Shown here: piece after piece, positions 1 through 64,000 of the stretch
Numbering within the stretch: the stretch's first letter is position 1
Layout: the number at the start of each line of letters is the position of its first letter
Assembly (NCBI GenBank): GCA_002862545.1
Contig: PKDJ01000181.1
Location: forward strand, 115-64,114
Direction of reading: 5' to 3'
Length of the DNA: 64,000 nt
DNA from: Pseudomonadota bacterium
Lineage (GTDB): Bacteria; Myxococcota_A; UBA796; GCA-2862545
Program-made: the position numbers and the translations under genes
Notes under the pieces: model-generated
Told to the model about the DNA's origin: nothing
Seen by the model: the letters and a program-made list of their open reading frames with translations, nothing else
The model's database searches: none

Positions 1-331
1 ATGGAGCGGAGGGCAGCCTGGTGCCAGTGGTGCTCTCAGGGAGGGGTTGTCAGGCTCGTAGAACGTGATCTACGGCGCATCGGCACTCCGGCGGCCCAAG
101 ATCGAGTCCGTCGTGGATCTGCAGCAGAGGCCTTCATGCTGCCTTGGACGACGAGGACGCGGTCGACGAGGCGCAGCCGTGCGCAGGACAACTTTTGGGC
201 CGAAGTCCACCCGCTACGGTGTGTGCTGACGGCTGACCGCTGCTGCGAGTGCGTCCCTCTGCTCGAGGACTTCCGGTCGGGGCAGCCGGAGTGCTCTGGG
301 CGCCGCGGTGAGCGCTCTGTGGTGAGCCAAA

Positions 332-1672
332 GTGCACGGTGGACCCGTGCGGGTCGGTGGACGATTCGGTTCCGCTCGGGACGACCCGCTATGCTGGGCG
401 TGTTGCTGGAGCTGTACTGTGACCGCTCACCTGCTGCTGCCCGTGCTGCTTGGCTGCACTTCGCCCTCTGAATCGGCCGGCGTCAGCGACTCGGCGTCCG
501 TCGACACCGAGCTCGGGTTGCTGATCGAGGAGCTGTACTACGCGGGGGCCGAGCCTGTCGGGGGGGCTGACCACTACTTCAGCGACCAGTTCGTGGAGCT
601 GGTGAATGCCTCGACCGAGCCCATGGACCTCTCCGGCGTGCTCATCGGCGAGGTGTTTGGTTCTGCCGGTGAGATCAACCCAGGCATGCAGCCTGACAGC
701 TTCCGCAAGAGCGCGCCCGACCGCGTGGTGATGTCGACCCTCTGGCAGATCCCGGGTGGGGTGTCGCTCGAGCAGGGAGAGACCCTGATCATTGCGCACG
801 ACGGGGCCAACCACCGCCCGTTCTCCACGGTCGACCTGTCGGGTGCCGACCTCGAGGCCTACGTCGCGCAGAGCGGCGGCGACGACGACAGCCCGACGGT
901 GGCCAACCTCAACCCGGTGTTCTTCTCCGGGGGCTACGACTGGTTGCTCACCGTCTTTGGTCCAAGCTTGGTGATTCTGGAGGCCGGCACCATCCTGGAG
1001 GTGGAGGACGGGCCCTCGGGGGAGCTGCGCTCAGCCCCCGTCGCGTCGATCATCGATGCCATCGAGACCCTGATGGACCGGAACTCCCGCAGGTTTCGCC
1101 GCCTGCCGGAGGGGGTCGACGCCGGCTTTGCGCACGTCTCTGGGACGTACACCGGGGAGTCGCTGCACCGGGTTCGGGTCGACGGTCGCTGGCAGGACAG
1201 CAACGACTCCAGCGCCGACTTCGTGGTCGGTCCACCCGCCCCCACGGAGTCGGTTGGTGTCGGGGTCGTCACGGGCGACCCGTGGGTCGAGCTGGGCGCG
1301 GGTCTCACGACGTTCAGTCCGCTCACGGACGGCGACCCGATCGAGCTCGTCGCCGGACACCAGGGCGGCTGGCACGTGGACGTGTCGGTGCGTGGCGGGG
1401 GCTTCGGCCCCGACGGGGTGATTCTGTCGTACGAGGCCCTCGATGCTACGACGGCTGAGTCGCTCGCCTTCGACACCTACGCCCAGCTCAGCACCGGGTC
1501 GGTGATCCCGACAGAGGACGGCTGGGAGCGGGTCGACGACCGCATCGTCTTCGATGTCCCGGACCCCGAAGAGGTGACCGGCCGCTCACTCGTGCTCCGG
1601 GTGACGGCCAGCCTCGAGGGCGGAGCGTGGAGTGACGAGCGGCGGGTCGTGGTGGTCGACGAGGAGCCCTAG
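332..1672 (+). CDS. Putative lipoprotein with lamin-tail-domain (LTD)-like region
   Basis: 446-aa ORF with high third-position GC. Hydrophobic N-terminus ends in a lipobox-like LLGC|TS. The start is uncertain (ATG 332 or an internal GTG just before the hydrophobic stretch). The segment LLIEELYYAG..DQFVELVNASTEPMDLSG resembles the LTD signature. The remainder is beta-rich and unassigned. Confidence 0.6.
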   Translation: MHGGPVRVGGRFGSARDDPLCWACCWSCTVTAHLLLPVLLGCTSPSESAGVSDSASVDTELGLLIEELYYAGAEPVGGADHYFSDQFVELVNASTEPMDLSGVLIGEVFGSAGEINPGMQPDSFRKSAPDRVVMSTLWQIPGGVSLEQGETLIIAHDGANHRPFSTVDLSGADLEAYVAQSGGDDDSPTVANLNPVFFSGGYDWLLTVFGPSLVILEAGTILEVEDGPSGELRSAPVASIIDAIETLMDRNSRRFRRLPEGVDAGFAHVSGTYTGESLHRVRVDGRWQDSNDSSADFVVGPPAPTESVGVGVVTGDPWVELGAGLTTFSPLTDGDPIELVAGHQGGWHVDVSVRGGGFGPDGVILSYEALDATTAESLAFDTYAQLSTGSVIPTEDGWERVDDRIVFDVPDPEEVTGRSLVLRVTASLEGGAWSDERRVVVVDEEP

Positions 1673-1679
1673 GGCGTGC

Positions 1680-4600
1680 TCATCGGAGGATGGGCAGGTC
1701 GTAGAACACGAGGGCTCCGACTCCCCGACGATTGAGCAGCCAGGGAACGTTGCCCACCGGATCGATCAGCGACAGCGTCTCGGCTGAGGTGGGGCCAGCG
1801 GTCGTCAGCAGGACCGCATCCCCCTCGATGCGCGCGGACAGGACCTCGGTGCCGTCGTCGAGCACGAACCACGCCTCAGTGCCAGGTTCGAGGATCAGTC
1901 CGCCGGCGCTCGCGCCGAAGTCGACCCGAACCTCCGTCGGTCCCACCAGCTCGGCAGACACAGCGCTCGGCGCGTCGATGCCCTCGGTCTCGAGGCTCCC
2001 GTAGAGGTCGCGGCTGACCAGTCGGGCCATGCGGTCTCCGAACTCGTGGTACGCGGGCCGGAAGAAGTGGCAGGTGTCGTGACCGTCGACGCCGGTGGTG
2101 CTCATGGTGCCTGCAACACGCGGCAGGAGAGCGGGGAGCTGGCGCTGAGCCTCGCGCAGCACCGTCGGGTCGCCGCAGCCGGAGCGAACCTGGAACAGGT
2201 AGATCGCCTCGACCGCAGGAAAGTCCTCGAGCCAGGCATCTTGCAGGGCTGTGAAGCTGGCTGTGTAGTCCTCGATGGGGAGCCACCCGTCGGACTCTCC
2301 CTGGTGCCACAGGATGCCGCGCACGGCGTGGTCGACCTGCGCAGCCCGGGCTCGTGACAGCAGGCGCCCGTAGATGGTCGTCGGGTCGGTGGGGTCGAGG
2401 AGGCTCCGCTGGTGCTGCGCGATGGTCGTGCCCCCGACAGCGCCGTTGATCACGGCGATGGGCACGCCGTGCTCGGCGACGAGCGTGTTGGCGAGCCGCA
2501 GTGCCCAGGCGCCGATGCTACCCGTGGTGTTGCCCGCATCGGACACGGCGAGGGTCCAGGCGGTGTCCGAGAGTGCCGTGCTGTCGAACATCGCTGAGCC
2601 GTAGGAGCGCACCCAGGGCGACATCTCGTCGTCTCCGGTGCCCTCGGCCCAGTAGTCGAGGGCCACGGCATTGGACTGCCCGTCCACGAGGAAGACGTCT
2701 CCACAGGCGATTCGACTGCGCCGAGCCACCTCGGTGGCCTCCCCGGCGTCATCGATGGCCGACACGACCACCTCGTGGTCGAGCAGCCCGGCGTCGAGGA
2801 CGAGGTCGACGTCGAAGCTGGCGGGGAGCTCGAGCACCTCGACGGGCTCGCCGTCGCGCAGCAGCTCCACCCGGGCAGCCGCGATGCCGGGGCTCGCTAC
2901 GCCTGAGAGCGGCACCGTGCAGCGATCGGCGTCGTCCCTGGGGTAGAGCTGCAGGCTGGCGGGGGCCTCGGTCAGCGTGATGGTGCGCAGCGGAGCATGG
3001 CGAAGGAGGGCGGTCTCGAGCTGCGTCCGCTCCAGCTCATTGAGCACCCGGTCGTAGACCACGGCCTCGGCGAGGCGGCCGTCGAGGCCATTGCCGTAGG
3101 CGTAGCTGCCGATCTGCAGGGTGGGGTCCGTGTGGGGTCCGGTGTAGCCCTCGCCCACGAACGTTCCGTCCAGGTAGAGCGCCCCGCGACCAGTCTCGAT
3201 GTCGTAGGTGCCGACCAGGATGTGTGCGGCGCCCAGGCTCACGCCCCGATCGCTGGTGACGAAGGTGCCGCCGTGGAACAGCTGCGGGCGGTCGGAGAAG
3301 CCCAGGAAGAGGGCGTGCTGGCTGCGTCCCGAGAGGAGGTTGTTGTTCGTCGCGAGGTCGTCCACTGCGACCACGACCGCCTTGGTGTAGGAGCCGAGCG
3401 GCATCCCCGCTCCTCGGTCGAGGCCGTCGGTGACGTCGAAGCGCACGGCGTCACGTCCGTCGAGGGAGGCGGGGTCCCAGGTGGGACGGTCCTCGAGGCG
3501 GTAGGGCAGAACGTCGCGTCCGGCGCCCGAGAGGTCGCGCCAGGCAGTCACCGCGTCGCCGTCGGTCTCGACGCCGGCGTCGGCGCGGAGCCAGAGGTGG
3601 GGGGCGAGGTCGGCGACCGTCGGCACGGCGGGTGCGAGGACGGGGGCATGGGCGTCGAGGGCGGCGTGCAAGGACAGCTGCTCGTCGTCGGTGAGCACCC
3701 TGTCGAACACAGCGACCTCGGTGAGTCGGCCCGCGAAGAAGTTGCCGTCGGCAAAGCTGCCGAGCTGGATGCTCGGATCCGCGATCGGTGCGGCGAACCC
3801 TGTGGCGACCTCGATGCCGTCGAGCGTCAGCCGCCCGAGACCGGATGCGGGGTCGTAGGTCCCCACCACGACGTGGCGCTCACCGACGACGACCGGGGTG
3901 TCGCTGGTCGCGAAGGTGCTGCCGCCATGCCACAGCTGCACCCGGTCCGAGGCTCCGAGCCACAGTGCGTGGCCCGAGCGGGACGACACGAGGTTGTTGT
4001 TCGGGCTGAGGTCGTCGACGGCGAAGACGGCGGTCTTGGTGTAGGCACTCCCGGTGAGCACGTCGGGGTGGTCGAGCGCGTCGGCGTCGAAGGCGAGGGC
4101 GGGCTGACCGTCGAGGCCGTCGTCGAGGAGTGTGGGGCGTCGCTCCAGGCCTCTGGGGAAGAGGTGGTGTGCGTTGCCGGAGAGATCGAGCCAGGCGGTG
4201 ACCTCGTCCCCAGCGGTCTCGACGCCGACGTCCGCTCGCACCCAGAGGGAGGGACCGAGGTCTCCGACGGTCGGCGTGCGCTCACAGGTGTCCGGTACAC
4301 CGTCGCCGTCGGCGTCCGGCAGGCCCGGACAGATCGCCTCGAGGGCGCAGGGGGCGCTCGGGCCGATGGTGAGCGTGCGTGTGAGGGGGGAGGACCAGGT
4401 CACCTCGCCGTCTTCGGTCTGGAAGGCTTGGAGGTAGGCAGGATCTCCTGGTGCCAGGCTCGGCGGCGGTGCGGGGGCCTCCAGCGCGGCGCTCCCGTCG
4501 GCCGAGGCCACGGCGCGGGCCACCACTCTGGGGTCTCGGAGGGTCGTGCAGACCTCCCCGGCCGCAGTCTCCCGGCACCGCTCCGGACCGAGGCCGGTGC

Positions 4601-4820
4601 CCGCGACGAACCAGACCGTGGTGCCAGGGGTGGCACCGGTCGCCTCAAAGCGGACCGGCTCGTCGGCCAAGAGGCGCGCCGGTCCGCACAGCGACAGAGA
4701 CGCGGACGGCGGTGGCTGGAGGTCGCGAGGGGCCGTGGACGCAGGGGACGGGCCCACCGCTGCCGGCGGACTCGCGCATCCGGCGGTCAGGACCAGTGCG
4801 GCGGCGCGTGCAGCGTTCAT
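1680..4820 (-). CDS. Secreted lipoprotein: two tandem LamG-like (concanavalin/Laminin_G_3-type) domains plus C-terminal SASA/SGNH-type carbohydrate esterase
   Basis: 1046 aa. Signal plus lipobox MNAARAAALVLTAGC. Two clearly paralogous ~210-aa modules (LWVRADVGVETAGDEVTAWLDLSGN... / LWLRADAGVETDGDAVTAWRDLSGA... each ending ..GRLTEVAVFDRVL / GRLAEAVVYDRVL). The C-terminal part has a VDGQSNA motif and a WHQGESD motif typical of the sialate-O-acetylesterase (SASA) family. Confidence 0.8.
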   Translation of the reverse strand: MNAARAAALVLTAGCASPPAAVGPSPASTAPRDLQPPPSASLSLCGPARLLADEPVRFEATGATPGTTVWFVAGTGLGPERCRETAAGEVCTTLRDPRVVARAVASADGSAALEAPAPPPSLAPGDPAYLQAFQTEDGEVTWSSPLTRTLTIGPSAPCALEAICPGLPDADGDGVPDTCERTPTVGDLGPSLWVRADVGVETAGDEVTAWLDLSGNAHHLFPRGLERRPTLLDDGLDGQPALAFDADALDHPDVLTGSAYTKTAVFAVDDLSPNNNLVSSRSGHALWLGASDRVQLWHGGSTFATSDTPVVVGERHVVVGTYDPASGLGRLTLDGIEVATGFAAPIADPSIQLGSFADGNFFAGRLTEVAVFDRVLTDDEQLSLHAALDAHAPVLAPAVPTVADLAPHLWLRADAGVETDGDAVTAWRDLSGAGRDVLPYRLEDRPTWDPASLDGRDAVRFDVTDGLDRGAGMPLGSYTKAVVVAVDDLATNNNLLSGRSQHALFLGFSDRPQLFHGGTFVTSDRGVSLGAAHILVGTYDIETGRGALYLDGTFVGEGYTGPHTDPTLQIGSYAYGNGLDGRLAEAVVYDRVLNELERTQLETALLRHAPLRTITLTEAPASLQLYPRDDADRCTVPLSGVASPGIAAARVELLRDGEPVEVLELPASFDVDLVLDAGLLDHEVVVSAIDDAGEATEVARRSRIACGDVFLVDGQSNAVALDYWAEGTGDDEMSPWVRSYGSAMFDSTALSDTAWTLAVSDAGNTTGSIGAWALRLANTLVAEHGVPIAVINGAVGGTTIAQHQRSLLDPTDPTTIYGRLLSRARAAQVDHAVRGILWHQGESDGWLPIEDYTASFTALQDAWLEDFPAVEAIYLFQVRSGCGDPTVLREAQRQLPALLPRVAGTMSTTGVDGHDTCHFFRPAYHEFGDRMARLVSRDLYGSLETEGIDAPSAVSAELVGPTEVRVDFGASAGGLILEPGTEAWFVLDDGTEVLSARIEGDAVLLTTAGPTSAETLSLIDPVGNVPWLLNRRGVGALVFYDLPILR

Positions 4821-4930
4821 CAGAGACTCCGTTCAGCGACGCAGTCTAGCCTCGCGTCACGTGCTCGTGCGCAAGCGGCTGGTCCTCCCCGGTCTACGGT
4901 GCGTGCTAGCGTGCAGACGCTGGGGGCACG

Positions 4931-5833
4931 ATGATCACGGCTGGACTGGCTCTGCTCATGGCATCGACGGCCCAGGCCGTTCCGACGCTGACGACCGACG
5001 GCGCCTGTCCGGGGCGTGCCCTCATGGAGCTGGATGATCTCACGCCGGGTGGACCGGTTCAGCTGCTGATGTCGACCTTGGGCACGGGGGACGACCACGT
5101 CGCGGCCGGTCCGTGTGCCGACACGGTCACCGGCATCCGAGGGATCCTGACGGGTCCGCGCTTCGTGGCGACGGATCTTGGGCGCCTGCGCCTGACGCCG
5201 ACGCTGCGCGAGCCCCTGTGTGGCTACACCCTTCAGTTCTTGGACCTGACCACCTGCGAGCTCACCCGCCCGGTCGGCCTGTCGGATCTCGAGACGCCCG
5301 ACTTCGGTGACCCAGCCGCCTGTCGGGGCGGAGCCGAGTCGGTCGCTGTCGCGCCGTCGGGCACCATGTCGATCTGCGACGACCCGAGTGACGTCACCTG
5401 CGAGCAGGACTTCGCGGCACTCTGTCCCGAGGGCTGGCACCTGTGCTCCCTCGAGGAGTACCAGGCCCGAAACGATGGCTGGATGGGGAGCTTCCCAGGC
5501 GATGCCCCGACGACGCTGGGCACGATCCACTGCCGCGGCGTCGGCGGTCGAGACGGCGCCGGACACCAAACCTTCTACACCGGAGACGCGCTCGACTGGG
5601 ACGGCGCGTCCTTCAACTGCCACTACGGCAGCTCCCGCGACACCTGCGTCACGGACTATGGCTGCAACGAGCAGAGCAGCGCGGCGCTGTGCTGCGCGCC
5701 GTCACCGCTGTGCGGCAACGGGGTGACCGACGGTCCCGAGGAGCTGTGCGACGACGCCAACGACGACGACACCGACGAGTGCCTCAGCAACTGCACCTGG
5801 AAGAACCCCACCGACCATGGGCGCGGCTGCTGA
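4931..5833 (+). CDS. Secreted Cys-rich protein with C-terminal myxococcal cysteine-rich repeat
   Basis: 300 aa. Signal peptide MITAGLALLMASTAQA. The C-terminus CGNGVTDGPEELCDDANDDDTDECLSNCTW matches the Myxococcus cysteine-rich repeat pattern (CGNG..E.GE.CDDGN....D.C...C). An internal CPEGWHLC motif is present. Confidence 0.65.
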   Translation: MITAGLALLMASTAQAVPTLTTDGACPGRALMELDDLTPGGPVQLLMSTLGTGDDHVAAGPCADTVTGIRGILTGPRFVATDLGRLRLTPTLREPLCGYTLQFLDLTTCELTRPVGLSDLETPDFGDPAACRGGAESVAVAPSGTMSICDDPSDVTCEQDFAALCPEGWHLCSLEEYQARNDGWMGSFPGDAPTTLGTIHCRGVGGRDGAGHQTFYTGDALDWDGASFNCHYGSSRDTCVTDYGCNEQSSAALCCAPSPLCGNGVTDGPEELCDDANDDDTDECLSNCTWKNPTDHGRGC

Positions 5834-5923
5834 CGGGCGACGCGACCCTTCGTCGTTCTCACGCCAGGGTGAAGCCGTAGGCGGCGGGCCATAGGTCCAG
5901 GTCGTGCCACCGGAGGGGTCCCC

Positions 5924-6289
5924 ATGTTCCCCATGCTCGACCCGGCGATCTCCGAGACACTGCTGGCGGCCATCGAGGCGGGTGACCTCGGCGCCTTCAC
6001 CACGTCGCTGTCCCAGGCGGGTGCATCGCCGAGCAGCCTGCTGCACAGCCGGGCCCGCAAGGGGGCCTGGCCGCTGCTGAAGCGGGTGCTCTACCCGCCG
6101 TTCAAGCGCAAGAACCTCGAGCCCCGACTGGCCATGGCGCGGCACCTGCTGCGGGCTGGTGCGGATGCGAACGTGTCGACGCCGTATGGCTTCACGATCG
6201 TCGAGGGCCTGCTGTCTCGCCTCGACGAGCACTCGTGGGAGGCGCAGCTCCAGCTGCTTCGCTTCGTCGTCGAGCTGGTCCAGGAGTGA
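5924..6289 (+). CDS. Small hypothetical protein, ankyrin-repeat-like
   Basis: 121 aa with high GC3. ..LEPRLAMARHLLRAGADANVSTPYGFTIVEGLL.. resembles an ankyrin repeat core (LL..GADvN). The assignment is weak. Confidence 0.5.
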   Translation: MFPMLDPAISETLLAAIEAGDLGAFTTSLSQAGASPSSLLHSRARKGAWPLLKRVLYPPFKRKNLEPRLAMARHLLRAGADANVSTPYGFTIVEGLLSRLDEHSWEAQLQLLRFVVELVQE

Positions 6290-6421
6290 GAGATTCCGCT
6301 GGGCATTCGGACCAAGACCGCAGCCTCCGATCTGGATCGCGCACTTCGCGCCGCGAGTCAGCAGTTCCATCGCGGAGATCGTGAGATTCTGGGGCCTGCC
6401 GCTCGGCAGGTAGCCGAGATC

Positions 6422-6937
6422 ATGCTGGAGCACGAGGCCCCCTCCCATGACCCCCAGCCCTTCGTCGACAGCCCGCTGTCGGTGGACCGTGGGAACAGCC
6501 GGATGCTGCGCTCCGATGCAGAGCGAATCGCTGCCGTGGCCGCCCGGGCGGTCGCGCGACGACGTCCGCTGAGCGCCTTTGCGGTGGCGACACCGCTGCC
6601 GGGCGGGACCCTGTCCGACGAGGGGGAGGTGGCCTGGGCGGACCGTGCACACCCCCGTCATGCGGCGGTGCGCGCCGTCGCCGTGCTGCGGGACCGGGCG
6701 TTTCGCCACCACGGCTTGGGCTGGGGTCCGGCCGAGGAGGCCGCGGTCGCGCTGCTGGTGGAGCTTCGGGACGCGGTGGAGGACAAGGCGGTCAAGCGCA
6801 CGCTCAAGAAGCACGTGACCAAGCTCTCCAAGCCAGACAAGCCCGTGTTCGACGAGGCGATCTACATCGAGGTCGCGCAGATCGTGACCACGGCGACCGT
6901 GACGGGTGCGCTGTCAGGGCTGCCGGATGGGGCGTGA
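6422..6937 (+). CDS. Hypothetical protein
   Basis: 171 aa with high GC3. No recognisable motif. Confidence 0.45.
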   Translation: MLEHEAPSHDPQPFVDSPLSVDRGNSRMLRSDAERIAAVAARAVARRRPLSAFAVATPLPGGTLSDEGEVAWADRAHPRHAAVRAVAVLRDRAFRHHGLGWGPAEEAAVALLVELRDAVEDKAVKRTLKKHVTKLSKPDKPVFDEAIYIEVAQIVTTATVTGALSGLPDGA

Positions 6938-7051
6938 GGCCGACCTGGGGGGGTGGGGGCGGTCTGCTACACCTGTCCGTAGAGAGGCGGACTCACTACT
7001 AGGGGTGCGCTCGGGGCTCTGGGGCCGACCCCGTCGAGCAGGGAGTGACGC

Positions 7052-7495
7052 ATGCCGACCTGGACGTGGAGCGCCTGGAGCGACCTGGGCCGGACCGACA
7101 TCCACGATCTGTTTCGTCTGCGCGCGGCGGTGTTCGTAGTGGAGCAGGAGTGCGCCTACCAGGACATCGACGGGCTCGACCCCGTGGCGCTGCACCTGCT
7201 CGGTCGGCGCGACGGTGAGCTCATCGCCTATGTGCGCGCCTTCGGGCCTGGCGTCATCGGCGACGACATGGTGATCGGGCGGGTGATCGTGGCACAGTCC
7301 GCACGCGGAACGGGGCTCGGACGCGTGCTGATGCGGGAGGCGCAGGACCGCTTGTTCGCGGAGTTCGGCGCCGGGCCGATCTCACTGGGGGCCCAGGCCC
7401 ACCTGGCCGACTTCTACGGATCCCTCGGCTACGCGATCAGCGGCCCCGGCTACGACGAGGACGGCATCCCCCACGTGCCGATGCGCCGCGCGTAG
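7052..7495 (+). CDS. GNAT N-acetyltransferase, ElaA-like
   Basis: 147 aa. LFRLRAAVFVVEQECAYQDIDGLD, GRVIVAQSARGTGLGRVLM and FYGSLGYAISGPGYDEDGIPHVPM are the typical ElaA-family pattern. Confidence 0.85.
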   Translation: MPTWTWSAWSDLGRTDIHDLFRLRAAVFVVEQECAYQDIDGLDPVALHLLGRRDGELIAYVRAFGPGVIGDDMVIGRVIVAQSARGTGLGRVLMREAQDRLFAEFGAGPISLGAQAHLADFYGSLGYAISGPGYDEDGIPHVPMRRA

Positions 7496-7498
7496 CGC

Positions 7499-8383
7499 TC
7501 AGGACCAGGCCCCCTCGAGGAGCCGGACGAGCTCACGCCCGGTGGGGCCCAGCGTCTGGTCGACGCGCCAGGCGAGTGAGACGGTGAACCGGCGTCGGCT
7601 GCCTCGCTCGAAGGGCACCTCGACGAGCCGCTCGTCGGCCAGCTCGTCGTGGACCATCGCCAGGGGCATCCAGCCCAGGCCGAGGCCCATGAGGAGGCCG
7701 TCCTTCTTGGCGCCGAAGTCGCCGACGTAGAACACCCGTGCGCCGGGCAGCAGGTTGGTGTCGGCGTCCGTGAGGGCCTCGGCGCTGTCGTGGACGGACA
7801 GCTCGAGGTGCCTCTGCAGGGCCTCGAGAGACTGGGGCTCGGTGGCGCGTGCCGCAGGATGGTCGGGCTTGGCGACGAGCACGAAGACCAGGTCAGGGAG
7901 TGGGCGGACGATGCAGTCGTGGGTCGGCGGGAGATCCAGCGCGACCATGAGGTCGGCCTCGGACTGGCGGAAGCGTGCAGGGACGCCACGGCGGAACTCG
8001 GTCCGCACCTGCACGTGGGTGGGGATGCCGCGCTGGCCGAGGTGATGCAGAGCCTGAAGCAGAGGGGCGCGGGGGAGGGCACCGTCGACGACGAGGCGGA
8101 GGCGTGCCTCCCATCCCTCGGCGAACCTGGCACCGAGGGACTGGATGCGTCGCGCCCGGGCGAGGAGGAACCGCCCTTCGTCGAGCACGGCGACGCCGGC
8201 CGGGGTGAGTACGGCGCGGTGGCCGCTTCGGTCGAACAGGGAGACGCCGAGGGCACGCTCGAGGGCCTTGATGCTGTAGCTGACCGCGGACTGGGTCTTG
8301 TTGAGGCTGCGCGAGGCGGCGGCGAAGCTGCCCTCGTCGGCGATGGCCTCGAGGGCCTCGATTCCGTCCAGGCTCAGGTCCAT
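7499..8383 (-). CDS. LysR-family transcriptional regulator
   Basis: 294 aa. N-terminal HTH LEALEAIADEGSFAAASRSLNKTQSAVSYSIKALERALGVSLFDRSGHR plus a LysR substrate-binding-type C-terminal domain. Confidence 0.9.
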   Translation of the reverse strand: MDLSLDGIEALEAIADEGSFAAASRSLNKTQSAVSYSIKALERALGVSLFDRSGHRAVLTPAGVAVLDEGRFLLARARRIQSLGARFAEGWEARLRLVVDGALPRAPLLQALHHLGQRGIPTHVQVRTEFRRGVPARFRQSEADLMVALDLPPTHDCIVRPLPDLVFVLVAKPDHPAARATEPQSLEALQRHLELSVHDSAEALTDADTNLLPGARVFYVGDFGAKKDGLLMGLGLGWMPLAMVHDELADERLVEVPFERGSRRRFTVSLAWRVDQTLGPTGRELVRLLEGAWS

Positions 8384-8528
8384 CGAGTGACCTCGTCGTC
8401 ATGGCTCGACACCATCGTATCTGATCATGAAGAGGTCCGGCCAGCGGGTGGGCTGGGCGTCTCTCAGCGGCGCTCGCCGCCGAGGTCGTCGCGGTTCGAT
8501 GTGTTGGCTCGCCGAGGAGGAGCCACAA

Positions 8529-8993
8529 TCAGTTCTGATCGGTGCGTCGCCGTCGGAGCAGCAGGCCGGTGAGCATGGCCAGGGCCAGCGAGTGCGCGGA
8601 GCCTCCGGAGCTGGAGCACCCCTTGCCGTTCCCAGTGGCGCCTGTGTCGCCTGTGTAGGGGTCGCAGTCCAGGTTCAGGTCGACTGTGTAGGGCGCGTCG
8701 TCGAGGGTGAGTGTGTAGGTGCCGATTGTGTTCTCGAAGTACGCGGACTCGCCTGGCTGGACGGTGCAGGGAGCCTCGCTGCAGACACCGTCGATGGCGT
8801 CGGACACGGGGAAGTCCTCGAGCACGACAGGGCCGTCGCAGGCGTTTCGGAGTCCCACGTCCGCGACCCCGAGGTAGCAGCCGCTCGAGGCCACCTCGAT
8901 GCAGTCGGGTGCCCCAGTGAGCAGCTGGCCCTCGCAGTCGCACTCGGGACTGAGTGCGTGAGCGGTCAGGGTGAGCAGGGTCGTGAGCAGCAT
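8529..8993 (-). CDS. Small secreted Cys-rich protein with MYXO-CTERM-type sorting tail
   Basis: The ORF track starts at 9089, but a signal peptide (MLLTTLLTLTAHALS) begins at the ATG at 8993. The upstream part overlaps a REP copy. The C-terminus GKGCSSSGGSAHSLALAMLTGLLLRRRR is MYXO-CTERM-like. Confidence 0.65.
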   Translation of the reverse strand: MLLTTLLTLTAHALSPECDCEGQLLTGAPDCIEVASSGCYLGVADVGLRNACDGPVVLEDFPVSDAIDGVCSEAPCTVQPGESAYFENTIGTYTLTLDDAPYTVDLNLDCDPYTGDTGATGNGKGCSSSGGSAHSLALAMLTGLLLRRRRTDQN

Positions 8994-9075
8994 GTTTCCT
9001 CCATGTCTCGTGGAGGCTGCAAGTTCTGGGCCGGGCTGGTGGGGATGGGGTCTCCTGGGTTTTGGGGGGGGTTGG

Positions 9076-9087
9076 GGTGCCAGGTAC
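9076..9087. repeat. Solitary REP-like core GGTGCCAGGTAC
   Basis: Exact match to the core of the repeats clustered at 9851-10001. Lies in the intergenic region between two minus-strand genes. Confidence 0.5.
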
Positions 9088-9148
9088 ACAGCCAGGCCAG
9101 GATCCGCGACAGCGATGTCGCGGGGCCTGGTGCTGGTGATGTCTCGGG

Positions 9149-9748
9149 TCAGTAGGTCGAGCTACCGATGCCTTCGTCCCAGCAGACCATCTTTCCTCCT
9201 GCGCCTTCGAAGCAACCGCCTACGGCTCCGTCGACCGAGTAGTGGTGGCCGTTGTTGGTCGACGTCACGTGGTCATTCGAGCGTGCCAGGTTCACCAGTG
9301 GGGTCGGGTTGCCCTCGACGCCGCAGCTGGCCTGGGCATCACACCAGTATCGACCCGGCGCGATCGGCTGGCCGACACGCTGGTTGAGGGACTGGAGCTC
9401 CGCCGTCGGGAGCTGGCGGCCGTTGATGAACACGCCGGTTCGGCCAGCCGAGGCGTCCGACGCGAGAGGGCCTCCCAGTGCGAGGCCGGCGGGCAAGATG
9501 CCGGCTACCGGCTGGCCTTGGAGCCCCCAGACGCCCGAGCGAGCGTCGTACCAGTAGCTTCCCGCAGGCACTTGGCGGGGGTCGATGCCGAGCTGTGTGA
9601 GCAGGGAAGGGCTGATCGCCTGCCCATTCACCACGATGGTGGCTGCCTGTGCTGTCTGGATGGCTGGGGGGCTGGACTGTGCGTGGGCCAGTGGTGCAGT
9701 GAGGAAGAGCGAGAGGAGGGCGACTGCGGTTCGTGCTGTAAGGGACAT
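9149..9748 (-). CDS. Secreted hypothetical protein with internal duplication
   Basis: The likely start is the ATG at 9748, giving signal peptide MSLTARTAVALLSLFLTAPLAHA. There are two related segments (VNGQAISPSLLTQLGIDPRQVPAGSYWYDARSGVWG / INGRQLPTAELQSLNQRVGQPIAPGRYWCDAQASCG). No family was recognised. Confidence 0.55.
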   Translation of the reverse strand: MSLTARTAVALLSLFLTAPLAHAQSSPPAIQTAQAATIVVNGQAISPSLLTQLGIDPRQVPAGSYWYDARSGVWGLQGQPVAGILPAGLALGGPLASDASAGRTGVFINGRQLPTAELQSLNQRVGQPIAPGRYWCDAQASCGVEGNPTPLVNLARSNDHVTSTNNGHHYSVDGAVGGCFEGAGGKMVCWDEGIGSSTY

Positions 9749-9850
9749 CAGGTCTCCATCGGCTGGTCGGCTGTGATGGCCGATGGTCTTTGGTGTCGGG
9801 AGTCGTGAGTGCGTCACAGGCGCTCGTGAATTTTGGGGTGGGTGGTGGGT

Positions 9851-10001
9851 GGTGCCAGGTACCTGGTGTCGTGAGTGGATGATGGGTGCCAGGTACCTGG
9901 GCCTGGAGGGGAGGTTCCTGGTGCGGAGGTGGCGGAGGTGGTGCCACGGAGGTGGTGCCAGGCTCCCAGGTGCGGGGGGAGGGGCGGTGCCAGGTACCTG
10001 G
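9851..10001. repeat. REP cluster: three exact copies of GGTGCCAGGTACCTGG plus degenerate copies
   Basis: Exact 16-mers at 9851-9866, 9885-9900 and 9986-10001, each containing the perfect 12-bp palindrome CCAGGTACCTGG. Degenerate copies are GGTGCCAGGCTCCCAGG at 9954-9970 and GGTGCCACGG at 9940-9949. The cluster lies immediately upstream of the RAYT gene. Confidence 0.65.
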
Positions 10002-10160
10002 GACCTGGGATGCAGAGGGTCTGTGGTTCGTGCTCCTCAACGGAGCCTGAAGTGCACCGCAAGACCTGCCCGGAAGCGACGCCGCCTAGGTCGAAAAAGA
10101 CCCTGCGCACTCACGGACGAGCCAGCTACGGCTGCGGCGAGGAGAACCGAAGTGGGCCGT

Positions 10161-10778
10161 ATGCACCGTTTGGCAGCCGCCGGTGATGAACACCACGTGT
10201 ACAACCGCACTGCAAATCGGATGTCCATCTTCCACCATCCTGCAGTGCGCAGCGTGTTCTTTCGACTCGTCCAGAGGCTTCGGGATCGCTTCGGGATGGT
10301 GGTTCGCGCAGTGACGCTCATGCCCACGCATTTTCACATGCTGATCGCCGACCCCAACGGCGTGCTTCCAGCTGCGATGCAGCTGTTTGGCACCAACCTG
10401 ACCCGTGCCGTGAATCGCCTTCTCATGCGGGAGGGGCGCTTGTTCATCGGCCGCTATCGCAACCGCGTTATCCGGGAGCGCCGCTATCTGGCGGTCGCCT
10501 ATGCCTATCTGGCGGCCAATCCGGTGCGGGCGGGTCTGGTCGACCACCCAGAGCGTCCGTGGCCGTCGACCCATCGTGCCTTGGCCGGACTGGAGCGAGG
10601 ACCCAAGTGGCTGGACACGAAGGCGCGAGACCAGGTCTTCGGGGCGGTCGACATCTACCGCGCGTTCGTGCTCGACCTGGGCGGCCGAGACGCGCTTGGC
10701 GATGCTGACTTCGCGGGAGGCTGTACCGGATGGTTGCCTCGGCCTCGGCCTCGCCGAGCCCCTCCTCCGCAGCCCTGA
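10161..10778 (+). CDS. REP-associated tyrosine transposase (RAYT; IS200/IS605 Y1 HUH family)
   Basis: 205 aa from the ATG at 10161. HUH motif in LMPTHFHMLI and catalytic-Tyr region YAYLAANPVRAGLV, both typical of RAYT/TnpA-REP. The longer track ORF (from 9783) runs through the REP repeats and was not accepted. Confidence 0.8.
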   Translation: MHRLAAAGDEHHVYNRTANRMSIFHHPAVRSVFFRLVQRLRDRFGMVVRAVTLMPTHFHMLIADPNGVLPAAMQLFGTNLTRAVNRLLMREGRLFIGRYRNRVIRERRYLAVAYAYLAANPVRAGLVDHPERPWPSTHRALAGLERGPKWLDTKARDQVFGAVDIYRAFVLDLGGRDALGDADFAGGCTGWLPRPRPRRAPPPQP

Positions 10779-10785
10779 GTGCCAG

Positions 10786-10805
10786 CGGCTGCGCGCCGGC
10801 AGCCG
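10786..10805. terminator. Possible bidirectional hairpin between convergent genes
   Basis: CGGCTGC (10786-10792) pairs with GCAGCCG (10799-10805) around a 6-nt loop. It lies in the 30-bp gap between the RAYT stop and the MscS-family stop. There is no T-tract. Confidence 0.25.
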
Positions 10806-10808
10806 TCA

Positions 10809-12644
10809 TCAGGCCTTCGACAGATGCACGACCGTCTGCGGGAAGGGGATCTCGATGTCGGCGGCCTCGAGGGCGAGCTTTAGTCGTCGGTTGAGCTCGC
10901 GCTGCACGCCCCACTGCTGGCCGGGAAGCACCTTGACCTGGGTACGAACCATCACGGCTGAGTCACCGAGCTCCGTCACACCGACCCACTGGGGCTTCTC
11001 CGCGAGGTGGGGGCGCCAGGCCTCGTCCTCGTAGAGTGCGTCCGCGACCTCCTCGACCACCCTCTGGACCACATCGAGGTCGGACCCGTAGCCGACGCCG
11101 ACGTTGCAGATGGCCCGCGACCAGCTCCTGGTCATGTTGGACACCAGGCTGATGGAGCCATTGGGAATGACGTGCAGGTCACCGGTGCCAGAGCGGATCC
11201 ACGTCGAGCGGATGGTGATGCGCTCGATGCCGCCGGTCTTCCCGTTGATCGAGACGACGTCCCCGACAGCGTACTGGTTCTCCAGGAGGATGAAGAAGCC
11301 GTTCACCACGTCCCGCACGAGGTTCTGGGAGCCAAACGACACAGCCAGACCGAGGATGGCCACACTGCCGAGGAGCGGGCCGGTGTTGATGCCGACTTGC
11401 TCCAATGCAAGGAGCCCGGCGATCACGTAGATGGCGATGTGGGCGACGCTGCTGAAGACATCGGCCAGTGTCTCCCGCCTCTGGTCACCATCATCATTCA
11501 CGTCGGGGTCGTCATCAGCGCGCTCGAGCACGACCCGCACGCCGTAGCGGACGCCGCGCAGGGAGATCCGAACGCCAATCACGATGAGCGCGAGCCCGAT
11601 GAGGATGCGCCAGGCACTCTGGCGAAGCCACTGCACGACGGTGTCGCGGGTCGCCGCAGCCCATGTGCCGATGCTGCCCGCCTTGTCGAGTCGCGTGCGC
11701 AGGTCCTCGAGCCGAGAATCGCGAAACTTTAGCTGCGAGCGCGCTAGTCCAAGCTCGACCTCGCTGCCTCGTTGCCTCGCTGCTCCGTAGTCGTAGTCGG
11801 ACTGGAGCTTCTCGATCTTCGAGGCGGTGGCCTCGGCGATCTCGGACCAGAGCGCCCCCCAGTCACCGTCGATTCCTGCGCCCGAGGCCGCGATGGAGAC
11901 CTCGCGTCGAGCCAGCGCGACGTCCCGCTGAAGGGCCTCCGCCAGGATGCTCTCGCTGGCGAGCTGTCGCTCGATGAAGGCGATCTCGGCCGTCACGGTG
12001 CTGCGGCGTACCTCTTGGGCCGCGATGCGACGCTCGAGATCCTCGACCTCGATGCGGCGAAGCTCGTAAGGGTTCGGGTCGGAGGGGGCGGGCACGACGG
12101 GCTCGGGCTCCACCTTGCTCTCGAGGCTTGCCTCGAGACGCTCCTCGACCGCATCGCGCTCGGACTGAATGGCCTCGAAGTAGCGGTCTTGATTCTCGAC
12201 CTTGTCGCCTGCGAGAGCCACCCAGTCTTCGAGCACCTTCGCCTGCGCGTCGGCGGCACCAGCGTCGCGGAGTGCTGTGGCAAGGGCGCCTGCCGTGCGC
12301 CCTTGTTCTTCCCAGTAGGTTCGCCACTCGCGGTTGCTGAAGGTCTTCTCGCCGAGAAGAGTCAGTCGATCATGAAGGGCGGCGTCGGGCTCGCTGCTGT
12401 CCGAGCGGGCGTCTGAGAGGCTCAGGAGTCGCGGCTTCGCCCGCCACGCGTCGAGCCAGGTCGCGGTCGCCGTGCGGACGCTCTCCGGCAGGGGAGCGGG
12501 CTCGGGGGGCACGACCTCGGAGAGGTCCGCGTCGCCGGTAGACAGCTCCGTGGCCGGTTCAGGAGATGGAGCCTCGTCCTGTGCGAGGGCGAGTGGCGTG
12601 CCCCACAAGCCGACGAGGAGAAGACCGAGTGCGCTTAGAGCCAT
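10809..12644 (-). CDS. Mechanosensitive ion channel family protein (MscS/MscK-like with long periplasmic coiled-coil N-domain)
   Basis: Likely start at ATG 12644 (signal MALSALGLLLVGLWGTPLALA). The C-terminal half has the MscS signature GSQNLVRDVVNGFFILLENQYAVGDVVSINGKTGGIERITIRSTWIR..GDLHVIPNG. Confidence 0.9.
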   Translation of the reverse strand: MALSALGLLLVGLWGTPLALAQDEAPSPEPATELSTGDADLSEVVPPEPAPLPESVRTATATWLDAWRAKPRLLSLSDARSDSSEPDAALHDRLTLLGEKTFSNREWRTYWEEQGRTAGALATALRDAGAADAQAKVLEDWVALAGDKVENQDRYFEAIQSERDAVEERLEASLESKVEPEPVVPAPSDPNPYELRRIEVEDLERRIAAQEVRRSTVTAEIAFIERQLASESILAEALQRDVALARREVSIAASGAGIDGDWGALWSEIAEATASKIEKLQSDYDYGAARQRGSEVELGLARSQLKFRDSRLEDLRTRLDKAGSIGTWAAATRDTVVQWLRQSAWRILIGLALIVIGVRISLRGVRYGVRVVLERADDDPDVNDDGDQRRETLADVFSSVAHIAIYVIAGLLALEQVGINTGPLLGSVAILGLAVSFGSQNLVRDVVNGFFILLENQYAVGDVVSINGKTGGIERITIRSTWIRSGTGDLHVIPNGSISLVSNMTRSWSRAICNVGVGYGSDLDVVQRVVEEVADALYEDEAWRPHLAEKPQWVGVTELGDSAVMVRTQVKVLPGQQWGVQRELNRRLKLALEAADIEIPFPQTVVHLSKA

Positions 12645-12885
12645 GTGTGCCCCTTCGGTGGCGAGGGGCGCCCTTAGCCCGAACATTCAACGGCTGGCGA
12701 GTCTCGAATGGGACTGGCGCGCTCCCCTACCAATGTCCTCCAGTGGTCCAAGCTTTACCCACGGCGTCCCAGCCCCCGGCACCGCAGGGCATCCCCCTCG
12801 GCCGTCGTGCAGCGCGAGGGGTGGGGCGTCGACCGAAGCCGCAGGGTGAAGACGCCGCCATGTCACGCAGTCAGCGCCCGTTCTT

Positions 12886-12990
12886 GGTCGATGGATACCG
12901 ATAAAAATGATCCATAAAAGGCGGCTAATGAAAATATAGTTCATGCATGATCGATGACATCTGTTGACGATCTGGATGGGGCTGATTCGC
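12886..12990. promoter_or_regulatory. AT-rich island with palindromes upstream of the A2M operon
   Basis: GATAAAAATGATCCATAAAAGGCGGCTAATGAAAATATAGTTCATGCATGATCGATGACATCTGTTGACG is strikingly AT-rich for this DNA. It holds the perfect palindrome TCATGCATGA (12941-12950), the inverted repeat ATGGAT (12891-12896)/ATCCAT (12910-12915), and a TTGACG -35-like hexamer at 12964-12969. A GGAGCGGAGG RBS precedes ATG 13016. Confidence 0.3.
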
Positions 12991-13015
12991 GCTTGTTCTG
13001 GAGCGGAGGCCCCCG

Positions 13016-16000
13016 ATGATCGTCCTGACCTTGTTGCTCCTTCTCCTCTTTGTCTCAGCCTGCTCCGTGCAGCAGGCCGAGCCGATGACTCCAACGCCCC
13101 AGATGCTCCTCCAGTGCACGGACGAGCCGGATCGTGGCTGCGTCCGGCTCCGGTTCACGTCGCCGCCCGATCTGGCGAGCCTGGACGAGGCGCTCGACGT
13201 GACCCGAGACGAGGTCGCCGTCCCTGTGTCCCTTGAGGTCGTCGCCGACGAGCCACGCGACGTGAAGATCTTCGGCTTCGATCAGGGGCTCGGGGATGTG
13301 TACCAGACGACGATCAGCGTCGAGGTCCGGTGGCAGGCCGGCTCTGCAGATGGAGAGCCGTCCGACGAGCGAGTCCGCTCGAAGACGTTGTCTGTTTGGT
13401 TGGCCTCGGGGAATTCCGCACGAATGACAGGGCTGGAGGTCATCGAAGGGGCCGACGGCCCCTTCCTCGTGCTCCGCTGCGACGACAGGCACGACACGGA
13501 CACGTGCACCCCCGAGGCAGAGGACCTCGCGGCAGTCCTGCGTCTTGACCCTCCTGTTTCCGTGGAGGTGGTCCCCGATCCGGAGGGGCTGATTCTCTAC
13601 GGGGACTTCCCGCCCGGTGTCCTCCGCGTGTCGATCGAACCTGGCACCACAACCCAGACGGGGGCCACCTTCATCGAGCAGGGACCTCTCTCGGTCACGG
13701 TGCCCACGCGCCGCCCGAGGGTGGAGCTGGTCAGCAAGGGGCGCTTCCTCCAGCCCGATGCGCTCGACCGTCTCTTCGTGCGACACCACGGTGTGCCGGC
13801 CATCGAGCTCGAGGTGCGCCATGTTCCTCGGCGGAACCTTCCTGTCTGGCTCTACGGATACCGGTCCAGCAGCTCCGATGTCGTGCTCGCCGAGACCCTG
13901 ACCGTCGAGCCGACGGAGCACACCAGCCTGCTGGGCCTGGAGCTGGCCGACCGCCTGCCTGACCTCGACGGGGGAATCCTCGAGATTCGCGTGTCCGCAC
14001 CGCAGGAGGAGGGCAAGAAGAGCTGGGAGTGGCGACCGAGCGACGTGTCCAAGGTGGTCCTCACGGATCTACAGCTCGTCGTGAAGCGCGAGCGGCCAGC
14101 CGAAGGGGAGGAGCACTTCCGAGTCTGGGGCATGGACGCAGCCGGCGGCCCTCCAGTCAGCGGTCTCGAGGTCGCGGTGATTCGTGAGAGCGGCACCCCC
14201 ATCGGAACCTGCCGTACGCGCGGTGTCGATGGCTGCAGAATCCGAATCCCCGCGGACCGGATCGATCAAGCTCCACCCTTCGCGGTCGTGGCGCGGCGCG
14301 GCGATGAGGTCACGCTCGTGGAGGTCGGCACCCTCGAGCTGGCACATCCAGCGGAGGCGGGTCGGCAGGGCTACGGCACAGCGGAGACGCTCCGAGCCGC
14401 CACGTGGCTCGACCGGGGCATCTACCGACCTGGAGACACGGTGCACCTCGCCGCGGTGCTGCGCGACGGGACGAACCTGGCACCCCCAGACGGCCTGCCC
14501 GTGACCCTCGATGTGGTCGACGCTCGCGGCAATCCAGCGCAGTCCGTTCCGACGTCGACCAACCCGGCGGGCTTGCTGACTGTGGACGTGCCGCTCTCCG
14601 ACTCTGCGGCCACAGGCCGGTGGACAGCCACGCTGAGGCATGGCGACGATCAGGACCTCGCGACGGTTCGCTTCCGCGTGGGCGAGATCGCACCAGAGCG
14701 CCTGGAGGTCACGCTCACGCCGGAGAACCCGGTCCAGGTTGCGGCCGACCAAGCGGTCTTCGACCTGGAGGCGCGGTGGCTCTTCGACGCTCCGGTCGCA
14801 GAGGGGACGGCCGACGTCAGCTGCACGGTCCGGGCGACTCGGCCGACTCGGAAGGGGCAGTCTCACCTGACCTTCGGCATCGAAGAGGGTGGGGACTACC
14901 GAGAGATCCCCGCACAGCTCGTGCGGCTGGACGCGCAGGGGCGCGCACGGGTCCACTGTCCGCTGTCGGATGTGGGGCCGCTCGATCGAACCGTTCGGGT
15001 CGTGGCCGAGGTGGCGGTCCACGAGGGGGCGGGCGGACGCGTCACGCGTGCCCATGCTGTGACCGTGGTGGAGCCGAGTCCGTTCGCCATCGGCGTCCGC
15101 GTCACGGGTGATGGGCTGGGGGCAGGACAGCCCGTCGAGGTCGAGGGCTGGATCCTGGACACCGAGGGCTCACCTGTCTCGACGGACGACGTGACTGTCT
15201 CTCTGCAGCGCCGGGTGCGGGTCGATGGGCGCGCGCACGTCCGCGTCGAGACCACCCACCACGTCGATGCGCGGGACGGGTTCTTCAGCCTCGAGCTTCG
15301 TCCACAGCTGGACAGTCTCTACGAGGTGGTCGTGTCCTACGGTGAGGCGACCACCATCGCGGACCTGGACGGGAGGGGCTCCAGTGGGCCTTCACGGCCC
15401 GGTCACCTCGTGGTCTCGGCGCCACGCAGCGCGGACCCAGGCGACGAGGTGGAGGTGGAGGTGCGGGTCGCCGAACCAGGCTGGCTGCTGACGAGTGCGG
15501 AGACGGATCGGGTGCTCGATTCTCACTGGCAGCGGGTCGTACCTGGCACCGCCAAGTGGTCTTTCCTCGCCGACACTTCGTCTCCGAACCTCTACGTCTC
15601 CGCACTGCTCGTGCGCGACCCAAAGCGCGGCACCGGGACGTCTCCCGGACGGAGTCACGGAGAGGCGCTGGTGCGGCTGCGGCCGGTGGCGCACCAGGGC
15701 GCGCTGGCCCTCGAGCTGCCCGCCGAGGTCCTGCCGGAGCAGAGCCTGGACATCGGCCTGGACCTCGACCTCGGCGAGGGCCCCGCGTGGGTGACTGTCG
15801 CAGCGGTTGACGAGGGACTCCTGTCCCTGACCAACCACCCCAGCCCCGATCCCCTCGCCGCCCTCTTCCAGCCGAGACGGCCTGGCGTCGAGACCTCCGA
15901 GACGGTGGGCTGGACCGTCGCGATTCCATCGGCGGACTTCGGAGCACCCGGGGGCGGCATGGGAGGGCGTCGGCGCCTGCAGGCCATCCAGCCTGTGGCG

Positions 16001-17953
16001 CTGTGGTCGGGACCGGTCGCGGTCGGCGCGGACGGGCGCGCGCAGGTGTCGCTGGCGGTACCGGACACCGCGGGCGCGCTGCGCGTCATGGCGGTCGGGG
16101 TCAGCGCCTCGAAGATCGCCACAGGGAGCCGTCGGGTGCGGGTGCGAACGCCCCTCCTCGTGCAGGCGACCACCCCCCGCGTGCTCGTCGAGGGAGACAC
16201 CGTCCGGATCCCTGTGGAGGTCCACAACCTCACGGGCGCGCCGACGCGTGTCGCGCTCGAGGCCTGGCTCGAGCCTGTCGAGGGGGCGAGCGGTGCCCTG
16301 CCGGCGGAGATCCTGCGGCGCGATGCCTCGCCGGTCCGGCTGGAGCCAGGGGACCGTCACGTCTTTCGTGTCGGTCTGGCCGCGACGGGTCGAACGGGAG
16401 GCGTCCGCCTGGCCATTCGGGCACAGGGGAGCGTCCACGGCACGACCCGTCGCTTCGCCCTGCCGCTGAGGCCGGCCTTCGAGCGACAGCGAGAGACGCA
16501 GCTCGTTCCGCTGCACCAAGGGCAGGCCCGACTCGACGACCTCCTCGCCGGCTGGGTCGAAGCGGATGCGCGCATCGAACTCACCGATGCGCCGTTTGCC
16601 GATGTGCTCGAGCGCCGCGACCAGCTGCTCGGCTACCCCCACGGCTGCGCGGAGCAGACCAGCTCGCGCCTCCGTGCCCTGATGGCCCTGGAGCCGCTGC
16701 AGCTCCTCACGGATCTCGAGATGGAGTCCCGGGTGCAGCATGGGATCCAGCGGCTTCAGAGCATGCAGCGAGGCGGAGGATTCGCCTACTGGCCTGGGAG
16801 TGACTGGGTTCGCCCCTGGCCCTCCCTGGTCGCGATCCACACCTTGCTGGATGCACGCGAGGCGGGATGGTCGGTCGCCTCGGGGACCATCGAGCGAGCG
16901 CTCGACTATGCGGCGGGCCTCGACGACCATCCCGACGCGACGATTCGGGCCTACGCTCATCTGATCCGTGCCCGCGGGGGACGTGGTGACGCTGCGGCGG
17001 CCGAGACCCTGGCGGAGTCTGGTGAGATTACGAAGCTGGCGAAGGTTCTCGCCCGCGCCGCGGTCGCGCTGGAGCGAGGTGTCCGACCCGGGGACGAGCT
17101 TGTCGGGGCGGACCTCGTCGGTGAGCTCGGGAAGGGGGGCACCGCCTTCTACGGCACCGGCACGCGCGACCAGGCCATGGCCTTCGTCGTCCTGCGTCGA
17201 GCCTTTGGCGAGCGGCTCGCGCTGGAGCCACTCCGTGAAGCCGCCCTTCGGAGCCTGCGGGAGGCACGCTACCCCTCCACGCAGACGCTGGCGTGGTGTC
17301 TCGAGGCCGCCGTCGAGGGTCTCTCGGATTCAGAGGAGGATTCGGTGGGCGCGCTGCGGCGCGGAGGCGAGGTCGTCGATGCCCGCCATGATGGTACCTG
17401 GCACCTTACCAGCCTCCACCCGGGGGACCGCCTCCACGTCGAGAGTGACCCGTCGAGACCGCTGTGGGCGAGCGTCACCCTTTCAGGGGAGCGCATCGGC
17501 GCACGAGAGTCGCACGACGGCGGCATTCGGGTCACCCGCGAGGTGCGGACGCTCGATGGCGAGCCGGCTGTGCTCGATGACGTGAGGGTCGGGGACGCGC
17601 TGATGGTCCTGGTGAACCTGGAGAGCACGGGCACAGTCCCCGATGTCGCGCTGGTGGATCGGATCCCCGCAGGCTGGGAGCTCGAGAACGTCGCACAGGA
17701 ACCCACCGCACTGCCCAGCTGGCTCGACGAGAAGACGGAGCTCTGGAGGACGGACCACGTCGATCGGCGCGACGACCGGGTGGCTGCATTTGGGACGCTG
17801 CACAGCGGCATCCAGACCCTGGCCTACACCGTCCGGGTCGTCAGCCCGGGCACCTTCACGCATCCGGCCGCGGTCGCAGCGTCCATGTACAAGGGCGAGA
17901 TTCGAGGGTGGAGCCAGACCGGTCAGATCACGACTCGGGAGCGCAGCCGATGA
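13016..17953 (+). CDS. Bacterial alpha-2-macroglobulin family lipoprotein (thioester type)
   Basis: 1645 aa. Lipoprotein signal MIVLTLLLLLLFVSAC. Thioester-type motif in YPHGCAEQTSS (CxEQ). The size and the downstream pbpC match the known A2M-PBP1C gene pair (E. coli yfhM-pbpC). Confidence 0.9.
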   Translation: MIVLTLLLLLLFVSACSVQQAEPMTPTPQMLLQCTDEPDRGCVRLRFTSPPDLASLDEALDVTRDEVAVPVSLEVVADEPRDVKIFGFDQGLGDVYQTTISVEVRWQAGSADGEPSDERVRSKTLSVWLASGNSARMTGLEVIEGADGPFLVLRCDDRHDTDTCTPEAEDLAAVLRLDPPVSVEVVPDPEGLILYGDFPPGVLRVSIEPGTTTQTGATFIEQGPLSVTVPTRRPRVELVSKGRFLQPDALDRLFVRHHGVPAIELEVRHVPRRNLPVWLYGYRSSSSDVVLAETLTVEPTEHTSLLGLELADRLPDLDGGILEIRVSAPQEEGKKSWEWRPSDVSKVVLTDLQLVVKRERPAEGEEHFRVWGMDAAGGPPVSGLEVAVIRESGTPIGTCRTRGVDGCRIRIPADRIDQAPPFAVVARRGDEVTLVEVGTLELAHPAEAGRQGYGTAETLRAATWLDRGIYRPGDTVHLAAVLRDGTNLAPPDGLPVTLDVVDARGNPAQSVPTSTNPAGLLTVDVPLSDSAATGRWTATLRHGDDQDLATVRFRVGEIAPERLEVTLTPENPVQVAADQAVFDLEARWLFDAPVAEGTADVSCTVRATRPTRKGQSHLTFGIEEGGDYREIPAQLVRLDAQGRARVHCPLSDVGPLDRTVRVVAEVAVHEGAGGRVTRAHAVTVVEPSPFAIGVRVTGDGLGAGQPVEVEGWILDTEGSPVSTDDVTVSLQRRVRVDGRAHVRVETTHHVDARDGFFSLELRPQLDSLYEVVVSYGEATTIADLDGRGSSGPSRPGHLVVSAPRSADPGDEVEVEVRVAEPGWLLTSAETDRVLDSHWQRVVPGTAKWSFLADTSSPNLYVSALLVRDPKRGTGTSPGRSHGEALVRLRPVAHQGALALELPAEVLPEQSLDIGLDLDLGEGPAWVTVAAVDEGLLSLTNHPSPDPLAALFQPRRPGVETSETVGWTVAIPSADFGAPGGGMGGRRRLQAIQPVALWSGPVAVGADGRAQVSLAVPDTAGALRVMAVGVSASKIATGSRRVRVRTPLLVQATTPRVLVEGDTVRIPVEVHNLTGAPTRVALEAWLEPVEGASGALPAEILRRDASPVRLEPGDRHVFRVGLAATGRTGGVRLAIRAQGSVHGTTRRFALPLRPAFERQRETQLVPLHQGQARLDDLLAGWVEADARIELTDAPFADVLERRDQLLGYPHGCAEQTSSRLRALMALEPLQLLTDLEMESRVQHGIQRLQSMQRGGGFAYWPGSDWVRPWPSLVAIHTLLDAREAGWSVASGTIERALDYAAGLDDHPDATIRAYAHLIRARGGRGDAAAAETLAESGEITKLAKVLARAAVALERGVRPGDELVGADLVGELGKGGTAFYGTGTRDQAMAFVVLRRAFGERLALEPLREAALRSLREARYPSTQTLAWCLEAAVEGLSDSEEDSVGALRRGGEVVDARHDGTWHLTSLHPGDRLHVESDPSRPLWASVTLSGERIGARESHDGGIRVTREVRTLDGEPAVLDDVRVGDALMVLVNLESTGTVPDVALVDRIPAGWELENVAQEPTALPSWLDEKTELWRTDHVDRRDDRVAAFGTLHSGIQTLAYTVRVVSPGTFTHPAAVAASMYKGEIRGWSQTGQITTRERSR

Positions 17954-20268
17954 GCCGGCGTGCATCGGCCGCTCTCTTCGCTGCACTCGCATGTGCGGGG
18001 CTCGCGGCGAGCATGTGGGTCGTGGCGCATGCGGTGCCGCTTCCGCGGCGCCTGTCCGAGCCGTCGGCCACCATGGTGCGCTGGGCGGATGGAGTCCCCG
18101 CGCACGCGAGCCTGGCACCCGACGACCGCTGGCGCTTCGCCACCACTCCGGCCGATGTCGATCCGGCCTACCTGCGGGCCTTGGTGGCCTTCGAGGACGC
18201 CCGCTTCTGGTGGCATCCCGGTGTGGATCCGCTCGCCGTGGTTCGGGCCGCCGGCCAGGACCTGCTCGCGGGGGAGGTCGTCTCTGGCGCCTCGACGCTC
18301 ACCATGCAGCTCGTGCGCGTGGTCGAGCCGCGTCCGCGGACGCTGCGGTCGAAGTCGGTGGAGGTGCTGCGTGCCGTCCAGCTCGAGCTCCGCCTTGGTA
18401 AGGAGGCGGTCCTGGGGCGCTACCTGACGTTCGCTCCCTATGGACGGAATGTGGAGGGGGTCGTCGCGGGCTCCTGGGCGCTCTTTGGGCACGGTCCGGA
18501 GGACCTCACGCCGGCGGAGATCGTCACGCTCCTCGCGATTCCGCAGAATCCGACCCGCCGCACGCCCAGCGCGCGAAATGCTGCACGTCTGCGCGCAGCG
18601 CGGGTCCGCATCGCCTCGCGGCTGCTGGAGGCCGGCGTCCTGGACGTGAAGCCCGAGGCGGCGTCTGCCTTCCTGAGCCACGTCGCCACCGGTCCGCAGC
18701 CGCTGGCGCTGCGGCCGCTCCCGCGCGACGCTGCGCACGCTGTCCGGTGGCTTCGGCCGGGGCCAGGTTCGGACATCACGTCCACCCTCGACCGCCACAC
18801 CCAGCGCATCGCCGAGGGGGTCCTGGCGGCTGAGCGAGCCTCTCTGGAGGCTCAGGGGGTGCGGCATGCGGCTGTGGTCGTCGTCGATCGAGAGACGCGG
18901 GGGCTGCAAGCCCTGGTCGGTGGGCACGACCCCTTCGGCAGCCGTCCGGGCGACTGGCTGCCGGCGTTCGCCCAGTCTCGCTCCCCGGGCAGCACGCTGA
19001 AGCCCTTCCTCTTGGCGACGGCGCTGGAGCAAGGGCTCGCCCTGCCGGAGCATCGGGTTCCCGACGTGCCGTCCATCCACGGGAGCTACGTCCCACGAAA
19101 CCACGATGGGCACTACCGGGGAACGGTTCGGCTCGGTGAGGCCCTGATCCAGTCTCTGAATGCGCCCTTCGTCGACCTGCTCGCGCGGGTCGGTGTGCCG
19201 CACCTCGTGGCGACGCTGCGGATGTCGGGTGCGCACAGCCTGTCGCGTGACCCGGCAGCCCATGGGCTCTCACTGGCGGTCGGGGGCACGGCACTCACGC
19301 CGCTCGAGGTCGCGACGCTGTACACCACGCTGGCCAGCGGGGGGAGATTCGCGCCGCTGCGGGCCCATGCTGACGAGCCACAGGTCGCGCCCCGTGAGGC
19401 GCTGGAGCCAGGCGCGGTGTGGCGGGTCGATGCCTTGCTGGGGGACCCACTGCGTCCAGACCGCCCGGAGGGCAGCGAGGGTATTCGTTGGAAGACGGGG
19501 ACCAGCCAGGGGCACCGCGACGCCTGGGCGGCGGGCTACGCGGGGGACCGCGTAGTCATCGTGTGGCTCGGGAACCTGGACCGGGAGGCGAGCTCGGCAC
19601 TGGTCGGTGGAGAGCTGGCGGCTCCCCTGCTCTTCGACACGCTGAGGGCCCTGGGGACCGAGGTGCCAGGTTCGCATGCACCCACGCCTTCGCCTCCCGC
19701 AACGCTCCGGTCTTCCCCGCTCTGCTCCCTGTCTGGAGAGCCGGTCGGCCCCCACTGTCCACACACCGAGATGGCCCTGGTGGCCGATTCGCATCCGGGG
19801 ACACCCTGTACCTGGCACCGCGCAGTCGATGTCGACGTCGCCACAGGCGAGCGGGTGACCCCGGGCTGCCGTGGTGACCGGGTCCTGCGGCGGGAGGTGC
19901 ACGTCGTGGAGCCCGCCTCGGTCCGTCGCTGGAAGTCCCGGGATCACGCGACGGCAGCGGAGCCGCTTCCTGCCCTGGCCGAGGGCTGCATGGCCCCGCC
20001 GGGACCCCCGCCTGTCATCGTCGAGCCCCCCGTCGGAGACGTGGTGTGGATCGCGTCCGACGCGCCCCTGTCAGAGCAGGAGCGTCCTCTCACGGCCGAC
20101 ACGCGCGACGGGGGCACCGTCTGGTGGACCATTGACGGCGATCTCGTGGCATGGGGTGCGGCAGACCAGAGTGCCTGGTGGGTGCCCGAGCCCGGGCGGC
20201 ACGAGGTCGTCGTCACGGATGCGGCCGGCCGGTCCGCCCGCAGGTGGGTGGACGTTCGCGTTCTCTAG
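17950..20268 (+). CDS. pbpC: Penicillin-binding protein 1C (bifunctional glycosyltransferase/transpeptidase)
   Basis: Start ATG 17950 overlaps the A2M TGA stop (ATGA). GT51 motif FEDARFWWHPGVD. Transpeptidase motifs STLKP (SxxK), SLN (SxN) and KTGTS (KTG). N-terminal membrane anchor AALFAALACAGLAASMWVV. Confidence 0.9.
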   Translation: MSRRASAALFAALACAGLAASMWVVAHAVPLPRRLSEPSATMVRWADGVPAHASLAPDDRWRFATTPADVDPAYLRALVAFEDARFWWHPGVDPLAVVRAAGQDLLAGEVVSGASTLTMQLVRVVEPRPRTLRSKSVEVLRAVQLELRLGKEAVLGRYLTFAPYGRNVEGVVAGSWALFGHGPEDLTPAEIVTLLAIPQNPTRRTPSARNAARLRAARVRIASRLLEAGVLDVKPEAASAFLSHVATGPQPLALRPLPRDAAHAVRWLRPGPGSDITSTLDRHTQRIAEGVLAAERASLEAQGVRHAAVVVVDRETRGLQALVGGHDPFGSRPGDWLPAFAQSRSPGSTLKPFLLATALEQGLALPEHRVPDVPSIHGSYVPRNHDGHYRGTVRLGEALIQSLNAPFVDLLARVGVPHLVATLRMSGAHSLSRDPAAHGLSLAVGGTALTPLEVATLYTTLASGGRFAPLRAHADEPQVAPREALEPGAVWRVDALLGDPLRPDRPEGSEGIRWKTGTSQGHRDAWAAGYAGDRVVIVWLGNLDREASSALVGGELAAPLLFDTLRALGTEVPGSHAPTPSPPATLRSSPLCSLSGEPVGPHCPHTEMALVADSHPGTPCTWHRAVDVDVATGERVTPGCRGDRVLRREVHVVEPASVRRWKSRDHATAAEPLPALAEGCMAPPGPPPVIVEPPVGDVVWIASDAPLSEQERPLTADTRDGGTVWWTIDGDLVAWGAADQSAWWVPEPGRHEVVVTDAAGRSARRWVDVRVL

Positions 20269-20341
20269 CGCAGCCCCACGGCCGCAGTCAGCGAGGCTGG
20301 GCTACAGGTGCTCAGCCAGAGCGATGACGAGGAGGTGCTGA

Positions 20342-21376
20342 GTGGACGACGGCCTGTATCCGGAGATCGAGCCCTATCAGGTCGCGAGCCTGTCCCGCCC
20401 CGGACACGACCTGTACTACGAGCTCAGCGGCAACCCCGACGGCCCGACGGCCTTGTTCCTTCACGGTGGCCCAGGGGGAGGGACCTCACCCCGCGTGCGA
20501 CGGTTCTTCGACCCGTCCCACTACCGCATCGTCCTGCTCGACCAGCGCGGGGCAGGCAAGAGCAGCCCCAACGTCAGCGCGGACTACGACGCGGCGCTTC
20601 GGGACAACACCACGGCGCACCTCGTCGCCGACATCGAGGCTCTGAGAGAGGCGCTCGGGCTCGAGACGTGGCAGCTCATCCTCGGGGGAAGCTGGGGCTC
20701 GACGCTGGCTCTCGCCTACGCTCAGGCTCATCCCGAGCGCGTGCGACAGCTCCTCCTCCGTGGAATCTTCACCTTCTTGCCCGACGAAGTGGACACGCTC
20801 TTCCAGAACGGGCGCGCCGCCGATCACTTCCCCGACGAGTGGCAGGCCTACGTCGACCACATCCGCACGACCAGCGACGACTGGGAGCGGGAGCGCCACA
20901 ACCTCGTCGGGGCCTACCAAGAGCGTCTGCTCGATCCACAGCGCCGCATGGACGCCGCCAAGGCCTTCGTCACCTACGAGCTGTCCCTGTCTCACTTGTA
21001 CAAGAACGAGGAGCGCATCGCGTCCGTGATGGCGACTCCCGAGGTGCTCGTGCCCTTCGCAGCGCTCGAGGCGCACTACATGCTCCACGGCGGCTTCATG
21101 CGCCGAGGGCAGATCCTCGATGAGGTCGGCGCCATTGCAGGGCATCGGATTCACATCGTCCATGGTCGCAACGACGCCGTGTGCTTGCCGCGGGCTGCGG
21201 CCCGGCTGCGGGCTGCGCTCATCGGCGCGGGGGCGGGTGCCAACCTGACCCTCGAGTTTGTCGAGGCCGCTGGCCACTCGGATGGTGAGCCTCCGATTGC
21301 CCGGGCCCTTCGCGACGCCACCGATGCCCTCGCTGCCGAAGCGAGCGCGCTTGGGGTGGGAACGTCCGGGGACTGA
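20342..21376 (+). CDS. pip: Proline iminopeptidase (prolyl aminopeptidase, alpha/beta hydrolase)
   Basis: 344 aa with a GTG start. LHGGPGGG, the nucleophile elbow GGSWGSTLALAYAQAHPERV and overall Pip-family collinearity. Confidence 0.9.
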   Translation: MDDGLYPEIEPYQVASLSRPGHDLYYELSGNPDGPTALFLHGGPGGGTSPRVRRFFDPSHYRIVLLDQRGAGKSSPNVSADYDAALRDNTTAHLVADIEALREALGLETWQLILGGSWGSTLALAYAQAHPERVRQLLLRGIFTFLPDEVDTLFQNGRAADHFPDEWQAYVDHIRTTSDDWERERHNLVGAYQERLLDPQRRMDAAKAFVTYELSLSHLYKNEERIASVMATPEVLVPFAALEAHYMLHGGFMRRGQILDEVGAIAGHRIHIVHGRNDAVCLPRAAARLRAALIGAGAGANLTLEFVEAAGHSDGEPPIARALRDATDALAAEASALGVGTSGD

Positions 21377-21538
21377 GCGGCGCTCCTGAGTTGGGGGTGT
21401 CGTGAGGCTTGCAGCGAGTGTGTGGCGGGCCGCTCGCTGTCGTGTGGGGTTGGTCGCGGCGAGCTGGGCGGAACGGCAGGGCGCCTCTGATCACGTACCT
21501 GTCGCCCCCCAGAGGTTCCTGCCTAGCACCCCCAGAGT

Positions 21539-21634
21539 GTCGTACCTGGCACCCGGAACCCGGCAACCGGGTCGCGTACCTGGCACCCCAGTCACACCCA
21601 TCCCCGCAACCCAGAGCAGCCCGAACCTGGCACC
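21539..21634. repeat. Second REP cluster (opposite orientation): GTACCTGGCACC copies
   Basis: GTACCTGGCACC at 21542-21553 and 21576-21587, and degenerate GAACCTGGCACC at 21623-21634. This is the reverse complement of the core at 9851-10001. Lies in the intergenic region after pip. Confidence 0.55.
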
Positions 21635-21728
21635 ACAAAGCCCAGCCACACCCTCCGCTCTCCCAGCTCCGCACGCGGCGACCGCATGACCCCGGCCTCG
21701 CCCACTTCGAACGCTCTGCCAGCGACGG

Positions 21729-22613
21729 CTACCTGAGCGACGCCACCAGCCTGAGGAGTGTCGTCTGGTCGAGAGCGGCGTAGCCCTCGAGGGGCTGGTG
21801 GTCCCAAGCCAGGGTGTGGGTCGGCTCCAGCGCGAGGCCTGCGCCCAGCGGAGCGACCAGTGCTGCTCCGTGAAGCACCCGCAGGTCGGCGTGATTCTGA
21901 AGGTTCTCGAAGACCTCGATGGTCTGGCGCCAGCCAACCTTGTCGAAGCGATGTGCCAGGCCAACCCACAGCCGAGCCGCGACGACGGATGTGTCTTCGG
22001 CCTCCACCGTCTCGACGTAGCGCTCCTGAGCGACGTCGACGCCGGCCTCCGCGACGAGGTCGGTCGAAGCGGTGTCCACCAGCTTGCGCCCGAGGCCGGC
22101 TTGCTCGTGAGTGCGCAGCGCATAGCCGGCGAAGGGGTCGTGGAGCGCGCCGGCCACCCCGTAGATCACGTGTCGGGCGCCAAGACGATGGTCCAGCCGC
22201 ACGTCGCCCTCGAGGCGCTTGGCGGTCTCGACCCAGCGCGACCGTCGCTCTCGGCGGTCGAGGTGCCCGGAGCCGTCGGCATCGACCGCGCCACGGCCCA
22301 TGCGGGCACTGCCGATGGCGCCGAGGCCGACACGAGGACCGCGCCATCCGAGATCGCTGCCGGCCTCGAGCGTGCCGAGCGACGTGCTCCCGGTCACCAT
22401 CGAGCCGGCGAGGGCGCCCGAGAGGTAGGGGCCGATGTCGTCGGTGGGCGAGGTGACCTCGCCGCGCGGTGGAGCGTCGGGGAAGCCACGAATCGCGGGC
22501 TGAAATGTGGGCTCCATGGTGGCCAGTGCACTGGCGGCGAGCAGGACGGCGACGGACACGAGCGACCTCCGGATTCGCCCAGCGCAGACCGCGTGGTCCT
22601 GACCCGCCCTCAC
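21729..22613 (-). CDS. Putative outer-membrane beta-barrel protein (DUF481/YdiY-like)
   Basis: 294 aa with an N-terminal hydrophobic signal (SLVSVAVLLAASALA). Alternating beta-strand-like pattern with a general resemblance to DUF481. The family call is tentative. Confidence 0.45.
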   Translation of the reverse strand: MRAGQDHAVCAGRIRRSLVSVAVLLAASALATMEPTFQPAIRGFPDAPPRGEVTSPTDDIGPYLSGALAGSMVTGSTSLGTLEAGSDLGWRGPRVGLGAIGSARMGRGAVDADGSGHLDRRERRSRWVETAKRLEGDVRLDHRLGARHVIYGVAGALHDPFAGYALRTHEQAGLGRKLVDTASTDLVAEAGVDVAQERYVETVEAEDTSVVAARLWVGLAHRFDKVGWRQTIEVFENLQNHADLRVLHGAALVAPLGAGLALEPTHTLAWDHQPLEGYAALDQTTLLRLVASLR

Positions 22614-22687
22614 GTCGCTTTTTCGAATGTCATGGATTCTGGACCGACGACAGCTGCGGATACCCGCCTCGTCGTGTAGACCTCACC

Positions 22688-23611
22688 ATGACCCACGTGC
22701 TCCACCTCCTCGTCCTCCATGGTTCCTCGGCCGCCGCGTCCCCACTGGATGCCACCTGGGCCCGCTACCTGGAGACCCCGCCGCCGCGTGCCGTCGTCCT
22801 GGCTGACGCGCTCTCCGCCCGTGCGGACGAGGTCACCTCGAGCCTCGACCCGGCTGCCCTCGCGGTCACGGGTCCCGTCGATGTCGTGTGCTCGGGCGGG
22901 GGCAACCTCGACGCGTTCTACATGGGCGTGGCGATGGTCCTCGCCCGCGTCGAGGCGGGCAGCGGTGCTCTCGAGTGGCACCGCAGTGCAGGGGCGTCTG
23001 CGGGGGGCATGATGTCCTTCGAGCTGGCCCTCAAGGGCGAGCGGCTCACCCTCGAGCACCACCTGGCCTATGGCGTCCTCACCGAGGACCACCCGCTCCA
23101 CTACGCCCTGATGCCGGCAGCGGCGCTGACGCAGGACCGGCACTGGCGTGACATGGCGGCCTGGCAGACCGGCACCTATGCCGACAGCCTGTCGACGCTC
23201 GACGGACGGGTCGCCCTGGCGACCGCCTGCCTGGCACCCTGGCCGAGGCTGATCAAGCTCGACGCGTTCACGGCCGTGGACCACCAGGCCTCGGCGGCCT
23301 TCATGGCCACGGGGACGCTCTTTCAGAAGGTCGAGGGACTCTGGTGCACGGACGGGGGAGCTCTCTCGGGCCCGAACATGACGCCGCTGTTTCAGGATGG
23401 GGCTCGACCCCAGGTCGTCATCGATCTGATGCGGACGGGCTCCCCGAGCGAGCTGGTCTGGTCGTTACGCCTGAGTGAGTGGGTGGCGCTCGTGGAGCGA
23501 GGACAAGATGCCGCCGCGCAGTTCCTGCAGACGGGAGCAGTCCCGGGCGGACGCGCCATCACCCTGTGTCCGGCGGGGTCGAGCACCCGCGGCAACGTGT
23601 GTCGCGACTGA
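22688..23611 (+). CDS. Patatin-like phospholipase
   Basis: Start taken at ATG 22688 (the track ORF begins at 22469). Glycine-rich loop VCSGGGNLDAFYMG, serine elbow GASAGG (GxSxG) and catalytic-Asp motif CTDGGAL (DGG/A). Confidence 0.75.
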   Translation: MTHVLHLLVLHGSSAAASPLDATWARYLETPPPRAVVLADALSARADEVTSSLDPAALAVTGPVDVVCSGGGNLDAFYMGVAMVLARVEAGSGALEWHRSAGASAGGMMSFELALKGERLTLEHHLAYGVLTEDHPLHYALMPAAALTQDRHWRDMAAWQTGTYADSLSTLDGRVALATACLAPWPRLIKLDAFTAVDHQASAAFMATGTLFQKVEGLWCTDGGALSGPNMTPLFQDGARPQVVIDLMRTGSPSELVWSLRLSEWVALVERGQDAAAQFLQTGAVPGGRAITLCPAGSSTRGNVCRD

Positions 23612-23785
23612 GCGCGGTGCGACTCCCTCGTCGTCGAGGGGCTGCAGACCAACGACATCGCGGAGCAGCTCTGCATCAGTGCGAGCACAGTGAGTACCCA
23701 CCTACGCCGGGTGAAGGACAAGCTGGGTGCGCGCTCAAGCGCCGATCTGGTGCGGCTGGCGTTCCGAGAGGGTCTGGTCGAGTAG
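23612..23785 (+). pseudogene. Remnant of a LuxR/GerE-type HTH domain (N-terminally truncated, no start codon)
   Basis: 57 codons directly after, and in frame with, the patatin-like TGA stop: ARCDSLVVEGLQTNDIAEQLCISASTVSTHLRRVKDKLGARSSADLVRLAFREGLVE*. This matches the GerE HTH consensus (..G.sNkeIA..L.IS..TV..H...i..KLg...R..l). There is no ATG or GTG, and the first helix is degenerate. Confidence 0.5.
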
Positions 23786-23901
23786 CGGGCTTGTTCATTG
23801 CTTTGATTGGCCCTGCCTTTATGGGGTCTGCGAGAATTTTCTCCAAGAAAGGTGTGACCGTTTCCGGGGGCCCGTCACTGTAAGGCCACACGGAGGATCG
23901 A

Positions 23902-24369
23902 ATGGACATGAACGCTGAGGCCCTCGAGCTCGACACCGCCATCCGCTCGCGCAACACGACGGAGGTCGCCGTCGCGCTCGTGCTGCTTCCTGTGATGGTG
24001 GGGATCGCATGGAGCGCCCCGAGCCTCGTCCAGAGCGCGGGCTTCGCGCTGATGGCCGTCGGCTGCATGGTCGTGTCTCTCGTCCTGGGCCTCTATGGCC
24101 GCATCGAGCTGCCGGAGGCGCACCTCGACGAGGCGACCTGGCGCAGCCGCTATGCCGCCTACCTGCAGCGTCAGGTCAAGCTCCTGAGCTCCGCACCCCT
24201 CTGGTACGTGGCACCGATCATCGGCGGTATGGTGTTGGTCGTCGGTGGCCCGAGTAGCGGGAACGTGGGGATGTTCATGATGGTGGTCGGCTTCGGGCTG
24301 GGACTCTGTGTCCTGAACCTCAACGAGGCGCGCAAGCTCGCCGCTCGCCGTGATGCCGTGGCGGCCTGA
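23902..24369 (+). CDS. 4-TM membrane protein, paralog of the N-terminal module of the downstream sulfatase-fold protein (candidate anti-sigma or accessory factor)
   Basis: 155 aa with a GGAGGA RBS. Shares RNxxE(V/I)xVxxVxLP, ATW...AYLxxQ(V/I)xLLxxxPxWYxxPIxxG and LNxxxAR with residues ~30-190 of the 24872..27238 product. Its stop abuts the sigma-gene start. Confidence 0.7.
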   Translation: MDMNAEALELDTAIRSRNTTEVAVALVLLPVMVGIAWSAPSLVQSAGFALMAVGCMVVSLVLGLYGRIELPEAHLDEATWRSRYAAYLQRQVKLLSSAPLWYVAPIIGGMVLVVGGPSSGNVGMFMMVVGFGLGLCVLNLNEARKLAARRDAVAA

Positions 24370-24879
24370 TTGGACGAGGTGGAGGCCCGCTTCGCGGAGA
24401 CCGTCCGAGTGGCGGGCCCCCTGATTGCACGGACAACCCGTGGCTATGAGGCGGAGCCTCAGCGGCGGGCCGAGCTCGAGCAGGAGGTCTTGGTGCAGCT
24501 GTGGTCGGCGCTGGCGCGGTTTCGCGGCGATGCCTCGCTGAAGACCTACGCGCTTCGGGTGACACACAACGTCTGCGCGAGGCATGTCTCCCGGCAGATC
24601 CGCGATCGGTCGGAGCCCTACGCCGACCTCGAGACCCTGGGTGAGGCGCCGGATGCGCCGGAGGACCACCTGGATCGCGCACGCCAGCGCGCGCTGCTGC
24701 TGGAGGCCGTGCAGCGGCTCGCACCTGCAGACCGGCAGCTGGTACTGCTCTACCTCGAGGGGCTCTCGCCGGCGGAGATCGCCGGGGTCACTGGGCTCTC
24801 TCGCTCGAACGTCACGACGCGGACCCATCGGATCCGCGCCTTGCTGCGCACCCGGCTCGGAGGACGGAAGGATGGATGA
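24370..24879 (+). CDS. ECF-type RNA polymerase sigma-70 family factor
   Basis: 169 aa with a TTG start directly after the upstream TGA. Region 2 (LEQEVLVQLWSALARFRGDASLKTYALRVTHNVCARH) and region 4 HTH (LAPADRQLVLLYLEGLSPAEIAGVTGLSRSNVTTRTHRIRALLR). Confidence 0.85.
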   Translation: MDEVEARFAETVRVAGPLIARTTRGYEAEPQRRAELEQEVLVQLWSALARFRGDASLKTYALRVTHNVCARHVSRQIRDRSEPYADLETLGEAPDAPEDHLDRARQRALLLEAVQRLAPADRQLVLLYLEGLSPAEIAGVTGLSRSNVTTRTHRIRALLRTRLGGRKDG

Positions 24880-27238
24880 GCTCGAGCTGTGGCAGGAGGA
24901 CGACGAGCCGCTGACCGTCGACCTCGCAGCGATTCGTGCGGGCAGCGAGGCACTGGATCGCAAGGTTCGACGACGCAACATCCTGGAGATCGGCGTGGGC
25001 GTCGTGATGCTGCCGCTCCTCGGGATGGCACTGGTCGACGTGGATGTTCCGCTGGCTCGCCTCGGGTTGCTGATCCTCGTCGCCGCGGTCGTGCTGGTGA
25101 TCGCCAAGCTCTGGACCGGTGGCCGTCACCCGCTGCCCGACCCGAGCGCTGATAGCGCCACCTGGCTGGCGGGGTCGCGCGCCTACCTCGAGCACCAGAT
25201 CCGACTGCTGCGCACGGTGCCCTTCTGGTACGCCGGCCCCATCGTGCTCGGCTGCTCCGTGTTCACCACCGGTCTCAGTGTGGATGGGGGCGAGCTCTCC
25301 TCGCTCCCGGCCTACCTGGCGGCGTACGTCCTCGTCGGACTCGGGGTCGTCGCGCTGAATGTGCGTGCGGCTCGGGCGCTGGAGCGGGAGCTGGCAGCGC
25401 TTCCTCCGGCAGAGCCGCGGGAGGACGCCGAGGAGCCGGAGGCTGGCCGGGGCGCCCGCGAGGAGGTCGCGGAGTCCGGGAGGCGGGTCCCCGACAAGTC
25501 GTGGCTGATCCTTCTCCTGATTCAGCTCCCGTACTGGGTTCTCGTCCTCGGAAGCAAGATTGGACTGCTCGCGAAGCACCTGCCTGGCCTCGGCCCGATC
25601 GCCTTCCTCGATGCACTGTGGCCGCAGCTCCTCGCGCTCACCGCCGTCGCGCTGATCGGGTACGTCGGGGTCGTCTCGAACCGACGCTTCCTCGTCGCGG
25701 GCGCCGTGGCGCAGGTCTTCCTGATCGTCCTGCTCTGCGTCATGCAGTCGCCGCTGCTGTACGGCATGGACCAGTCCGGCAGTGCCGTCCGGTGGACACT
25801 CGCGGCCTGGTGGCTCCAGTGGAACGAGGTGGCGGCCGACGGCAGCTGGTACATGACCCAGCGCTACATCGCCGTGGCCTGCGTCACGGGCTTGACCGTC
25901 TTCCTGGGGGCCATGGGGCCCAACCGCGCGCGGGCGCTCGGTGCAGCGGCACTCGCGGTCGTGTGCCTCCTGCTCTCCGCGGCGGGTCCGCTCGGGTCGA
26001 CGGTTCCGCGGTACCTGGCACAGGACGCGCTCGTCTACGTCTACCTGAGCGATCTCGACATCGAGGAGAAGTGGCAGCGGATGCGCGACCGGCCCGTGCA
26101 TCCGGGCATCCAGGAGCTTGGTCCACCGGAGCGGCCCCTGAACATCGCCGTGGTGTTCCTCGAGAGCGTCGGCCATGGCGCCACCTCCCTGGCGGCCGAC
26201 GGCCCACCGACGACGCCGTTTCTCGAAGAGCTGGCCGGCCGCTCTCTAGTGGCGGACGAGGCCTATGTGGTCGTGCCGTCCACCTACAAGGCCCACATCG
26301 CCGCCCTGTGCGGCGTCGAGCCCTACTTCACCGGCGACCGGGAGATCTACGACGCCCCGTTCGACTTCGACTGCCTGCCCGAGCTGCTCGGTGCCCACGG
26401 CTACGACACCGCCTACTTCACGAGCTCGAGCCGGGAGGCCCTCGGCTGGGCTCACCTGACGAAGCACATGGGCTACGCGACCTTCCTCGGTCACGAGGAC
26501 ATGGACACAACCGGGTTCGAGTGGGCCAACATGTGGGCCTACGAGGACGACATCATGCTGGCGCCCAGCCGGGCCTGGCTCGAGGAGCGCACAGGGCCCT
26601 TCCTCACCACCTACATGGCCTGCGCGCCCCACTACGAGTACCTCGCCACCACCCGCTACGGGCAGCGCGCCTACGTCGCCGACGAGCAGCACAATCGCTA
26701 CCTCAACGCGGTCCACTACACCGACCGCTTCGTCGAGAACCTCATCGATCAGTACGAGGCGCTCGGGCTGGCTGACGACACGATCTTCGTGATCGTGGGT
26801 GACCACGGTGAGGGCTTCGGGGAGCACGTGCCACGGCAGCACAACGCTGTGCCCTACGAGGAGGTCCTGCGGGTGCCACTGCTGCTCCACCTTCCCGGTG
26901 AGTGGCCCGAAGGGCACGTCGCCGACGGCCTCCGCAGCCAGCTCGACATCACCCCGACCCTGGCCTCCTTGCTTCAGAGCTCACTCGCGGCGGGCAGTGT
27001 TCAGGGCCAGAGCCTCCTCGGTTCCCCGCATGAGCGGCTCTACACCTCCTGTCTCTACACCCACACCTGTGGTGCGGTGCACACACCCGAGCGCAAGTTC
27101 GTCCACCACTTCGGCGACCGCACGGACGAGCTCTTCGACCTGTCGCAGGACCCTCGGGAGACGCGTCCTCTCGACGAGCGCGCGCGCTCCGAGCAGCTGC
27201 GAGGCGACTTCCTGGACTGGTACGCCGGCGGCCTCTAG
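24872..27238 (+). CDS. Polytopic membrane protein: N-terminal 4-TM module + LtaS/MdoB-like 5-TM region + extracytoplasmic sulfatase-fold (alkaline phosphatase superfamily) domain
   Basis: Start ATG 24872 overlaps the sigma stop by 8 nt (ATGGATGA). The catalytic domain shows NIAVVFLESVGH (metal-binding Glu), VVPSTYKAH (candidate Thr/Ser nucleophile) and VIVGDHGEGFGEH, as in the LTA-synthase/phosphoglycerol-transferase family. Confidence 0.8.
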   Translation: MDELELWQEDDEPLTVDLAAIRAGSEALDRKVRRRNILEIGVGVVMLPLLGMALVDVDVPLARLGLLILVAAVVLVIAKLWTGGRHPLPDPSADSATWLAGSRAYLEHQIRLLRTVPFWYAGPIVLGCSVFTTGLSVDGGELSSLPAYLAAYVLVGLGVVALNVRAARALERELAALPPAEPREDAEEPEAGRGAREEVAESGRRVPDKSWLILLLIQLPYWVLVLGSKIGLLAKHLPGLGPIAFLDALWPQLLALTAVALIGYVGVVSNRRFLVAGAVAQVFLIVLLCVMQSPLLYGMDQSGSAVRWTLAAWWLQWNEVAADGSWYMTQRYIAVACVTGLTVFLGAMGPNRARALGAAALAVVCLLLSAAGPLGSTVPRYLAQDALVYVYLSDLDIEEKWQRMRDRPVHPGIQELGPPERPLNIAVVFLESVGHGATSLAADGPPTTPFLEELAGRSLVADEAYVVVPSTYKAHIAALCGVEPYFTGDREIYDAPFDFDCLPELLGAHGYDTAYFTSSSREALGWAHLTKHMGYATFLGHEDMDTTGFEWANMWAYEDDIMLAPSRAWLEERTGPFLTTYMACAPHYEYLATTRYGQRAYVADEQHNRYLNAVHYTDRFVENLIDQYEALGLADDTIFVIVGDHGEGFGEHVPRQHNAVPYEEVLRVPLLLHLPGEWPEGHVADGLRSQLDITPTLASLLQSSLAAGSVQGQSLLGSPHERLYTSCLYTHTCGAVHTPERKFVHHFGDRTDELFDLSQDPRETRPLDERARSEQLRGDFLDWYAGGL

Positions 27239-27251
27239 GTCTCGTCGGTGG

Positions 27252-27839
27252 TCAGCCCTCGGGCACCTGGGCGGCGCGCTGCAGTGCGGTGAGGGCGTCG
27301 GGGCGCTCATGGGGGGCTCCAGGCGCGCGGGTCGCACGCAGCGTCCACAGGCGGCTCGCCAGCCAGGCCACGGTGTCTCGGGACTGGTGGGCCAGGCGGA
27401 GCCCCGTCACCTGACCGTCCTGGTGGACCACCCGCAGCGTGTCGTCACGCGTCGTGAAGCGCGTGGTCTCGGACCAGCTGATGCGCTGCCGGCCCAAGGA
27501 GAACCCGGTCGCGTCGGCGCGGATCACATGACTCTCGGTGTCGGCGACTGCGCGCAGCATCTGCAGGCCGCGGACGAGGGTGAGGGTCAGGCCGAGAGCG
27601 ATGAGGACGATGCACACCAGGCCCAGGAAGAGGCGCGCAGCCGGGCCGAGGAGGTCGGCGCTCGCCACAGCGAGGGTCGTCAGCCCGGCACAGCTGAAGA
27701 GGGCGAGGCCGTCACGCGCGAGCAGCGACGCGAGGGACCACGCCTTGGGGAGGCGAATGGTCTCACCGTCCATGTCGGTCTTCACCGTCACGCCGGTCGG
27801 TGGAGCCGATGCGCGCGTGTCGATGGCGTCGTCGGGCAT
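27252..27839 (-). CDS. Membrane protein, possible bacterial PH-like domain
   Basis: 195 aa. Two central TM helices followed by a soluble beta-rich tail (HVIRADATGFSLGRQRISWSETTRFTTRDDTLRVVHQDG). No firm family. Confidence 0.55.
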   Translation of the reverse strand: MPDDAIDTRASAPPTGVTVKTDMDGETIRLPKAWSLASLLARDGLALFSCAGLTTLAVASADLLGPAARLFLGLVCIVLIALGLTLTLVRGLQMLRAVADTESHVIRADATGFSLGRQRISWSETTRFTTRDDTLRVVHQDGQVTGLRLAHQSRDTVAWLASRLWTLRATRAPGAPHERPDALTALQRAAQVPEG

Positions 27840-27880
27840 GCAGCACGGTATCGTGACGCCCTGACCGCTGGGAGGACCGC

Positions 27881-28426
27881 TTGCAGTCCCTTCGAATCGA
27901 GCGCTGCGCAGCGCTGCCAGAGCCCCACTGGAGCCAGCTCGTCGAGCAGTCCCTGCTGTCGGGAACCGGCTATCGCTCCAGCCTCGACCTGCTGCCCGCG
28001 TCCCGGAGAGCCCGTGTCGAGGCGCGTCGAGCGTCTGCCCGAGAGGGCCGGGTACACCACTGCTTCGCCGCCTGGGAAGGGTCGTCCTTCGTCGGAGGGT
28101 CCGTCACGTGGGAGAACCGACCGGCACACCTGTACATGCAGATGTCGGCCGTCCTGCCCTCCCATCGCCGTCGCGGGGTCTACTCCACGTTGGTGCAGGA
28201 CGTCGTGGCCTGGGCGCGGGAGCAGGGCTTCGTCGAGATCTCCTCGCTCCACGTCGCGACCAACAACCCGGTGCTGATCGCGAAGCTCTCACTGGGCTTC
28301 CAGCTCACCGGAATGCGCCTGGACCCAGAGTTCGGCACGCTGGTGTCGCTGGCGCTGCCGCTGGACCCGTCCCGCGATGCGCTCCGCCGGTTCCGGTCGG
28401 GTGAGCGGCGTGAACCCCCTCAGTGA
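27881..28426 (+). CDS. GNAT-family N-acetyltransferase
   Basis: 181 aa with a TTG start and a GGGAGGA RBS. Acetyl-CoA-binding type segment VLPSHRRRGVYSTLVQDVVAWAREQGF. Confidence 0.7.
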   Translation: MQSLRIERCAALPEPHWSQLVEQSLLSGTGYRSSLDLLPASRRARVEARRASAREGRVHHCFAAWEGSSFVGGSVTWENRPAHLYMQMSAVLPSHRRRGVYSTLVQDVVAWAREQGFVEISSLHVATNNPVLIAKLSLGFQLTGMRLDPEFGTLVSLALPLDPSRDALRRFRSGERREPPQ

Positions 28427-28429
28427 GGC

Positions 28430-28906
28430 TCACTCTGCGCAGCGCGTGCAGGTGCGCTCGTAGTTCAGGCGCGTGTCGGAGACCCAGGCGCTGCTGTAGT
28501 CGACCTCCTCCCAGCCGTCCGGGCAGAGCTCGGGTGGGTCGCGGTGCCGCAGCTGCAGCACGTCGCAGTCGGTGGCCTCGCAGGCGCGCTGGTAGTTGAC
28601 GAACGTGTCGGAGGCCCACAGCTGGCCATCGCCCAGCTCAGTCCAGCCATCGGGGCACGGGGGGGCTCCGTCGCGATCCGTCAGGTAGACCACCTGGGTG
28701 GCCGCGACGGGCTCGGCCGGATCCATGGTGTCGAGGCGCTCTTCGAGGGCCCCGACGGCGACGAGGGCATCGTGGGCCTGGTCGGCGATACAGCTGATGT
28801 AGACGCGCAGGCTCCCCGAGTAGACACAGGGCTCGGCCGCATGGGCTGCCGGGCCGAACAGTCCGCTGAGCAGCAGCCAGAGCCCTACGGGAAGGGTTCG
28901 TGCCAT
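28430..28906 (-). CDS. Small secreted protein with duplicated CPDGW module
   Basis: 158 aa. Signal MARTLPVGLWLLLSGLFGPAAHA. Two repeats: PPCPDGWTELGDGQLWASDTFVNYQRACEA and ELCPDGWEEVDYSSAWVSDTRLNYERTCTR. Confidence 0.6.
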   Translation of the reverse strand: MARTLPVGLWLLLSGLFGPAAHAAEPCVYSGSLRVYISCIADQAHDALVAVGALEERLDTMDPAEPVAATQVVYLTDRDGAPPCPDGWTELGDGQLWASDTFVNYQRACEATDCDVLQLRHRDPPELCPDGWEEVDYSSAWVSDTRLNYERTCTRCAE

Positions 28907-28971
28907 CGAGACCTCCTCTCCGCAGCCTGGTGCTCGCGGTACGACAGTATAGGCGACGGAGCGAGCTCCGG

Positions 28972-30096
28972 TCAGCGCAGCGGCACGTCGAGGACGCTCT
29001 CCAGGTACCAGAGGATGAAGAGTACCTGCAGGTTGCAGCCGGAGCAGAAGAAGGTCTTGTCGCCCTCGTGCGCGGGACGTCCGTCGATCCAGTGGTGCAC
29101 GATCAGGCCGTCGTCGGGGCTGTAGAGGCGCTCGCGGATGCTCTGTAGCAGGCGGACCACCTCGTCGCGGTATGCGGCGTCGCCGGTGTGCTTGTAGAGC
29201 TCCATCAGGCCCATGATCAGGTAGTTCTGGCTCGACAGGGTGCTGTACTCGTCGGTCTGGGCGCCCTGGGAGACCTCGCTATAGGGCGAGCGGTAGAGCT
29301 CCATGCGCTCGTCCCACAAGGGCTGAATGCCCTCGAAGGTCTGCTCGGCCTGCCGGAGGTAGTGCGCATCCCCCGTGTGTTCGTACAGGCGGCAGAGCAC
29401 CAGCATCATGATGGCGTTCGGGTAGAGGTGGAGCCGCTCGACATCCGGCGCGAAGCGGTAGTGGTTGTCCTCGCGTGCCACGGTGTCGATGGTCTCGGTG
29501 ATCGCGGCAGCGCGGCTCAGCCACTCATCGCTGCGCTCGGCGTCGAGGTAGTGCGCATGCTGCAGGTAGATCACCGCGACGCCGCCGGTGACCGATGTCG
29601 GGCCATAGAGGTTGGAGGCAAACTCTCCGAGCTCGACCTCCATGTAGTCGCCAGCGAGGCGCACGATGGGGTCGAGCACGTCGATCAGGGCGTCGATGTC
29701 GGCGACGGCCTCGCTGGAGTCGGTCAAGCCGGCCCAGGTGATGGCCCCCTGGACAGCCATGAAGACCTCCTCGAGGTTTGCCGCGAGCCAGGCCAGATCC
29801 TCCGTGCCCTGTCGGACGACGTCGAGGTCTCGTTGCGCGGCCTCGTCCGCACGCGCGAGGTCGTCGGGTTGCTCCTCGGAGAGCCCGACGTGGGTGTAGT
29901 AGGTGGGGCCGAAGGCGGCAGCGTCGCCGTAGTCTTCCGTCCAGTCACCCTCGGCGTAGCCGAAGGCCTCGGCGTCGCTTCGCAGTGCTGTGTAGAAGTC
30001 GCCGAGTCCCTCGGTGGAGACGCGCATGGAGTCGGGCTCGGCGGCGGCACAGGCGCCGAGCATCACGGTCAGCAGGATGGACGCTCGTGTGTTCAT
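28972..30096 (-). CDS. Lipoprotein, (alpha/alpha)6-barrel-like (six-hairpin glycosidase / N-acylglucosamine-epimerase-like)
   Basis: Start taken at ATG 30096 (MNTRASILLTVMLGAC lipobox). Repeated helical pairs with Y..TGD..Y motifs (LYEHTGDAHYLRQAE; LYKHTGDAAYRDEV). The fold call is tentative. Confidence 0.55.
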   Translation of the reverse strand: MNTRASILLTVMLGACAAAEPDSMRVSTEGLGDFYTALRSDAEAFGYAEGDWTEDYGDAAAFGPTYYTHVGLSEEQPDDLARADEAAQRDLDVVRQGTEDLAWLAANLEEVFMAVQGAITWAGLTDSSEAVADIDALIDVLDPIVRLAGDYMEVELGEFASNLYGPTSVTGGVAVIYLQHAHYLDAERSDEWLSRAAAITETIDTVAREDNHYRFAPDVERLHLYPNAIMMLVLCRLYEHTGDAHYLRQAEQTFEGIQPLWDERMELYRSPYSEVSQGAQTDEYSTLSSQNYLIMGLMELYKHTGDAAYRDEVVRLLQSIRERLYSPDDGLIVHHWIDGRPAHEGDKTFFCSGCNLQVLFILWYLESVLDVPLR

Positions 30097-30323
30097 GCAG
30101 CCGTCGTATCGCACGTTGCCGGCGTCGTGCCCTCCGAACGATGCGACAGACATGCTCCAGAGTATTGTGTACATGACACATGATAGTCAGGAGTAGTCAA
30201 GGCCATGCAGGTCTCGCGTAGACTGGCTAGGTCGCCTACAGTCCTGGCGTGTTTCGTCGGTGAGTCACGCTCGCCGCTGCGTCGGGGCTTGTTGAGGGAT
30301 TGCTTGCTGATTGGAGGGCCGCG

Positions 30324-31538
30324 ATGGGTGAGAAAATCGTACTCATCGCCCCTGCGATTCGGCGCTACGACTGGGGCACGCAGGACGTGATCGCCGGCCT
30401 GCTCGGCGCAGCGGACCCCGAGAAGATTGCCGAGGCCTGGTTCGGTGCTCATCCACTCGCTCCGGCTCACGTCGAGGGCTGCGAGACGCCCCTGGATGCC
30501 TGGCTGGGAAGCGAGCAGCTTCCCTACCTGCTCAAGCTCTTGTCCGCCTCGCGGCCGCTGTCGATTCAGGTCCATCCCAACATCGAGCAGGCACGCGCAG
30601 GGTTCGCACGTGAGGAGGCCCTCGGCGTGCCTCGAGCCGCGCGCAATCGCAGCTATCGCGACGCATCGGACAAGCCCGAGCTGATGCTGGCCCTCACACC
30701 CTTCGAGGCGCTCGTGGGACTGCGGCCGCTGCCCGAGGTCGTGGCGCTGCTTGCAGGCCTCGGGGAGCTTCGAGCGCTGGCGCCGCAGCCCGAGGCCGAG
30801 CCCGCTGCGGTCCGGGCCTGGCTCGGTCGCTGGCTGTCTGCGAGGGAGGAGGAGCGGCGGACCATCCTCGCGGCGGTCGCGGATGCGCTCGACGCGCTCC
30901 CTGTTCCCGAGGCCAACCGCGACCTCTTTCGCGAGCTGCGTCTGACGGCGCACGACGCCGATCCCGGCCTGTTATTCGTGCTGCTGATGCGTCGGCTTGT
31001 CCTACAGCCTGGTGAGGCGATCTTCCTGCCGGCCGGGTGCGTCCATGCCTACGTGCGAGGGACGGGCATCGAGGTCATGGCCAGCTCCGACAACGTCGTG
31101 AGAGCTGGACTGACCAGCAAGCACATCGACACGGCGGAGTTCCTTCGGATCGCTGACCTCGAGAGTCCTGTGCCCGCCATTCTCCCCGGTCGTTCCACGG
31201 TCGATGGTCGAGAGCGCCTCTACGACACTCCTGCGCGTGCCTTCGAACTGTCCGTGCTCACGTTGACGTCGGGTCAGGGCATCGCGCGCCGCGCTTCCAG
31301 TCGAGAGACGCTGCTGAACATTGGAGAAGGCACGATCATTGGGCGGGGCGACGGCGGTGAGGTTCGGCTCGGCCGAGGTCAGGCATGTGTCGTGCCCGCA
31401 GGGGTCGAGCTGCGCTTGACAGCCGATCGCGACGCCACGTGCGTTCGGGTCACGGTTCCGTCTTCCCACGGGTCGTTCAGGTCAATATCGGCCGGCCAAG
31501 TTGACCAACCGGGGTCACTCGATGGAGCAGCCGCGTGA
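30324..31538 (+). CDS. manA: Mannose-6-phosphate isomerase, class I
   Basis: Start ATG 30324. YDWGT, AEAWFGAHP, LPYLLKLLSA..PLSIQVHPN, DKPELMLALTPFEAL and VHAYVRGTGIEVMASSDNVVRAGLTSKHID are the classic type-I PMI motifs. Confidence 0.9.
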   Translation: MGEKIVLIAPAIRRYDWGTQDVIAGLLGAADPEKIAEAWFGAHPLAPAHVEGCETPLDAWLGSEQLPYLLKLLSASRPLSIQVHPNIEQARAGFAREEALGVPRAARNRSYRDASDKPELMLALTPFEALVGLRPLPEVVALLAGLGELRALAPQPEAEPAAVRAWLGRWLSAREEERRTILAAVADALDALPVPEANRDLFRELRLTAHDADPGLLFVLLMRRLVLQPGEAIFLPAGCVHAYVRGTGIEVMASSDNVVRAGLTSKHIDTAEFLRIADLESPVPAILPGRSTVDGRERLYDTPARAFELSVLTLTSGQGIARRASSRETLLNIGEGTIIGRGDGGEVRLGRGQACVVPAGVELRLTADRDATCVRVTVPSSHGSFRSISAGQVDQPGSLDGAAA

Positions 31539-32710
31539 CGACCAACCGAAGCACGATCCCGGGAGTGGTCTTCTTCATGTCGTGGAGAGACATCAAGCAC
31601 CCGCGACACGGCGGCGCCGAGGTCTACACGCATCAGGTGTGCGAGCGCCTCGTGCGCAACGGCCTCACGGTCTGGCACTTCTCCGCCTCGTTCGAGGGCA
31701 GTGCCCGTGAGGAGATCATCGACGGTGTGCGCTACATCCGGCGCGGGAATCCGATCTCGGTGATCCCTCGCGCGATTCGGTTCTACCGCAAGCACCGTGA
31801 CCAGATCTCGCTCGTGGTCGAGCAGTGCAACACCCATCGGTTCTTTGGCCCGCTGTGGGCGCCGCCCGAGCGCCGCATCTTCTTCGTCCACCACCTCACC
31901 CGCACCCAGTGGTTCGAGCTGTGGCCGGCGGCACCGGCGGCGGCTGGCTACGCCGTCGAGGTCTTCGCCCTGTGGCTGAACAGGAAGGACCACACCATCA
32001 CGCCGTCTCCCTCGACGCGAAAGGACCTCGAGCGCATCCGCTACCGGCGCGTCATGGAGACGCCGCAGGGGATCGACATCGCGATCCGCGACCCGAGTGA
32101 GTTCGCGGAGAAGGAACCCGAGACCTTCATCTATGCGGGACGGGTGAACCCCTACAAGGGGGTACATCACGTGATCGAAGCGGTCGGCATGCTTCGCCGC
32201 AAGCGGCCCGGGGCGCGACTCTGGGTAGTCGGGCGCTACACCGACGAGACCTTCCACGAGTACCTCGAGCCAGCGATGGCGGCGCATGGACTCGACGCCA
32301 CCTTCGGCGAAGACGATGGCGGCGGGGCGGTGCACTTCTTCGGGTTCGTGTCCACGGAGCAGATGCACGACCTGATGGGGCGTGCCGTGGCTCTGCTGAT
32401 GGCCTCCTCCAGGGAGGGCTGGGGGTTGACCATCACCGAGTGCGCGGCCCTGGGAACACCCAGCATCGTGTGGCCGGCTCCGGGTGTGGTCGACGCCGTC
32501 GACTTCGGCCGTGCGGGCTACCTGTGCACGGCGCGCACCCTGCCGTGCATGGTCGCGGGAATGGAGCGTGCTCTCGACGACGCCGAGAGCTACGCGCGGG
32601 TGCGCAAGGCGGCGCACGAGTACTCGAAGGGCTTCACGCCCGATCGAGCCGCCGAGGCCTTTCAGTCGTGCTTGGAGCGGGTGTGGGAGAACGCATGCGC
32701 ATCGCAGTAG
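31535..32710 (+). CDS. Glycosyltransferase family 4 (GT-B)
   Basis: GTG start overlaps the manA stop (GTGA). GGAEVYTHQVCERLVRNG N-domain and the EX7E-type C-domain SSREGWGLTITECAALGTPSIV. Confidence 0.85.
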   Translation: MTTNRSTIPGVVFFMSWRDIKHPRHGGAEVYTHQVCERLVRNGLTVWHFSASFEGSAREEIIDGVRYIRRGNPISVIPRAIRFYRKHRDQISLVVEQCNTHRFFGPLWAPPERRIFFVHHLTRTQWFELWPAAPAAAGYAVEVFALWLNRKDHTITPSPSTRKDLERIRYRRVMETPQGIDIAIRDPSEFAEKEPETFIYAGRVNPYKGVHHVIEAVGMLRRKRPGARLWVVGRYTDETFHEYLEPAMAAHGLDATFGEDDGGGAVHFFGFVSTEQMHDLMGRAVALLMASSREGWGLTITECAALGTPSIVWPAPGVVDAVDFGRAGYLCTARTLPCMVAGMERALDDAESYARVRKAAHEYSKGFTPDRAAEAFQSCLERVWENACASQ

Positions 32711-33582
32711 CCATGAGCACCTTCAACGATGTCGACCGCACCTGCAGGGCGATCGACAGCGCGCTCCAGCAGGACATCGATGCCACCATCGAGGTCGTGG
32801 TCGCCGACGATGGCTCCGAGCAGGACGCGGTCGATGCTCTCGTCGCGGCCTACGGCGAGCATCCGCACGTGCATCTGCTCCTGTTGCCCCACCGTGAGCG
32901 GGGCTGGGCGCGACACAGTGCGATGGAGAAGGTCCTCGCACTCGAGCCGGACTACCTGCTCTTCATCGATGCCGACATGGTGCTTGACCTGTCGGCACTG
33001 TCCGTGTGTGTCGACACCGCGAACAGAGAGAGTGCGGGTGCCGTTGTTCTGCGAGAGCGCCCCTTCTCCTCGTCCACGAACTACGCGACGCGGGTGAAGG
33101 TCTTCGAGCGCATGGTGATCAACAACGCGGGTGCTCAGATGGGATCCGACGCCATCGATGCCGCCCGCTTCTGGACCTTGCAGGCCTACGAGGAGAGCGG
33201 TGGCCTCGACCCTCACGAGATCAGCTTCGAGGAGATCCAGCCCACCATCCGGTACAGGCGCCGAGGAGGCAGGGTGGTCCGGGCCGAGGGCCTGTTGCTC
33301 TCCCACGACGAGAAGCACGTGACCTGGGAGAACCTGTTCGGAAAGAAGTCCGAGTACTTCGCGGCGATGCACACCACGGCGTCCCGCGAGGAGCAAGGGG
33401 TCCTCGACATGGTGCGCCGCTGGTATCCCTTCCGGCGGGTGTACTACGAGCGGGCCAACCTGCGGGCCTACCGTGACAATCCTTCTCTCGCAGCGGGCAT
33501 GGTCGCCATGTACGGCGGACTCACTGCGCTCGCGGTGTCCAACCTGCTGCGGGAGCAGCTGCGCGAGCGGCGGGCGGGTTGA
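32695..33582 (+). CDS. Glycosyltransferase family 2 (GT-A)
   Basis: ATG 32695 overlaps the GT4 end by 16 nt. IAVAMSTFNDVDRTCRAIDSALQQ..IEVVVADDGS and LLFIDADMV (DxD) motifs. Hydrophobic C-terminal segment. Confidence 0.8.
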   Translation: MRIAVAMSTFNDVDRTCRAIDSALQQDIDATIEVVVADDGSEQDAVDALVAAYGEHPHVHLLLLPHRERGWARHSAMEKVLALEPDYLLFIDADMVLDLSALSVCVDTANRESAGAVVLRERPFSSSTNYATRVKVFERMVINNAGAQMGSDAIDAARFWTLQAYEESGGLDPHEISFEEIQPTIRYRRRGGRVVRAEGLLLSHDEKHVTWENLFGKKSEYFAAMHTTASREEQGVLDMVRRWYPFRRVYYERANLRAYRDNPSLAAGMVAMYGGLTALAVSNLLREQLRERRAG

Positions 33583-36500
33583 GTCTTCGGCTCGGAGCGC
33601 TGCTGCTCGCCACCTCGCTGTGGATGTGTGGCACAGAGGCGCAAGCGGCGGAGCGGCAGGACGCCATCGAGGCCTTCACGCGCGGTGACTGCGACGCCGC
33701 GCTGCGTGGATTCAAGGATATTTTCGAGGATCAAAGAACGTTCTCGAGCGGCCTCGATCTGGCGTACCACTACCGGGTGTGCCGCCAGCTCCCCAGCGCC
33801 AAGGAGGTGCTGGCGAGCATGCAGGAGGTCTGGCCCGAGCGCTACGAGCTCGCTCTCGAGCGGGCCCGGGTGGCTGAGGCGCTCGGCGACCGACGGTCCG
33901 CCATTCGGATCCTCAAGTCGGCGCCGGGTGATGCGGCTCGTCATCCGCAGGTCCTCGAGGCGCTGGCGGCGGTGCAGCTCCGGGCCGGCGATCCGTCGGG
34001 AACCATCGGGACGCTTCGAGGCGGAAGCGCCGTCCTGTTGTCGAGCAAGGCCTTGGCCTACCACTCGATGATGGCGGCTGCGCTCACCGAGCTTGGCCGT
34101 CATGCCGAGGCCGTCGACCACTGGCGAGAGGTGAGCTCGGCCCAGCCGCGTGATGCCACCGCCATCCGCAGTCTGGCAAAGGCGCTGGGCGCCTCCGGAG
34201 AAGCCGACGCGGCCATCTCCGTGCTGTCCGACGCCCTGGCTCGCCTCGGCGATCAGGGATCGCTCTGGCTCGATCTCGGCTTCCTGTACCTGGAGCAGGG
34301 AGCCATGGGCGATGCGGTTGAGGCGTTCGATAACGCAGAGGTGGCTTTTGTCGCGGCGGGGGACGAGGAGGGTGCGCAGGCGGTCGCAGAGTCACGTGTC
34401 CTCTCTCTGCGGGTGATCGCCAACGAGGCGCTCGCCGCAGGCGACATCGAGAGGGCGATCCGTACCCTCCAAGGAATCGCAGATCGGGATGCGTCAGTGG
34501 ACCTCTCGCTAGCGTATATGCACCGCCTCTCTGGCCAGTTCGATCGTGCGGGCGCCATCCTCGCGGGCCTACAGCCGACTGAAGACCTGGCCGTTCCTGT
34601 CGCTATGGAGAGAGCGGCGCTGTTCTCGGACCAAGGGGAACACGCCGCAGCCATCGCAGTGCTGGAGCCGGTGGTCGCGACGCTGCCCGCGGACACTCCG
34701 GCAGCGGCTCTCGCGCTCGGCTCACTGTACGTCAGGGCTCAGCTCGGGGAGACGCTGCTTGGCTTCGTCGCAGGGCTGGAGGCGAGAGGCTTCGATCTCC
34801 AGACGCCGGGCTTCCGAGCACTCGTGGCCGAGGGGCACACGCTGCTGGAGCAGCATGCACAGGCCGCCGAGGCCTGGCGCAGCTACGTCGCCATGTCGCC
34901 TGAGCTGCTGGATGGCTACCTCGCGCTGTCCCGCTCGCTGTTGGCGGCGGATGACACTGGGGAGGCCAGAGCGACCCTGGAGCTGGCTGCGCAGCGTCTG
35001 GCCGCGGAGGGCAGGCTGTCGATGGCTCGGGCGGGGCTCGCCCTCGATGTCGGTGACTTCACCACCGCCGAGGGCTTCTACCGCAGCGCGAAGCAGCAGT
35101 ATGTGGCCGAGGAGAACTCACAGGCTGCCGAGCTCGCCCAGCAGCAGGTTGCGCTGTCGATCTCGCTGCGCGCCGAGGGACTCGTGACTGCGCTGAATCA
35201 TGAGGGTGCCGTCGAGGCCTACGCGCTGGCCTACCTGGAGAGTCCGAGCGGGCCTGCGGCCCTGCGCTACGCGTACGCGCTCGAGCTTGTGGGTCGCCTC
35301 GGCGATGCCGAGGAGGTCTACGTCGAGGGCCTCGAGCGATTCCCGACGTACTTGGAGCTCGCGCTCGGCTTTGTCGATCTGCTGCTGCTGCAGCAGCGCC
35401 AGCAAGAAGCGCTGGGCATCCTGGAGAGGCACTCCACCGAGACGGTGAGTGTCTCGCGGCGGCTCGCACAGGTCTACCTGGGCCTCGGTCGCTTCGAGGA
35501 CGCCATTCGGATCGCAGAGTCGACGCGCAGCGCGGTCATCTTGAGTGACCTGCTGGCGGTAGAGGCCACGGCCTACCTCGGGCTCCGCGAGCGGGAGCGC
35601 GTCCTCGAGGTCTGGCGCCGCGCGATCCGAGAGATCCCGGACGACCTGCCGCTGCGGCTCGAGCTCGTCTACGCCCTTGGGCGTCGCCAGCAGTACGCGT
35701 CTGCTGAGGAGGTCCTCGCTCGGGCCGAGGCGGACCTGCCGGCTGACGGACGCACGGCGCTGGCGCGGGCCTGGCTCTGGCTGTCTCGCGGGGTGCCGAG
35801 CCGTCGTCGGGTGTGGGCGAGGGTGGCCGCTCGGCAGCTCGAGGCCTCTCCGCCGCCTGCAGAGATCTTCGCGCACTACCTGACGCTCGCGCGGGCGTAC
35901 ACCTACGCAGACGAGCCAGTGCTCGCTCTCGACGCCATCGAGCGGGCGGCGACAGATCCGCTGGCGCGGCGCAGGCCGCTCGAGCAGAAGGGCTGGCTCG
36001 CGGTCTGGGAGAAAGACCAGTGGTCTGCCATGGAGACGTTCGAGTACCTGCACGCCCTCGAGCCACTCAACCCGACGCCGCTGATCTCGATGTACCAAGT
36101 GGCGGTCAGCCAACATGCGCACGGTCTGGGAGTTGCGCTCGAGAAACGGGCGCTGGAGTCTTCGGGGGGCCGAGAGACCGCAGTGAGTCAGCTGCACGAT
36201 CTGGGTGTGCGCACTTACGGCTACCGTCCTTTGCCTTGGCTCGGGGTGGCCCTCGATGGAAGCCATGGGATCGGTCGCGCCTCTGCGATCGAGCTTCGTC
36301 GGGCTACCTTGCTCGGGAGCGCGTTCCAGGCGTATCAGGTGCGAAGCAGCGCGCTCGACGTTCGATCGGCTGGCTATGTCCAAGGCCTTCCTGCCATAGA
36401 GCTTGGGTACGGGCTGGTGTCACAGCGTCAGGATGTCGAGTCCGAGAGCCACGTCGTGCGGCTGGCGATCAATGATGGTGCGCCGACGAGCCTCGGGACC

Positions 36501-37178
36501 ATCCTGTGGGGCGTCGACATCTCAGCGGGGGTGTTCGACAGCCGACTGGCCGGCGCCTCGGTTCAGCTGCTCGACTCGGAGTCGGTGTCCCTCGGTCTCA
36601 TGCCACGCCACACCGCACACACGGTGACGATGCGGGCCATGCGTGGCCGCCAAGTCGGTAACGCTGTGTTGCCGGATCAGCGCTACTGGCGGGCCGAGGT
36701 CGAGGACATCGTGCAGCTCGCCCATGTGCGCGGCGCTGTGCGACTGCGTCAGAGCTGGGTGAACTTGCCGGATGACATGCGGGTCAACTCGACCAGCCTG
36801 GACGGCTCGGTCGTTCCGGCTATCATGGGCATCGTCATGGGCGGACCCGTCGTTGGTGTGGAGCGGGACGTAGTGGACGACTCGGCTGCTCTGGTGACCA
36901 GACTAGGAGGAGAGCTGACGTCTGGAGTCAGGCTGCGCAATGTGACGCCCGGACTGTTGGTGCAGCACGAGGCGGTGGTTGGTAGTCCCCAGTACAGTCG
37001 CCTGACTCTCGATGCCGGCCTGAAGGTCACCCTCGAAGCAGCCCTTCGAACCCACCGAGCGGGCAGGCTGCATGTGGCGAAGTCGCCGCTGCTCTTCAAC
37101 CTTGGGGCGCGGTTCGTCGACTACAAGGACGAGGCGCTGCGGGACTCCGTCACCCTCTCATTGGGACTGGAGCTGTGA
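33579..37178 (+). CDS. Large TPR-repeat protein with putative C-terminal outer-membrane beta-barrel (BcsC/PgaA/PelB-like architecture)
   Basis: 1199 aa. The TTG start overlaps the GT2 stop (TTGA). Signal LGALLLATSLWMCGTEAQA. About 800 aa of TPR-like helical repeats follow, then ~380 aa with alternating beta-strand-like pattern (..VRLAINDG..VSLGLMP..VTLSLGLEL). The barrel is inferred, not demonstrated. Confidence 0.7.
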   Translation: MSLRLGALLLATSLWMCGTEAQAAERQDAIEAFTRGDCDAALRGFKDIFEDQRTFSSGLDLAYHYRVCRQLPSAKEVLASMQEVWPERYELALERARVAEALGDRRSAIRILKSAPGDAARHPQVLEALAAVQLRAGDPSGTIGTLRGGSAVLLSSKALAYHSMMAAALTELGRHAEAVDHWREVSSAQPRDATAIRSLAKALGASGEADAAISVLSDALARLGDQGSLWLDLGFLYLEQGAMGDAVEAFDNAEVAFVAAGDEEGAQAVAESRVLSLRVIANEALAAGDIERAIRTLQGIADRDASVDLSLAYMHRLSGQFDRAGAILAGLQPTEDLAVPVAMERAALFSDQGEHAAAIAVLEPVVATLPADTPAAALALGSLYVRAQLGETLLGFVAGLEARGFDLQTPGFRALVAEGHTLLEQHAQAAEAWRSYVAMSPELLDGYLALSRSLLAADDTGEARATLELAAQRLAAEGRLSMARAGLALDVGDFTTAEGFYRSAKQQYVAEENSQAAELAQQQVALSISLRAEGLVTALNHEGAVEAYALAYLESPSGPAALRYAYALELVGRLGDAEEVYVEGLERFPTYLELALGFVDLLLLQQRQQEALGILERHSTETVSVSRRLAQVYLGLGRFEDAIRIAESTRSAVILSDLLAVEATAYLGLRERERVLEVWRRAIREIPDDLPLRLELVYALGRRQQYASAEEVLARAEADLPADGRTALARAWLWLSRGVPSRRRVWARVAARQLEASPPPAEIFAHYLTLARAYTYADEPVLALDAIERAATDPLARRRPLEQKGWLAVWEKDQWSAMETFEYLHALEPLNPTPLISMYQVAVSQHAHGLGVALEKRALESSGGRETAVSQLHDLGVRTYGYRPLPWLGVALDGSHGIGRASAIELRRATLLGSAFQAYQVRSSALDVRSAGYVQGLPAIELGYGLVSQRQDVESESHVVRLAINDGAPTSLGTILWGVDISAGVFDSRLAGASVQLLDSESVSLGLMPRHTAHTVTMRAMRGRQVGNAVLPDQRYWRAEVEDIVQLAHVRGAVRLRQSWVNLPDDMRVNSTSLDGSVVPAIMGIVMGGPVVGVERDVVDDSAALVTRLGGELTSGVRLRNVTPGLLVQHEAVVGSPQYSRLTLDAGLKVTLEAALRTHRAGRLHVAKSPLLFNLGARFVDYKDEALRDSVTLSLGLEL

Positions 37179-38413
37179 GCCCGCTGTCGCACGCACGGGG
37201 CTGGCTTCTGAGGCGGCAAGAGGTCCTGTACCCTGCCCTCGATGGCGTCAGCTTCGTGCTGCTCTACGTCTACCTGGTGCTGGCGGGCAACTGGGTGGAT
37301 GCGTCGGCCTTTGGTCAGCTCAACAGCTTGACCGCACTGCTGACTTTTCTTGCTGCGGCGGGTGCGGCCATCCAGTTCATCGTGGCCCGGCGCCTGGCCC
37401 GCGATGTCTCGACACCGCTCGGTGATCTCTGGGTGCTGGACGCGGCGCTCACCCTCCCGCTCGTGCTGCCCTTCCTGCTGCCGCTGCCTGAGGCGTGGCG
37501 TCTGTCAGCCGTGGACACGGTCGGGCCGGTCAGCTTCGCTGCGCTGGTGCTCGTGGCTGCGCAGATTGGTGTGTTCCGAGGTGTCCTTCAGGGGCGCCAG
37601 CGCTTCTTTGCGCTGTGGGCGAGCCAGCTCGCGGGCCATGTCGCGCGGCTCGCTGTGTTGGTCGCCGTGGCAGCCGGAGGGGCGACCCTCGCGACGGTCT
37701 GGTGGTCCGTGATCGCTGCTGAGGTTGCGCACTTGGTGGCCGTGGTCATTGCCTGTCAGTCGGCTGGCGGGGACCTGTGGACGAGGATTCGGCCGATCCC
37801 GGTGCGCCGGGATGTGGTGGTCGACGTGCTGCGGGTCTGCGCAGCCCAGCTCGCCGTGGCGGGCTTGCTCTCCGTCGACCTGATCTTGGCGGGAGAGAAC
37901 CTCGGTGCCGAGAGTGGAGCCTTCGCGACGGCGAATCGATTCGGTCGCGTGTTCTGCTTCCTCAGTGCGAGCGTGGCCGTGGTCCTCCTACCCCGCTTTG
38001 CGCGTCAGCAGTCCGCGGGACGTGGCCTCGGCACGCTGACGCTCGGAGCTGCGGCGGTCAGCGTGCCCGTGTCGCTGGTGGGCGCGGTCGTGCTGGTGCC
38101 GCTCATGCGCTGGATGTTTCCTGATGCAGTCGTCCCGAGCACCGCGCTCACGGTCTGGGAGCTCGGGGCCAACCTTGGCCTCGCCGTGATTCAGGTCTTG
38201 GTGACCTGGCATGTTGCCCAGTCCAGACGCTGGTACGCGGTCATCGTGGGGCTGGCCGGGGTGGTCTTGGTCGCTGCTCTACAGCTCGGACCCGCCACAC
38301 CGCTGTACTATGCTCAGGCCAGCCTGGTGGTCTTCTGGATGACCGCACTCGTCCTCTCTCGCGCCGACGTGACGACCGACACCGTGGAGTCCGAGGCCAT
38401 CGACGCCCCATGA
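37175..38413 (+). CDS. Polytopic membrane protein, MOP/Wzx-type oligosaccharide flippase-like
   Basis: 412 aa. The GTG start overlaps the upstream stop (GTGA). About 12 predicted TM helices with the size and composition of polysaccharide-biosynthesis (Wzx/MurJ superfamily) proteins. No diagnostic motif. Confidence 0.6.
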   Translation: MSPLSHARGWLLRRQEVLYPALDGVSFVLLYVYLVLAGNWVDASAFGQLNSLTALLTFLAAAGAAIQFIVARRLARDVSTPLGDLWVLDAALTLPLVLPFLLPLPEAWRLSAVDTVGPVSFAALVLVAAQIGVFRGVLQGRQRFFALWASQLAGHVARLAVLVAVAAGGATLATVWWSVIAAEVAHLVAVVIACQSAGGDLWTRIRPIPVRRDVVVDVLRVCAAQLAVAGLLSVDLILAGENLGAESGAFATANRFGRVFCFLSASVAVVLLPRFARQQSAGRGLGTLTLGAAAVSVPVSLVGAVVLVPLMRWMFPDAVVPSTALTVWELGANLGLAVIQVLVTWHVAQSRRWYAVIVGLAGVVLVAALQLGPATPLYYAQASLVVFWMTALVLSRADVTTDTVESEAIDAP

Positions 38414-41400
38414 ACGCCCACCGGCGCGCCCGACTGCCGCTCTCTGTCGACCTCGCTACTGCGGCGGTGGTCGGCTTGGCCATCGCGCCCATGCTGTTCG
38501 GGGGCACGGTCACCTTCACGGACCTCACCTTCGGGCGGACGACCGACCGCGTCCTCGACAGCGTGGGCAGTGTGTTCAATGCGCACCTGAGCACGGCGAA
38601 CTGGTTCAACCTCCCGCGCTTGCCCTTTGTGGCGGTCGCCAAGGTCTTTGCCGACATCTTCGCGGGAGGCGACGCGAGTGTCTTTCTGTGGGCCATGACC
38701 ACAGTCACCCTCACGCTCGGCGCCTGGGGCGTGATGCGGCTCGCTCACGATGTGGCCGCTGCGCGGCCGGGACGCACCCTCAGTCCTGCCATTCTCGTGC
38801 TCGTTGGACTGGTCTATGCGCTGAATCCCTGGTCAATTCAGCGCATTCAGCACATCTACCTGCTCTGTGGGTATGCCCTCTACCCCTGGGTCTGGTGGCT
38901 CGCGCTGCGCTCCTGGGGCCCACAGACCTGGCGACGAGCGGGTGGCTTCGTCGTGCGGCCTCGGGCGGACGACCTGGTCTACATGATGGGTCTGGGTGCC
39001 GCTGTCGCGGTCAGCTTCGCCGGGGTGCACTTCGGATTCTTGAGTGGACTCACGCTGGTTCCGGTGGGTCTCGGCTGCGCGGTGTGGGCGCTGACCGATG
39101 CGGTCAAGCAGAGGACCATCGGCCGCTGGCTCGCCTTCTTTGCCGTTCGTGCTGCAGTGCCGGCAGTCTCTTTCGGCGCGTTCGCCGCCTACTGGAGCTG
39201 GCCGCTCGTGTCAGGCATCCTCAACCAGGTGCGACCCAGCCAGTTCAACGTCAACGCCTACGAGAACATCATCCTCTTCAGTCGCTACAGCGACCTGACG
39301 AGCGTGCTCTCGGCGTCGAGCTACTGGTGGCCCATGGTACCCCTCGAGACCTTCGGGGAGGCCAGCGGCCCGGCGGCGATCCTGCTGTGGTCGCTCGCGC
39401 TGATCGGTGTGGCTCGACTGCGAGAGCTGCCGCTGGCGGTACCGGTTGGCGGACTGGTCGTGCTGGCCACGGGAGCCCACTACCCTGCGCTGGCGGAGAA
39501 CTACCTCGGGCTGGTCTTCGAGCTGCCCTATCCACTCGGCGACATGCTGCGCGATCCCAACAAGATCGTGGGCGTCTTGCTGCTGGCGCTCTGCCTGATG
39601 CTGGCACGGGGGCTGTCGCGAATCGACGACGGCGGATGGGCGGGGCGTCTGCTTGGCCCGGTGCTGGGCGTAGCGGCCTGGCTCGTGTGGGTCCTTCCCT
39701 TCTGGCGTGTCTACATGCTGGGATTCTACCTTCCGGTCGACTGGCCGGCCCAGCAGATCGCGCTCTCCGAGCACCTGCGCTCCCTCCCGACCGAGGCGCG
39801 GGTGCTCTACCTACCGCTGGCCAACGAGGTCATCGATCCGAGCCTGGGCTTCAGCTCTCCAGACTTCAACACCGTGACAGTCGAGGGGCGTGAGATCGCC
39901 AAGGCGACGGCTGACTTTGCGATCGTCGACAGCCCACGCGACACGGTCTTTCCCTACGAGGGCAACCCCATCTCGGTAGAGCGGATGCTGGTCTATCTGC
40001 ACGAGGTCCTCGAGCGCGGCGATGTCGAGGCCTTCGGTGACCTCGCTCGGGCGCTTGGCGTCACCCACGTGGTCCACCGGAGCAGCTATGCGAGCCATCG
40101 GGATCGCCTGCTTCGAGAGCAAGAACTCCTCTCGCGGCAGCCAGATCTCACCGAGACCTGGTCGTCCGGCGACATCCGGGTGTACACCGTCGAAGACGCG
40201 GAGACGACTGCACGGGTGCTGCAGCGTGTGGTCTACACGACGGCTGACCAGGAGCACCTCACGACGCTCCGGCGGCTGCTCGGCTGGCGCGCGTCCGAGA
40301 CCGGGCATGTCTTTGCTGCCCAGTCTTCAGGCACGACGATGTCCGTCCTTGGGCCGGGGGACTGGGTCGATGTCTCGTCCCGCCATGCTCTCCTGCTGGC
40401 TCAGGTCCCCAGCGACCAGCTCGTCGCGCCTGCCGATCACATGAGCGAGGGCCGCCCCTCTGTGGGGTGGGCGAAGGGGTACCTGCAGGGCCCGGATCTG
40501 GAGTGGCAGCTCGAGCTTGCCGGGGCTGGAGACGCCGTGATTGGCGCTGATCTGTCGATGCCACAGGTCTTCACCTCCAGCGCGCGCCGCTTGATCATGC
40601 CCTCGTGGGAGGAGGCTTCGGCGCTTCGCGTGCCGTTGATCGACGAGTCGGCCTGGCAGGATGTCGAAGGGGTCCCCACCGCGGAGGTGCTCGACGTCGA
40701 GCCGCTCATGCTCGAGGTGAATGGTGTGCGCATGCGCTGGTCGACCACGGAGACCGAGGGTCAGGCGGGTCGTCAGTGGTCCGTGGTCTCGCAGTCCTTT
40801 CCCCTCGCGGGTGGTCGTGCCCATGCCCTGCAGGTTGAGGTCGAGGGCGCTGTGGAGCCTGGGGTCGTCGTGCGGGTGGTCTGCATGGACGAAGAGGGCA
40901 GGACGCTCGGCAGTCAGGTACTCGCGCTGGTGCACGATCCGGGCGGGCGGGGGACCGTCCACAGGTCCTTCATCACGCCGACCTGGGCGACGCAGGCCCG
41001 GGTCGAGCTGATCGGTCCGGGTGATGCACCGAGTCTGGGCTGGTCTGTGAAGGACCTCTCTCTCGGGCAGTACGTCGATGGGGATGCGCCGAATCTTCTG
41101 ACTGTGCCCATGGACGTCCCCTCTGGCTCGGGAGCGCTCTGGGTGCGGGCACTCTGCTCTCGCGGTGGAGGAGTGCTTCGCGTTGCTATCGGCGCGACGA
41201 GCACGACCCTGGACACACGCTGTCCGGCGTCTCCACGCCTGAAGTGGTTTCGCGCGGAGGGCCTTCAGGGGCCTGCGGACAGACTGTCGATCAGCAACGA
41301 GGGGGGCTTCAACAGCGTCAATGCGCTCACCTGGATGACGCCCGAGGATGAAGCCGCGCTGGAAGAGGGCCTCGCTGCGGGGCTCGAGGACAAGCGCCTG

Positions 41401-42540
41401 CTGGCGATTCGGGACCTCTGGGAGGATGGCGAGTGGTCGGGTGCGCTTCGGAGTGGCCGTGCCGATCCCCGCTGGACAGCTGGGCGAACCCTGCGATCCG
41501 TGAGAGGCGAGGCCACCGTCTCGCTCTGGGTACCGCGAGACGGGGTGTATGACCTCGTGGTCAACGACGAGGTGCCGCCAGGCGGGGAGTACGGGCTGGA
41601 GGTGGTCGATCCGTCCGGTGCCCGTGTGTTCGAGACCGTCGTCGCGCATGATGGCGCGGAGGGGGTGCGGCAGCTCGAGAGGCTCTCGCTGGAGCGCGGG
41701 ACCTACACGGTGAGCGCTCGCTTTAGGGCGGATCCCGAGGGCACGTTGAGCTGGGACGCGCTCTCGTCGCCGGGAACGCGATGGTTCGTCCGGACCAGCC
41801 CCGAGCAGAGGCGCATTCGGCGCATGGCGGGCAGCAGCACGGAGACCCAGGCAGTCCTCTTGACGCCCGAGGTGCCGGTCATGCCTGGCGAGCAGGTCCT
41901 CGTTGGCTTTCGCTACCACCTGCACGGAGGGCGAGATCTACACGCCCGTTTTCGCTTTCTCGATGCGTCTGGGCACAACATCGCGACGCGGGTCGACCGC
42001 TTCCCCAGGCGCTGGTCCGCGCACTCGGATCGCGTCGCAACCGTGGTCGAGCCACCACCAGGAGCGACGGCGCTCGTCACGGAGCTCGCATTCTCACCTG
42101 GAGAGGCGACTGACCGGGATTCCTACCTCGATGTCTTCGACTTCGAGCTGTGGACTGAGGAACGTGGGATTGCGCTCGACAGCGTGGTCCTGATCCAGGC
42201 CGATCGTTCGGCCGCTGCTGACGCCTCCCGGGTCGAGGTCGTCGAGAGTGAGGGCGGGACGCGTCGCCTGCGAGTGCAGGGAGGTGAGGGCCGGCTGCTC
42301 GAGCTGCTGGAGACTCCCAACCGGCTGTGGACAGCGAGCGAAGACGGTGCAGCACGGCCGACCTTGTCGGTCCGTGGAACCTCGGTCGGGATTCGGCTGG
42401 AGGAGGATGACGCCGGTGTGGTGTTCACGGTTCCTTACGACGCCATCCATCGGCGTGGCGTCTGGGTCAGCAACATCAGCGCCCTCGGTCTCTTTGGGCT
42501 CTGGGGTGTCACGCTGTGGCGGCGTCGTCAGAGCAGGTAG
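38410..42540 (+). CDS. Giant membrane protein with GT-C-like N-terminal polytopic domain, large periplasmic jelly-roll/CBM-like region and C-terminal TM anchor (AftD/DUF3367-like architecture)
   Basis: 1376 aa. The ATG overlaps the flippase stop (ATGA). About 12-14 TM helices in the first ~480 aa. A soluble module follows containing ..LGVTHVVHRSSY.., and two beta-sandwich-like segments (e.g. VVRVVCMDEEGRTLGSQV..ARVELIGPG and VGFRYHLHGGRDLHARFRFLDASGHN..). Final TM VWVSNISALGLFGLWGVTLWRRR. Confidence 0.7.
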   Translation: MNAHRRARLPLSVDLATAAVVGLAIAPMLFGGTVTFTDLTFGRTTDRVLDSVGSVFNAHLSTANWFNLPRLPFVAVAKVFADIFAGGDASVFLWAMTTVTLTLGAWGVMRLAHDVAAARPGRTLSPAILVLVGLVYALNPWSIQRIQHIYLLCGYALYPWVWWLALRSWGPQTWRRAGGFVVRPRADDLVYMMGLGAAVAVSFAGVHFGFLSGLTLVPVGLGCAVWALTDAVKQRTIGRWLAFFAVRAAVPAVSFGAFAAYWSWPLVSGILNQVRPSQFNVNAYENIILFSRYSDLTSVLSASSYWWPMVPLETFGEASGPAAILLWSLALIGVARLRELPLAVPVGGLVVLATGAHYPALAENYLGLVFELPYPLGDMLRDPNKIVGVLLLALCLMLARGLSRIDDGGWAGRLLGPVLGVAAWLVWVLPFWRVYMLGFYLPVDWPAQQIALSEHLRSLPTEARVLYLPLANEVIDPSLGFSSPDFNTVTVEGREIAKATADFAIVDSPRDTVFPYEGNPISVERMLVYLHEVLERGDVEAFGDLARALGVTHVVHRSSYASHRDRLLREQELLSRQPDLTETWSSGDIRVYTVEDAETTARVLQRVVYTTADQEHLTTLRRLLGWRASETGHVFAAQSSGTTMSVLGPGDWVDVSSRHALLLAQVPSDQLVAPADHMSEGRPSVGWAKGYLQGPDLEWQLELAGAGDAVIGADLSMPQVFTSSARRLIMPSWEEASALRVPLIDESAWQDVEGVPTAEVLDVEPLMLEVNGVRMRWSTTETEGQAGRQWSVVSQSFPLAGGRAHALQVEVEGAVEPGVVVRVVCMDEEGRTLGSQVLALVHDPGGRGTVHRSFITPTWATQARVELIGPGDAPSLGWSVKDLSLGQYVDGDAPNLLTVPMDVPSGSGALWVRALCSRGGGVLRVAIGATSTTLDTRCPASPRLKWFRAEGLQGPADRLSISNEGGFNSVNALTWMTPEDEAALEEGLAAGLEDKRLLAIRDLWEDGEWSGALRSGRADPRWTAGRTLRSVRGEATVSLWVPRDGVYDLVVNDEVPPGGEYGLEVVDPSGARVFETVVAHDGAEGVRQLERLSLERGTYTVSARFRADPEGTLSWDALSSPGTRWFVRTSPEQRRIRRMAGSSTETQAVLLTPEVPVMPGEQVLVGFRYHLHGGRDLHARFRFLDASGHNIATRVDRFPRRWSAHSDRVATVVEPPPGATALVTELAFSPGEATDRDSYLDVFDFELWTEERGIALDSVVLIQADRSAAADASRVEVVESEGGTRRLRVQGGEGRLLELLETPNRLWTASEDGAARPTLSVRGTSVGIRLEEDDAGVVFTVPYDAIHRRGVWVSNISALGLFGLWGVTLWRRRQSR

Positions 42541-43796
42541 TCCCCGTCCTCGAACTCCCCGAGCAGTACGTTTCCGTCCACGAAGGTGGAGACGTTGCCG
42601 CTGTCGGCCTCGGCGCGCACGGCATGAGAGGCCAGGCCGGACACGTTGGCCAGGGTGTTCGACTCGATGGCCGTCTCGATGACCTCCTCCTGGAGGAACA
42701 CGGCGGCGATCCCATCGCAGGACCACTCGAACGCGGACGACAGCGCGGCGCACAGGGCGCTGTCCTGGATGGTGTTGTCGGTGATGAGGGAGCGGTCGCT
42801 CCGCAGCAGGTAGACGCCGTCGTAGAAGCTGCTGTCGATCAGGTTCCCCTGCACCGTCAGGTCCGAGGCGCCGTCGACCTCGATGCCGAACAGGCCACTG
42901 TTGACCACCACGTTGTCGAGCAGGGCCAGGCCGGGGCTGCGTGTGGTCACGTCGACCGGGTGGATGTCCTGTGGGCCGATCCGAATGCCGCTCGCGGCGC
43001 TGTCACGGATGGTGTTGCGCTCAACCGTCAGGTCGAAGCTCGGCAGGTTGATGGTCAGCCCGGGACCCGGTGCATCGGCGATCCAGTTGTCGATGACCGT
43101 GCTGTCGCGGCAGAGGAAGATGTTCAAGGTGCCGTCGATGACGTTGTCTTCGACGAGGCCCTCTTGCTGGCCGGCGAACACCATCGCGTCGCCGGCATGG
43201 CCGGACTGGATCTCGTTGCGTGCGATCACGTTGTTGGTGTTCAGAGCGCTGGTAGCGGTCAGATCGTCCAGGGTCCCGGCCGTGTGCTCGGGGCCTGCCG
43301 CGTAGACGGCCCACCGCTTGGTCGAGCCCAGGAAGCGGCTGTCCGTGACCACGGTATCGTCGACATCACCGAGGACGAGGGCGGCTTGAGCCTTGGCGGT
43401 CATGGCATCGATCGTGACGCCGGACAGGTGTGCACCGTCGGCGTAGATCCGCAGGCCGTCCGCGTTGGGATCGGCTTGGACGAGCACGACAGCGTCGGCA
43501 TCCTCGCCGACCATCCACACATCCTCCTCCGTGATGGTGAGAGGACCGTCGAGAACGTACTCTCCGGCGAGAATCTGGATGCGTCGCTCACCGGCGTCCA
43601 GGGCTTCCTCCGGGTGGAGGTAGTCGCCAGAGCCAGCCGCATCCACGATGACCCAGTCTAGGTCGCTGTCGGGCGGCTCCAGGGCAGACGGGGCGAGGCG
43701 GAGCCCCTCGTCAAGAGCCGTGGTGGCCTCATCCATCGTCGCGCAGCCCGTGATGAGCAGGGCGGCGAGCCAGCCATAGAGATGGACAGAGTTCAC
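42528..43796 (-). CDS. Lipoprotein with right-handed parallel beta-helix repeats (pectate-lyase/NosD/AlgG-like fold)
   Basis: 422 aa. Lipobox LLITGC. Repeated N/D-rich beta-helix rungs (NVIARNEIQSG.., VEDNVIDGT.., VIDNWIAD.., VERNTIRDS.., LLDNVVVNS.., VQGNLIDSS.., ITDNTIQDS..). Its 3' end overlaps the convergent giant gene by 13 nt. Confidence 0.8.
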   Translation of the reverse strand: MNSVHLYGWLAALLITGCATMDEATTALDEGLRLAPSALEPPDSDLDWVIVDAAGSGDYLHPEEALDAGERRIQILAGEYVLDGPLTITEEDVWMVGEDADAVVLVQADPNADGLRIYADGAHLSGVTIDAMTAKAQAALVLGDVDDTVVTDSRFLGSTKRWAVYAAGPEHTAGTLDDLTATSALNTNNVIARNEIQSGHAGDAMVFAGQQEGLVEDNVIDGTLNIFLCRDSTVIDNWIADAPGPGLTINLPSFDLTVERNTIRDSAASGIRIGPQDIHPVDVTTRSPGLALLDNVVVNSGLFGIEVDGASDLTVQGNLIDSSFYDGVYLLRSDRSLITDNTIQDSALCAALSSAFEWSCDGIAAVFLQEEVIETAIESNTLANVSGLASHAVRAEADSGNVSTFVDGNVLLGEFEDGDYLL

Positions 43797-43931
43797 GAGT
43801 CGCTCCTGGTTCTGGGTTCCAGAAGCAACGTGGTGCCAACACCCCCTGACTAGGCTGTCGGTCTTCTCGCTCAGACGGCGAAGCGGCAGGCCTGACGTGT
43901 ACCATCGGACTAAGGGAGTGCACCCCCCGGA

Positions 43932-44711
43932 GTGATGATGAACCCCGAGCGACCCGACCTATACACGGAAGACCGCCTCAAGGAGTGGGAGCGGATGGAT
44001 GGTGGCGATGGGGGCTTTCCCTTTCATCGTCAGCGCGTGGCTTTGGAGGCCCTCAAGGGCCTCGATGTCCGCTCGGATGCAGCGTTCGTCGACCTCGGCA
44101 GCGGCGATGGCCAGTTCGCGGCTGCCGTGAAGGAGCAGAGTCCAGGATGGTCGATCTCGCTCATCGACGGCTCGGAGGCGCAGCTCGCACGCGCGGCCAA
44201 GGTCTGCGTCGGGGCCAGCTGCGTTCAGGCCGATCTGAACCAGCCTCTACCGCTGGGCGACGATTCCATCGACGTGGTCCACGCCGGCGAGCTCATCGAG
44301 CACCTCTACAGCCCAGATGCCTTCCTGCGGGAGTGCCGGCGCGTCCTTCGCCCCGACGGGCACCTCGTGGTGACCACGCCGAACCTCTGCGCTTGGTACA
44401 ACCGGGTGTTGTTTCCCCTCGGTGTGTTGCCGATCTTCTACGAAATCTCGGCCGAGAGCACACAGTACGGCGTCGGCTTCCTTCGTGGGCTCAAGCAGAG
44501 TGACCAGCCGGTGGGGCACATTCGCGTGATGAACCACTCGGGCTTGGTCGAGATCCTGGAGGCCAATGGGTTCGACGTGGTGGACATGCGCACCGCGGTG
44601 TTCGACGTGAAGGCGCCGCTGCTCTTTCGGGTCGTCGATCGAGCGCTGCTCGGTGCTCCGAGCTTGGCCTCGAACTTCATCGCGGTCGCTCGCCCTCGGG
44701 GCAAGAGCTAG
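43932..44711 (+). CDS. Class I SAM-dependent methyltransferase
   Basis: 259 aa. SAM-binding motif I FVDLGSGDGQF and IDVVHAGELIEHL (methyltransferase type 11-like). Confidence 0.8.
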   Translation: MMMNPERPDLYTEDRLKEWERMDGGDGGFPFHRQRVALEALKGLDVRSDAAFVDLGSGDGQFAAAVKEQSPGWSISLIDGSEAQLARAAKVCVGASCVQADLNQPLPLGDDSIDVVHAGELIEHLYSPDAFLRECRRVLRPDGHLVVTTPNLCAWYNRVLFPLGVLPIFYEISAESTQYGVGFLRGLKQSDQPVGHIRVMNHSGLVEILEANGFDVVDMRTAVFDVKAPLLFRVVDRALLGAPSLASNFIAVARPRGKS

Positions 44712-44771
44712 CGTCCCTGCTCGCTGCGCCCTCGAGGCACTGTCGCGCGGGGTACGGCGCGACAGCTCGAG

Positions 44772-45599
44772 TCAGCCGACCTTCCGCCGCGGCATCGCCA
44801 CGCCCGGCGTGATGACCATGCGGCGCCGATGGGCGGCGAGCGAGTCCAGCAGGTACACGCCGAGGGACCGATTCCGGGCGATCTGAAGCGCGGAGAGGGA
44901 CAGCTGCAGGCCGTCTCGCACAGCGTTCACGGTGGAGGGGTCGTCTGCGAGCCGGTAGCGAACCGGCACAGACTCGATCGTGAAGCCCTGCTCAGCCGCG
45001 ATCACGAGGAGCTCGATGTCGAACGCGAAGCGCGTGACCGTGAGGTACTCGAAGATGTGGACCGCTTCCCGGCGGAAGCCCTTGAGGCCTGCCTGCGTGT
45101 CCTCGACGCAGGTGAGACCCAGGCGTCGAAGCACGTTGTTGAGGATGCGACCGTTGCGCTCGCGGCGGTTGGCCTGATCGAGTGTCGCCGTGCGCACCTC
45201 GGCGACGCTGTTCGTCGCTCGACGGTTGGCGATCACGACGTCGGCTCCGCCGATGAGCCGCTCGAGGAGCGTGTCGATCTCCGTGAGTGGGTACGCGAGG
45301 TCACAGTCCGTGAACACGCAGTACCGCCCGCGGGTCTCGCGCATGCCCTGGCGGACCGCACCACCCTTGCCGACATTTCTCGGCAGCCGGATGAGGGTGA
45401 CCCCGCTCCGGTGCGCGATGAACTCAGCCAAGCGGCTGCCGGTAGCATCGCTGCTGCCGTCGTCGACGATGATCAGCTCGCAGATCTCGGGTCGGTCGTC
45501 GAGGTACTCGAGGACCTCGGCGATGCGGGGGACGATCCACGACTCACAGTTGTAGACGGGCACAACGAGGGACAAGAAGACCCGGGCTTCGCTCAACAT
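44772..45599 (-). CDS. GT2 polyprenol/dolichol-phosphate sugar synthase-like glycosyltransferase (Ppm1/DPM1/ALG5-like)
   Basis: 275 aa. LSLVVPVYNCESWI, LIIVDDGSSDAT, RLPRNVGKGGAVRQGM, VFTDCDLAYP, TQAGLKGFRR and RFAFDIELLVIA..GFTIESVPVRY are collinear with polyprenyl-phosphate glycosyl synthases. Confidence 0.8.
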   Translation of the reverse strand: MLSEARVFLSLVVPVYNCESWIVPRIAEVLEYLDDRPEICELIIVDDGSSDATGSRLAEFIAHRSGVTLIRLPRNVGKGGAVRQGMRETRGRYCVFTDCDLAYPLTEIDTLLERLIGGADVVIANRRATNSVAEVRTATLDQANRRERNGRILNNVLRRLGLTCVEDTQAGLKGFRREAVHIFEYLTVTRFAFDIELLVIAAEQGFTIESVPVRYRLADDPSTVNAVRDGLQLSLSALQIARNRSLGVYLLDSLAAHRRRMVITPGVAMPRRKVG

Positions 45600-45916
45600 A
45601 GGAGTCTTCGGAGACGAAGCCGAGGCCGAGTGGGTAGTGCATCGAACATGGCAGCCTTGGGGGGGTAGGGTCGCATCGTAGGCAGCATACGCGTCAGGTC
45701 GCTGTCATCTGTGTCACTTCTCTGTCACACCAGCCATCTGTGTGCTTTCTAGCTGATCTTTATGATCCATGGAGCGCGGGGAACTCCTGGCGGAAGTCGG
45801 CCCGGCGGGGCGGAGGCGGCCCTCGCCTCGTCGCACTCCCCCAGCATGGCACTCTTCCGAGTCCTACGGCTCGCGCCTCGCTTGCATCCAGTGACGATGG
45901 TGACAATCGGTACGCG

Positions 45917-46750
45917 TCAGTGGTCGTGATCGCGGGCACATGCAGCGGCGTCTCCCTGCTCACAGCCTCTGTGCAGCAGTACGTGGGCCCGCTCCGGATC
46001 ACGTGGTCCCACCATGCCGGTGAGCCAGAGGTCAGCCGCGCCGATGCAGGACGCAGCGGCACCGAGCGTACAGGCGCGCTCCAGCAGGGACAGACCCGTC
46101 GGCCCATCTCCTTCGATTCCGTGACCCCGCACGAGCAGGGTGCCTAGGATCCCGCAGGCCTCGGCCGCGCCCAGGGCACAGGCCGCCTGCAGAGGCGTCT
46201 CGAGCTCTGCGGTGCGTGCACCGCCGATCCACTCGGCAGCGAGTGCGACACAGGCCTCGCTGCTTCCGGCGGCGCAGGTGGCCACGCGAGGGTCGCCAGA
46301 GAGTGAGCTGAGTGCCTGGCAGGCGGGTGCCGAGCCCGCGCGGCAGGCACGCGAGTACACCTCTCGTGCACCGTCGAGGTCCGGCTCACCATCATGGCCG
46401 TGCTCGAGCATCCAGCCGAGGTCCGTGCAGGAGTCCATCCGCGTGGCCTGGCACAGCTGTGCCATGGCGCCGCGGGCCGTTCCTGGGGCCAGCGGCACCG
46501 GTGCCTGCTCGAGCAGCGACCACCGCGTGAGCAGCTCACAGGCGTCGAGCGCGCCCGCGGTGCAGGCCTCCGCGATCAGTGGCGCTGCACGGTCATCTCC
46601 CGTCTCCGCCAGCGCGCTCGCGGCCTCGACGCACGCGGAGACATCCTCACCCTTCGAGCAGGTGCGCTTCGTGGTGCCCCAGGGGCCGGCGAGGGCTGCG
46701 AGTGTGAAGAGGACGATCACGCGTCGCCATCGCTCAGGCGCAAGCGCCAC
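45917..46750 (-). CDS. Sel1-like repeat protein with paired cysteines (Hcp-like)
   Basis: 277 aa with an N-terminal hydrophobic signal. Repeated A.C..G...AC..L motifs (ACTAGALDACELL; ACRAGSAPACQAL; CAAGSSEACVAL; ACALGAAEACGIL; ACTLGAAASCIG; GCEQGDAAACA). The annotated start overlaps the cysS end by 34 nt. Confidence 0.7.
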   Translation of the reverse strand: MALAPERWRRVIVLFTLAALAGPWGTTKRTCSKGEDVSACVEAASALAETGDDRAAPLIAEACTAGALDACELLTRWSLLEQAPVPLAPGTARGAMAQLCQATRMDSCTDLGWMLEHGHDGEPDLDGAREVYSRACRAGSAPACQALSSLSGDPRVATCAAGSSEACVALAAEWIGGARTAELETPLQAACALGAAEACGILGTLLVRGHGIEGDGPTGLSLLERACTLGAAASCIGAADLWLTGMVGPRDPERAHVLLHRGCEQGDAAACARDHDH

Positions 46751-48207
46751 TCGGTTCCTGCCGCCGTGTCCCGCACCTCGACGCCCCAGCCCGAGAGCTC
46801 GTCGCGGATGGCGTCGGACGCCGACCAGTCCTTCGCCTGCCGTGCGGCGGTCCGCTCCGCGATCTTGGCCTCTACGGCTGCTGCGTCGAGCCCGAGTGCG
46901 CCCAGGCGCTTGGCCTTGACCTCGTCTTGGAAGGCCTCGGTGGTCAGGGACAGGAGGCCCAGTGCCTCGGAGAGCACCTGCAGGCCGGCGAGGGCGGGCG
47001 CCACGATGGGGCCGCCGCGCTTGCGTGCCTTCTTGTGCGTCGCGAAGCGGTTGATGGCGCGTGCGAGTTCGAAGGCGTGCCCGAGGGCGAGCGAGGTGTT
47101 GAAGTCGTCGTCCAGAGCGGCGTGCATGCGCTCAACGAACGAGCGCCCGAGCTCCAGGACGGCAGCTGCGTCATCGCCCAGGGCACTCGCGACCTCGTCC
47201 GCATCTTGCTGGCCTCCGAAGCTCTCAGCGACCTCCCGAGCGTCGTAGAGACGCGCGAGCTTGGCCAGCGCATCGGTGAGGCTCTCGTTGCCGAGCCAGA
47301 GCAGCGGGGAGCGGTAGTGGTTCTGGAGCTGGTAGAGGCGAATGGCCTCGGCCGGGAAGCGGGTCATGGCGTCCCGAATGGCAAACATGTTGCCCTCGGA
47401 CTTACCCATCTTGCGGCCGCCGGGGACCACGAGCAGGCCGTTGTGCATCCAGATCTTGGCGTAGTGGGCGTGGTTGCCACACTCGGACTGGGCGATCTCG
47501 TTCTCGTGGTGGGGGAAGACGAGGTCGAGCCCACCACCGTGGATGTCGAAGGTCGCGCCGAGGGTCTCGTGGGCCATGGCCGAGCACTCGATGTGCCAGC
47601 CAGGGCGTCCGGGACCCCAGGGGCTCTCCCAGGAGGGCTCTCCAGGCTTGACCGCCTTCCACAAGGCGAAGTCGCGTGGGCTGCGCTTGCCGCCGAAGGA
47701 GTCGGGGTTCGAGAGGCCCTCCTCGTCCCGGCCGGAGAGCTTGCCGTACTCCGAGAACGACGCGACATCGAACCAGACGTTGCCGTCGGCCTCGTAGGCA
47801 TGGTCGTCGGCGACCAGGCGGCCGATGAGCGCCTGGATGGACTCCATGGAGGTCGACACGCGAGGCTCGACGGATGGCTGCAGCAGGCCGAGGGAGGACA
47901 TGTCCTCGTGGAAGCGATCGATGTAGCGCTGGGCCCAGGCGAGGGGCTCGACGCCCGCCTCGCTCGCGCGGGCGATGATCTTGTCGTCGACATCCGTGAA
48001 GTTGCGAACGAAGGTGACGTCCCAGGCGCGGTAGCGGAGGTAGCGCACGAAGGCGTCAAACACGACCATCGCACGCGCGTGACCGACGTGGCAGTCGTCG
48101 TACACCGTCATCCCGCACACGTAGAGCCCGACGTGACCAGGCCTGAGGGGCTCGAAGTCCTCCACGTTCCGGCTCAGCGAGTTGTAGATGCGAAACGGCG
48201 CGGGCAT
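46717..48207 (-). CDS. cysS: Cysteine--tRNA ligase
   Basis: Start taken at ATG 48207 (MPAPFRIYNSLSR..). HIGH motif (CHVGHARA), KMSKS motif (KMGKSEGN) and full-length collinearity with CysS. Confidence 0.95.
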   Translation of the reverse strand: MPAPFRIYNSLSRNVEDFEPLRPGHVGLYVCGMTVYDDCHVGHARAMVVFDAFVRYLRYRAWDVTFVRNFTDVDDKIIARASEAGVEPLAWAQRYIDRFHEDMSSLGLLQPSVEPRVSTSMESIQALIGRLVADDHAYEADGNVWFDVASFSEYGKLSGRDEEGLSNPDSFGGKRSPRDFALWKAVKPGEPSWESPWGPGRPGWHIECSAMAHETLGATFDIHGGGLDLVFPHHENEIAQSECGNHAHYAKIWMHNGLLVVPGGRKMGKSEGNMFAIRDAMTRFPAEAIRLYQLQNHYRSPLLWLGNESLTDALAKLARLYDAREVAESFGGQQDADEVASALGDDAAAVLELGRSFVERMHAALDDDFNTSLALGHAFELARAINRFATHKKARKRGGPIVAPALAGLQVLSEALGLLSLTTEAFQDEVKAKRLGALGLDAAAVEAKIAERTAARQAKDWSASDAIRDELSGWGVEVRDTAAGTEWRLRLSDGDA

Positions 48208-48311
48208 CCTCGTCCTCCATGGGGCGCCCCCGCGTAATCCCGCGAGGCGCTGTGCGCTTGTGCGAGCAGGGCACGGGACTGTGAGCGGCGCCTGGAGACC
48301 AGGGGGGCGGA

Positions 48312-49628
48312 TCAGGTCGCGTCGACGACGTGGGCCCTCAGGGTCGGCTCGACCGACACGGGCACCGACACCCGGGCATGCCAGCCGTCGTCGTGCCACG
48401 CCTCGGTCAGGACCTCCCCGTGCTCGCGGACGAGCGCAGCCAGGCGCGCGTCGGCGTGCGGAACACGCAGCGAGAGCTCCGACCAGTCCGCTGCGCGTCG
48501 ATCGGCGACGACACGGGCGAGCCGATCGAGGCCGTCGCCTGAATGAGCGCTGATTCGCACCGCGTGCGGCATCGCCGCCTCGAGGTCGGCGAGGGCGAGC
48601 GTGTCCTCGACGGCGTCGAGCTTGTTGAGCACGGGCAGGATGCGATCGGCCGGCACGTCGAGTGCTCGGAGGACCTCATCGACGGCTCGTACCTGGGAGA
48701 GCGCCTCGGGATGCGAGGCGTCGATCACATGCAGGAGCAGATCGGCATGGAGTGCCTCGGCGAGCGTCGAGCGGAAGCTGGCGACGAGATGGTGGGGCAG
48801 GTCGCGGACGAAGCCGACCGTGTCGGACAGGGGGATGTCGACCCCCGGCTGCACCTGCCAGCGTCGGATCACGGTGTCGAGAGTCGCGAAGAGCTGGTCG
48901 GCGGCGTACGTCCCCGCATTCGTCAGCGCGTTCATCAGGGTCGACTTCCCGGCGTTGGTGTATCCGACCAGGCCGACACACCAGGCCTTGTGCACGCGCG
49001 CCAGTACCTGCCGCTCCCGCCGGGCCTCGATGCTGCGGAGCTCGTCCTGCAGGCGCGACAGCCGTCGCTGCACGATGCGGCGGTCGATCTCGATCTGCTT
49101 CTCGCCCGGGCCACGTGTGCCCATGCCGCCGAAGCCGCCCGTGCCGGCCTGCCGCTCGAGGTGGGACCACATTCCCCGCAGTCGCGGGGCGGTGTACTCG
49201 AGCTGAGCCAGCTCGACCTGGAGCTTCGCCTCTCGGGTCCGAGCACGGCTCGCGAAGATGTCGAGGATGAGCTCGCTTCGGTCGATCACCCTGCACTTGA
49301 CCCGCTTCTCGAGCTCTCGGATCTGGGCCGGTGTCAGCTCGTTGTCGAACACGACGATGTCGGCGCAGTGGTCGAAGACCGCCTCGGCGACCTCCGCGAC
49401 CTTGCCTCGACCGATGTGCGTGGCGGGATCCACCGGCCGGGATCGGGGGCTGTAGCCTCCTCCCGTGCCGCGGCGCTGGATCACCCGTCCGACGGCCTCA
49501 CCGTTCGCGGCGCTCACCAGCGAGGCAAGCTCGTCGAGCAGGCGATCGGCCTCGATGCGAAGGTTCGTGGGGTAGAGGCCGACGAGGACGGCCTTCTCGG
49601 ACTGTACGGATGCTGCAGATTCGAACAT
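48312..49628 (-). CDS. hflX: GTPase HflX
   Basis: 438 aa. HflX N-domain (..VFDNELTPAQIRELE..), G1 GYTNAGKSTLMNAL and G3 DTVGF. Confidence 0.95.
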   Translation of the reverse strand: MFESAASVQSEKAVLVGLYPTNLRIEADRLLDELASLVSAANGEAVGRVIQRRGTGGGYSPRSRPVDPATHIGRGKVAEVAEAVFDHCADIVVFDNELTPAQIRELEKRVKCRVIDRSELILDIFASRARTREAKLQVELAQLEYTAPRLRGMWSHLERQAGTGGFGGMGTRGPGEKQIEIDRRIVQRRLSRLQDELRSIEARRERQVLARVHKAWCVGLVGYTNAGKSTLMNALTNAGTYAADQLFATLDTVIRRWQVQPGVDIPLSDTVGFVRDLPHHLVASFRSTLAEALHADLLLHVIDASHPEALSQVRAVDEVLRALDVPADRILPVLNKLDAVEDTLALADLEAAMPHAVRISAHSGDGLDRLARVVADRRAADWSELSLRVPHADARLAALVREHGEVLTEAWHDDGWHARVSVPVSVEPTLRAHVVDAT

Positions 49629-49875
49629 GGCTCACTCTCACACGACTAGGGGTACGTCAGCCATGCGCGGTCCAGAAGACCAGGTAGGTCCCAGACGTCA
49701 CGACGGGTGACGAAGACGGCGCGCACGGCAACGGCGTGGGGCCGATGCGTCATCGACCACCACGAGGGGGCAGGATCAGGCGATCAAGCCAGGCGCGTGC
49801 AGAACATCCCATCTCCGCTCATGGGTGAAAGCTAGAGCCGCAGTGCTTGGGAGGCAAGACCGAAGCGGCCTCGGC

Positions 49876-50313
49876 TCAGCTTCGCTGCATCCGGACGCTG
49901 GACCGGTCGGCGAAGGGCCCACCCGGAATGCCCCAGGCGTAGGCGAGGGTGATGCCGTCATGGTGCAGGGTGATGGTCAGGGCGCGACGGAAGGTGTCTG
50001 TGGCGTGCGGATCACCGTGGGTAAAGGTGAACACTCCGTCGCCCGTGCGCGTGAGCGCATGCTCCGTGACCGTCGGGTGACCGCTCGAGAGGGCCCACAG
50101 GCCGAGACCTGCGGAGGCGCGCGGCGCGATCCAGCAGCGCTCCTCGTGGTAGGTCGTGCCGTCGATCCCCGTCGCGCGAAACCAGGTAGTGAGGCCGCGC
50201 TCCCCGAGGAGGGGCTCGAGGATCAGCTCGCCGTGAAAGGGCTGGTCTTCGTAGTTGATGCCGTGGCCGGCGAACGTTCCGCAGTGCCGGATGAGAGTGT
50301 CGAGGTGGCTCAT
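49876..50313 (-). CDS. Hypothetical small beta-rich protein
   Basis: 145 aa with high GC3. Located 11 nt downstream of the preceding gene, so probably the same operon. Vague resemblance to lipocalin/nitrobindin-like barrels only. Confidence 0.5.
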   Translation of the reverse strand: MSHLDTLIRHCGTFAGHGINYEDQPFHGELILEPLLGERGLTTWFRATGIDGTTYHEERCWIAPRASAGLGLWALSSGHPTVTEHALTRTGDGVFTFTHGDPHATDTFRRALTITLHHDGITLAYAWGIPGGPFADRSSVRMQRS

Positions 50314-50324
50314 GACGTAGGAGT

Positions 50325-51155
50325 CTACCCTCCGCGAGGGTCGGCGTCGTCGGGTTCTGTGGTCGACGGCTGCTCAGCTCCGTCGTCGTCGGGCGCTGAG
50401 GCGGGCTCGGGCTCGACGCGGGTGGCCGTCTCCTCGGGCTCGACGGGGGCGGGGCTCTCTTCGGTCGGCTCGGGCTGAGGCACCGGTCCGACGCCCTCGA
50501 TGATCTCGGGCTCGACCCACGGCTCAGGGGGCTCGCCCAGGCGCACGCCGACTTGGAGCCCGAGTCGCCATGCGCTGCTGTTGCCGTCGAGGCCGTAGCA
50601 GGTGCCGAGCTGGCCGCACTGGGCATTGACCCGGCGGTTGTAGATGGCGGCGTGGCCGCTCCAGCGCATCGCGATGAAGGGCCGCGCTGGACGCTGGCCG
50701 GGCAGCTCGATTCCCAGCTCTCCGTGCAGCGATGGGCCCTGGAAGGGCGTGTAGAGGTAGTCCAGCGCCCGCGTGCCGTTGTTTCCGAAGGCCCAGCCCA
50801 GGCCGGCCTGGGCCCACGGCCAGGCGACATCGGTGCGCGCCCCGGTGAGGCCGCGCCGCCAGGCGAGCGATGCACCACCCCAGACCTCGGTCGAGCCAAA
50901 CTCCTTGGCGCCGGACTTGCGGGTCCAGCGAACGCGGCGGCTTCCGAGCTCGACGTCGGCGACCCAGCTGGTGCCTCGTCGGCCTCCCAGCCCGATCGCC
51001 GTTCCACCGAAGACATTCCAGAAGGCGGTCTGCTTGAAGAGCTTGCCTTCAGAGGAGGTGATCTGCCACGCCGACCGGTGGACCAGCGGTCGCTCCAGGC
51101 GGACGTCGACCGAGGGGCCGGCGAGCGCGTTCGACAGCAGCAAGGTCCAGAGCAT
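50325..51155 (-). CDS. Secreted beta-rich protein with acidic Pro/Glu-rich C-terminal tail
   Basis: 276 aa with a GGAGGAG RBS. Short signal MLWTLLLSNALA. Aromatic/Gly-rich beta-strand pattern, then PEPWVEPEIIEGVGPVPQPEPTEESPAPVEPEE... Confidence 0.6.
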   Translation of the reverse strand: MLWTLLLSNALAGPSVDVRLERPLVHRSAWQITSSEGKLFKQTAFWNVFGGTAIGLGGRRGTSWVADVELGSRRVRWTRKSGAKEFGSTEVWGGASLAWRRGLTGARTDVAWPWAQAGLGWAFGNNGTRALDYLYTPFQGPSLHGELGIELPGQRPARPFIAMRWSGHAAIYNRRVNAQCGQLGTCYGLDGNSSAWRLGLQVGVRLGEPPEPWVEPEIIEGVGPVPQPEPTEESPAPVEPEETATRVEPEPASAPDDDGAEQPSTTEPDDADPRGG

Positions 51156-51232
51156 GAGGACTCCTCCTAGGACAGCTTAGCCGGCGGGTGGGGGATTGTG
51201 GGCTCGGGCGCCCTCGGCGATCCGGTGACCGC

Positions 51233-52036
51233 TCACTGGAGGGGCGGGTGGAGCCTCTCGGTGTCGACGCAGGCGGTGAAGAGTACCTCGTCGTCCCGCG
51301 TGACGGCCGCGCCCCAGCGCTCCGGCTCGAGGGGCCAAGTCAGCACCTCCACCGTGTCGCCGGCGATCGCCTGGCCGATGTACCGGACCGCGGCACGGTG
51401 CAGGCTCGGAGAGGCGCCCTGGCTCGCCAGACTGTCAGCGACGAAGCGGACGTAGTGAGCGGCGTTGACGTGCGCGAAGATGTCACAGTCGGAGCTGCGG
51501 ACGCGCAGGGTGTGCCTGTGGGCACCTGCGGGCGGCTCCGTGGGCAGAGCCAGGTCGAGCGTGCCGGGCCGCAGCGGGCTCGGAGGGTCGAAGAGGGAGC
51601 CCGGTGTGCCTGGCTCGTCGGCGCCGCGCGCGGACACCAGGGGCTCCTCGGTGACGGCGCCGCGGGCGACGCGAGGAATGCGGGTCAGGCGACCGCCGGG
51701 CGCCACCCACACTCCCCGGATGTGGCAGTGGGCCAGGAGGACGCCATCGCTGCGAACCAGATCTTGTTCGGCGCGAGCCTCGACCCGCCCGACCTTGCGG
51801 AGCGCGCCTCGCACCTCGGCGGACACGCCCTGACCGAAGCGCCTGGAGAGCGCGACGACCTGCTCGGTGACGTAGAAGCCGTGGCCTGCGTGGACGGCCT
51901 CGACGAGGCCCAGCTCGGGCACACGGAGCCACTCCCAGCGGCAGTGCTCGAAGAAGCGCAGCACGGTCGGCAGTCCGACCCAGTGGTCGGATGCGCAGTC
52001 GATCCCGCGAGTGTGGAGGGGGCGGCTGTAGATCAT
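51233..52036 (-). CDS. Tandem hotdog-fold thioesterase (acyl-CoA/acyl-ACP thioesterase-like)
   Basis: Start taken at ATG 52036 (MIYSRPLHTRGIDC..). There are two 4HBT-like halves, each with the D...HV....Y..(F/Y) pattern (SDHWVGLPTVLRFFEHCRWEW; SDCDIFAHVNAAHYVRFV). Confidence 0.65.
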   Translation of the reverse strand: MIYSRPLHTRGIDCASDHWVGLPTVLRFFEHCRWEWLRVPELGLVEAVHAGHGFYVTEQVVALSRRFGQGVSAEVRGALRKVGRVEARAEQDLVRSDGVLLAHCHIRGVWVAPGGRLTRIPRVARGAVTEEPLVSARGADEPGTPGSLFDPPSPLRPGTLDLALPTEPPAGAHRHTLRVRSSDCDIFAHVNAAHYVRFVADSLASQGASPSLHRAAVRYIGQAIAGDTVEVLTWPLEPERWGAAVTRDDEVLFTACVDTERLHPPLQ

Positions 52037-52059
52037 GGAGGCCTCGTGACGCGGGCCTA

Positions 52060-53394
52060 TTACCCGCGGCGGAGCCCCGTGCCGCGCCGGCGTCGTGCCA
52101 CCGCCCCGCAGAGGAGCAGCGCGAGTCCTCCCGCGGTCGGAGGCGCTGTCACGCAGCCGCAGCCTCCGTTCGTCTCGTCGGACTTCGTGCCGGTGTCCAC
52201 TGTGCCGCCAGCGGGCTCGGCAGGCACGCCGTCTAGACTCGCCACAGCGATGTCGCCGAGGTCGGGACAGAGCTCGGAGTCGGGGGGATCGCACTCCACC
52301 TGGAAGGTGTGCTCCCAGGCCTCGGTGCTGGTCTGCCCGTCGATCAGCGACACGCCGGGCATCAGCCGCGCGGTGTACCAGCCTCCGGGCTCGAGATCGG
52401 CGTCTGGCATGAGTCGGATCAGGCGCGTGTGTCCCTGTCCCCACCGGTTGTTGCCCTGGGTGAAGGGGACGGCCGCGCCGTCAGGCCCCACGAGCTCGGT
52501 GAGACCGTCCTCGTAGCGCACTCCGGCTCCGAAGATCAGACTGGTCCAGCTGTCGGTCTGTGCGTGCTCGTGTCCCAGGAGTCGACGGGGGCTCTCCGGG
52601 TAGGCGAAGACGGTGACGTCGTCGGCCGAGAGCTCGCCGTGGAGGCGCTTCCAAAGGGCCTGCTGGTAGCGCATGGTCGGGAAGATCTCGGCTCGCAGGC
52701 TGCCGGGCACCACCGGGTCCATGTAGTGCACGCGCGTCCAGGGCAGGGACGGCCCGTGGAGGACCCCCATGCCCTCGGCCACCGACCAGCCGATGTCGGC
52801 GTTGACATAGACCGAGACCGTCAGATCGACCGAGTCACGGATCACGTCCTCCGTGATCTCCTCCTCAAGCCCCGCGTAGAGCTCGAGCAGGGTCTCCATG
52901 GGGATGTCCTCCTCCGGCTGGAAGCGCACGTGCTCGTCGAGCACGAGGAAGCCGTCGGTTCCCGGGTCGGCAAAGTCCTGACCGGCGCCGTCGCGCTCCT
53001 CGATCTGGTAGAGAAAGAGCGAGTCGAAGAGCGTGTCTTGGAGGCCGTGCGAGGCGCAGCCCATAAGGAAGGCCACCCGCTTGCGCGACTCCAGGGTGTT
53101 CCACGGCGGAGGGTCGTTCACTCGGATCCACTCGATGAAGTCCTCGATGAAGGGCTCCCAGTGGGTGTGCTCCGAGTAGGCGCGCGAGGCGGCTGAGTCG
53201 ACGGCGTAGCCCGTGTCGGTGAAGGCCGCGCCGAAGAGCAGGGCGTTGAAGACCTCCGGCTCGAGGAGGAACTGGCGAAGCTCGTCGTCGGGCATGTTCT
53301 CGACGGCCCAGCCGGTCACGTGGACGTGACCCCAGATGCCGTGCGCATCCGCAGTGGCTGGCGCGAGGAGAGCGAGGGCGAGCAGAGCGGTCAT
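52060..53394 (-). CDS. Secreted zinc-dependent phospholipase C-like metal hydrolase with MYXO-CTERM tail
   Basis: Start taken at ATG 53394 (MTALLALALLAPATADA). AHGIWGHVHVTGWA, FGAAFTDTGY, EHTHWEPF and GCASHGLQDTLFD resemble the Zn-dependent PLC family metal ligands. The C-terminus GGCGCVTAPPTAGGLALLLCGAVARRRR is MYXO-CTERM-like. Confidence 0.6.
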   Translation of the reverse strand: MTALLALALLAPATADAHGIWGHVHVTGWAVENMPDDELRQFLLEPEVFNALLFGAAFTDTGYAVDSAASRAYSEHTHWEPFIEDFIEWIRVNDPPPWNTLESRKRVAFLMGCASHGLQDTLFDSLFLYQIEERDGAGQDFADPGTDGFLVLDEHVRFQPEEDIPMETLLELYAGLEEEITEDVIRDSVDLTVSVYVNADIGWSVAEGMGVLHGPSLPWTRVHYMDPVVPGSLRAEIFPTMRYQQALWKRLHGELSADDVTVFAYPESPRRLLGHEHAQTDSWTSLIFGAGVRYEDGLTELVGPDGAAVPFTQGNNRWGQGHTRLIRLMPDADLEPGGWYTARLMPGVSLIDGQTSTEAWEHTFQVECDPPDSELCPDLGDIAVASLDGVPAEPAGGTVDTGTKSDETNGGCGCVTAPPTAGGLALLLCGAVARRRRGTGLRRG

Positions 53395-53491
53395 GGAGAC
53401 TCCGGACGGGCGGAGTGTACTCGCAGAAGGTGCAACAGTCCGAGCGGTGGCGGCGCCTGGTGATAAGGCGGGCGGAGCCGACGGAGCCTGG

Positions 53492-56191
53492 ATGCGGATT
53501 GACCGGACCACTGCTGCCGCCCTCGCGGTGATCGCTGCTGGAGCAGTGCTGCACCAGCTGTGGTGGATGGAGTGGTTCATCGAGGACGCGGCGATCAGCT
53601 TCGCCTACACCCGGCACCTGGTCCAGGGCGATGGTCTCGTGGCCTACCCCGGCGGAGAGCGCCTCGAGGGCTACTCGAACTTCACCTGGGTGATGCTCCT
53701 CGCGCCCTTTCAGCTGCTGGGGCTCTCGGGCTTCGAGTCGGCGAAGCCCGTCGCGGCCTTCCTCACGATCCTCACGGTGCCCCTGGTCTACGCCATCGCG
53801 CGGGAGGCCGATGACCGACGGGCGGTCGGCCTGGCCGCTGCGCTCGCCTTTGCTGTGCACAGTCAGGTGGCCCACTGGGCGGCCTCGGGTCTCGAGAACT
53901 CCCTGTTCTCCTTCCTGCTGGCGCTCGGGCTGTGGCGGATGATGGTCGAGGCGCGCACCGGCACCTGGCCCTGGTCGGCCCTCGCCTTCGCGGCCCTGTC
54001 GGCGACGCGCCCTGAGGCCATCCTGTACGGCGCGGTCGCGGGCTTCATCGCGATGGTCCACACCCTCGTCCACCGCCGCAGCCTGCGCCCGACCCTCGCC
54101 TGGCTCGTCACGTTCTTTGCCCCGTGGGGGGTCTACCACGCGTGGCGACTGTGGTACTTCGCCTGGCTTTTTCCCCAGACGTACTACGCCAAGATGAACC
54201 TGGTCGAGCCCGAGCCCTTCTCGTGGAACATCCGGGGCTGGAAGTACGTTCGCAACTGGGCCCACAACACGGGCACGGGCTACCTGCTGCCGATCTTCCT
54301 GCTCGCCGTGGCCGGTGGCTCGAAGTGGCGCGAGTGGCGAGTTCAGGCCGTGATTGGGGCGACGCTCCTCGCCACGATGGCGGTGTTGTTCGGCGTTGAG
54401 ATCCGGGCCCTGGTGCCTGCACTCCTCGGGGGCCTGGCCGCTCTCTTCTATGCCAGCTTCCGGGCTGGCTCCGAGCGGCCCTCCGCGAGGGCCACCGGCA
54501 TCGGAATCGGCGTCTTGGGGGTCGCAGCAGCCGCACTTCCCCTGGCCACCTGGGCCGGACTCTCGGTGCCCGAGCCGCCCGTGCCGACCTGGTGGACGGA
54601 GGTGCCCTCCTACACGCTCATCGCGATCGCTGCCCTCGTGCCCCTCGTCGGCCTTCGAGACGCCCGCGCCGAGGTGCGGATCACCTGCTGGGCGATGGCC
54701 TGCGTGTCTGTGTTCTTCGCCGTCTACAGCCAGGGGGACTGGATGGCGAACTGGCGCTGGATGAGCCTGCCCGCTGTGCCGATGTGCATCCTCCTCGGGC
54801 TCGGAGCCGCACGCTTCGCCGACCTGGTCGAGGATCTGTTCTCCGATGGTCCCTGGCAGACGGGCTGGTTCGGCCTCGTGGCCGTCCTCATGATCTCTGC
54901 AGGCGCACACATTGCACAGTCCGGTAGGACGAAGCGGGACATCGGGCCTGAGCTGATCAAGCGGCGGGTCGAGTACAAGCAGCGCGTGCTGGAGCGCATT
55001 CATCACCGTGGCCCGGTCGTCGATCTCGACGTCGACATGGGAGGCCACATGTACTGGCTGGATGCCGAGCTTCACGACATCGCCGGGCTCGTCGACATCT
55101 CCCTCGCGCAGCACAAGTTCGCGCGGAAGTTCATCCGGCCGTTCATCTTCGAGGAGGTCCGACCCCACTTTGCCCACATTCACGGGTCGTGGGCCAAGAG
55201 CTCGGGCCTGCCCTCGTTCCCCGAGTGGGACGACGACTACTTCGAGCTACCGAAGTACAAGATGCCCTCGGGCAATGGTCACCCCGGCAACTTCATGCGG
55301 CGCGACCTGATCATGCGGTCGGCCTGGGACGGTCCGCCCGAGCGCAAGCAGGCCTTCGGAGGTCTCCTGCTGGAGGGCTGGGAGGTGCCGAGTCCCGAGG
55401 TGGCCGCGGGCGGGGCATTCGAGCTTCACGTGGGCGCACGTGGACTCAAGGACGTGCGGATGGTGGCGTTCCTGGCACGGGCCGGCACGCTGGTGGCGAG
55501 CTGGGAGCTGCCGCTCGGCTACGACTGGCTCCCCCCCCGACGGTGGCGAAAGGACGAGGTCTTCCAGGGGATCTACGACCTGGACCTTCCGAACGACATC
55601 GCCAAGGGGAGGTACAACCTCGGGTTCGTCGTGTACGGGAAGGACGGCCGCGTGATGCCTGCGTCCAAGCCCTCGAGCCGTCCCGTCTTTGCAGAGGGGG
55701 AGGCTCGCTTCCTGGGCGCGCTCACCGTGGTCGACCGGCAGGAGCGGGATGCGCTCGCGCGGGCGGACCGTGAGGCCGCGCTGGCGACGGCGGACGCGGG
55801 GCGCTGCGAGGAGGCTGAGGGGCTCTGGAGTCAGGCGACTGCCCACCGGGCAGGGGAGCTGGAGTGGCGCGAGCAGCACCAGCCGCGGGTGAGCGCAGCG
55901 CTCGCTCGCTGCTGGGCAACGTCGGCGATCGACGCACCGGATGCTGTCGAGCGCCTCGTCCGGGCGCAGAGCTACGACCATCGGGTGCCCGAGGTGCAGT
56001 CCGTCGGCAGCGAGCTTGCTCAGCGGCTCGAGGCCGAAGGCATGGCGGCGTTCTCCCAGGGAGACTGGCAGGCCGCGTTCGAGTCACTCGATGCCGCGGC
56101 CAAGGCAGACCGGACCCGCTCTTGGGCCAGGAAGTATGCCGAGAAGGCGCGGGCGCTGTGGCTGGAGACCCCGCGGGTTCCTGGCTGGTAG
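53492..56191 (+). CDS. Polytopic membrane protein, GT-C-fold glycosyltransferase-like, with soluble C-terminal domain ending in TPR-like helices
   Basis: Start taken at ATG 53492. The first loop after TM1 carries IEDAAISFAYTRHLVQGDGLVAYPGGERLEGYSNFTW (an acidic ED motif as in GT-C enzymes). More than 10 TM helices over ~520 aa, then a soluble region and a helical-repeat tail. Confidence 0.65.
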   Translation: MRIDRTTAAALAVIAAGAVLHQLWWMEWFIEDAAISFAYTRHLVQGDGLVAYPGGERLEGYSNFTWVMLLAPFQLLGLSGFESAKPVAAFLTILTVPLVYAIAREADDRRAVGLAAALAFAVHSQVAHWAASGLENSLFSFLLALGLWRMMVEARTGTWPWSALAFAALSATRPEAILYGAVAGFIAMVHTLVHRRSLRPTLAWLVTFFAPWGVYHAWRLWYFAWLFPQTYYAKMNLVEPEPFSWNIRGWKYVRNWAHNTGTGYLLPIFLLAVAGGSKWREWRVQAVIGATLLATMAVLFGVEIRALVPALLGGLAALFYASFRAGSERPSARATGIGIGVLGVAAAALPLATWAGLSVPEPPVPTWWTEVPSYTLIAIAALVPLVGLRDARAEVRITCWAMACVSVFFAVYSQGDWMANWRWMSLPAVPMCILLGLGAARFADLVEDLFSDGPWQTGWFGLVAVLMISAGAHIAQSGRTKRDIGPELIKRRVEYKQRVLERIHHRGPVVDLDVDMGGHMYWLDAELHDIAGLVDISLAQHKFARKFIRPFIFEEVRPHFAHIHGSWAKSSGLPSFPEWDDDYFELPKYKMPSGNGHPGNFMRRDLIMRSAWDGPPERKQAFGGLLLEGWEVPSPEVAAGGAFELHVGARGLKDVRMVAFLARAGTLVASWELPLGYDWLPPRRWRKDEVFQGIYDLDLPNDIAKGRYNLGFVVYGKDGRVMPASKPSSRPVFAEGEARFLGALTVVDRQERDALARADREAALATADAGRCEEAEGLWSQATAHRAGELEWREQHQPRVSAALARCWATSAIDAPDAVERLVRAQSYDHRVPEVQSVGSELAQRLEAEGMAAFSQGDWQAAFESLDAAAKADRTRSWARKYAEKARALWLETPRVPGW

Positions 56192-56197
56192 GTGGTC

Positions 56198-57457
56198 TCA
56201 GGCCTCGGCTGTCGTCGGGATCACCAGCTCGACCTCGGCCTCGGGCGGCACGCCCAGCCACCCATTGGTCTCGACGACCTCGGGAGCCATGAAGACGAGG
56301 CGGTCCCGCGCCGGCTCGTCCGAGCTCGCGTCGTAGTCGAGGGCGCACACGCGCTGTGCGCGCTGTCCGTCAGCCTCCGCGAGTGTCACGACGGCACGTC
56401 TCAGCTGCCCGTCGTCGTCGAAGAGGTCGACCCGCACGAGGGCGATGGCGTCCGGCTCATCGCCGCTGGCCGCGATGGCACGGATGAGATCGTCGATCCC
56501 CACGCGAGGATCGCCGATCATGTGAAAGCGCTCGATGGAGCGACCACGAACCACGATCACCAGGACGCCGTCCAGGCCACCGCGAATGACCACGGGCTCG
56601 GCCAGCGCTCCAGCGACGGTGCTGGCCTCGGTCGCCGTTCGAGGCACGGACCAGTCCGGGGGAAGGGCGAGGAGATGACAGCCGAGGCTCGCCCGTACGG
56701 GAGGCTGGGCGGGCCTCAGTGGCAGCGGCGTGCCGGAGTGGCTCCAGCCAGGGAAGCCCCGCTGGAAGCCACTGTAGCGGGTCAGTGACCAGGGGCCTCG
56801 CGAGCCGAGGTTGCCCGGCAGGATGTGGAAGGGGCGCTCAGCGACCCATGCGCTGCCTTGAGCATCGCTGATCGCCGCATAGACCCGCGCGCCTGGCTCC
56901 TCGGGGAGCACCAGCAGGCGCTGCCGCACCTCGGGCCGTGAGCCCGCGTGGACGAAGGTTGCACAGTGCACCTCGGTCGAGGAGCCCTCGGGCAGCACGA
57001 GGTCTTCGACGTGGCTCTCGCAGACGAGGACCAGCCTCGGCTTCACGATTCCCGACAGGGAGAGCTCGCGCTCCACCATTCGCAGTACGCGGGCCCGGAC
57101 GCCGTCGACGTCGAGGGGCGCCGTGCCGTCGAGCGAGCGGAGGACGGGCTGGAGGGGGTCGAGCGGCGGGCGCGGGTCGGGCAGGAGCGGCGGACACGGC
57201 CAGCGCATGCCGCTCAGGGTGCGCTGCTGTCGGGCGGTCTCTTCGCCGTCCCAGAGCTCTCGAACCACCACGGCGCCAGTCGCCAGGTCGAGGTGGTAGG
57301 TGCGCGCCCCCTCGGTCGCTCCCGGCCGGAGCGAGGGGTCGAGGGTGATGGACGTGGTGGCCTGACCGGGAGACTCGTCGGCGAGCTGGGCTCGGTAGAC
57401 CAGGTCGCGAATCAAGCGGTCCTCGCCCGGGGGGGCTGGACCCAGGAAGTCGGCCAT
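56198..57457 (-). CDS. Hypothetical cytoplasmic protein (no recognisable family)
   Basis: 419 aa with high GC3. No signal peptide or TM helices. No motif recognised. Confidence 0.55.
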   Translation of the reverse strand: MADFLGPAPPGEDRLIRDLVYRAQLADESPGQATTSITLDPSLRPGATEGARTYHLDLATGAVVVRELWDGEETARQQRTLSGMRWPCPPLLPDPRPPLDPLQPVLRSLDGTAPLDVDGVRARVLRMVERELSLSGIVKPRLVLVCESHVEDLVLPEGSSTEVHCATFVHAGSRPEVRQRLLVLPEEPGARVYAAISDAQGSAWVAERPFHILPGNLGSRGPWSLTRYSGFQRGFPGWSHSGTPLPLRPAQPPVRASLGCHLLALPPDWSVPRTATEASTVAGALAEPVVIRGGLDGVLVIVVRGRSIERFHMIGDPRVGIDDLIRAIAASGDEPDAIALVRVDLFDDDGQLRRAVVTLAEADGQRAQRVCALDYDASSDEPARDRLVFMAPEVVETNGWLGVPPEAEVELVIPTTAEA

Positions 57458-57645
57458 CGGTGCTCCTCGGAGCGACAGTGTACTGTCGGTGGGCGCTTCA
57501 TCGTCGGGGCAATCGCGCGCCGCGGAGTGGCGCGAGGGACTCTGCGCTGCGGTCTACCGGCTCACGGTGGGTCCGAGGCGCAGGTCGAGTGAGGTGAGGC
57601 GCGTCGTGTCCCGCGCTCGAATAAACGAGGTCTCTGGAGGTGCGC

Positions 57646-58242
57646 ATGCGTGGACGAGGGTGGGTCGTGGCGGGACTGGTCGGCTTCGGTCTCGCCTGCA
57701 TGAGCGGTGAGGAGGCGCCTCCGAAGGAGCGCCCGGAAGCGGGCGACGAGCTGCGCGAGGATCGGCGCGAGGGCCGGCGGGGTACGCGGAGCGACCGGGG
57801 ACGCGCGGGTCGTGGAGGTCGAGGCGGGGCGCCGGCGGAGGATGCGCCCGGAGCCGAGCCGGCGCCGGCTCCGTCGCCCAGTCCGAGTCCTGCTCCCGGT
57901 GGTGGTAGCTCCGATGCAGCACCCTCGGGGATCGTCGATCTTGGTGGCGGTACCTGGTCGGTCGAGCGCCGGCTGGTCTCCAAGTGGGAGGACAACCCGG
58001 CCAAGCTCGCGCAGGCCTCCCAGAAGGGCCAGGGCTGGGAGCTCTCCAAGGTGAAGAAGGGCGATGCCCAGCACCTCGGGATGCTCAACGGCGACGTGCT
58101 GAAGACGGTGAACGGCTATGGGCTCGGCTCGCCGACCGAGCTTGCCATCGCCTACGCGGCCCTCGGCGACGCGAACAAGCTCACCGTGAAGTTCAAGCGC
58201 GACGGCGAGAGCCTCACCCACGTGTACAAGATCGTCGACTAG
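57646..58242 (+). CDS. Lipoprotein with GspC-like PDZ domain
   Basis: ATG 57646 lies 5 nt after a GGAGG (GTG 57640 is an alternative). Lipobox GLAC. A low-complexity basic/Pro-rich linker is followed by ..HLGMLNGDVLKTVNGYGLGSPTELAIAYAALGDANKLTVKFKRDGE.., typical of the T2SS GspC PDZ region. Confidence 0.55.
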   Translation: MRGRGWVVAGLVGFGLACMSGEEAPPKERPEAGDELREDRREGRRGTRSDRGRAGRGGRGGAPAEDAPGAEPAPAPSPSPSPAPGGGSSDAAPSGIVDLGGGTWSVERRLVSKWEDNPAKLAQASQKGQGWELSKVKKGDAQHLGMLNGDVLKTVNGYGLGSPTELAIAYAALGDANKLTVKFKRDGESLTHVYKIVD

Positions 58243-58348
58243 GCGCCACTCGGGTCCTCTCGTCGCAGGACTTGCTCGACGGAGGGGCGCCGGGCGTGTA
58301 GGCGAGGGCGGGGACACGCTCGCGCGCTGGTCCCGTCTGGAGGGTCTG

Positions 58349-58792
58349 ATGCGTGTCGTGCTCCTCGCTCTGCTGTTCGCGGCCTGTGGTGACAAGGAGA
58401 GCGCCACCGACTCGGGTGCTGCTCTGGCCTCCACAAGTGAGACTGAGACCACGGACGACGGCGCCGACCGCATCCTGGCGTGTCTGGCCGAGCGCTGGGT
58501 GCAGCAGACGTGCTCGGGGTGCCACCTCGAGGGCAGCCACCTCGACCTTCGCTTTGACGCCCTCGAGTCGCTGGTCAGCAACGATCGGGAGTTTCACCCT
58601 GGGCCGATCGTCGTTCCGGGTGATGCGGATGCGTCGCTGCTCGTCCGCAAGCTGGAGGCCAAGGTCGGCCTCGTCACCCTCGGGCCGGACGAGGGAGAGC
58701 CGATGCCGCTCGACTCGGAGATCACCGAGGCCGACGCCCAGCTGATCCGCGACTGGGTCGAGGCCGGGGCGCTGGTGCCCAGCGGCTGCTGA
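58349..58792 (+). CDS. Lipoprotein with planctomycete-type cytochrome c (PSCyt1-like) domain
   Basis: 147 aa. Lipobox LLFAAC. Heme-binding CSGCH followed by ..LDLRFD..L....IVVPGDADASLLVRKL...MP....ITEADAQLIRDWVEAGA, collinear with the PSCyt1 pattern. Confidence 0.6.
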   Translation: MRVVLLALLFAACGDKESATDSGAALASTSETETTDDGADRILACLAERWVQQTCSGCHLEGSHLDLRFDALESLVSNDREFHPGPIVVPGDADASLLVRKLEAKVGLVTLGPDEGEPMPLDSEITEADAQLIRDWVEAGALVPSGC

Positions 58793-58795
58793 CGG

Positions 58796-61510
58796 TCAGC
58801 GACGCCTTCGGGCGAGCAGCAGGCCGAGCCCGAGCAGCCAGCCGCCAGCCGGTGTGCCGGTAGAGCAGCCACAGCCTCCCTCGCCGTCGGCGTCGGTGGA
58901 GTCTGCTCCGCCAGTGGCGAGGTCGTCGCAGACGCCGTCGCCGTTCGCGTCGGCGAGCATCCCGGGGCCCTCGCAGGCATCGCCCTTGTCGCAGAAGCCA
59001 TCGGCATCGGCGTCTGGCCCGTCGTCTTCGGGTGCAGGCGGTCCGCCCGAGCGGCGGCAGTCGTCGCAGGTGTCACCGTCGCTGTCGCCGCACACCTCCG
59101 AATCGAGCGGGTCCGGGTCGTCACCGTCTAGGACACCGTCGCCGTCGTCGTCGTCGTCACCGTTGTCGCAGATTCCGTCGCCATCGGCGTCAGGCCCGTC
59201 GGCATCGGGGTCGAAGATGCCCTCCGCGCAGTCGTCGCACCCGTCGTCGTCGCTGTCGCCGCAGGCCTGACCGTCGTTGGGGCTGGGGTCGGCGTCGTTG
59301 TCGAGGCCGTCGCCGTCGCGGTCGTCATCGATGCAGTCCGGCGTGCCGTCGGCGTCGAGGTCTTGCAGGTCTTCCGGGGTGAGCACGCCGTCGCAGTCGT
59401 CGTCGAGGCCGTTGCAGCTCTCGCTGGCGTCCGGCGAGATGTCGGCGCGGGTGTCGTCGCAGTCACCATCGCGGACCTCGTAGCCGTCACCGTCATGATC
59501 GACAGCCGTGGCGAGGAGGAGGCGGATGTTGGCGTTGCCGTCGAGGGGCTCCCAGTAGTCCCCATCGGGGCCGTACTCGAAGCGTCCGGTGAGGGGCGAC
59601 GACTTCTCGAAGACGATGGGGAAGTCGTCGCTGCTCAGCTGCAGGTGGACGAACAGCTCGACGCCCTCGGGGTGCATCACGGGCGGGTCGACAGGCAGAT
59701 CGTTCCACCGGGTGTCCAGCACACCGGTGCTGTTGTGGAGCAATGCACCCGGCTCGCCGTCCACCACGGACCACACCCACAGCTCGTAGGGCAGGTCGTC
59801 GAGGTTGGACCAGGTGCGGACACCCTGCAGCAGACCGTGCTCCGGGGCCTCGAAGCGTCCGCGGACGTGGTTGTCTCCCCAGTAGCGAGACCACTGGCTC
59901 ACGAAGGCGTCGTAGCTGAGCGTGTAGCCGAGCAGGTCGGGGGCCTCGACCTCCAGCGACATGATGGGCTGCGAATCCGAGATGCTCGTGAGTCGGACGC
60001 CGGTGCGCAGTCCAGAGGCCGAGTCGGTGTTTGGACTGCCGGACTCGGTGAGGGAGCGGATGTTGTCGCGCCCCGGGAAGACGTCGCCCGGGTCGCCGCG
60101 GTTCTCGTCGCGCTCGAGGTCTTCGTCGCCGTCGGCCTGGACCACCCCGACGGCGAAGTGGTCCTCGTCGACGTTCACGTTGTTCAGGCGAGGGTAGTCG
60201 CCCTGGTGGTCGTCGATGCGCCACACCACCAGGCCGCCGGCGCCGGCGGTGAGTCCGGCATCCATGCCCGAGCGCTGGCGGTTCTCGACGAGGAAGGACT
60301 CCTGGGAGCGGTAGGGATCAGTCCAGATTCGCAGGGAGCCACCGCCATCGGCGACGCTGACCAGCTCGGCCACCGAGCTGCCTGGCGGCGCCTCCTCGGG
60401 CTCCTCCCAGCCGAGGCGCACGCGACTCCACGCGCCCATCGCGGGCGGTCGGACCACGGTGTAGTACGAGCCGGCCCCCATCAGGTCCCACTGGCCGACG
60501 CCGGCGGAGCTGTAGTCGGTGTCGTAGAGGTCCGGCAGCCCGAAGATGTGGCCCATCTCGTGGACGAAGGTCGACACGGGGTGTGGGTCGCCTGCGTCGA
60601 CACCGGCGTCGTCGTCCCAGGCCGCCTGCTCGGTGACGACCAGGTACGAGCTGAACTCCACGCCGTCGAGCTCGAGACCGCTCTCGGACCCCTGGTGGGG
60701 CCACCACTGGTCGTTGGCCCCATCGCCCCAGCCCTCGACGATCAGGATGACGTGGTCGACGCGGCCGTCTCCGTCGCTGTCGTACTGGCTGTAGTCGATG
60801 GTGTCGTCGAGGAGGGTGACGACGTCCTGCATCAGGCCGCCGCTGTCCCGAGGAGGGGTGCCGAGCCCGGACTGGCCGTCGACATACCAGTCGTAGGACT
60901 CGGGGGCCTCCACCCAGCCGTAGACATCGCCGCGGTCGCCTTCGAAGAGGTACTCGCCGTGCGAGAGCTCCTCGTAGTAGTCGCGCATGCTCGTGCCGTA
61001 CGAGCCGGGGAGTCCCGCCGGCCCGGGTGACAGCCCGTCGGCGAACAGTAGCTCCGCGAAGTGCTCGGGCAAGTGGCGTCGGTCGGGGACGCCGCGTGGT
61101 GGGCCTCCGGGGAACTCCACGAGGATGACCAGCGGACGAACGTGCCGGGTGTCGGGGAACAGAGCCCCGCGTCGGCCGCTCGGGTGCGGCGAGGGATCGG
61201 GTCGCGGCACGCCCCTCGCGGGGGGAGCCAGGTGCGGGCTCAGCCCGAGCGACTGCGGGTCGACGCTCCCGACGAGCCACCCGGACGGGACCAGGCGGCC
61301 ACCCGAGAGCTCCGCGTACTCCCAGCGCGTGCCCGTCTCCGTGGAGGTTCCGTAGAGGGTGTAGCCGTGGGCGTCTTCCACCCGGGGGGCCTCGCAGCCC
61401 CCGACGAAGCGAAGCTGGACAGGCGTGCCGTCGGGCTGGACGGTCGCTCTGAGCCCGGGTGGGCCAGGCATCGCGAGCGCCAGCTCTGCGATCAGCCAGA
61501 CGGTCAGCAC
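58796..61510 (-). CDS. M6-family (immune inhibitor A-like) metalloprotease with acidic Cys/Asp-rich calcium-binding-type repeats and MYXO-CTERM tail
   Basis: 904 aa with a GTG start and a GGAGG RBS. Zinc motif HEMGHIFGLPDLYD. The C-terminal ~270 aa hold DxDxDGxxDxxD/TSP3-like and CxDxDxDC repeats. The tail GGCGCSTGTPAGGWLLGLGLLLARRRR is MYXO-CTERM-like. Confidence 0.9.
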   Translation of the reverse strand: MLTVWLIAELALAMPGPPGLRATVQPDGTPVQLRFVGGCEAPRVEDAHGYTLYGTSTETGTRWEYAELSGGRLVPSGWLVGSVDPQSLGLSPHLAPPARGVPRPDPSPHPSGRRGALFPDTRHVRPLVILVEFPGGPPRGVPDRRHLPEHFAELLFADGLSPGPAGLPGSYGTSMRDYYEELSHGEYLFEGDRGDVYGWVEAPESYDWYVDGQSGLGTPPRDSGGLMQDVVTLLDDTIDYSQYDSDGDGRVDHVILIVEGWGDGANDQWWPHQGSESGLELDGVEFSSYLVVTEQAAWDDDAGVDAGDPHPVSTFVHEMGHIFGLPDLYDTDYSSAGVGQWDLMGAGSYYTVVRPPAMGAWSRVRLGWEEPEEAPPGSSVAELVSVADGGGSLRIWTDPYRSQESFLVENRQRSGMDAGLTAGAGGLVVWRIDDHQGDYPRLNNVNVDEDHFAVGVVQADGDEDLERDENRGDPGDVFPGRDNIRSLTESGSPNTDSASGLRTGVRLTSISDSQPIMSLEVEAPDLLGYTLSYDAFVSQWSRYWGDNHVRGRFEAPEHGLLQGVRTWSNLDDLPYELWVWSVVDGEPGALLHNSTGVLDTRWNDLPVDPPVMHPEGVELFVHLQLSSDDFPIVFEKSSPLTGRFEYGPDGDYWEPLDGNANIRLLLATAVDHDGDGYEVRDGDCDDTRADISPDASESCNGLDDDCDGVLTPEDLQDLDADGTPDCIDDDRDGDGLDNDADPSPNDGQACGDSDDDGCDDCAEGIFDPDADGPDADGDGICDNGDDDDDGDGVLDGDDPDPLDSEVCGDSDGDTCDDCRRSGGPPAPEDDGPDADADGFCDKGDACEGPGMLADANGDGVCDDLATGGADSTDADGEGGCGCSTGTPAGGWLLGLGLLLARRRR

Positions 61511-61556
61511 GGTTACCTCCGAGAGCCCACGTTAGCACCGGCGCTCGTGCCCGACG

Positions 61557-62069
61557 TCAGGGATGGAAGAGGCCCTCGAGATCGCCACGAAGGGCGAGTG
61601 CGTCGACGCCGATGGCGGCCTCGAACAGAGGCTCCGGCTCGAGGTTCCGCACGCAGGGCTGGCGCCAGCGGTCCAGCTCTCGGAGGACGCCTGCACGCGG
61701 TAGAGCACGGAGGGGAGCCACGTGGACCGTGCCAGCGAATGGCTCGTCGATGGCCTCGCTATCGGCTCCCGCGCGCGTCGAGCGGGTGCCCTCGATGGCG
61801 AGTGTGGCGCCGATGCCGCTGGTGCCTGCGGCGGTCCACGTGCCCTCGACGTGCGTCCAGGAGTCCTCGCCAGTGGAGACCTCCCAGACGAAGCGGCCAT
61901 CTCGGCCGATCTCCAGACGGTCCCGCGAGCCACCACAGTCCCAGGTCAGCGGGCGGTCGACGTGTGCCTCCACGGGGGTTCCGTCGAGCGCCGAGGCGCT
62001 GCTGCCAGGGCCCCCCATGCACAGCCAGAGGTTGGCGAGGACGATCGCGATGACAGGGAGTGGGCGCAC
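61557..62069 (-). CDS. Small lipoprotein, hypothetical
   Basis: GTG start at 62069 gives VRPLPVIAIVLANLWLC (lipobox). The longer track ORF (to 62786) overlaps the upstream membrane-protein gene and has junk composition. Confidence 0.5.
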   Translation of the reverse strand: MRPLPVIAIVLANLWLCMGGPGSSASALDGTPVEAHVDRPLTWDCGGSRDRLEIGRDGRFVWEVSTGEDSWTHVEGTWTAAGTSGIGATLAIEGTRSTRAGADSEAIDEPFAGTVHVAPLRALPRAGVLRELDRWRQPCVRNLEPEPLFEAAIGVDALALRGDLEGLFHP

Positions 62070-62077
62070 TCGACCGA

Positions 62078-62794
62078 CTAACCGGCCTGCTTCAGGGTCT
62101 GCTGAACCAGGGCAGCCAAGATCGCGCGCAGCTCGACAGGGCGGCCCTCGGCGGACTCCTCGACGGCGGCCTCGACGACGACCCAGGTCACGCCGGCGAA
62201 GGCCAGCCAGAACACGCTGCGGAAGGCGAGCTCCGACACGACGTCGATCCACTCGGGGAGGGTGATCCCGACGGCGGCGAGGCCCAGGGTCAGTCCGAGC
62301 TCGGAGAAGGTCTCGACCAGGCTCCAGGTCCACAGCGTGATGCCGACGGTGAAGACCAGTCCGATGAGCTCGCCCACGCCGGAGAGCAGGCTCTTGGAGT
62401 GGGCCAGCACGACAGCGACGAGCAGCGCGACGGCTCCTCGGCCGACGAGGAGGGGTCCGAGCTGCGGTGCTGCGTGGCCGGCAGCGATGTCCAGGCCGGT
62501 CCAGCCGAGCCCGAGCGCGACGGCGCCCACCAGGGCAGCTAGCCAGGCATCGAGTCCTGCTCCTGGACTTCGCCGCATCACGAGGGCGATGACGAGGCCA
62601 TAGGCCGCGCTCGGCAGACCCAGCACCGAGCCGACAGCCCGGGTGCCTAGCACCCCAGCGAGACCGACCACGAGGGCTGCGACGACGACGGGGGCCAGGC
62701 CGTGTGGCCACGGAGCGGCATGGCGCGGTCGCCAGCCGAGTAGGGAGCGCGCAATGGCACGCCAGCCCAGCAGCGGAAGGGTCCACCAGTGCAC
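62078..62794 (-). CDS. Polytopic membrane protein, hypothetical
   Basis: GTG start at 62794 (VHWWTLPLLGW..). About 6 hydrophobic helices. No family recognised. Confidence 0.5.
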   Translation of the reverse strand: MHWWTLPLLGWRAIARSLLGWRPRHAAPWPHGLAPVVVAALVVGLAGVLGTRAVGSVLGLPSAAYGLVIALVMRRSPGAGLDAWLAALVGAVALGLGWTGLDIAAGHAAPQLGPLLVGRGAVALLVAVVLAHSKSLLSGVGELIGLVFTVGITLWTWSLVETFSELGLTLGLAAVGITLPEWIDVVSELAFRSVFWLAFAGVTWVVVEAAVEESAEGRPVELRAILAALVQQTLKQAG

Positions 62795-62819
62795 GCCTCT
62801 CTCCTTGTCGATGCTTGGT

Positions 62820-63680
62820 CTAGGGTCGCACAGCTTCTGGCACGCGCGCCTCAAGCCACGCCAGGTAGCGCTCGCGAGCGGGGCGGCTCCGCACGGCCAG
62901 CAGCTCTCCGTGACCGTGTCCTCCGACCTCGACCAGCTCGCCATCAGGAAGGCTGGAGGCCAACCAGCGACCGTGGTCTACCGGGATCGTGGCGTCGTCA
63001 CGGCTGTGGAGCACGATACTCGGAAGGGCGCAGTCTGGCGCCCGGAGATCGCTTCGGAAGGGGTGGCGCAGGAGACGCTCGGTCGGCAGCCCGGGAGCCG
63101 TGCGACCCGCCAGCTCCAGCACCGAGCGGAACGTCGACTCGAGCACCAGGCCGGCAGGCTCGATGTCCTCGACGAGGTGGAGGGCGACGCCTCCGCCGAG
63201 ACTGCGGCCGTGCACGACCACGTGCTCCGCGGGAATGCCCAGCTCGCCGGTCACGAAGTCCCAGGCTGCTCGAGCGTCACGCGTGACGCCCTCTTCCGAT
63301 GGGGCACCCTCGGAGCCGGGGTAGCCACGGTAGGCGACCGCGAAGAAATCCCAGCCGTGGCGGTGCAGCAGACGCTGCAGGCCCATGCTTCCGGCCACCG
63401 TCTCGGCATTCCCGTGGAGGTAGAGCACCGCACGGTGTCCGCCTGCATCGCGGTGCCAGGCGTACAGGCGGGTGCCATCGGAGGCCTCCAGCTCGAGAGG
63501 ACGGGCGCCGATCTCTGCGGCTGCAGCGTCGAGGCTCACGCGGTCGATGCCGCCGGGAGCGGGGAAGACCAGGCCATCCTGGAGCTGGTACACCAGCGCG
63601 CCATAGGCCGCCCAGGCGGTGGCCAGCACCAGTCCGAGTCCGACCAAGGCTGCGAGCAGACCCAGCACTCCGCGCCTCAC
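62820..63680 (-). CDS. Membrane-anchored alpha/beta hydrolase
   Basis: GTG start at 63680 gives an N-terminal TM (VLGLLAALVGLGLVLATAWAAYG). Nucleophile elbow VVHGRSLGGGVA (GxSxG), HGNAE and a C-terminal GHGHG... region, typical of the serine aminopeptidase S33/BAAT-like fold. Confidence 0.75.
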   Translation of the reverse strand: MRRGVLGLLAALVGLGLVLATAWAAYGALVYQLQDGLVFPAPGGIDRVSLDAAAAEIGARPLELEASDGTRLYAWHRDAGGHRAVLYLHGNAETVAGSMGLQRLLHRHGWDFFAVAYRGYPGSEGAPSEEGVTRDARAAWDFVTGELGIPAEHVVVHGRSLGGGVALHLVEDIEPAGLVLESTFRSVLELAGRTAPGLPTERLLRHPFRSDLRAPDCALPSIVLHSRDDATIPVDHGRWLASSLPDGELVEVGGHGHGELLAVRSRPARERYLAWLEARVPEAVRP

Positions 63681-63720
63681 GGGTGGGACGCGCGGCGCTG
63701 CGCGGTGCCTCGTGCGTGGC

Positions 63721-64000
63721 TCAAGGAACCTCGCAGGGGAACTCGCCCGTGGCTCCTGCGGCGCAGGTGGTCCACGTCCCGGTGTTCGAGGAGGTGGTGT
63801 CGCCGACGTAGATGTCGTACAGCTCGCCGCTCTCGTAGCCATCTTCGTAGACGGTGATCGTGGCGCCACTCTCGATGTACTCGCCGCCAAAGCTGACGAT
63901 GACGGTCCCGCCGTCGCCGCCGAGCGACACGGACTCGGAGCCGGGTGAGCCGACTAGCCCGCTGCAGTCGGCCTCGTCTTCCCGGCCGGGGCCGAACTCA
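63721..64000 (-). CDS. 3' end of a gene for a secreted or beta-rich protein (5' part lies outside the window)
   Basis: The reading frame is open from the stop at 63721 to the window edge (I checked for in-frame stops by hand). The C-terminus is ..YEDGYESGELYDIYVGDTTSSNTGTWTTCAAGATGEFPCEVP. Confidence 0.35.
   Translation of the reverse strand, partial: EFGPGREDEADCSGLVGSPGSESVSLGGDGGTVIVSFGGEYIESGATITVYEDGYESGELYDIYVGDTTSSNTGTWTTCAAGATGEFPCEVP

Follow-up and report, generated by a model that had tools for sequence, protein, structure and literature searches.

An ECF22-like sigma factor gene flanked by two copies of a four-TM module, one of them fused to an LtaS-type enzyme domain

In a 64-kb stretch of DNA from a Myxococcota contig (the window), three tightly coupled genes are located on the + strand at positions 23902-27238. 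They code for a 155-aa protein with four transmembrane (TM) segments (ORF1), an ECF sigma factor, and a 788-aa protein (ORF3), which combines a second 4-TM module with an LtaS-type enzyme. This arrangement raises the question of which role the 4-TM module has for the sigma factor, and what its fusion to an envelope enzyme implies. The reading favoured here, to which a probability of about 55% is given, is that the three genes form one autoregulated ECF22-like sigma operon with ORF3 as the cognate membrane anti-sigma factor. The features of the locus are listed in Table 1.

Table 1. Features of the locus, with positions in the 64-kb window
Feature	Position	Strand	Description or basis
ECF22-like promoter candidate TGTGAC-N15-CGTCACT	23853..23879	+	23 nt before ORF1 start
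Shine-Dalgarno GGAGG for ORF1	23892..23896	+	5 nt before start, read from the sequence
ORF1	23902..24369	+	155-aa 4-TM module, N-terminally truncated relative to the family, without DEL..W motif
ECF sigma factor, ECF22-like	24370..24879	+	169 aa, TTG start; Sigma70_r2, Sigma70_r4_2, TIGR02937
ORF3 residues 1-176, complete 4-TM module, proposed anti-sigma part	24872..25399	+	Family HMM, AF2 model
ORF3 residues 177-211, acidic low-complexity cytoplasmic linker	25400..25504	+	Charge, pLDDT, GC3
ORF3 residues 212-374, five TM helices, LtaS-like membrane domain	25505..25993	+	Hydropathy, loop charges
ORF3 residues 424-788, periplasmic sulfatase-fold (alkaline-phosphatase superfamily) domain, LtaS type	26141..27235	+	PF00884, SGSH_C

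Gene organization, sigma factor and promoter candidate

ORF1 cannot be extended at its 5' side, since an in-frame TAA is located seven codons before its start. Its TGA (24367-24369) directly adjoins the TTG of the sigma gene (TGATTG), and this TTG start is supported by the sigma factor of locus L001, which is 39% identical and aligns from residue 1. The sigma stop (24877-24879) overlaps with the ATG of ORF3 at 24872 (ATGGATGA), and ORF3 ends at 27238. The coordinates read from the sequence thus confirm the three-gene arrangement of the original prediction, with an abutting TTG and an overlapping stop and start. A mechanical ORF of 884 aa beginning at 24584 was rejected as a gene, because its first 288 nt show the codon bias of the sigma gene. 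GC3 is 0.88 for ORF1 and 0.80-0.97 throughout ORF3, the junction of module and enzyme included.

The sigma factor reaches 85 bits for TIGR02937 (cut-off 42.9). With ECF22_4450 it shares 29% identity (E = 5e-17), no match to the ECF21 references was obtained, and by these comparisons it resembles the Xanthomonas ECF22 sigma factors. The sigma factors of the related loci L001, L002, L004 and L006 match ECF22_4450 with E = 5e-24 to 2e-35, ECF21 always being worse. The clade of these loci may stand beside ECF22 as its sister group instead of falling within it, since beta-lactamase-fold neighbours are absent from the published description of ECF22.

About 60 nt upstream of the sigma genes of related loci, a conserved bipartite motif, TGTAA(T/G)-N16-GCGACT, was identified. 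A motif score of at least 10 was reached in 40 of 51 related loci versus 31 of 475 control windows, and the full score of 11/11 in 15 of the 51 versus none of the 475. The element before ORF1, with TGTGA at -35 and GTCACT at -10, fits all 11 of the 11 scored positions; the pattern has two matches in the 64-kb window when both strands (128 kb) are counted. Its -10 region, CGTCACT, however differs from GCGACT, the consensus of the family, as well as from the published ECF22 -10, GCGAAT[C/A]AT. From the motif match, the element is predicted to function as a promoter.

The 4-TM module as a partner of ECF sigma factors

The module belongs to a family of 2,099 representatives at 50% identity (E <= 1e-3), mostly proteins of 185-205 aa, which no Pfam model covers; weak DUF2207_C matches were found in 7 of 50 members. 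Among the 61 independent loci with upstream DNA for scoring sigma linkage, 60 contain an ECF sigma gene directly upstream on the same strand. The sigma stop overlaps the module start in 42 of the 61, and in 13 more the gap is at most 20 nt. The loci span at least eight phyla, among them Gemmatimonadota, Acidobacteriota, Verrucomicrobiota and Planctomycetota, with further loci from Bacteroidota/Rhodothermales, Proteobacteria and Myxococcota. Co-occurrence with ECF sigma genes had been named beforehand as a check, and the outcome of 60 in 61 loci supports the module as an ECF-dedicated partner and not a generic membrane domain. From the original prediction of a new anti-sigma or sigma-tethering domain, the dedicated partnership therefore stands; the module is not a new type, because the sigma factor is ECF22-like and ECF22 was already predicted to have 4-TM anti-sigmas at +1.

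For ECF22, regulation by 4-TM anti-sigmas encoded at +1 has been described as probable (Casas-Pastor et al. 2021, PMC7826278 / bioRxiv 10.1101/2019.12.11.873521), and weak DUF2207 matches were noted in these putative anti-sigmas (Casas-Pastor et al. 2021, PMC7826278). The Xanthomonas proteins AS22_1147 (XAC2815) and AS22_4450 (XCC2644) have four TM segments and MELDDxxxAW near the N-terminus; in E. coli, they were shown to repress ECF22 sigma factors specifically, by 5.7- to 35.7-fold (Rhodius et al. 2013, PMC3817407). The loci studied here agree with this system in sigma factors that are 29-40% identical across the clade, in a +1 partner of about 195-215 aa with four TM segments and an N-terminal M-x-L-D-D/E-x-x-x-x-W, in a promoter with a TGTxA -35 and a GCGA(A/C)T-like -10 and inferred autoregulation, in the phyla represented, and in the weak DUF2207 matches. 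They differ in that published descriptions of ECF22 include neither periplasmic enzyme fusions nor beta-lactamase-fold neighbours nor a second copy at -1, whereas the partner in the window bears an LtaS-type enzyme and the promoter precedes ORF1 instead of the sigma gene. Homology of the module to XAC2815 and XCC2644 is not statistically established: comparison with the AS22 proteins gave E = 0.08 by HMM, a probability of 5.5% by hhalign, and a best phmmer E of 3.4e-4, which was equalled by 3 of 100 shuffled sequences.

The original statement that the module looks like neither a classical ZAS nor an RskA-type domain holds as well: the module proteins lack HxxxCxxC, and neither zf-HC2 nor RskA gave a match. 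No Pfam anti-sigma family matched the module sequences. The AF2 model of the ORF3 module (mean pLDDT 84, pTM 0.71) contains helices at 18-56, 60-83, 95-114, 116-137 and 142-176 after 17 disordered residues, and in a Foldseek comparison (best E = 0.09) no solved anti-sigma domain matched it structurally. Polytopic anti-sigmas without a zinc-binding anti-sigma domain are represented by CarR/NrsF of ECF16 (DUF1109, 6 TM), which are thought to sense the membrane or envelope state (PMC8156234). These likewise share a transcript with their ECF sigma factor and are coupled to it in translation, but they have six TM segments instead of four, belong to another family (no DUF1109 match was obtained here) and carry no fused enzyme.

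The ORF3 module consists, in order, of an MDELELW motif, a juxtamembrane helix, TM1-2, a cytoplasmic helix (95-114), TM3-4 and an LNVRAAR helix. The conserved residues of the family are cytoplasmic, not periplasmic, and the Trp of the N-terminal DEL..W motif is at least 90% conserved. The conserved soluble parts are all predicted to face the cytoplasm, namely the DEL..W motif, the juxtamembrane helix with R-x-R-N/D-x-x-E, the one that precedes TM3, and the LNxRA helix that follows TM4. A periplasmic C-terminal extension is present in 26 of 57 members, with DUF3887 in 13 of these, Beta-lactamase in 4 and Peptidase_M23 in 1, while roughly half are unfused proteins (about 195 aa). Tandem double-module proteins also exist (P0141, P0005). 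After unfused members, the gene at +2 is of the Beta-lactamase family in 12 of 24 cases, and in others, for example, MatE, MacB/FtsX or a phosphorylase. The proposal that the fusion couples ECF signalling to envelope enzymes fits this habit of the family, and an architecture in which the N-terminus is cytoplasmic and the periplasmic C-terminal domains vary is like that of anti-sigma factors.

The same fusions and neighbours, to beta-lactamase-fold, M23 and DUF3887 domains and here to an LtaS-type domain, would also fit a dedicated membrane anchor. The module might then be a sigma-dependent, co-translated membrane partner of periplasmic hydrolases (anchor, chaperone or regulator), with the sigma factor controlled by other means, and the lack of any match to Pfam or solved anti-sigma domains and the unproven homology to the tested AS22 proteins are in line with this. 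This possibility is nevertheless considered unlikely. Roughly half of the members carry no fusion, and in half of those examined the next gene does not encode a hydrolase; since so many members have no hydrolase neighbour, the constant partner is the sigma factor and not the enzyme. The 4-nt overlaps with the sigma gene represent the classical sigma/anti-sigma layout, the conserved residues lie on the cytoplasmic side, no other conserved regulator is present at these loci, and the positionally and topologically equivalent Xanthomonas ECF22 proteins repress their sigma factor.

The two module copies of the window

ORF1 and residues 1-209 of ORF3 share 35% identity over 145 aa (BLASTP, E = 6e-19) and all three motifs on which their paralogy was originally proposed, so that this proposal was borne out. 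A recent duplication in place was rejected, because each copy has nearer relatives elsewhere than the other copy. The family HMM detects both, the ORF3 module from profile position 4 (E = 1.3e-49) and ORF1 from position 27 (E = 5.9e-43). By hydropathy, ORF1 contains TM segments at 22-40, 46-64, 98-116 and 122-140, and it retains the juxtamembrane helix, the loop helix and the invariant residues R17, E21, W101, P105 and N139. However, about 25 N-terminal residues including the conserved Trp are missing, and the canonical +1 position and the DEL..W motif are found for ORF3 only; the two copies are thus not equivalent. No N-terminally truncated copy upstream of the sigma gene was seen at the other loci. 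ORF1 is probably an old truncated family member which was inserted between promoter and sigma gene, while the ORF3 module would represent the obligatory +1 partner family of this sigma clade.

It is conceivable that both proteins are anti-sigmas, or that ORF1 is the main one and the ORF3 module serves mainly to extend the membrane part of an ordinary LtaS-like regulon enzyme. No other gene lies between the promoter and ORF1, its Shine-Dalgarno sequence is good, and it is translationally coupled to the sigma gene and has kept all invariant residues; groups with two anti-sigmas, such as ECF107, are known, and the tandem double-module proteins provide a further precedent. Against this stand the position of the partner at +1, not -1, in every other locus, and the loss from ORF1 of the one motif that the family has in common with the tested AS22 proteins. 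In addition, an orphan N-truncated copy without a sigma gene nearby (L146) indicates that truncated copies need not bind a sigma factor. Such a role for ORF1 is therefore regarded as rather improbable.

Fusion to an LtaS-type enzyme and proposed mechanism

Hydropathy gives four TM segments for ORF1 and 4+5 for ORF3, and the positive-inside rule fits an ORF3 with its N-terminus inside, nine TM segments and the C-terminal domain outside. The second set has its peaks at 212-230, 243-269, 273-291, 332-350 and 356-374, with loop charges that fit a cytoplasm-to-periplasm topology. The loop of residues 163-211 contains 9 K+R and 12 D+E, and the pLDDT of the linker is 57-68. The enzyme domain matches Sulfatase PF00884 over residues 424-702 with 143.5 bits, and an SGSH_C match of 31.5 bits indicates an arylsulfatase-like C-terminal subdomain. 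LES, PST and GDHGEGFGEH are located at residues 430-432, 469-471 and 643-652, so that the original assignment as an LtaS/MdoB-like protein with five TM helices and a sulfatase fold was substantiated. The LtaS/LtaP structures 4uoo, 4uop and 2w8d align with E = 1e-14 to 1e-9, with conservation of the Glu that binds metal, the nucleophilic Thr and the Asp-His pair (key residues E431, T471, H587 and D644/H645). The formylglycine motif C/S-x-P-x-R is absent from the domain. It looks catalytically competent, as a predicted metal-dependent phosphotransferase or hydrolase with a Thr nucleophile.

No close relatives of ORF3 were found in genome and metagenome contig collections, and fusion of the module to an LtaS-type enzyme has so far not been seen outside this one contig. 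Together with the low-complexity acidic joining segment and the many loci in which the enzyme is a separate downstream gene, this would also be expected from an assembly or sequencing artefact merging the module gene with a downstream LtaS-like gene. An artefact is nonetheless very improbable. A single frame keeps GC3 values of 0.82-0.95 over the junction, with 0.87 in the linker, so that the reading frame is continuous through it; the topology works only in the fused form, in which four TM segments bring the chain to the cytoplasm and five set the enzyme outside; and 26 of 57 loci have comparable fusions of the module to periplasmic domains of other kinds.

With the LtaS/LtaP/MdoB type (PDB 4uoo, 4uop, 2w8d, 2w5q), ORF3 shares five TM segments N-terminal to an extracytoplasmic PF00884 domain, the Glu, Thr, His and Asp-His set, and the lack of a formylglycine motif. 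However, the similarity is distant (E = 1e-14 to 1e-5), the NCBIfam equivalog cut-offs are missed by a wide margin (67.7 versus 970 for LTA synthase, 20 versus 572 for OpgB), and the C-terminal subdomain is arylsulfatase-like. The host, moreover, is a Gram-negative myxobacterium. To our knowledge, no member of the LtaS family with an N-terminal anti-sigma module has been described. PbgA/YejM (LapC) likewise has five TM segments and a periplasmic alkaline-phosphatase-fold domain, and reports the envelope lipid state to a cytoplasmic partner; it signals to LapB/FtsH and not to a sigma factor, and it is devoid of the catalytic set which ORF3 retains. The PbgA model NF038282 gives 24.9 bits on ORF3 (cut-off 825).

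For ORF3 as the anti-sigma factor, the following mechanism is proposed. The module is joined by the acidic cytoplasmic linker to the five TM helices and the periplasmic LtaS-type domain, and in the resting state its cytoplasmic elements would keep the sigma factor at the membrane. A change in the envelope, registered by the LtaS-like part through its occupancy by a lipid donor or acceptor, its conformation or its proteolysis, would alter or destabilise the module and release the sigma factor. The freed sigma factor would transcribe its own operon from the promoter before ORF1, and the production of more enzyme and more anti-sigma would close a negative feedback loop. ORF1 would most likely be a modulator, which could pair with the ORF3 module or else bind the sigma factor weakly in addition to ORF3.

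A similar feedback logic is present in Bacillus subtilis, where the loss of LtaS induces sigma-M, by which LtaSa is switched on (PMC8144471), so that an ECF sigma factor responds to lost LtaS activity by inducing an LtaS-type enzyme. There, however, sensing (by the anti-sigma complex) and catalysis are divided between separate proteins, and the sigma factor is of another ECF group, whereas in the window the fusion of the module to an envelope-modifying enzyme would place the likely sensor and the likely response in one polypeptide.

The ORF1-sigma-ORF3 gene cluster and its candidate promoter

Three tightly packed genes had been predicted at this site from the sequence alone, and the ends of the open reading frames, the abutment of the ORF1 stop codon with the TTG start of the sigma gene and the overlap of the sigma stop codon with the ATG of ORF3 were all confirmed (see table). 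ORF1 codes for a small protein with four transmembrane helices (4-TM), while ORF3 codes for a related 4-TM module at residues 1-176, followed by an LtaS-type enzyme part. The TTG start of the sigma gene is supported by a 39%-identical sigma factor from an unrelated soil contig, which aligns from residue 1. A longer mechanical open reading frame beginning at 24584 was rejected as the ORF3 gene, since its additional part carries the codon bias of the sigma gene. The GC3 value is 0.83-0.89 for each of the three genes and 0.80-0.97 throughout ORF3, including the domain junction, and the G+C content is 66-72%. CysS of the window shares 78% identity with the homologue of a Myxococcota MAG, and 60-65% with those of Polyangiaceae and Sandaracinaceae MAGs.

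Features of the window, with the elements of the operon first
Feature	Position	Description
Promoter candidate TGTGACCGTTTCCGGGGGCCCGTCACT	23853-23879	11/11 match to the bipartite motif; 23 nt before ORF1, not before the sigma gene
ORF1	23902-24369	155 aa; GGAGG 5 nt upstream; in-frame TAA seven codons upstream
ECF sigma gene	TTG start 24370	169 aa; start abuts TGA of ORF1
ORF3	ATG 24872, end 27238	788 aa; start overlaps sigma stop (ATGGATGA)
Second match to promoter pattern	10310-10338 (-)	antisense within ORF 9783-10778
IS200-like ORF	9783-10778 (+)	sub-threshold match to Y1 transposase (PF01797, E = 4e-4)
ORF with a helix-turn-helix behind its stop	22469-23785	380-aa ORF ended by TGA 23609-23611; no Pfam match; patatin-like GGG, GxSxG and DGG motifs by eye
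Alpha-2-macroglobulin and PBP1C genes	13016-20268	1645 aa, then overlapping gene of 786 aa (Transgly, Transpeptidase, BiPBP_C)
Long ORF	38410-42540	1376 aa; no Pfam match
Opposite-strand ORF pair	52865-56191	772 and 951 aa, long and overlapping, as alternative candidates; neither with a Pfam match

For ECF22, an autoregulatory promoter of the form TGTGATTTT-Xn-GCGAAT(C/A)AT has been described (Casas-Pastor et al., PMC7826278). In loci related to the one in the window, a bipartite motif, TGTAA(T/G)-N16-GCGACT, was identified about 60 nt upstream of the sigma gene. A score of at least 10/11 was reached in 40 of 51 loci, compared to 31 of 475 control windows, and the full score of 11/11 in 15 loci and in none of the controls. 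Compared to the ECF22 promoter, the element in the window, TGTGACCGTTT-N-CGTCACT, has kept the -35 core TGTGA and the T-run, whereas the -10 element is different. The sole other match to the pattern on both strands of the 64-kb window was rejected as a second promoter; it is located antisense inside an IS200-like open reading frame and probably occurs by chance. Since the 11/11 motif precedes ORF1 and has only this antisense counterpart, the arrangement of the sequence suggests that ORF1, sigma and ORF3 most likely form a single operon under autoregulation, in which ORF1 separates the promoter from the sigma gene.

Upstream of this promoter candidate, a GerE/LuxR helix-turn-helix (PF00196, E = 1.6e-13, profile positions 13-57 only) was identified in frame directly behind the TGA that ends the 380-aa open reading frame, and it lacks a separate start codon. 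The region is either an interrupted gene, a case of read-through or the product of a sequencing error.

The 4-TM module family and its linkage to ECF sigma factors

The proposed paralogy of ORF1 and the N-terminus of ORF3 was borne out by an identity of 35% between ORF1 and ORF3 residues 28-170 (E = 6e-19), and the shared motifs named in the original prediction were found. Since each of the two copies is closer to relatives elsewhere than to the other, they are old paralogues and not the result of a recent tandem duplication. Word-indexed protein searches with ORF1 and the ORF3 N-terminus returned the query itself and one relative only, and a profile search through the same word index gave 13 proteins, every one of them named "hypothetical". 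The size of the family was obtained from an exhaustive profile search, by which 2,099 representatives at 50% identity were identified with E <= 1e-3 and 1,090 with E <= 1e-10, mostly of 185-205 aa.

The family consensus consists of five elements, namely an N-terminal MxxDELxxxW, in which the Trp is at least 90% conserved, a juxtamembrane LDRxIRRRDxxE, two TM hairpins, a cytoplasmic helix between these hairpins ending in QxRLLxSVxWWYxxP, and a helix after TM4 with LNxRAVR. All five are present in ORF3, where residues 1-7 are MDELELW. ORF1 begins about 25 residues later than the family and is devoid of the Trp motif. Both copies belong to one subfamily, which is marked by RNxxEW, PLWYVGP and LNLRAARKL and lacks a C-terminal LxPxxxEL tail. 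In an AF2 model of ORF3 residues 1-205, based on a 15-sequence alignment (mean pLDDT 84, pTM 0.71), helices are predicted at residues 18-56, 60-83, 95-114, 116-137 and 142-176, and residues 1-17 are disordered. A Foldseek search of this model against the PDB gave generic helical bundles with a best E-value of 0.09, and no anti-sigma structure was among the matches listed.

No model for the module was found in Pfam and NCBIfam searches. Among 50 members, RseC_MucC (16/50), DUF3040 (9/50) and DUF2207_C (7/50) gave sub-threshold matches to TM hairpins only, and these were not accepted as evidence of homology. The RseC_MucC matches, obtained in the family alignment A2 with a best E-value of 8.6e-5, cover the TM3-TM4 hairpin. 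RseC_MucC is a 2-TM positive regulator of sigma-E, and the likeness of the module to it may reflect the composition of the TM hairpin alone. It had also been noted that neither module resembles a zinc-binding (ZAS) or RskA-type anti-sigma domain; in agreement with this, no zf-HC2, RskA or RsdA match was obtained in Pfam at E <= 0.1, and HxxxCxxC is absent.

In five metagenomic loci containing the module, an ECF sigma gene was located directly upstream in all five cases. When one genome per species was scanned, 52 loci were obtained from Gemmatimonadota, Acidobacteriota, Verrucomicrobiota, Planctomycetota, Rhodothermales/Bacteroidota and Proteobacteria, and a second scan with the subfamily of the window gave five further loci, one of them in a Polyangiales MAG. 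Sigma genes were detected by HMM searches over all six-frame open reading frames, and loci having upstream DNA were counted. A sigma gene on the same strand adjoins the module in 60 of these 61 loci, with the sigma stop overlapping the module start in 42 and a gap of at most 20 nt in 13. The suggested co-occurrence with ECF genes was thereby confirmed, and a generic membrane domain without ECF linkage, which had been considered as the alternative, is ruled out by this adjacency. The sole exception is an orphan, N-truncated module in locus L146 (3992-4471), a 159-aa copy resembling ORF1 without a sigma gene alongside; 1 kb upstream of this copy is the end of a beta-lactamase gene. In locus L013, a second module copy (1654-2178, minus strand) is divergent from the sigma gene. 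A module copy directly before the sigma gene (-1) was seen in no locus examined other than the window.

The module carries a C-terminal extension of at least 90 aa in 26 of 57 loci. A DUF3887 domain was identified in 13 of these proteins, a Beta-lactamase-family domain in four (in two copies in one of them) and Peptidase_M23 in one; the family protein P0080 is an additional beta-lactamase fusion. For 24 unfused modules followed by a sizeable gene, this gene codes for a Beta-lactamase-family protein in 12 cases (six with DUF3471), for M23 in two and for MacB/FtsX in two. The commonest order across phyla (L001, L011-L062, L150) is ECF sigma, 4-TM module and a Beta-lactamase-family protein (PF00144, often with DUF3471), the latter being either fused to the module or encoded next; the remaining recurrent partners are DUF3887 and Peptidase_M23. 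A description of this arrangement was not found in the ECF22 literature consulted, and literature searches for fusions of anti-sigma factors to LtaS or beta-lactamase domains gave nothing relevant. Membrane anti-sigma factors usually have a cytoplasmic N-terminus and variable periplasmic C-terminal domains. Tandem double modules in one polypeptide were identified in P0005 and in P0141 (L150 4001-5254), and these proteins hint that modules may work in pairs. In L150, the double module directly follows the sigma gene (+1), and a beta-lactamase gene comes next.

Comparison to ECF22 and its anti-sigma factors

The sigma factor of the window contains Sigma70_r2 (E = 3e-10) and Sigma70_r4_2 (E = 1.2e-12) and scores 85.1 bits against TIGR02937 (cut-off 42.9). 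It is an ECF (group 4) sigma-70 factor, a class defined by regions sigma2 and sigma4 only in a protein of about 170-200 aa. It shares 29% identity with ECF22_4450 (E = 5e-17) and 30% with ECF22_1147 (E = 3e-9), two Xanthomonas sigma factors, while two ECF21 references gave no match, the comparison covering the two groups ECF22 and ECF21. The sigma factors of four other module loci (L001, L002, L004 and L006) matched ECF22_4450 with E = 5e-24 to 2e-35, and ECF21 was always worse.

Putative 4-TM anti-sigma factors have been described in three groups: ECF36 (actinobacterial ZAS at -1), ECF209 (actinobacterial) and ECF22 (Casas-Pastor et al., PMC7826278). Of these, ECF22 agrees with the module family in its phyla, in the +1 position and in showing weak DUF2207 matches. 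The 4-TM putative anti-sigma at +1, which characterises ECF22, is present in the window as the first 176 aa of ORF3, whose start overlaps the sigma stop. Two such +1 proteins from Xanthomonas, XAC2815 and XCC2644 (AS22), were synthesised by Rhodius et al. (PMC3817407) and repressed ECF22_1147 and ECF22_4450 in E. coli 5.7- to 35.7-fold, compared to about 1-5-fold for 34 other sigma factors.

Each AS22 protein has four TM helices and an N-terminal MELDDxxxAW. This motif and a colinear 4-TM layout with a C-terminal LxPxxxEL helix are also found in the module family (consensus MxxDELxxxW). In the window, ORF3 has MDELELW as the counterpart of the N-terminal motif and ORF1 has none, and both copies are without the LxPxxxEL tail. 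However, AS22 and the module family have only the motif and the layout in common. The family HMM gave E-values of 0.08 and 2 for the two proteins, and hhalign gave a probability of 5.5%, aligning the N-terminal 90 residues only. The best phmmer E-value, 3.4e-4, was equalled by 3 of 100 shuffles, so that it is explained by composition and is no evidence of homology. A link by jackhmmer was disregarded, the family having been reached only after composition-driven matches were taken in. Homology of the module family to XAC2815 and XCC2644 is not established, and the system is therefore named ECF22-like.

ECF22-type 4-TM anti-sigma factors serve as synthetic-biology parts. To our knowledge, neither the signals sensed nor the mode of sigma binding is known for any of them, and we know of no Pfam model or solved structure.

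The LtaS-type part of ORF3 and its possible role

The original prediction of an LtaS-like 5-TM and sulfatase-fold part in ORF3 proved correct, with five hydropathy peaks at residues 212-374 preceding a Sulfatase domain (PF00884, 143.5 bits) at residues 424-702. Hydropathy and positive-inside counts gave a cytoplasmic N-terminus, four TM helices, a cytoplasmic loop of 49 residues (9 K+R, 12 D+E), five TM helices and a periplasmic domain, the loop charges placing the sulfatase fold outside the cytoplasm. Along its entire length, the domain can be aligned with LtaS/LtaP structures (E = 1e-14 to 1e-9), and E431, T471, H587 and D644/H645 align with their metal-ligand and nucleophile residues (4uop, 2w8d). 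By these sequence features, ORF3 is predicted to be an LtaS-type protein, with PF00884 behind five TM helices, an extracytoplasmic location, a Thr nucleophile and Glu, Asp and His ligands. An identity as a lipoteichoic acid synthase or OpgB equivalog is not supported, all scores being far below the NCBIfam cut-offs (NF053595, 67.7 against 970; NF009027, 20.2 against 572; NF003000, 16.9 against 574). The C-terminal subdomain is arylsulfatase-like. The C/S-x-P-x-R motif that S1 formylglycine sulfatases have at the nucleophile position is absent from ORF3, and only its C-terminal half aligns with S1 sulfatases. No sulfatase or LtaS fusion was seen among the other loci examined, and no close relative of ORF3 was found in genome or metagenome contig collections. 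In the nearest myxobacterial locus, L143 from Polyangiales, the module is unfused and an LtaS neighbour is absent.

A role of ORF3 as the putative cognate anti-sigma factor is supported by its position, coupling and topology, by the fusion pattern and by the analogy to AS22. We infer that the fused LtaS-type part would supply or modulate the signal and that ORF1 would act as a modulator. Since sigma would drive its own operon, the enzyme would also be an output; a precedent in trans is given by sigma-M and LtaSa of B. subtilis (PMC8144471). The observations of the original prediction are confirmed and its interpretation is supported in part: the system is of a kind already known, though poorly characterised, and its novelty lies in the variant.

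The module family is very large and its linkage to ECF sigma factors almost perfect. Its habitual joining to periplasmic cell-envelope enzymes makes peptidoglycan or lipid-derived substrates candidate signals. Among the cases found, the operon in the window is the most extreme: intact LtaS-type catalytic residues and the presumed anti-sigma factor are combined in one polypeptide, and a truncated second copy is present as well. A more far-reaching reading, which we consider unlikely, is that ORF3 is an envelope homeostat in one polypeptide. The LtaS-type part would pass on its cycle of catalysis or lipid binding through the 5-TM part to the adjoining 4-TM module, and this would set the tightness of the hold on sigma, so that the enzyme would sense its own insufficiency and drive its own synthesis. 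ORF1, devoid of the putative sigma-binding motif at the N-terminus, would be a partner of the ORF3 module, serving as an anti-anti-sigma factor or a gain-setting subunit. Pairing of modules is suggested by the tandem double-module proteins. Extended with equally little confidence to the whole family with its more than 2,000 clusters, the module would be a general device reporting the substrate state of periplasmic hydrolases (beta-lactamase/PBP fold, M23, DUF3887) to an ECF sigma factor. Should the state of the enzyme gate sigma, the locus would exemplify, in compact and testable form, an enzyme that serves as its own stress sensor; otherwise, it would still be a useful entry to the sigma-binding determinant of the family.

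Elsewhere in the window, long open reading frames without Pfam matches were identified, and the alpha-2-macroglobulin and PBP1C genes form the classical bacterial A2M-PBP1C pair.

Follow-up and report, generated by a model that had tools for sequence, protein, structure and literature searches.

Organization of the locus

The window, i.e., the whole stretch of 64,000 nucleotides that was analyzed, carries at positions 30324-42540 six plus-strand genes joined by start/stop overlaps. One gene diverges from the first of them and three more lie downstream:

28972..30174, minus strand: GH76-like (alpha/alpha)6 glycoside hydrolase, accessory, candidate polymer trimmer (PF03663 Glyco_hydro_76)
30324..31538, plus strand: manA, class I phosphomannose isomerase, first gene of the operon (TIGR00218, PF20511)
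31535..32710, plus strand: GT4 glycosyltransferase, core cassette member (PF00534, PF13439)
32695..33582, plus strand: GT2a glycosyltransferase, core cassette member (PF00535)
33579..37178, plus strand: secreted TPR protein, putative scaffold/exporter, lineage-specific addition (signal-peptide-like N terminus, TPR Pfam matches)
37175..38413, plus strand: MOP/Wzx-type polytopic membrane protein, putative lipid-linked sugar flippase, core cassette member (at least 12 hydrophobic segments)
38410..42540, plus strand: giant predicted GT-C glycosyltransferase of AftD-like architecture (1376 aa; structure model and Foldseek)
42528..43796, minus strand: right-handed beta-helix lipoprotein, convergent with the giant gene (PF13229, NosD/CASH, lipobox ITGC)
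43932..44711, plus strand: SAM-dependent methyltransferase, recurrent accessory (PF08241)
44772..45599, minus strand: GT2b, soluble GT2 resembling polyprenyl-monophosphate-sugar synthases (Ppm1/DPM1/GtrB/ArnC type)

A preliminary description of this DNA proposed that the six genes form one translationally coupled block, and ORF coordinates and junction sequences reproduced all five overlaps exactly. These are GTGA at 31535-31538 (manA/GT4), a 16-nt overlap between the ATG at 32695, within the 3' end of the GT4 gene, and the GT4 stop at 32710 (GT4/GT2a), TTGA at 33579-33582 (GT2a/TPR), GTGA at 37175-37178 (TPR/flippase), and ATGA at 38410-38413 (flippase/giant). The proposed starts, and hence the overlaps, are credible because the alignments with orthologs begin 6 to 17 residues from the proposed N termini. 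Shine-Dalgarno-like GGAG/GGGAG motifs lie 6 to 12 nt upstream of the manA (GGAGGG), GT4, GT2, and flippase starts, and GC3 is 0.76-0.88 in all nine genes from manA to GT2b, a codon bias typical of a 69% GC genome. The stop of the giant gene overlaps that of the convergent beta-helix gene by 13 nt, so that the operon ends at 42540. Profile searches with Pfam and NCBIfam bore out the family assignments made earlier for the class I phosphomannose isomerase (TIGR00218, 184.8 bits versus a cutoff of 116.2), the GT4, GT2, and TPR proteins, and the beta-helix lipoprotein, SAM methyltransferase, and second GT2 downstream. The GH76-like gene had been overlooked.

A cassette conserved across phyla

Partner genes of the giant were counted in the 54 loci with 8 kb or more of sequence on either side, out of about 75 related loci viewed up to 10 kb per side. 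GT4 orthologs (270-430 bits) adjoin the giant gene in 50 of these full loci, a flippase is found in 50, GT2a orthologs (190-340 bits) are found in 49, and a GT2 of the polyprenyl-P type is found in 48; all four partners stand beside the giant in 47/54. GT4 and GT2a are neighbors on the same strand in every locus where this was scored (61/61). Furthermore, gene fusions tie the parts together: flippase-GT4 in two genera (L051 and L063), GT4-GT2a in L015, and flippase-giant in L001 (P0002, 1800 aa). The polyprenyl-P GT2, the MOP flippase, GT4, GT2a, and the giant are one conserved cassette. Its hosts are mostly monoderm Bacillota, plus several other phyla, at least eight phyla in all; among them are Paenibacillus, Exiguobacterium, Clostridia, Fusobacteria, Spirochaetes, and Myxococcota. 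Hence, the earlier notion of a hybrid locus put together in a myxobacterium does not hold. The core of the six-gene neighborhood recurs in multiple phyla, the TPR gene is a lineage-specific addition, and the window carries this unnamed, conserved cassette for glycan assembly in its diderm (Myxococcota-like) form. Members of the giant family are all named “hypothetical” or “membrane protein” in the databases and we found no mention of the family in the literature: the cassette is conserved and yet it has never been described.

The window protein taken for a flippase matches PF01943 only weakly (E = 6e-4, under the gathering score); support for the assignment comes from its orthologs, of which 16/23 match this family, with a best E value of 7e-15. 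A Wzx-like MOP protein next to cytoplasmic GT4 and GT2 genes could indicate an EPS or O-antigen locus of the ordinary Wzx/Wzy-dependent kind, with the genes for Wzy, PCP, OPX, and the priming enzyme located outside the window, and our view of this genome spans 64 kb only. However, we give this explanation hardly any credence. As noted previously, no codon-bias-supported ORF of the window matches Wzy, Wzc, Wza, a BcsA-like synthase, or an initiating phosphoglycosyltransferase. Homology searches and spot annotations suggested no conserved Wzy, Wzc, Wza, or phosphoglycosyltransferase in the approximately 75 related loci, up to 10 kb per side. The invariant partner is a GT-C, and toward both ends of the window lie housekeeping or unrelated genes.

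Judging from neighbor genes only, the sugar handled by the cassette may be mannose. ManC (GDP-mannose pyrophosphorylase) is encoded in 39/54 full loci, the other 15 being without it within 10 kb. PMM and ManC adjoin GT4-GT2a in L005 and L002, PMM is likewise placed in L076, and the Exiguobacterium locus has ManC and a type I PMI. These associations strengthen the mannose/polyprenyl-P logic proposed at the outset. In the window, manA and the GH76-like gene that diverges from it contribute to the link with mannose. GT2b resembles polyprenyl-P-sugar synthases: its best PDB matches are GtrB (2e-12), ArnC (9e-10), and Dol-P-Man synthase (3e-9), and its best NCBIfam matches are AglJ, Dol-P-hexose transferase, PgfS, and PpgS. 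The Bacillota counterpart resembles the same enzymes (PpgS, PgfS, ArnC, AglJ, and DPMS), and both proteins score under every curated equivalog cutoff. In L001 (236 bits) and L005 (160 bits), the TPR gene is directly preceded by a GT2b ortholog; in L076, an equally long GT2 has this position, as judged by synteny and Pfam only.

The giant GT-C protein

Searches of Pfam, NCBIfam, and PDB sequences with the giant protein returned zero matches. Its AlphaFold (AF2) model (pLDDT 84.6, pTM 0.84) gave AftD as the best Foldseek match (6wby, E = 2.8e-15, 1411 columns), followed by AglB (3e-5) and then PglB (4e-4), and the C-terminal half matched CBM/jelly-roll folds. The model starts with a membrane domain of 11 to 13 helices, whose TM1 has a positively charged N terminus, continues with an alpha/beta domain, and ends with three or more CBM-like beta-sandwiches and one anchor helix. 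D38, in the first outer loop just past TM1, is kept in at least 90% of 73 homologs. According to this model, the giant is a GT-C enzyme of AftD-like architecture. The AftD-like architecture proposed in the preliminary description thus stands; at the sequence level, the giant is not an AftD homolog.

The comparison with the structures of mycobacterial arabinofuranosyltransferase D (PDB 6W98/6WBY) reveals both likenesses and differences. The proteins have similar lengths (1376 aa versus a family mean of 1381) and share an N-terminal GT-C membrane domain of about 11 to 13 helices with a conserved Asp just past TM1 (D41 in AftD, D38 in the giant), a soluble GT-C domain of the alpha/beta type, several beta-sandwiches that resemble CBMs, and a C-terminal return to the membrane. 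However, they have no detectable sequence similarity, even with a profile against the PDB, and the C-terminal four-helix bundle of AftD (TM12-16), which holds an acyl carrier protein, contrasts with the single helix of the giant. PSI-BLAST found AftD in Actinobacteria only, whereas there are no Actinobacteria among the 75 loci of the giant family. Finally, AftD uses decaprenyl-P-arabinose, whereas the neighbor genes of the giant suggest mannose.

The presence of PglB and AglB among the structural matches raises the question of protein glycosylation, with the giant acting as an O- or N-oligosaccharyltransferase or mannosyltransferase on S-layer, pilin, or other surface proteins. PMT-type protein O-mannosylation does use polyprenyl-P-mannose. 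Yet the match to AftD surpasses those to the oligosaccharyltransferases by some ten orders of magnitude, the modules behind the GT-C core are CBM-like rather than peptide binding, and the cassette has no conserved gene for a target protein. We regard this function as highly unlikely.

A possible route of glycan assembly

Two types of known systems resemble the cassette. The first comprises the three-component systems (GtrB/GtrA/Gtr*; CsbB/GtcA/YfhO; PRTase/MATE/GT136), which also combine a GT2 like the polyprenyl-P-sugar synthases, a flippase, and a GT-C. Such GT-A/flippase/GT-C systems are known in Gram-positives (PMC8035078), and in some the flippase is a MATE protein of the MOP superfamily and the GT-C bears a CBM (PMC11127046), two features that the GT136 systems share with the cassette. 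This known layout, together with the lack of a conserved polymerase or export machinery in the cassette, could mean that O-antigen, EPS, or teichoic acid made by another system only receives single mannose residues as branches from GT2b, the flippase, and the GT-C, with GT4 and GT2a serving another step. We consider such decoration decidedly unlikely, since the GT4-GT2a pair is locked to the cassette (always adjacent, with all four partners present in most full loci), GT4 and the flippase form a single fusion protein in two genera, and the cassette is conserved in hosts whose envelope polymers are unrelated to one another. The beta-sandwich modules of the giant, three or more as in AftD, suggest an acceptor that is long and complex. 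The obligatory GT4-GT2 pair and the GDP-mannose genes belong to the cassette, its GT-C has two to three times the size of those in three-component systems, and its parts can be fused. It looks self-contained, whereas the three-component systems are add-ons to another polymer locus.

The second precedent is the mycobacterial/corynebacterial route to lipomannan (LM) and lipoarabinomannan (LAM), which are made by PPM-dependent GT-C enzymes (PMC3485146). The pathway (PimA/PimB' GT4s, Ppm1, PimE/MptA/MptB GT-Cs) follows the same logic, from cytoplasmic GDP-mannose GT4 steps to a polyprenyl-P-mannose GT2 and an extracytoplasmic GT-C, and the associated GH76 of the alpha-1,6-mannanase type adds to the likeness by analogy with GH76 mannanases. 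It differs in that LM/LAM genes are scattered, whereas those of the cassette are clustered and translationally coupled. Furthermore, the cassette has another GT-C family, encodes a MOP flippase, has no phosphatidylinositol-related gene, and resides in non-actinobacterial hosts, diderms included.

We therefore lean, slightly, toward a variant of the three-component and LM/LAM logics, in which glycan assembly is driven by the GT-C and fed by polyprenyl-phosphate-mannose. In this variant, the cassette would probably assemble a mannose-rich polymer at the outer face of the cell membrane; for donor, acceptor, product, and export we infer the following steps. GDP-mannose genes (manA here; ManC, PMM, or PMI in other loci) would feed the cassette. 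At the cytoplasmic face, GT4 and GT2a would make a short lipid-linked primer from nucleotide sugars (GDP-mannose), while GT2b would load mannose onto polyprenyl phosphate, and the MOP protein would carry lipid-linked material over the inner membrane. On the outer side, the near-invariant Asp in the first outer loop of the giant would move mannose from polyprenyl-phosphate-mannose to the growing glycan, held by the CBM-like beta-sandwiches, and the product may be a polymer of the alpha-mannan type. A single MOP protein is not obviously able to flip both primer and donor, which counts against this reading.

We identified no lipid-anchor or priming enzyme. The lack of an initiating phosphoglycosyltransferase would be explained by a route like that of the haloarchaeal Agl systems, in which the GT2 of the polyprenyl-P type would prime undecaprenyl monophosphate (Und-P) with a hexose, GT4 and GT2a (and the methyltransferase) would extend it in the cytoplasm, the MOP protein would flip the Und-P-oligosaccharide, and the giant would transfer or polymerize the unit en bloc, with a glycan or protein as acceptor. 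This places every conserved gene in one linear pathway and fits the fusions of the flippase with GT4 and with the giant. GT2b has AglJ/Dol-P-hexose transferase as its best NCBIfam match, GT2a weakly matches AglG, the GT4 ortholog of L016 weakly matches Agl16, and AglB and PglB come right behind AftD in structure. On the other hand, all Agl-family scores are far under the curated cutoffs, no oligosaccharyltransferase motifs were identified, and AftD, the nearest protein in structure, transfers monosaccharides from a polyprenyl-monophosphate donor. To our knowledge, bacteria have no established Und-P-linked oligosaccharide donors. Such a route is possible but we think it unlikely.

TPR protein and accessory genes

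In the GT-C-driven pathway that we favor, the TPR protein, encoded between the cytoplasmic glycosyltransferases and the flippase, would probably lead the polymer across the periplasm or outer membrane. Like BcsC, PgaA, PelB, and AlgK-AlgE, it is secreted, has a long N-terminal TPR array and a nonhelical C-terminal domain, and belongs to a polysaccharide operon, and its TPR region weakly matches PgaA and PrsT (NCBIfam). The synthase-dependent systems of these exporters differ by their membrane synthase of the BcsA/PgaC/Alg8 type, absent here, and the C-terminal barrel of the TPR protein is putative. The TPR matches span residues ~60-650 and are followed by the C-terminal domain of ~320 aa, with no match in Pfam or among barrel families, no relatives among 1.8 billion representative proteins, and a strand periodicity not above that of shuffles; only a single-sequence model was obtained (pLDDT 30.7). 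The export step is speculative, since this domain lacks a usable model and the loci of Fusobacteria, Spirochaetes, and Bdellovibrionota have no TPR protein. Where the gene occurs, exclusively in the Myxococcota-like lineage, it is immediately upstream of flippase-giant (7/7).

The remaining genes could modify or trim the polymer. The beta-helix lipoprotein is probably a glycan-modifying or -cleaving accessory, but it is not a conserved partner of the cassette: a homolog is near the cassette in 1/54 full-flank loci (L025 only). The GH76-like gene matches PF03663 with 37 bits (cutoff 25.9) over part of the profile and alpha-1,6-mannanases of the PDB at an E value of about 6e-4; it is specific to this window, with no counterpart found in other cassette loci. 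The methyltransferase, also proposed as a satellite, clearly recurs in just two related loci, L066 and L075, where its orthologs (163-167 bits) adjoin the giant gene. In L001, a weak 28-bit methyltransferase match, cut off at the contig end, adjoins GT4.

Architecture of the locus

The window has a GC content of ~69%, and real genes are distinguished in it by their GC3 (0.76-0.88). The genes of the locus and of its immediate flanks are as follows.

28972-30174, minus strand: GH76-like glycoside hydrolase of the (alpha/alpha)6 type; divergent from manA, beyond the edge of the locus proper
30324-31538, plus strand: manA, class I phosphomannose isomerase (TIGR00218, 184.8 bits against an equivalog cutoff of 116.2)
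31535-32710, plus strand: GT4 glycosyltransferase (profile searches)
32695-33582, plus strand: GT2 glycosyltransferase, here GT2a (profile searches)
33579-37178, plus strand: secreted TPR protein (TPRs over residues ~60-650)
37175-38413, plus strand: putative flippase
38410-42540, plus strand: 1376-aa GT-C-like protein, here the giant protein
42528-43796, minus strand: beta-helix lipoprotein (profile searches; lipobox ITGC)
43932-44711, plus strand: SAM methyltransferase (profile searches)
44772-45599, minus strand: second GT2, here GT2b (profile searches)

The preliminary description had chained the plus-strand genes from manA to the giant protein by five start/stop overlaps, all of which we recovered from the ORF table and the junction sequences: GTGA at 31535-31538, an ATG at 32695 within the GT4 gene (16-nt overlap), TTGA at 33579-33582, GTGA at 37175-37178, and ATGA at 38410-38413. 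Four of the starts in the block have SD-like GGAG motifs in front of them, and ortholog alignments start within 6-17 residues of the proposed N-termini. Without its TTG start, the TPR protein would lose its signal peptide. The giant gene converges with the beta-helix gene, their stops overlapping by 13 nt, and the plus-strand block therefore ends at 42540. From this overlap architecture we infer that the block is co-transcribed; a scan for promoter and terminator consensus sequences between 28.5 and 46.5 kb of the window gave chance-level results. Profile searches upheld the assignments of the isomerase, GT4, GT2a, TPR protein, beta-helix protein, methyltransferase, and GT2b. Against the PDB, GT4 and GT2a gave generic glycosyltransferase matches only, and both GT2 proteins are small (275-295 aa) and devoid of a multi-helix membrane domain.

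A giant protein with an AftD-like architecture

Giant GT-C enzymes of the AftD type are seen as peculiar to Actinobacteria and bound up with the mycobacterial cell wall. The giant protein of the window matched nothing in Pfam, in NCBIfam, or among PDB sequences, either as a single sequence or as a 30-sequence profile. A database search yielded 73 full-length relatives (19-32% identity), all of them lacking Pfam domains; every named one, including those of Paenibacillus polymyxa, is called "hypothetical" or "membrane protein." Since sequence searches came back empty, the family is recognizable by structure alone. An AlphaFold2 model of residues 1-1200, built on the alignment of the 73 relatives, reached a pLDDT of 84.6 and a pTM of 0.84. 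It comprises a helical membrane domain (residues 11-457), an alpha/beta domain (~464-700), and beta-sandwich domains (~790-1110); a single hydrophobic helix (~1349-1370) follows the soluble region. Foldseek searches of the PDB with this model placed AftD first (6wby, E 2.8e-15, 1411 aligned columns), followed by AglB (3e-5) and PglB (4e-4 and 1e-3), and the C-terminal half matched CBM and jelly-roll domains. The polytopic N-terminal membrane domain resembles solved GT-C structures, as befits a GT-C fold.

The model thus shares with AftD a GT-C membrane core, a soluble alpha/beta domain, and multiple CBM beta-sandwiches. An aspartate, D38 (consensus F-S-D), is kept in at least 90% of the 73 homologs and lies just after TM1; the N-terminus is Arg-rich and predicted to be cytoplasmic, which puts the D38 loop outside. 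The position of D38 is the usual one of the GT-C catalytic Asp, which is D41 in AftD (AftD preprint). The C-terminus of AftD comprises TM12 and an acyl-carrier-protein-binding bundle of TM13-16 (AftD preprint), whereas the giant protein has a single C-terminal helix. AftD transfers arabinofuranosyl residues from decaprenyl-P-arabinose, whereas the neighbors of the giant gene are mannose-nucleotide genes. Neither phmmer nor the 30-sequence profile detected AftD homology among all PDB chains at E values up to 10, although these chains include the AftD entries later found by structure. PSI-BLAST found AftD in Actinobacteria only (AftD preprint), and no actinobacterial host occurs among our 75 related loci. 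The likeness to AftD proposed from the sequence therefore holds for fold and architecture but not for family membership: with no detectable homology, no TM12-16 bundle, and non-actinobacterial hosts, we rejected the giant protein as a member of the AftD family. The family instead combines an AftD-equivalent architecture with an unrelated sequence.

A conserved cassette in many phyla

We scanned one genome per GTDB species for relatives of the giant protein and found 75 loci (labels such as L001 below denote loci of this set). The nearest relatives (27-32% identity) are encoded by Myxococcota and "Proteobacteria" MAGs. The Bacillota hosts include Exiguobacterium, many Paenibacillus, Brevibacillus, Lysinibacillus, Clostridium, and Peptoclostridium; others belong to Fusobacteriota, Spirochaetota, Margulisiibacteriota, Kosmotogaceae, and Bdellovibrionales. 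Partner genes were sought by comparing the window proteins with six-frame ORFs of these loci, and were counted in the 54 that extend at least 8 kb to either side of the giant gene.

Partners of the giant protein in the 54 fully flanked loci
GT4 ortholog (270-430 bits): 50/54
MOP protein: 50/54
GT2a ortholog (190-340 bits): 49/54
~390-aa GT2 (best matches PpgS, PgfS, ArnC, AglJ, DPMS): 48/54
All four partners together: 47/54
GDP-mannose pyrophosphorylase (ManC): 39/54

The core of the neighborhood is thus kept, and the locus of the window is one version of a conserved, unnamed cassette made of a polyprenyl-P-type GT2, a MOP flippase, GT4, GT2a, and the giant protein. GT4 and GT2a adjoin on one strand without exception (61 of 61 loci). 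Several partners are even fused, with no stop between the parts: flippase and GT4 in Paenibacillus thiaminolyticus (L051) and Brevibacillus dissolubilis (L063), GT4 and GT2a in a Margulisiibacteriota MAG (L015), and flippase and giant protein in L001 (P0002, 1800 aa). Genes for mannose nucleotides recur as well. Phosphomannomutase (PMM) and ManC adjoin GT4-GT2a in two Myxococcota MAG loci (L005 and L002), PMM takes the same position in L076, and an Exiguobacterium cassette locus carries ManC and a type I phosphomannose isomerase. The preliminary description had regarded the locus as a hybrid of parts from different pathways, and here it was mistaken: the cassette is conserved and occurs mainly in monoderms, which rules out a hybrid specific to myxobacteria. 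Its reading of the enzymology was largely right.

Several features of these loci deserve mention in their own right. Histidine kinase and response-regulator genes are embedded in or adjacent to cassettes of Bacillota and Fusobacteria (L049 7003-9932, L016 16665-17744, L010 15492-17549, L018 15586-17490, L007 19068-19679), which suggests two-component control of cassette expression in these hosts; nothing comparable was seen in the window. The monoderm polyprenyl-P-type GT2 (e.g., L016 5479-6618 and L007 14680-15915; the GT2 counted in 48 of the 54 fully flanked loci) has an extra N-terminal domain of ~130 aa, with no Pfam match and no hydrophobic helix. In 14 loci, a single-pass membrane protein of ~400 aa, whose C-terminus is a coiled coil and which matches nothing in Pfam, is encoded directly upstream of the giant gene (L010 8689-9909 and 13 other loci of Clostridia, Fusobacteria, and others). 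The Myxococcota MAG of L005, a locus with the full cassette, encodes a second, stand-alone paralog of the giant protein (L009 9929-14221, L079 10001-14284), with no GT4, GT2, or flippase nearby, which adjoins a CheR-TPR methyltransferase and response regulators. Finally, a complete copy of the cassette lies on the 190-kb plasmid p1 of Cetobacterium sp. SF1 (L018; NZ_CP188320.1). This copy fits the patchy, multi-phylum distribution of the cassette and suggests horizontal spread.

The putative donor synthase and flippase, and the TPR protein

GT-C enzymes use polyprenyl-phosphate-linked donors on the outer side of the membrane; these donors are made by GT2s of the GtrB/DPM1/Ppm1 type. The best PDB matches of GT2b are GtrB (2e-12), ArnC (9e-10), and the Pyrococcus Dol-P-Man synthase (3e-9), so that its closest solved structures are all polyprenyl-monophosphate sugar synthases. 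Its top NCBIfam matches (AglJ, Dol-P-hexose transferase, PgfS, and PpgS) each fall below the curated cutoff, and they therefore support the type of reaction but not the sugar. The assignment of GT2b as a polyprenyl-phosphate-sugar-synthase-like GT2 is thus supported by sequence comparison. In the window, it lies 2 kb downstream on the opposite strand; in L001 (236 bits) and L005 (160 bits), an ortholog heads a GT2b-TPR-flippase-giant operon, and in L076 a GT2 of matching size takes this position. These arrangements support GT2b as a probable genuine member of the system. Indirectly, the co-occurrence of such a GT2 with the giant protein in 48 of 54 loci suggests that the latter may use a polyprenyl-P-linked donor.

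The flippase candidate (412 aa, at least 12 hydrophobic segments) matches PF01943 only weakly (E 6e-4), but the profile is also matched by 16 of 23 orthologs in related loci (best E 7e-15), which identifies the protein as MOP/Wzx type. The putative flippase is of the MOP and not of the GtrA type.

The TPR protein has a signal-peptide-like N-terminus and multiple TPR Pfam matches. Outside the window, its occurrence was confined to Myxococcota-like MAGs and metagenome contigs, a metagenome scan having contributed one further locus only. Its gene is immediately upstream of flippase-giant in all seven cases (the window, L001, L002, L005, L076, L080, and L081), and is absent within 10 kb in the other diderm carriers (Fusobacteria, Spirochaetes, and Bdellovibrionales). 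As a secreted protein with an N-terminal TPR array, it resembles the BcsC/PgaA/PelB/AlgE exporters, but the inner-membrane processive GT2 synthase that partners these is missing from the window. The preliminary description had also given it a putative C-terminal beta-barrel, possibly of 16-18 strands. For the C-terminal ~320 residues, a word-indexed search with the window sequence found no homologs, an exhaustive phmmer search of 1.84 billion representative proteins recovered only the protein itself, and a Pfam scan of five homologs gave nothing. A three-sequence profile found TPR proteins only, and a profile search of the PDB likewise returned TPR proteins and no barrel. A single-sequence AlphaFold2 model had a pLDDT of 30.7. 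The domain lacks a long hydrophobic helix and shows a hydrophobic periodicity closer to beta than to helix, with alternating hydrophobicity not above that of shuffles. Secretion, these two features of the domain, and the restriction to one diderm lineage are compatible with an outer-membrane or periplasmic role.

A possible pathway and its alternatives

What could the cassette make? GT4 enzymes such as PimA are cytoplasmic and use GDP-mannose. We propose that GT4 and GT2a would make a lipid-linked primer from GDP-mannose, while the polyprenyl-P GT2 would produce polyprenyl-P-mannose; the MOP protein would move lipid-linked material across the membrane, and the giant protein would extend an alpha-mannan-type glycan, held by its beta-sandwich modules. 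The TPR protein, methyltransferase, beta-helix protein, and GH76-like hydrolase could then provide lineage-specific handling, modification, and trimming. We consider this model, taken as a whole, somewhat probable. There is a precedent for its donor in the synthesis of LM/LAM, which requires polyprenyl-P-mannose made by Ppm1 (PMC3485146).

The same genes could be ordered differently, in a linear Agl-like route where the GT2 primes Und-P, GT4 and GT2a extend it, and the flippase passes the Und-P-oligosaccharide to the giant protein. This would neatly explain both the missing priming enzyme and the gene fusions, and we regard it as the main alternative, possible if rather unlikely, to primer elongation from polyprenyl-P-mannose. 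Another comparison is with three-component systems of synthase, flippase, and GT-C, which are widespread and can include a flippase of the MATE/MOP kind and a GT-C with a CBM (PMC11127046; PMC8035078). The cassette resembles them in its polyprenyl-P-sugar-synthase-like GT2 and its putative dedicated flippase. However, these systems act after polymerization on the glycan of another pathway, whereas the cassette has an obligatory GT4-GT2a pair and fusions, which argue for a self-contained pathway. Pure side-chain decoration is thus improbable, and we deem protein glycosylation less probable still.

A Wzx/Wzy locus with distally encoded parts would account for a MOP flippase, but its defining components are missing. 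As the preliminary description had noted, the window lacks Wzy, Wzc (PCP), Wza (OPX), a BcsA-like synthase, and an initiating phosphoglycosyltransferase, none of which has a Pfam match in any codon-bias-supported ORF; nor were Wzy, PCP, OPX, or phosphoglycosyltransferase seen in the spot-annotated relatives. We therefore rejected the locus as a Wzx/Wzy locus and consider the version with distal parts very improbable. The cassette could also be a distinct, self-contained, "GT-C polymerase-dependent" route to a bacterial surface polysaccharide. The polyprenyl-P GT2, GT4, and GT2a would build a short unit containing mannose on undecaprenyl monophosphate, the fused or adjacent MOP flippase would carry it over the membrane, and the giant protein would polymerize or transfer it, with no part for Wzy, an ABC transporter, or a processive synthase; in diderms, a new TPR/beta-domain protein would export the polymer. 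We put this forward tentatively and hold it to be doubtful; if true, AftD-type enzymology would reach from Actinobacteria to at least 8 phyla.

GT-C-dependent extracytoplasmic glycosylation fed by polyprenyl-P sugars is already known. The GT-C family itself, which has no Pfam or NCBIfam model and of which accession-number and keyword searches of the literature found no description, is new to the annotations and literature that we found, as are its AftD-like architecture in hosts beyond Actinobacteria, the obligatory cassette of five genes with its fusions, and the diderm-specific TPR partner. The cassette occurs in familiar bacteria amenable to genetics (Paenibacillus polymyxa, Exiguobacterium, and Clostridium), and also in Fusobacteria, Spirochaetes, and Myxococcota-like diderms. 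If the proposed function is true, these bacteria have a route that nobody sought to a mannose-based polymer, either secreted or of the envelope, the fusions give direct handles on the hand-over of lipid-linked sugars from flippase to GT-C, and the TPR protein would be a new candidate for crossing the periplasm or outer membrane.

Accessory genes and surroundings

The accessory genes are less constant. Orthologs of the methyltransferase adjoin the cassette in L066 and L075 (a match beside GT4 in L001 is weak and cut off), and the beta-helix protein recurs near the cassette only in L025. The GH76-like gene matches PF03663 with 37 bits (gathering score 25.9), over profile positions 101-280 of 366 only; in the PDB, it matches GH76 alpha-1,6-mannanases (E ~6e-4) alongside other (alpha/alpha)6 enzymes. 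It may encode a polymer-specific hydrolase of this locus, and no counterpart was found across the 75 related loci.

Eleven kilobases downstream, a 951-aa polytopic membrane protein (53336-56191, plus strand) has weak matches to PMT (E 4e-3) and to the LA_3751/3752 putative glycosyltransferase family, and no sequence match in the PDB. It was rejected as a relative of the giant protein (hhalign probability 1.6%) and may be a second, different GT-C candidate. The stretch around 10000-10750 (plus strand), where codon bias is weaker and GC falls to 0.66, has a translation resembling an IS200/REP-associated tyrosine transposase-like domain (motif THFHMLI) and may be the remnant of a mobile element. 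An alpha-2-macroglobulin gene followed by a gene for a PBP1C-type penicillin-binding protein (13016-20268, plus strand) forms a classic diderm periplasmic defense pair, consistent with a Gram-negative host. Lastly, 3 kb upstream of the locus, an 884-aa protein (24584-27238, plus strand) has a sulfatase-superfamily domain at residues 520-798 only, preceded by a long N-terminal region, and is a candidate membrane-anchored phosphotransferase or sulfatase for envelope glycans.

Follow-up and report, generated by a model that had tools for sequence, protein, structure and literature searches.

A giant membrane protein outside Actinobacteria is, by profile and modelled fold, a remote GT-C homologue of mycobacterial AftD

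What is a membrane protein laid out like mycobacterial AftD doing outside Actinobacteria, the only class in which AftD has been reported (bioRxiv 10.1101/2019.12.22.885152)? AftD is arabinofuranosyltransferase D of the Rv0236c family, with PDB entries 6W98, 6WBX and 6WBY. The protein considered here, of 1376 residues, is encoded at 38410..42540 (+) of the window, a 64,000-nucleotide stretch of contig PKDJ01000181.1, and its likeness to AftD had been proposed in an earlier note from architecture only. The open reading frame and the layout described there were both recovered: 11 predicted N-terminal TM helices are followed by ~900 extracytoplasmic residues, then a lone C-terminal TM helix with a basic tail. 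The frame was taken as a real gene because it has homologues, colinear along their full length, at 21-34% identity; its ATG overlaps the preceding stop as ATGA. The non-actinobacterial setting also held. A MYXO-CTERM protein is encoded in the window, the nearest relatives of the giant protein are found in Myxococcota/'Proteobacteria' MAGs (a 12-sequence subfamily alignment was used for the related-locus search), and a six-frame search of the host genome (88% complete) with PF11847 returned nothing, the control C. glutamicum genome being positive.

The giant protein was scanned against the Pfam and NCBIfam GT-C models, as the earlier note had suggested, and none matched even at E <= 10. These included GT-C_AftD (PF11847, DUF3367; gathering threshold 26 bits, hmmscan), YfhO (PF09586), PMT_2 (PF13231) and the other Pfam GT-C families. 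The sole Pfam-A match at E <= 10 was a chance one of 12.5 bits, and membership of YfhO or PMT was rejected on the lack of any match at that level. A single-sequence search of the PDB was likewise empty, so that the link to AftD was made only by profiles and fold search. A profile built from 61 family members was aligned with P0173, a bona fide AftD-family protein (PF11847 E 3.9e-113), throughout the GT-C domain (hhalign 97.5%, E 6.3e-12, 490 columns, query 23-578), and with M. abscessus AftD (hhalign 89.8%, E 1.7e-6, 501 columns). AftD (6W98/6WBX) was also the only significant match of this profile in the PDB, through the last beta-sandwich and TM helix (profile positions 1323-1452 to AftD chain residues 1152-1280, E 1.9e-5). 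In a search of 5.8 billion proteins AftD-type proteins were reached at E 4.6e-12 and 1.3e-8.

An AlphaFold model made without templates, for which family sequences were the only input (pLDDT 86.4), was matched best by AftD 6W98_A in Foldseek (E 5e-10, TMq 0.56, 722 columns), with STT3, AglB, PglB, ArnT, Pmt4, AftB and EmbB next. Structurally, an AftD-like GT-C is defined by a super-domain of 11 TM helices, in which JM1/JM2 lie between TM1 and TM2 and a long TM7 is accompanied by JM3, and by a soluble domain in the periplasm (bioRxiv 10.1101/2019.12.22.885152). All of these are present in the model, and the last periplasmic beta-sandwich and re-entry TM helix (TM12 of AftD) are present in the protein, which at ~1400 aa is also similar in size. 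Judged by profile and model, the giant protein has a GT-C fold, is remotely homologous to mycobacterial AftD and founds an unnamed family; what had been an architectural resemblance is now backed by hhalign, the PDB profile search and Foldseek.

The membrane GT-C module (aa 1-439; 38410..39726, +; pTM 0.88, positive-inside analysis) has its 11 TM helices within residues 11-439, so the polytopic N-terminus stands, slightly shorter than the ~480 aa first claimed. Helices were modelled at 11-29, 48-52 with 65-85, 89-117, 126-137, 140-169, 186-234 (two spans), 237-271, 283-291, 319-337, 340-353, 384-406 and 410-439. Those at 48-52 and 65-85 are the two juxtamembrane helices of outer loop 1, 237-271 is the long TM7, and 283-291 is JM3-like. 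The periplasmic alpha/beta domain of the super-domain follows (aa 440-700; 39727..40509, +), placed by model secondary structure and by hhalign columns against AftD that extend to residue 586. Conserved stretches are KATxD (498-502), EGN (517-519) and the strand LGVTHVV (549-555). The signature LGVTHVVHRSSY (549-560), singled out earlier as common in periplasmic domains of large GT-C or YfhO-like proteins, proved to be a conserved strand of this domain and was aligned to 'GISYLVVRNDL' of AftD.

Next come ~5 beta-sandwich (jelly-roll/CBM-like) modules (aa ~767-1340; 40708..42429, +; pLDDT 83), where 'at least two' had been claimed. Their approximate bounds are aa ~767-889, 892-976, 996-1107, 1126-1249 and 1254-1340, the last being homologous to the last beta-sandwich of AftD. 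Foldseek matches of this region were multi-jelly-roll/CBM-like proteins (tandem CBM22, GH101 accessory domains, AftD itself). Sequence, model and K+R density agree on one TM helix near the C-terminus (aa ~1342-1370), after which comes the basic cytoplasmic tail RRRQSR (42433..42537, +), as described before. Across the 61 family members K+R density was 0.17-0.44 in loops and tails predicted to be cytoplasmic and 0.05-0.08 in loops predicted to lie outside, which puts the large soluble part on the extracytoplasmic side. The two outcomes that the earlier note had named as refuting, no significant GT-C match or superposition and a soluble region predicted to be cytoplasmic, did not occur.

The family alignment was then read against the residues reported as essential in AftD: K39, D41, E251, K361 and D474 (bioRxiv 10.1101/2019.12.22.885152). 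Asp38 (38521..38523, +; codon checked), ~8 residues past TM1 in outer loop 1 and predicted outside, is invariant in 61/61 members. It supplies the acidic residue that GT-C enzymes conserve in their first extracytoplasmic loop, and is a candidate catalytic or metal-binding Asp. By hhalign it lies within 1-3 positions of AftD D37/K39/D41, aligned to K39 or one position off D37. Outer loop 4 carries the motif N280-x-N282...E285...S291...S304-Y-W306-W-P308-M (39247..39333, +), in which W306/P308 are aligned to AftD W272/P, W272 being the invariant Trp of EL4 in AftD, and E251 is aligned to Y284, one position from the conserved E285. The equivalence of Asp38 and Glu285 to D41/E251 is thus off by 1-3 alignment positions. 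The motif R381-D-P-N-K385 (39550..39564, +; R, D, N and K invariant) corresponds residue for residue to L-R357-N-V-H-K361 of AftD, with R381 as R357 and K385 as K361. AftD D474 is aligned to the non-conserved R494/E495 and has no clear equivalent. The invariant polar residues, R381/K385 and W306 included, all fall on the predicted outer face.

An exhaustive search of 1.84 billion representatives gave 112 clusters of this family, of which a word-based search had found one relative. The hosts are Myxococcota-type MAGs, Bacillota and Fusobacteriota, and the named members are all annotated 'hypothetical' or wrongly named ('MFS transporter', '7TM-DISM'). Among 200 further genomes sampled from the host's phylum no homologue of residues 1-600 was found, and the gene is therefore patchy within it. 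Another large membrane ORF in the window, at 53336-56191, proved unrelated and had no family match.

The giant gene is the last of a translationally coupled run with 4-nt overlaps, directly after a MOP-type flippase as first described. The run opens with a class I mannose-6-phosphate isomerase, ManA (30300..31538, +; TIGR00218, 184.7 bits, above cut-off), followed by a GT4 glycosyltransferase (31535..32710, +), a GT2 glycosyltransferase of ~295 aa (32695..33582, +; the ORF opens at 32440 and the ATG at 32695 is the likely start) and a secreted TPR protein of 1199 aa with an unassigned C-terminal fold (33579..37178, +; orthologue contexts, weak TPR matches). The GT4 and GT2 have orthologues in every module, 40-53% and 39-55% identical, respectively. 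The flippase candidate (412 aa; 37175..38413, +) is ATGA-coupled to the giant gene and has a weak PF01943 match; its orthologues, 32-33% identical in synteny and in fusion, carry PF01943. In one lineage, that of the closest homologue (P0003), the MOP protein is fused to the giant GT-C. A GT2 of 275 aa resembling polyprenyl-phosphate-sugar synthases lies nearby on the other strand (44772..45599, -). Its best matches (AglJ, Dol-P-hexose transferase, PgfS, PpgS, ArnC) all score far under equivalog cut-offs, and sequence comparison makes it a candidate for synthesis of a lipid-phosphate-sugar donor. A 36-50% identical orthologue immediately precedes the TPR gene in loci L003/L005/L009, and the Bacillota/Fusobacteriota loci have an analogous GT2 of 370-384 aa. 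A GH76-like lipoprotein is encoded upstream, and an Rfam scan of the window gave no match.

The module was found in the window, in four diderm MAG contexts and in five Bacillota/Fusobacteriota genomes. In 9/9 contexts the giant gene was accompanied by a MOP flippase, a GT4 and two GT2s, one of which resembles polyprenyl-phosphate-sugar synthases. Because the family is invariably accompanied by these four sugar-handling genes, the giant protein most likely builds a surface polymer, probably one containing mannose. Mannose is the likeliest sugar because the GDP-mannose genes ManA/ManC are linked: they adjoin the module in 4/9 contexts, and mannose genes are missing from the flanks in the other 5/9.

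With these partners, the giant protein is probably a lipid-phosphate-sugar-dependent periplasmic glycosyltransferase. The Ppm-like GT2 would charge polyprenyl phosphate with a hexose and the MOP protein would carry the lipid-linked sugar or sugars across the membrane. The giant protein would then move the sugar from the polyprenyl-phosphate donor to a growing glycan, at an active site on the outer membrane surface that may comprise Asp38, Glu285 and Arg381/Lys385, while its ~5 beta-sandwich modules may hold the chain. Its activity may be processive or branching, as proposed earlier. Against this reading stand the lack of any GT-C model match, the 1-3-position offset of Asp38 and Glu285, the want of a clear D474 equivalent, the low scores of the Ppm-like GT2, the 5/9 contexts whose flanks have no mannose genes and the lack of a priming phosphoglycosyltransferase from the conserved module. 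In diderm hosts like the present one the 1199-aa TPR protein, which is confined to diderm versions of the module, would serve onward passage or scaffolding, and is a candidate outer-membrane export or scaffold component. A PDB search with it gave generic TPR matches only, and no beta-barrel or porin domain was shown. It resembles the synthase-dependent exporters PgaA, BcsC, AlgK/AlgE and PelB in its weak PgaA/PrsT-type TPR matches, but the locus, unlike theirs, encodes neither a processive GT2 synthase in the membrane nor a receptor for c-di-GMP.

A polyprenyl-phosphate-sugar synthase-type GT2 and an adjacent or fused flippase are co-encoded with the transferase, as in a three-component system. 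Known three-component extracytoplasmic glycosylation systems include GtrB/GtrA/GtrC and CsbB/GtcA/YfhO. The present transferase differs from theirs, and from the Haloferax enzyme named below, in being about twice as large, with beta-sandwich modules, in the two extra cytoplasmic glycosyltransferases of its module and in the lack of a YfhO or PMT_2 match. Mycobacterial lipomannan/LAM is made with the PimA/PimB GT4s, Ppm1 and periplasmic GT-C mannosyl- and arabinosyltransferases. Its pathway and the present locus have in common GT4-type steps in the cytoplasm, a synthase of the polyprenyl-phosphate-mannose type, extension by periplasmic GT-C enzymes and a nearby GH76-family protein, a likeness of steps at family level. 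In Haloferax a synthase-like GT2 (AglD), a flippase of MOP type (AglR) and an outward-facing polytopic Dol-P-Man mannosyltransferase (AglS) are likewise co-encoded (PMC3871713).

The usual cargo of MOP flippases is a pyrophosphate-linked oligosaccharide, and this would suit a donor other than a monophosphate sugar. On that reading, which we consider unlikely, the GT4 and GT2 would build an oligosaccharide on polyprenyl pyrophosphate, the MOP/Wzx-like protein would flip it, and the giant GT-C, in place of Wzy, WaaL or PglB, would polymerise it or pass it en bloc to an acceptor that could be protein, lipid or wall. The invariable linkage of the MOP-type flippase, with its one fusion, argues for it, as do the Foldseek matches to the oligosaccharyltransferases STT3, AglB and PglB. 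So does the scan of the cluster with Pfam, in which no Wzy polymerase, chain-length regulator or O-antigen ligase was found among the ORFs at 22469-49628 that have a family match. A priming phosphoglycosyltransferase was not found among them either, and its lack from the conserved module speaks against a pyrophosphate donor; the constant polyprenyl-phosphate-sugar-synthase-like GT2, moreover, would be left without a client enzyme. Of the relatives AftD is nearest in both sequence and fold, and its donor is a monophosphate (bioRxiv 10.1101/2019.12.22.885152), and the Haloferax trio indicates that a MOP-like protein is able to serve a Dol-P-mannose route (PMC3871713).

It is much less probable that the protein lacks catalytic activity and serves as a scaffold derived from a GT-C enzyme, or that it is a carbohydrate sensor signalling envelope or polymer status, with the modules as ligand sensors. 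In Bacillota and Fusobacteriota the gene stands among histidine kinase, Hpt and response-regulator genes, one member is named '7TM-DISM domain-containing protein' by NCBI, and AftD has a regulatory, complex-forming role with TmaT (bioRxiv 10.64898/2026.07.31.741936). Yet the invariant residues are polar or charged, lie at the outer membrane surface and match positions of function-essential AftD residues; the cytoplasmic part is a 6-residue tail with no signalling domain, and the myxobacterial-type loci have no two-component genes beside the module. That the protein is an AftD orthologue proper, an arabinofuranosyltransferase using decaprenyl-phosphate-arabinose, is barely conceivable and was rejected despite the common architecture, fold and motifs, since PF11847 failed, identity is ~15-20%, the four-helix ACP-binding bundle that follows TM12 in AftD (TM13-16) is missing family-wide, the linked sugar genes are for mannose and not arabinan, and arabinan production is not known in the hosts. 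AftD has three CBMs and one beta-sandwich in place of the ~5 modules.

To return to the lipid-phosphate-sugar reading, we tentatively entertain a wider one, in which AftD-type enzymes reach beyond Actinobacteria as part of an ancient, portable five-gene pathway that makes a lipomannan-like or mannan-type surface polymer at the outer membrane face. Its members in Bacillota, Fusobacteriota and myxobacteria-like diderms would be the Ppm-like GT2, the MOP flippase, the GT4, the GT2 and the giant GT-C, to which diderms would have added a dedicated TPR export protein and monoderms phosphorelay control. AftD is an essential drug-target enzyme, and a distant sister family in Bacillota that are harmless and can be cultured (Paenibacillus, Exiguobacterium, Brevibacillus) would offer a simpler system in which to study how giant GT-C enzymes use carbohydrate-binding modules. 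The family points to an undescribed surface polymer, and the five-gene module, together with the flippase-transferase fusion, gives a concrete and testable model of the pathway.

The giant protein (1376 residues) is encoded by an ORF at 38410..42540 (+), and its ATG shares the tetranucleotide ATGA with the stop codon of the upstream gene. Six genes at 30300-42540 are joined by 4-nt overlaps (GTGA, TTGA, GTGA, ATGA), the GT4-GT2 junction being ~16 nt. The overlaps therefore place the giant gene last in a translationally coupled run of manA (30300..31538), GT4 (31535..32710), GT2 (32695..33582), TPR (33579..37178), MOP (37175..38413) and giant protein, directly after the flippase gene, as the earlier note had it. 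The mechanical GT2 ORF (32440-33582, +) begins 85 codons early with an Arg-rich stretch overlapping the GT4 gene; the true start is likely the ATG at 32695, which is preceded by GGAGAA and gives ~295 aa as in the orthologues. Convergent with the giant gene, and overlapping its 3' end by 13 nt, is a gene (42528-43796, -) for a 422-aa right-handed beta-helix protein with Beta_helix/NosD repeats and a lipoprotein-like signal (LLITGC), which may belong to this pathway as an enzyme that cleaves or modifies the glycan. The GC content of the window, which lies on contig 5 of the assembly (6.19 Mb, 378 contigs, 88% complete), is 66-72%.

No match to the giant protein was found among Pfam and NCBIfam models, even at E <= 10, and a PDB search with the single sequence was empty. 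When 1.84 billion cluster representatives were searched exhaustively with phmmer, 112 homologues were found at E <= 1e-3, of which 55 reached E <= 1e-30; most have 1400-1550 residues and are colinear with the giant protein. A family profile (61-member alignment) matched AftD of M. abscessus (6W98/6WBX; E 1.9e-5), the match running through the last beta-sandwich and TM helix. Against 5.8 billion proteins, the same profile matched, at E 4.6e-12, one named 'arabinofuranan 3-O-arabinosyltransferase' and, at E 1.3e-8, one with PF11847 (Pfam GT-C_AftD; E 3.9e-113) and F5/8-C domains. The latter was aligned to the profile by hhalign over 490 columns (query 23-578) with 97.5% probability and E 6.3e-12, and AftD chain residues 22-600 with 89.8% and E 1.7e-6. 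Of the HMM comparison with GT-C families that the earlier note had proposed, the Pfam models thus gave no match, but profile-profile comparison found AftD. The 951-aa ORF elsewhere in the window (53336-56191, +) is unrelated to this family (hhalign probability 0.3%), and Pfam and NCBIfam scans of it returned zero family matches.

Two template-free AlphaFold models of the giant protein were generated from an input alignment of 69 family sequences only, covering residues 1-720 (pLDDT 86.4, pTM 0.88) and 600-1376 (pLDDT 83.0, pTM 0.81). AftD (6W98_A) was the top Foldseek match of the N-terminal model (E 5e-10, TMq 0.56, 722 columns), followed by STT3, AglB, PglB, ArnT, Pmt4, AftB and EmbB. This result is independent of the sequence result, since the model was made without templates and from an alignment free of AftD sequences. 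The C-terminal model matched multi-jelly-roll, CBM-like proteins and again AftD (E ~6e-8). The likeness to AftD, first read from architecture, is borne out by the profile, hhalign and Foldseek matches, and remote homology and fold together support the giant protein as an AftD-like GT-C in a non-actinobacterial host.

In the models, eleven membrane helices occupy residues 11-439, with two short surface helices in outer loop 1. The seventh membrane helix is long, and the loop after it has a short helix. Beyond the membrane part come an alpha/beta domain (~440-700), some five modules of beta-sandwich fold (~767-1340) and a C-terminal helix (1342-1375). Among 61 family members, Lys+Arg per residue was 0.17-0.44 in loops predicted as cytoplasmic vs 0.05-0.08 in those predicted as outer, which places the soluble region of ~900 residues outside the cytoplasm and both the N-terminus and the RRRQSR tail within it. 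Models and charge distribution agree with the layout described earlier (polytopic N-terminus, large extracytoplasmic region, C-terminal TM anchor, RRRQSR). The membrane part is slightly shorter than the ~480 aa suggested there, and the beta-sandwich region is present but was undercounted as 'at least two'.

D38, Y136, N139, R145 and P159 are invariant in the 61-member alignment, and Q147, H148, H207, N280, N282, SYWW (304-307) and R381-D-x-N-K385 are nearly invariant. D38 is the conserved acidic residue sought in the first outer loop. In AftD, K39, D41, E251, K361 and D474 are essential and W272 is 100% conserved (Tan et al., bioRxiv 10.1101/2019.12.22.885152); PDB chain numbering is that of the paper +3, as deduced from chain positions 42-44 (K-x-D), 254 (E) and 364 (K). 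By hhalign, L-R357-N-V-H-K361 of AftD corresponds exactly to the invariant L-R381-D-P-N-K385, and W272-x-P exactly to W306-W-P308. E251 is off by one, falling on Y284 beside the conserved acidic E285. For D37/K39/D41, two alignments place the invariant D38 on K39 or one position from D37, that is, within 1-3 positions. D474 falls on R494/E495, which are not conserved, and has no convincing equivalent. As judged from these alignments, two anchors match well and two others approximately. By hhalign, the signature 'LGVTHVVHRSSY' pointed out in the earlier note pairs with 'GISYLVVRNDL' of AftD and belongs to a strand in the periplasmic alpha/beta domain. KATxD and EGN are conserved motifs of the family's own in the periplasmic domain.

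Tan et al. (bioRxiv 10.1101/2019.12.22.885152) reported AftD homologues from 12 orders of class Actinobacteria only, and a literature search for such homologues outside Actinobacteria found nothing beyond this structure paper. The closest subfamily (27-34% identity) comes from 'uncultured Myxococcota' and 'Proteobacteria bacterium' MAGs; an M6 metalloprotease protein in the window (58796-61510, -) has a C-terminal MYXO-CTERM match exactly at cut-off (20 bits); and PF11847 was not found in the window's own genome (88% complete). The non-actinobacterial context proposed for the giant protein therefore holds. Named members are from Bacillota (Paenibacillus, Brevibacillus, Exiguobacterium, Salimicrobium, Clostridium manihotivorum, Peptoclostridium) and Fusobacteriota (Propionigenium). 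Among 200 further genomes sampled from the phylum, none had a homologue of residues 1-600, so the distribution of the gene is patchy. None of the named members has a Pfam domain, and their database names are 'hypothetical protein', 'MFS transporter' or '7TM-DISM domain-containing protein'. The NCBI names of P0123 (Propionigenium maris, 'MFS transporter') and P0155 (Exiguobacterium sp. CH10, '7TM-DISM domain-containing protein') are probably wrong, given the GT-C fold. The Myxococcota MAG Co_bin_513 has two full-length paralogues, one (L009) with the whole gene module described below and one (L010) for which tblastn found no partner gene within 10 kb.

Gene contexts were compared by tblastn of the window cluster proteins against related loci and by precomputed Pfam calls. 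A module recurs that comprises the giant GT-C, a Ppm-like GT2 (resembling polyprenyl-phosphate-sugar synthases), a MOP protein, a GT4 and a ~295-aa GT2. Identities to the window proteins in diderm MAG loci (L002, L003/L005, L006, L009) and in Bacillota loci (L013, L014) were, respectively, 45-53% and 40-46% for GT4, 49-55% and 39-42% for the ~295-aa GT2, and 31-33% and 25% for MOP. The 1199-aa TPR protein, which has a signal peptide, is confined to diderm versions (21-23%) and absent from L013 and L014. The Ppm-like GT2 (36-50%) lies directly upstream of the TPR gene in the diderm MAG loci, and a 370-384-aa GT2 is at the analogous place in L013 and L014. Propionigenium, C. manihotivorum and Peptoclostridium have the same five gene types. 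The 275-aa GT2 of the window (44772-45599, -) and the monoderm 370-384-aa GT2s alike have their best matches among polyprenyl/dolichyl-phosphate-sugar synthases (AglJ, Dol-P-hexose transferase, PgfS, PpgS, ArnC); all these scores are far under equivalog cut-offs. P0003, the closest homologue (1800 aa, found on five contigs), carries the MOP protein as an in-frame fusion at the N-terminal end of the giant protein (L003:10001-15403, also L004 and L005; ENA metagenomes and a 'Proteobacteria bacterium' MAG). The fused genes are the adjacent, translationally coupled pair of the window, and this Rosetta-stone fusion is strong evidence that the two proteins work together.

Monoderm versions of the module sit amid phosphorelay genes. 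In Paenibacillus (L013), Propionigenium (L015), C. manihotivorum (L016) and Peptoclostridium (L017), genes for histidine kinases, Hpt proteins and response regulators are interspersed among those of the module, a pattern suggestive of a polymer under phosphorelay control in these hosts. Myxobacterial-type loci are without such genes. A ~360-406-aa protein without Pfam match is encoded directly upstream of the giant gene in three monoderm/fusobacterial loci (L015:7767-8984, L017:5058-6278, L016:7941-9032).

GDP-mannose-pathway genes adjoin the module in four of nine contexts. The window has ManA (TIGR00218, 184.7 bits), Paenibacillus and Propionigenium have ManC, and Exiguobacterium has ManC with PMI. 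Just upstream of manA, a gene at 28972-30174 (-) encodes a 400-aa lipoprotein with a lipobox-like signal (MLGAC) that resembles GH76, the alpha-1,6-mannanase family (37 bits, above the Pfam cut-off), and fits a mannose polymer.

The module as a whole is consistent with a scheme of 'make, flip, transfer'. Cytoplasmic GT4 and GT2 would build a lipid-linked primer, the Ppm-like GT2 would supply polyprenyl-phosphate-hexose (mannose favoured), and the MOP protein would translocate the lipid-linked sugar(s). The giant GT-C would then transfer sugar on the outer face, its beta-sandwich modules holding the chain, and in diderms the TPR protein would serve export or scaffolding. Haloferax AglD/AglR/AglS offers a precedent for a MOP-like protein in a monophosphate-sugar route (PMC3871713). 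In the main alternative, the MOP protein would flip a pyrophosphate-linked oligosaccharide, which the GT-C would then polymerise or transfer en bloc. Fold alone does not decide against this, since PglB and STT3 share the GT-C fold, but the conserved Ppm-like GT2 would then have no enzyme to supply. A role of the giant protein as sensor or scaffold is unlikely, given that invariant charged residues align at or near AftD active-site positions and that the protein is devoid of a cytoplasmic output domain.

The giant protein differs from AftD in several ways. The PF11847 model fails to detect it, and where AftD has TM12 and a four-helix ACP-binding bundle, the giant protein has one C-terminal helix. 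It lies outside Pfam GT-C_AftD, in a putative sister family that is unnamed and has a conserved gene module of its own.
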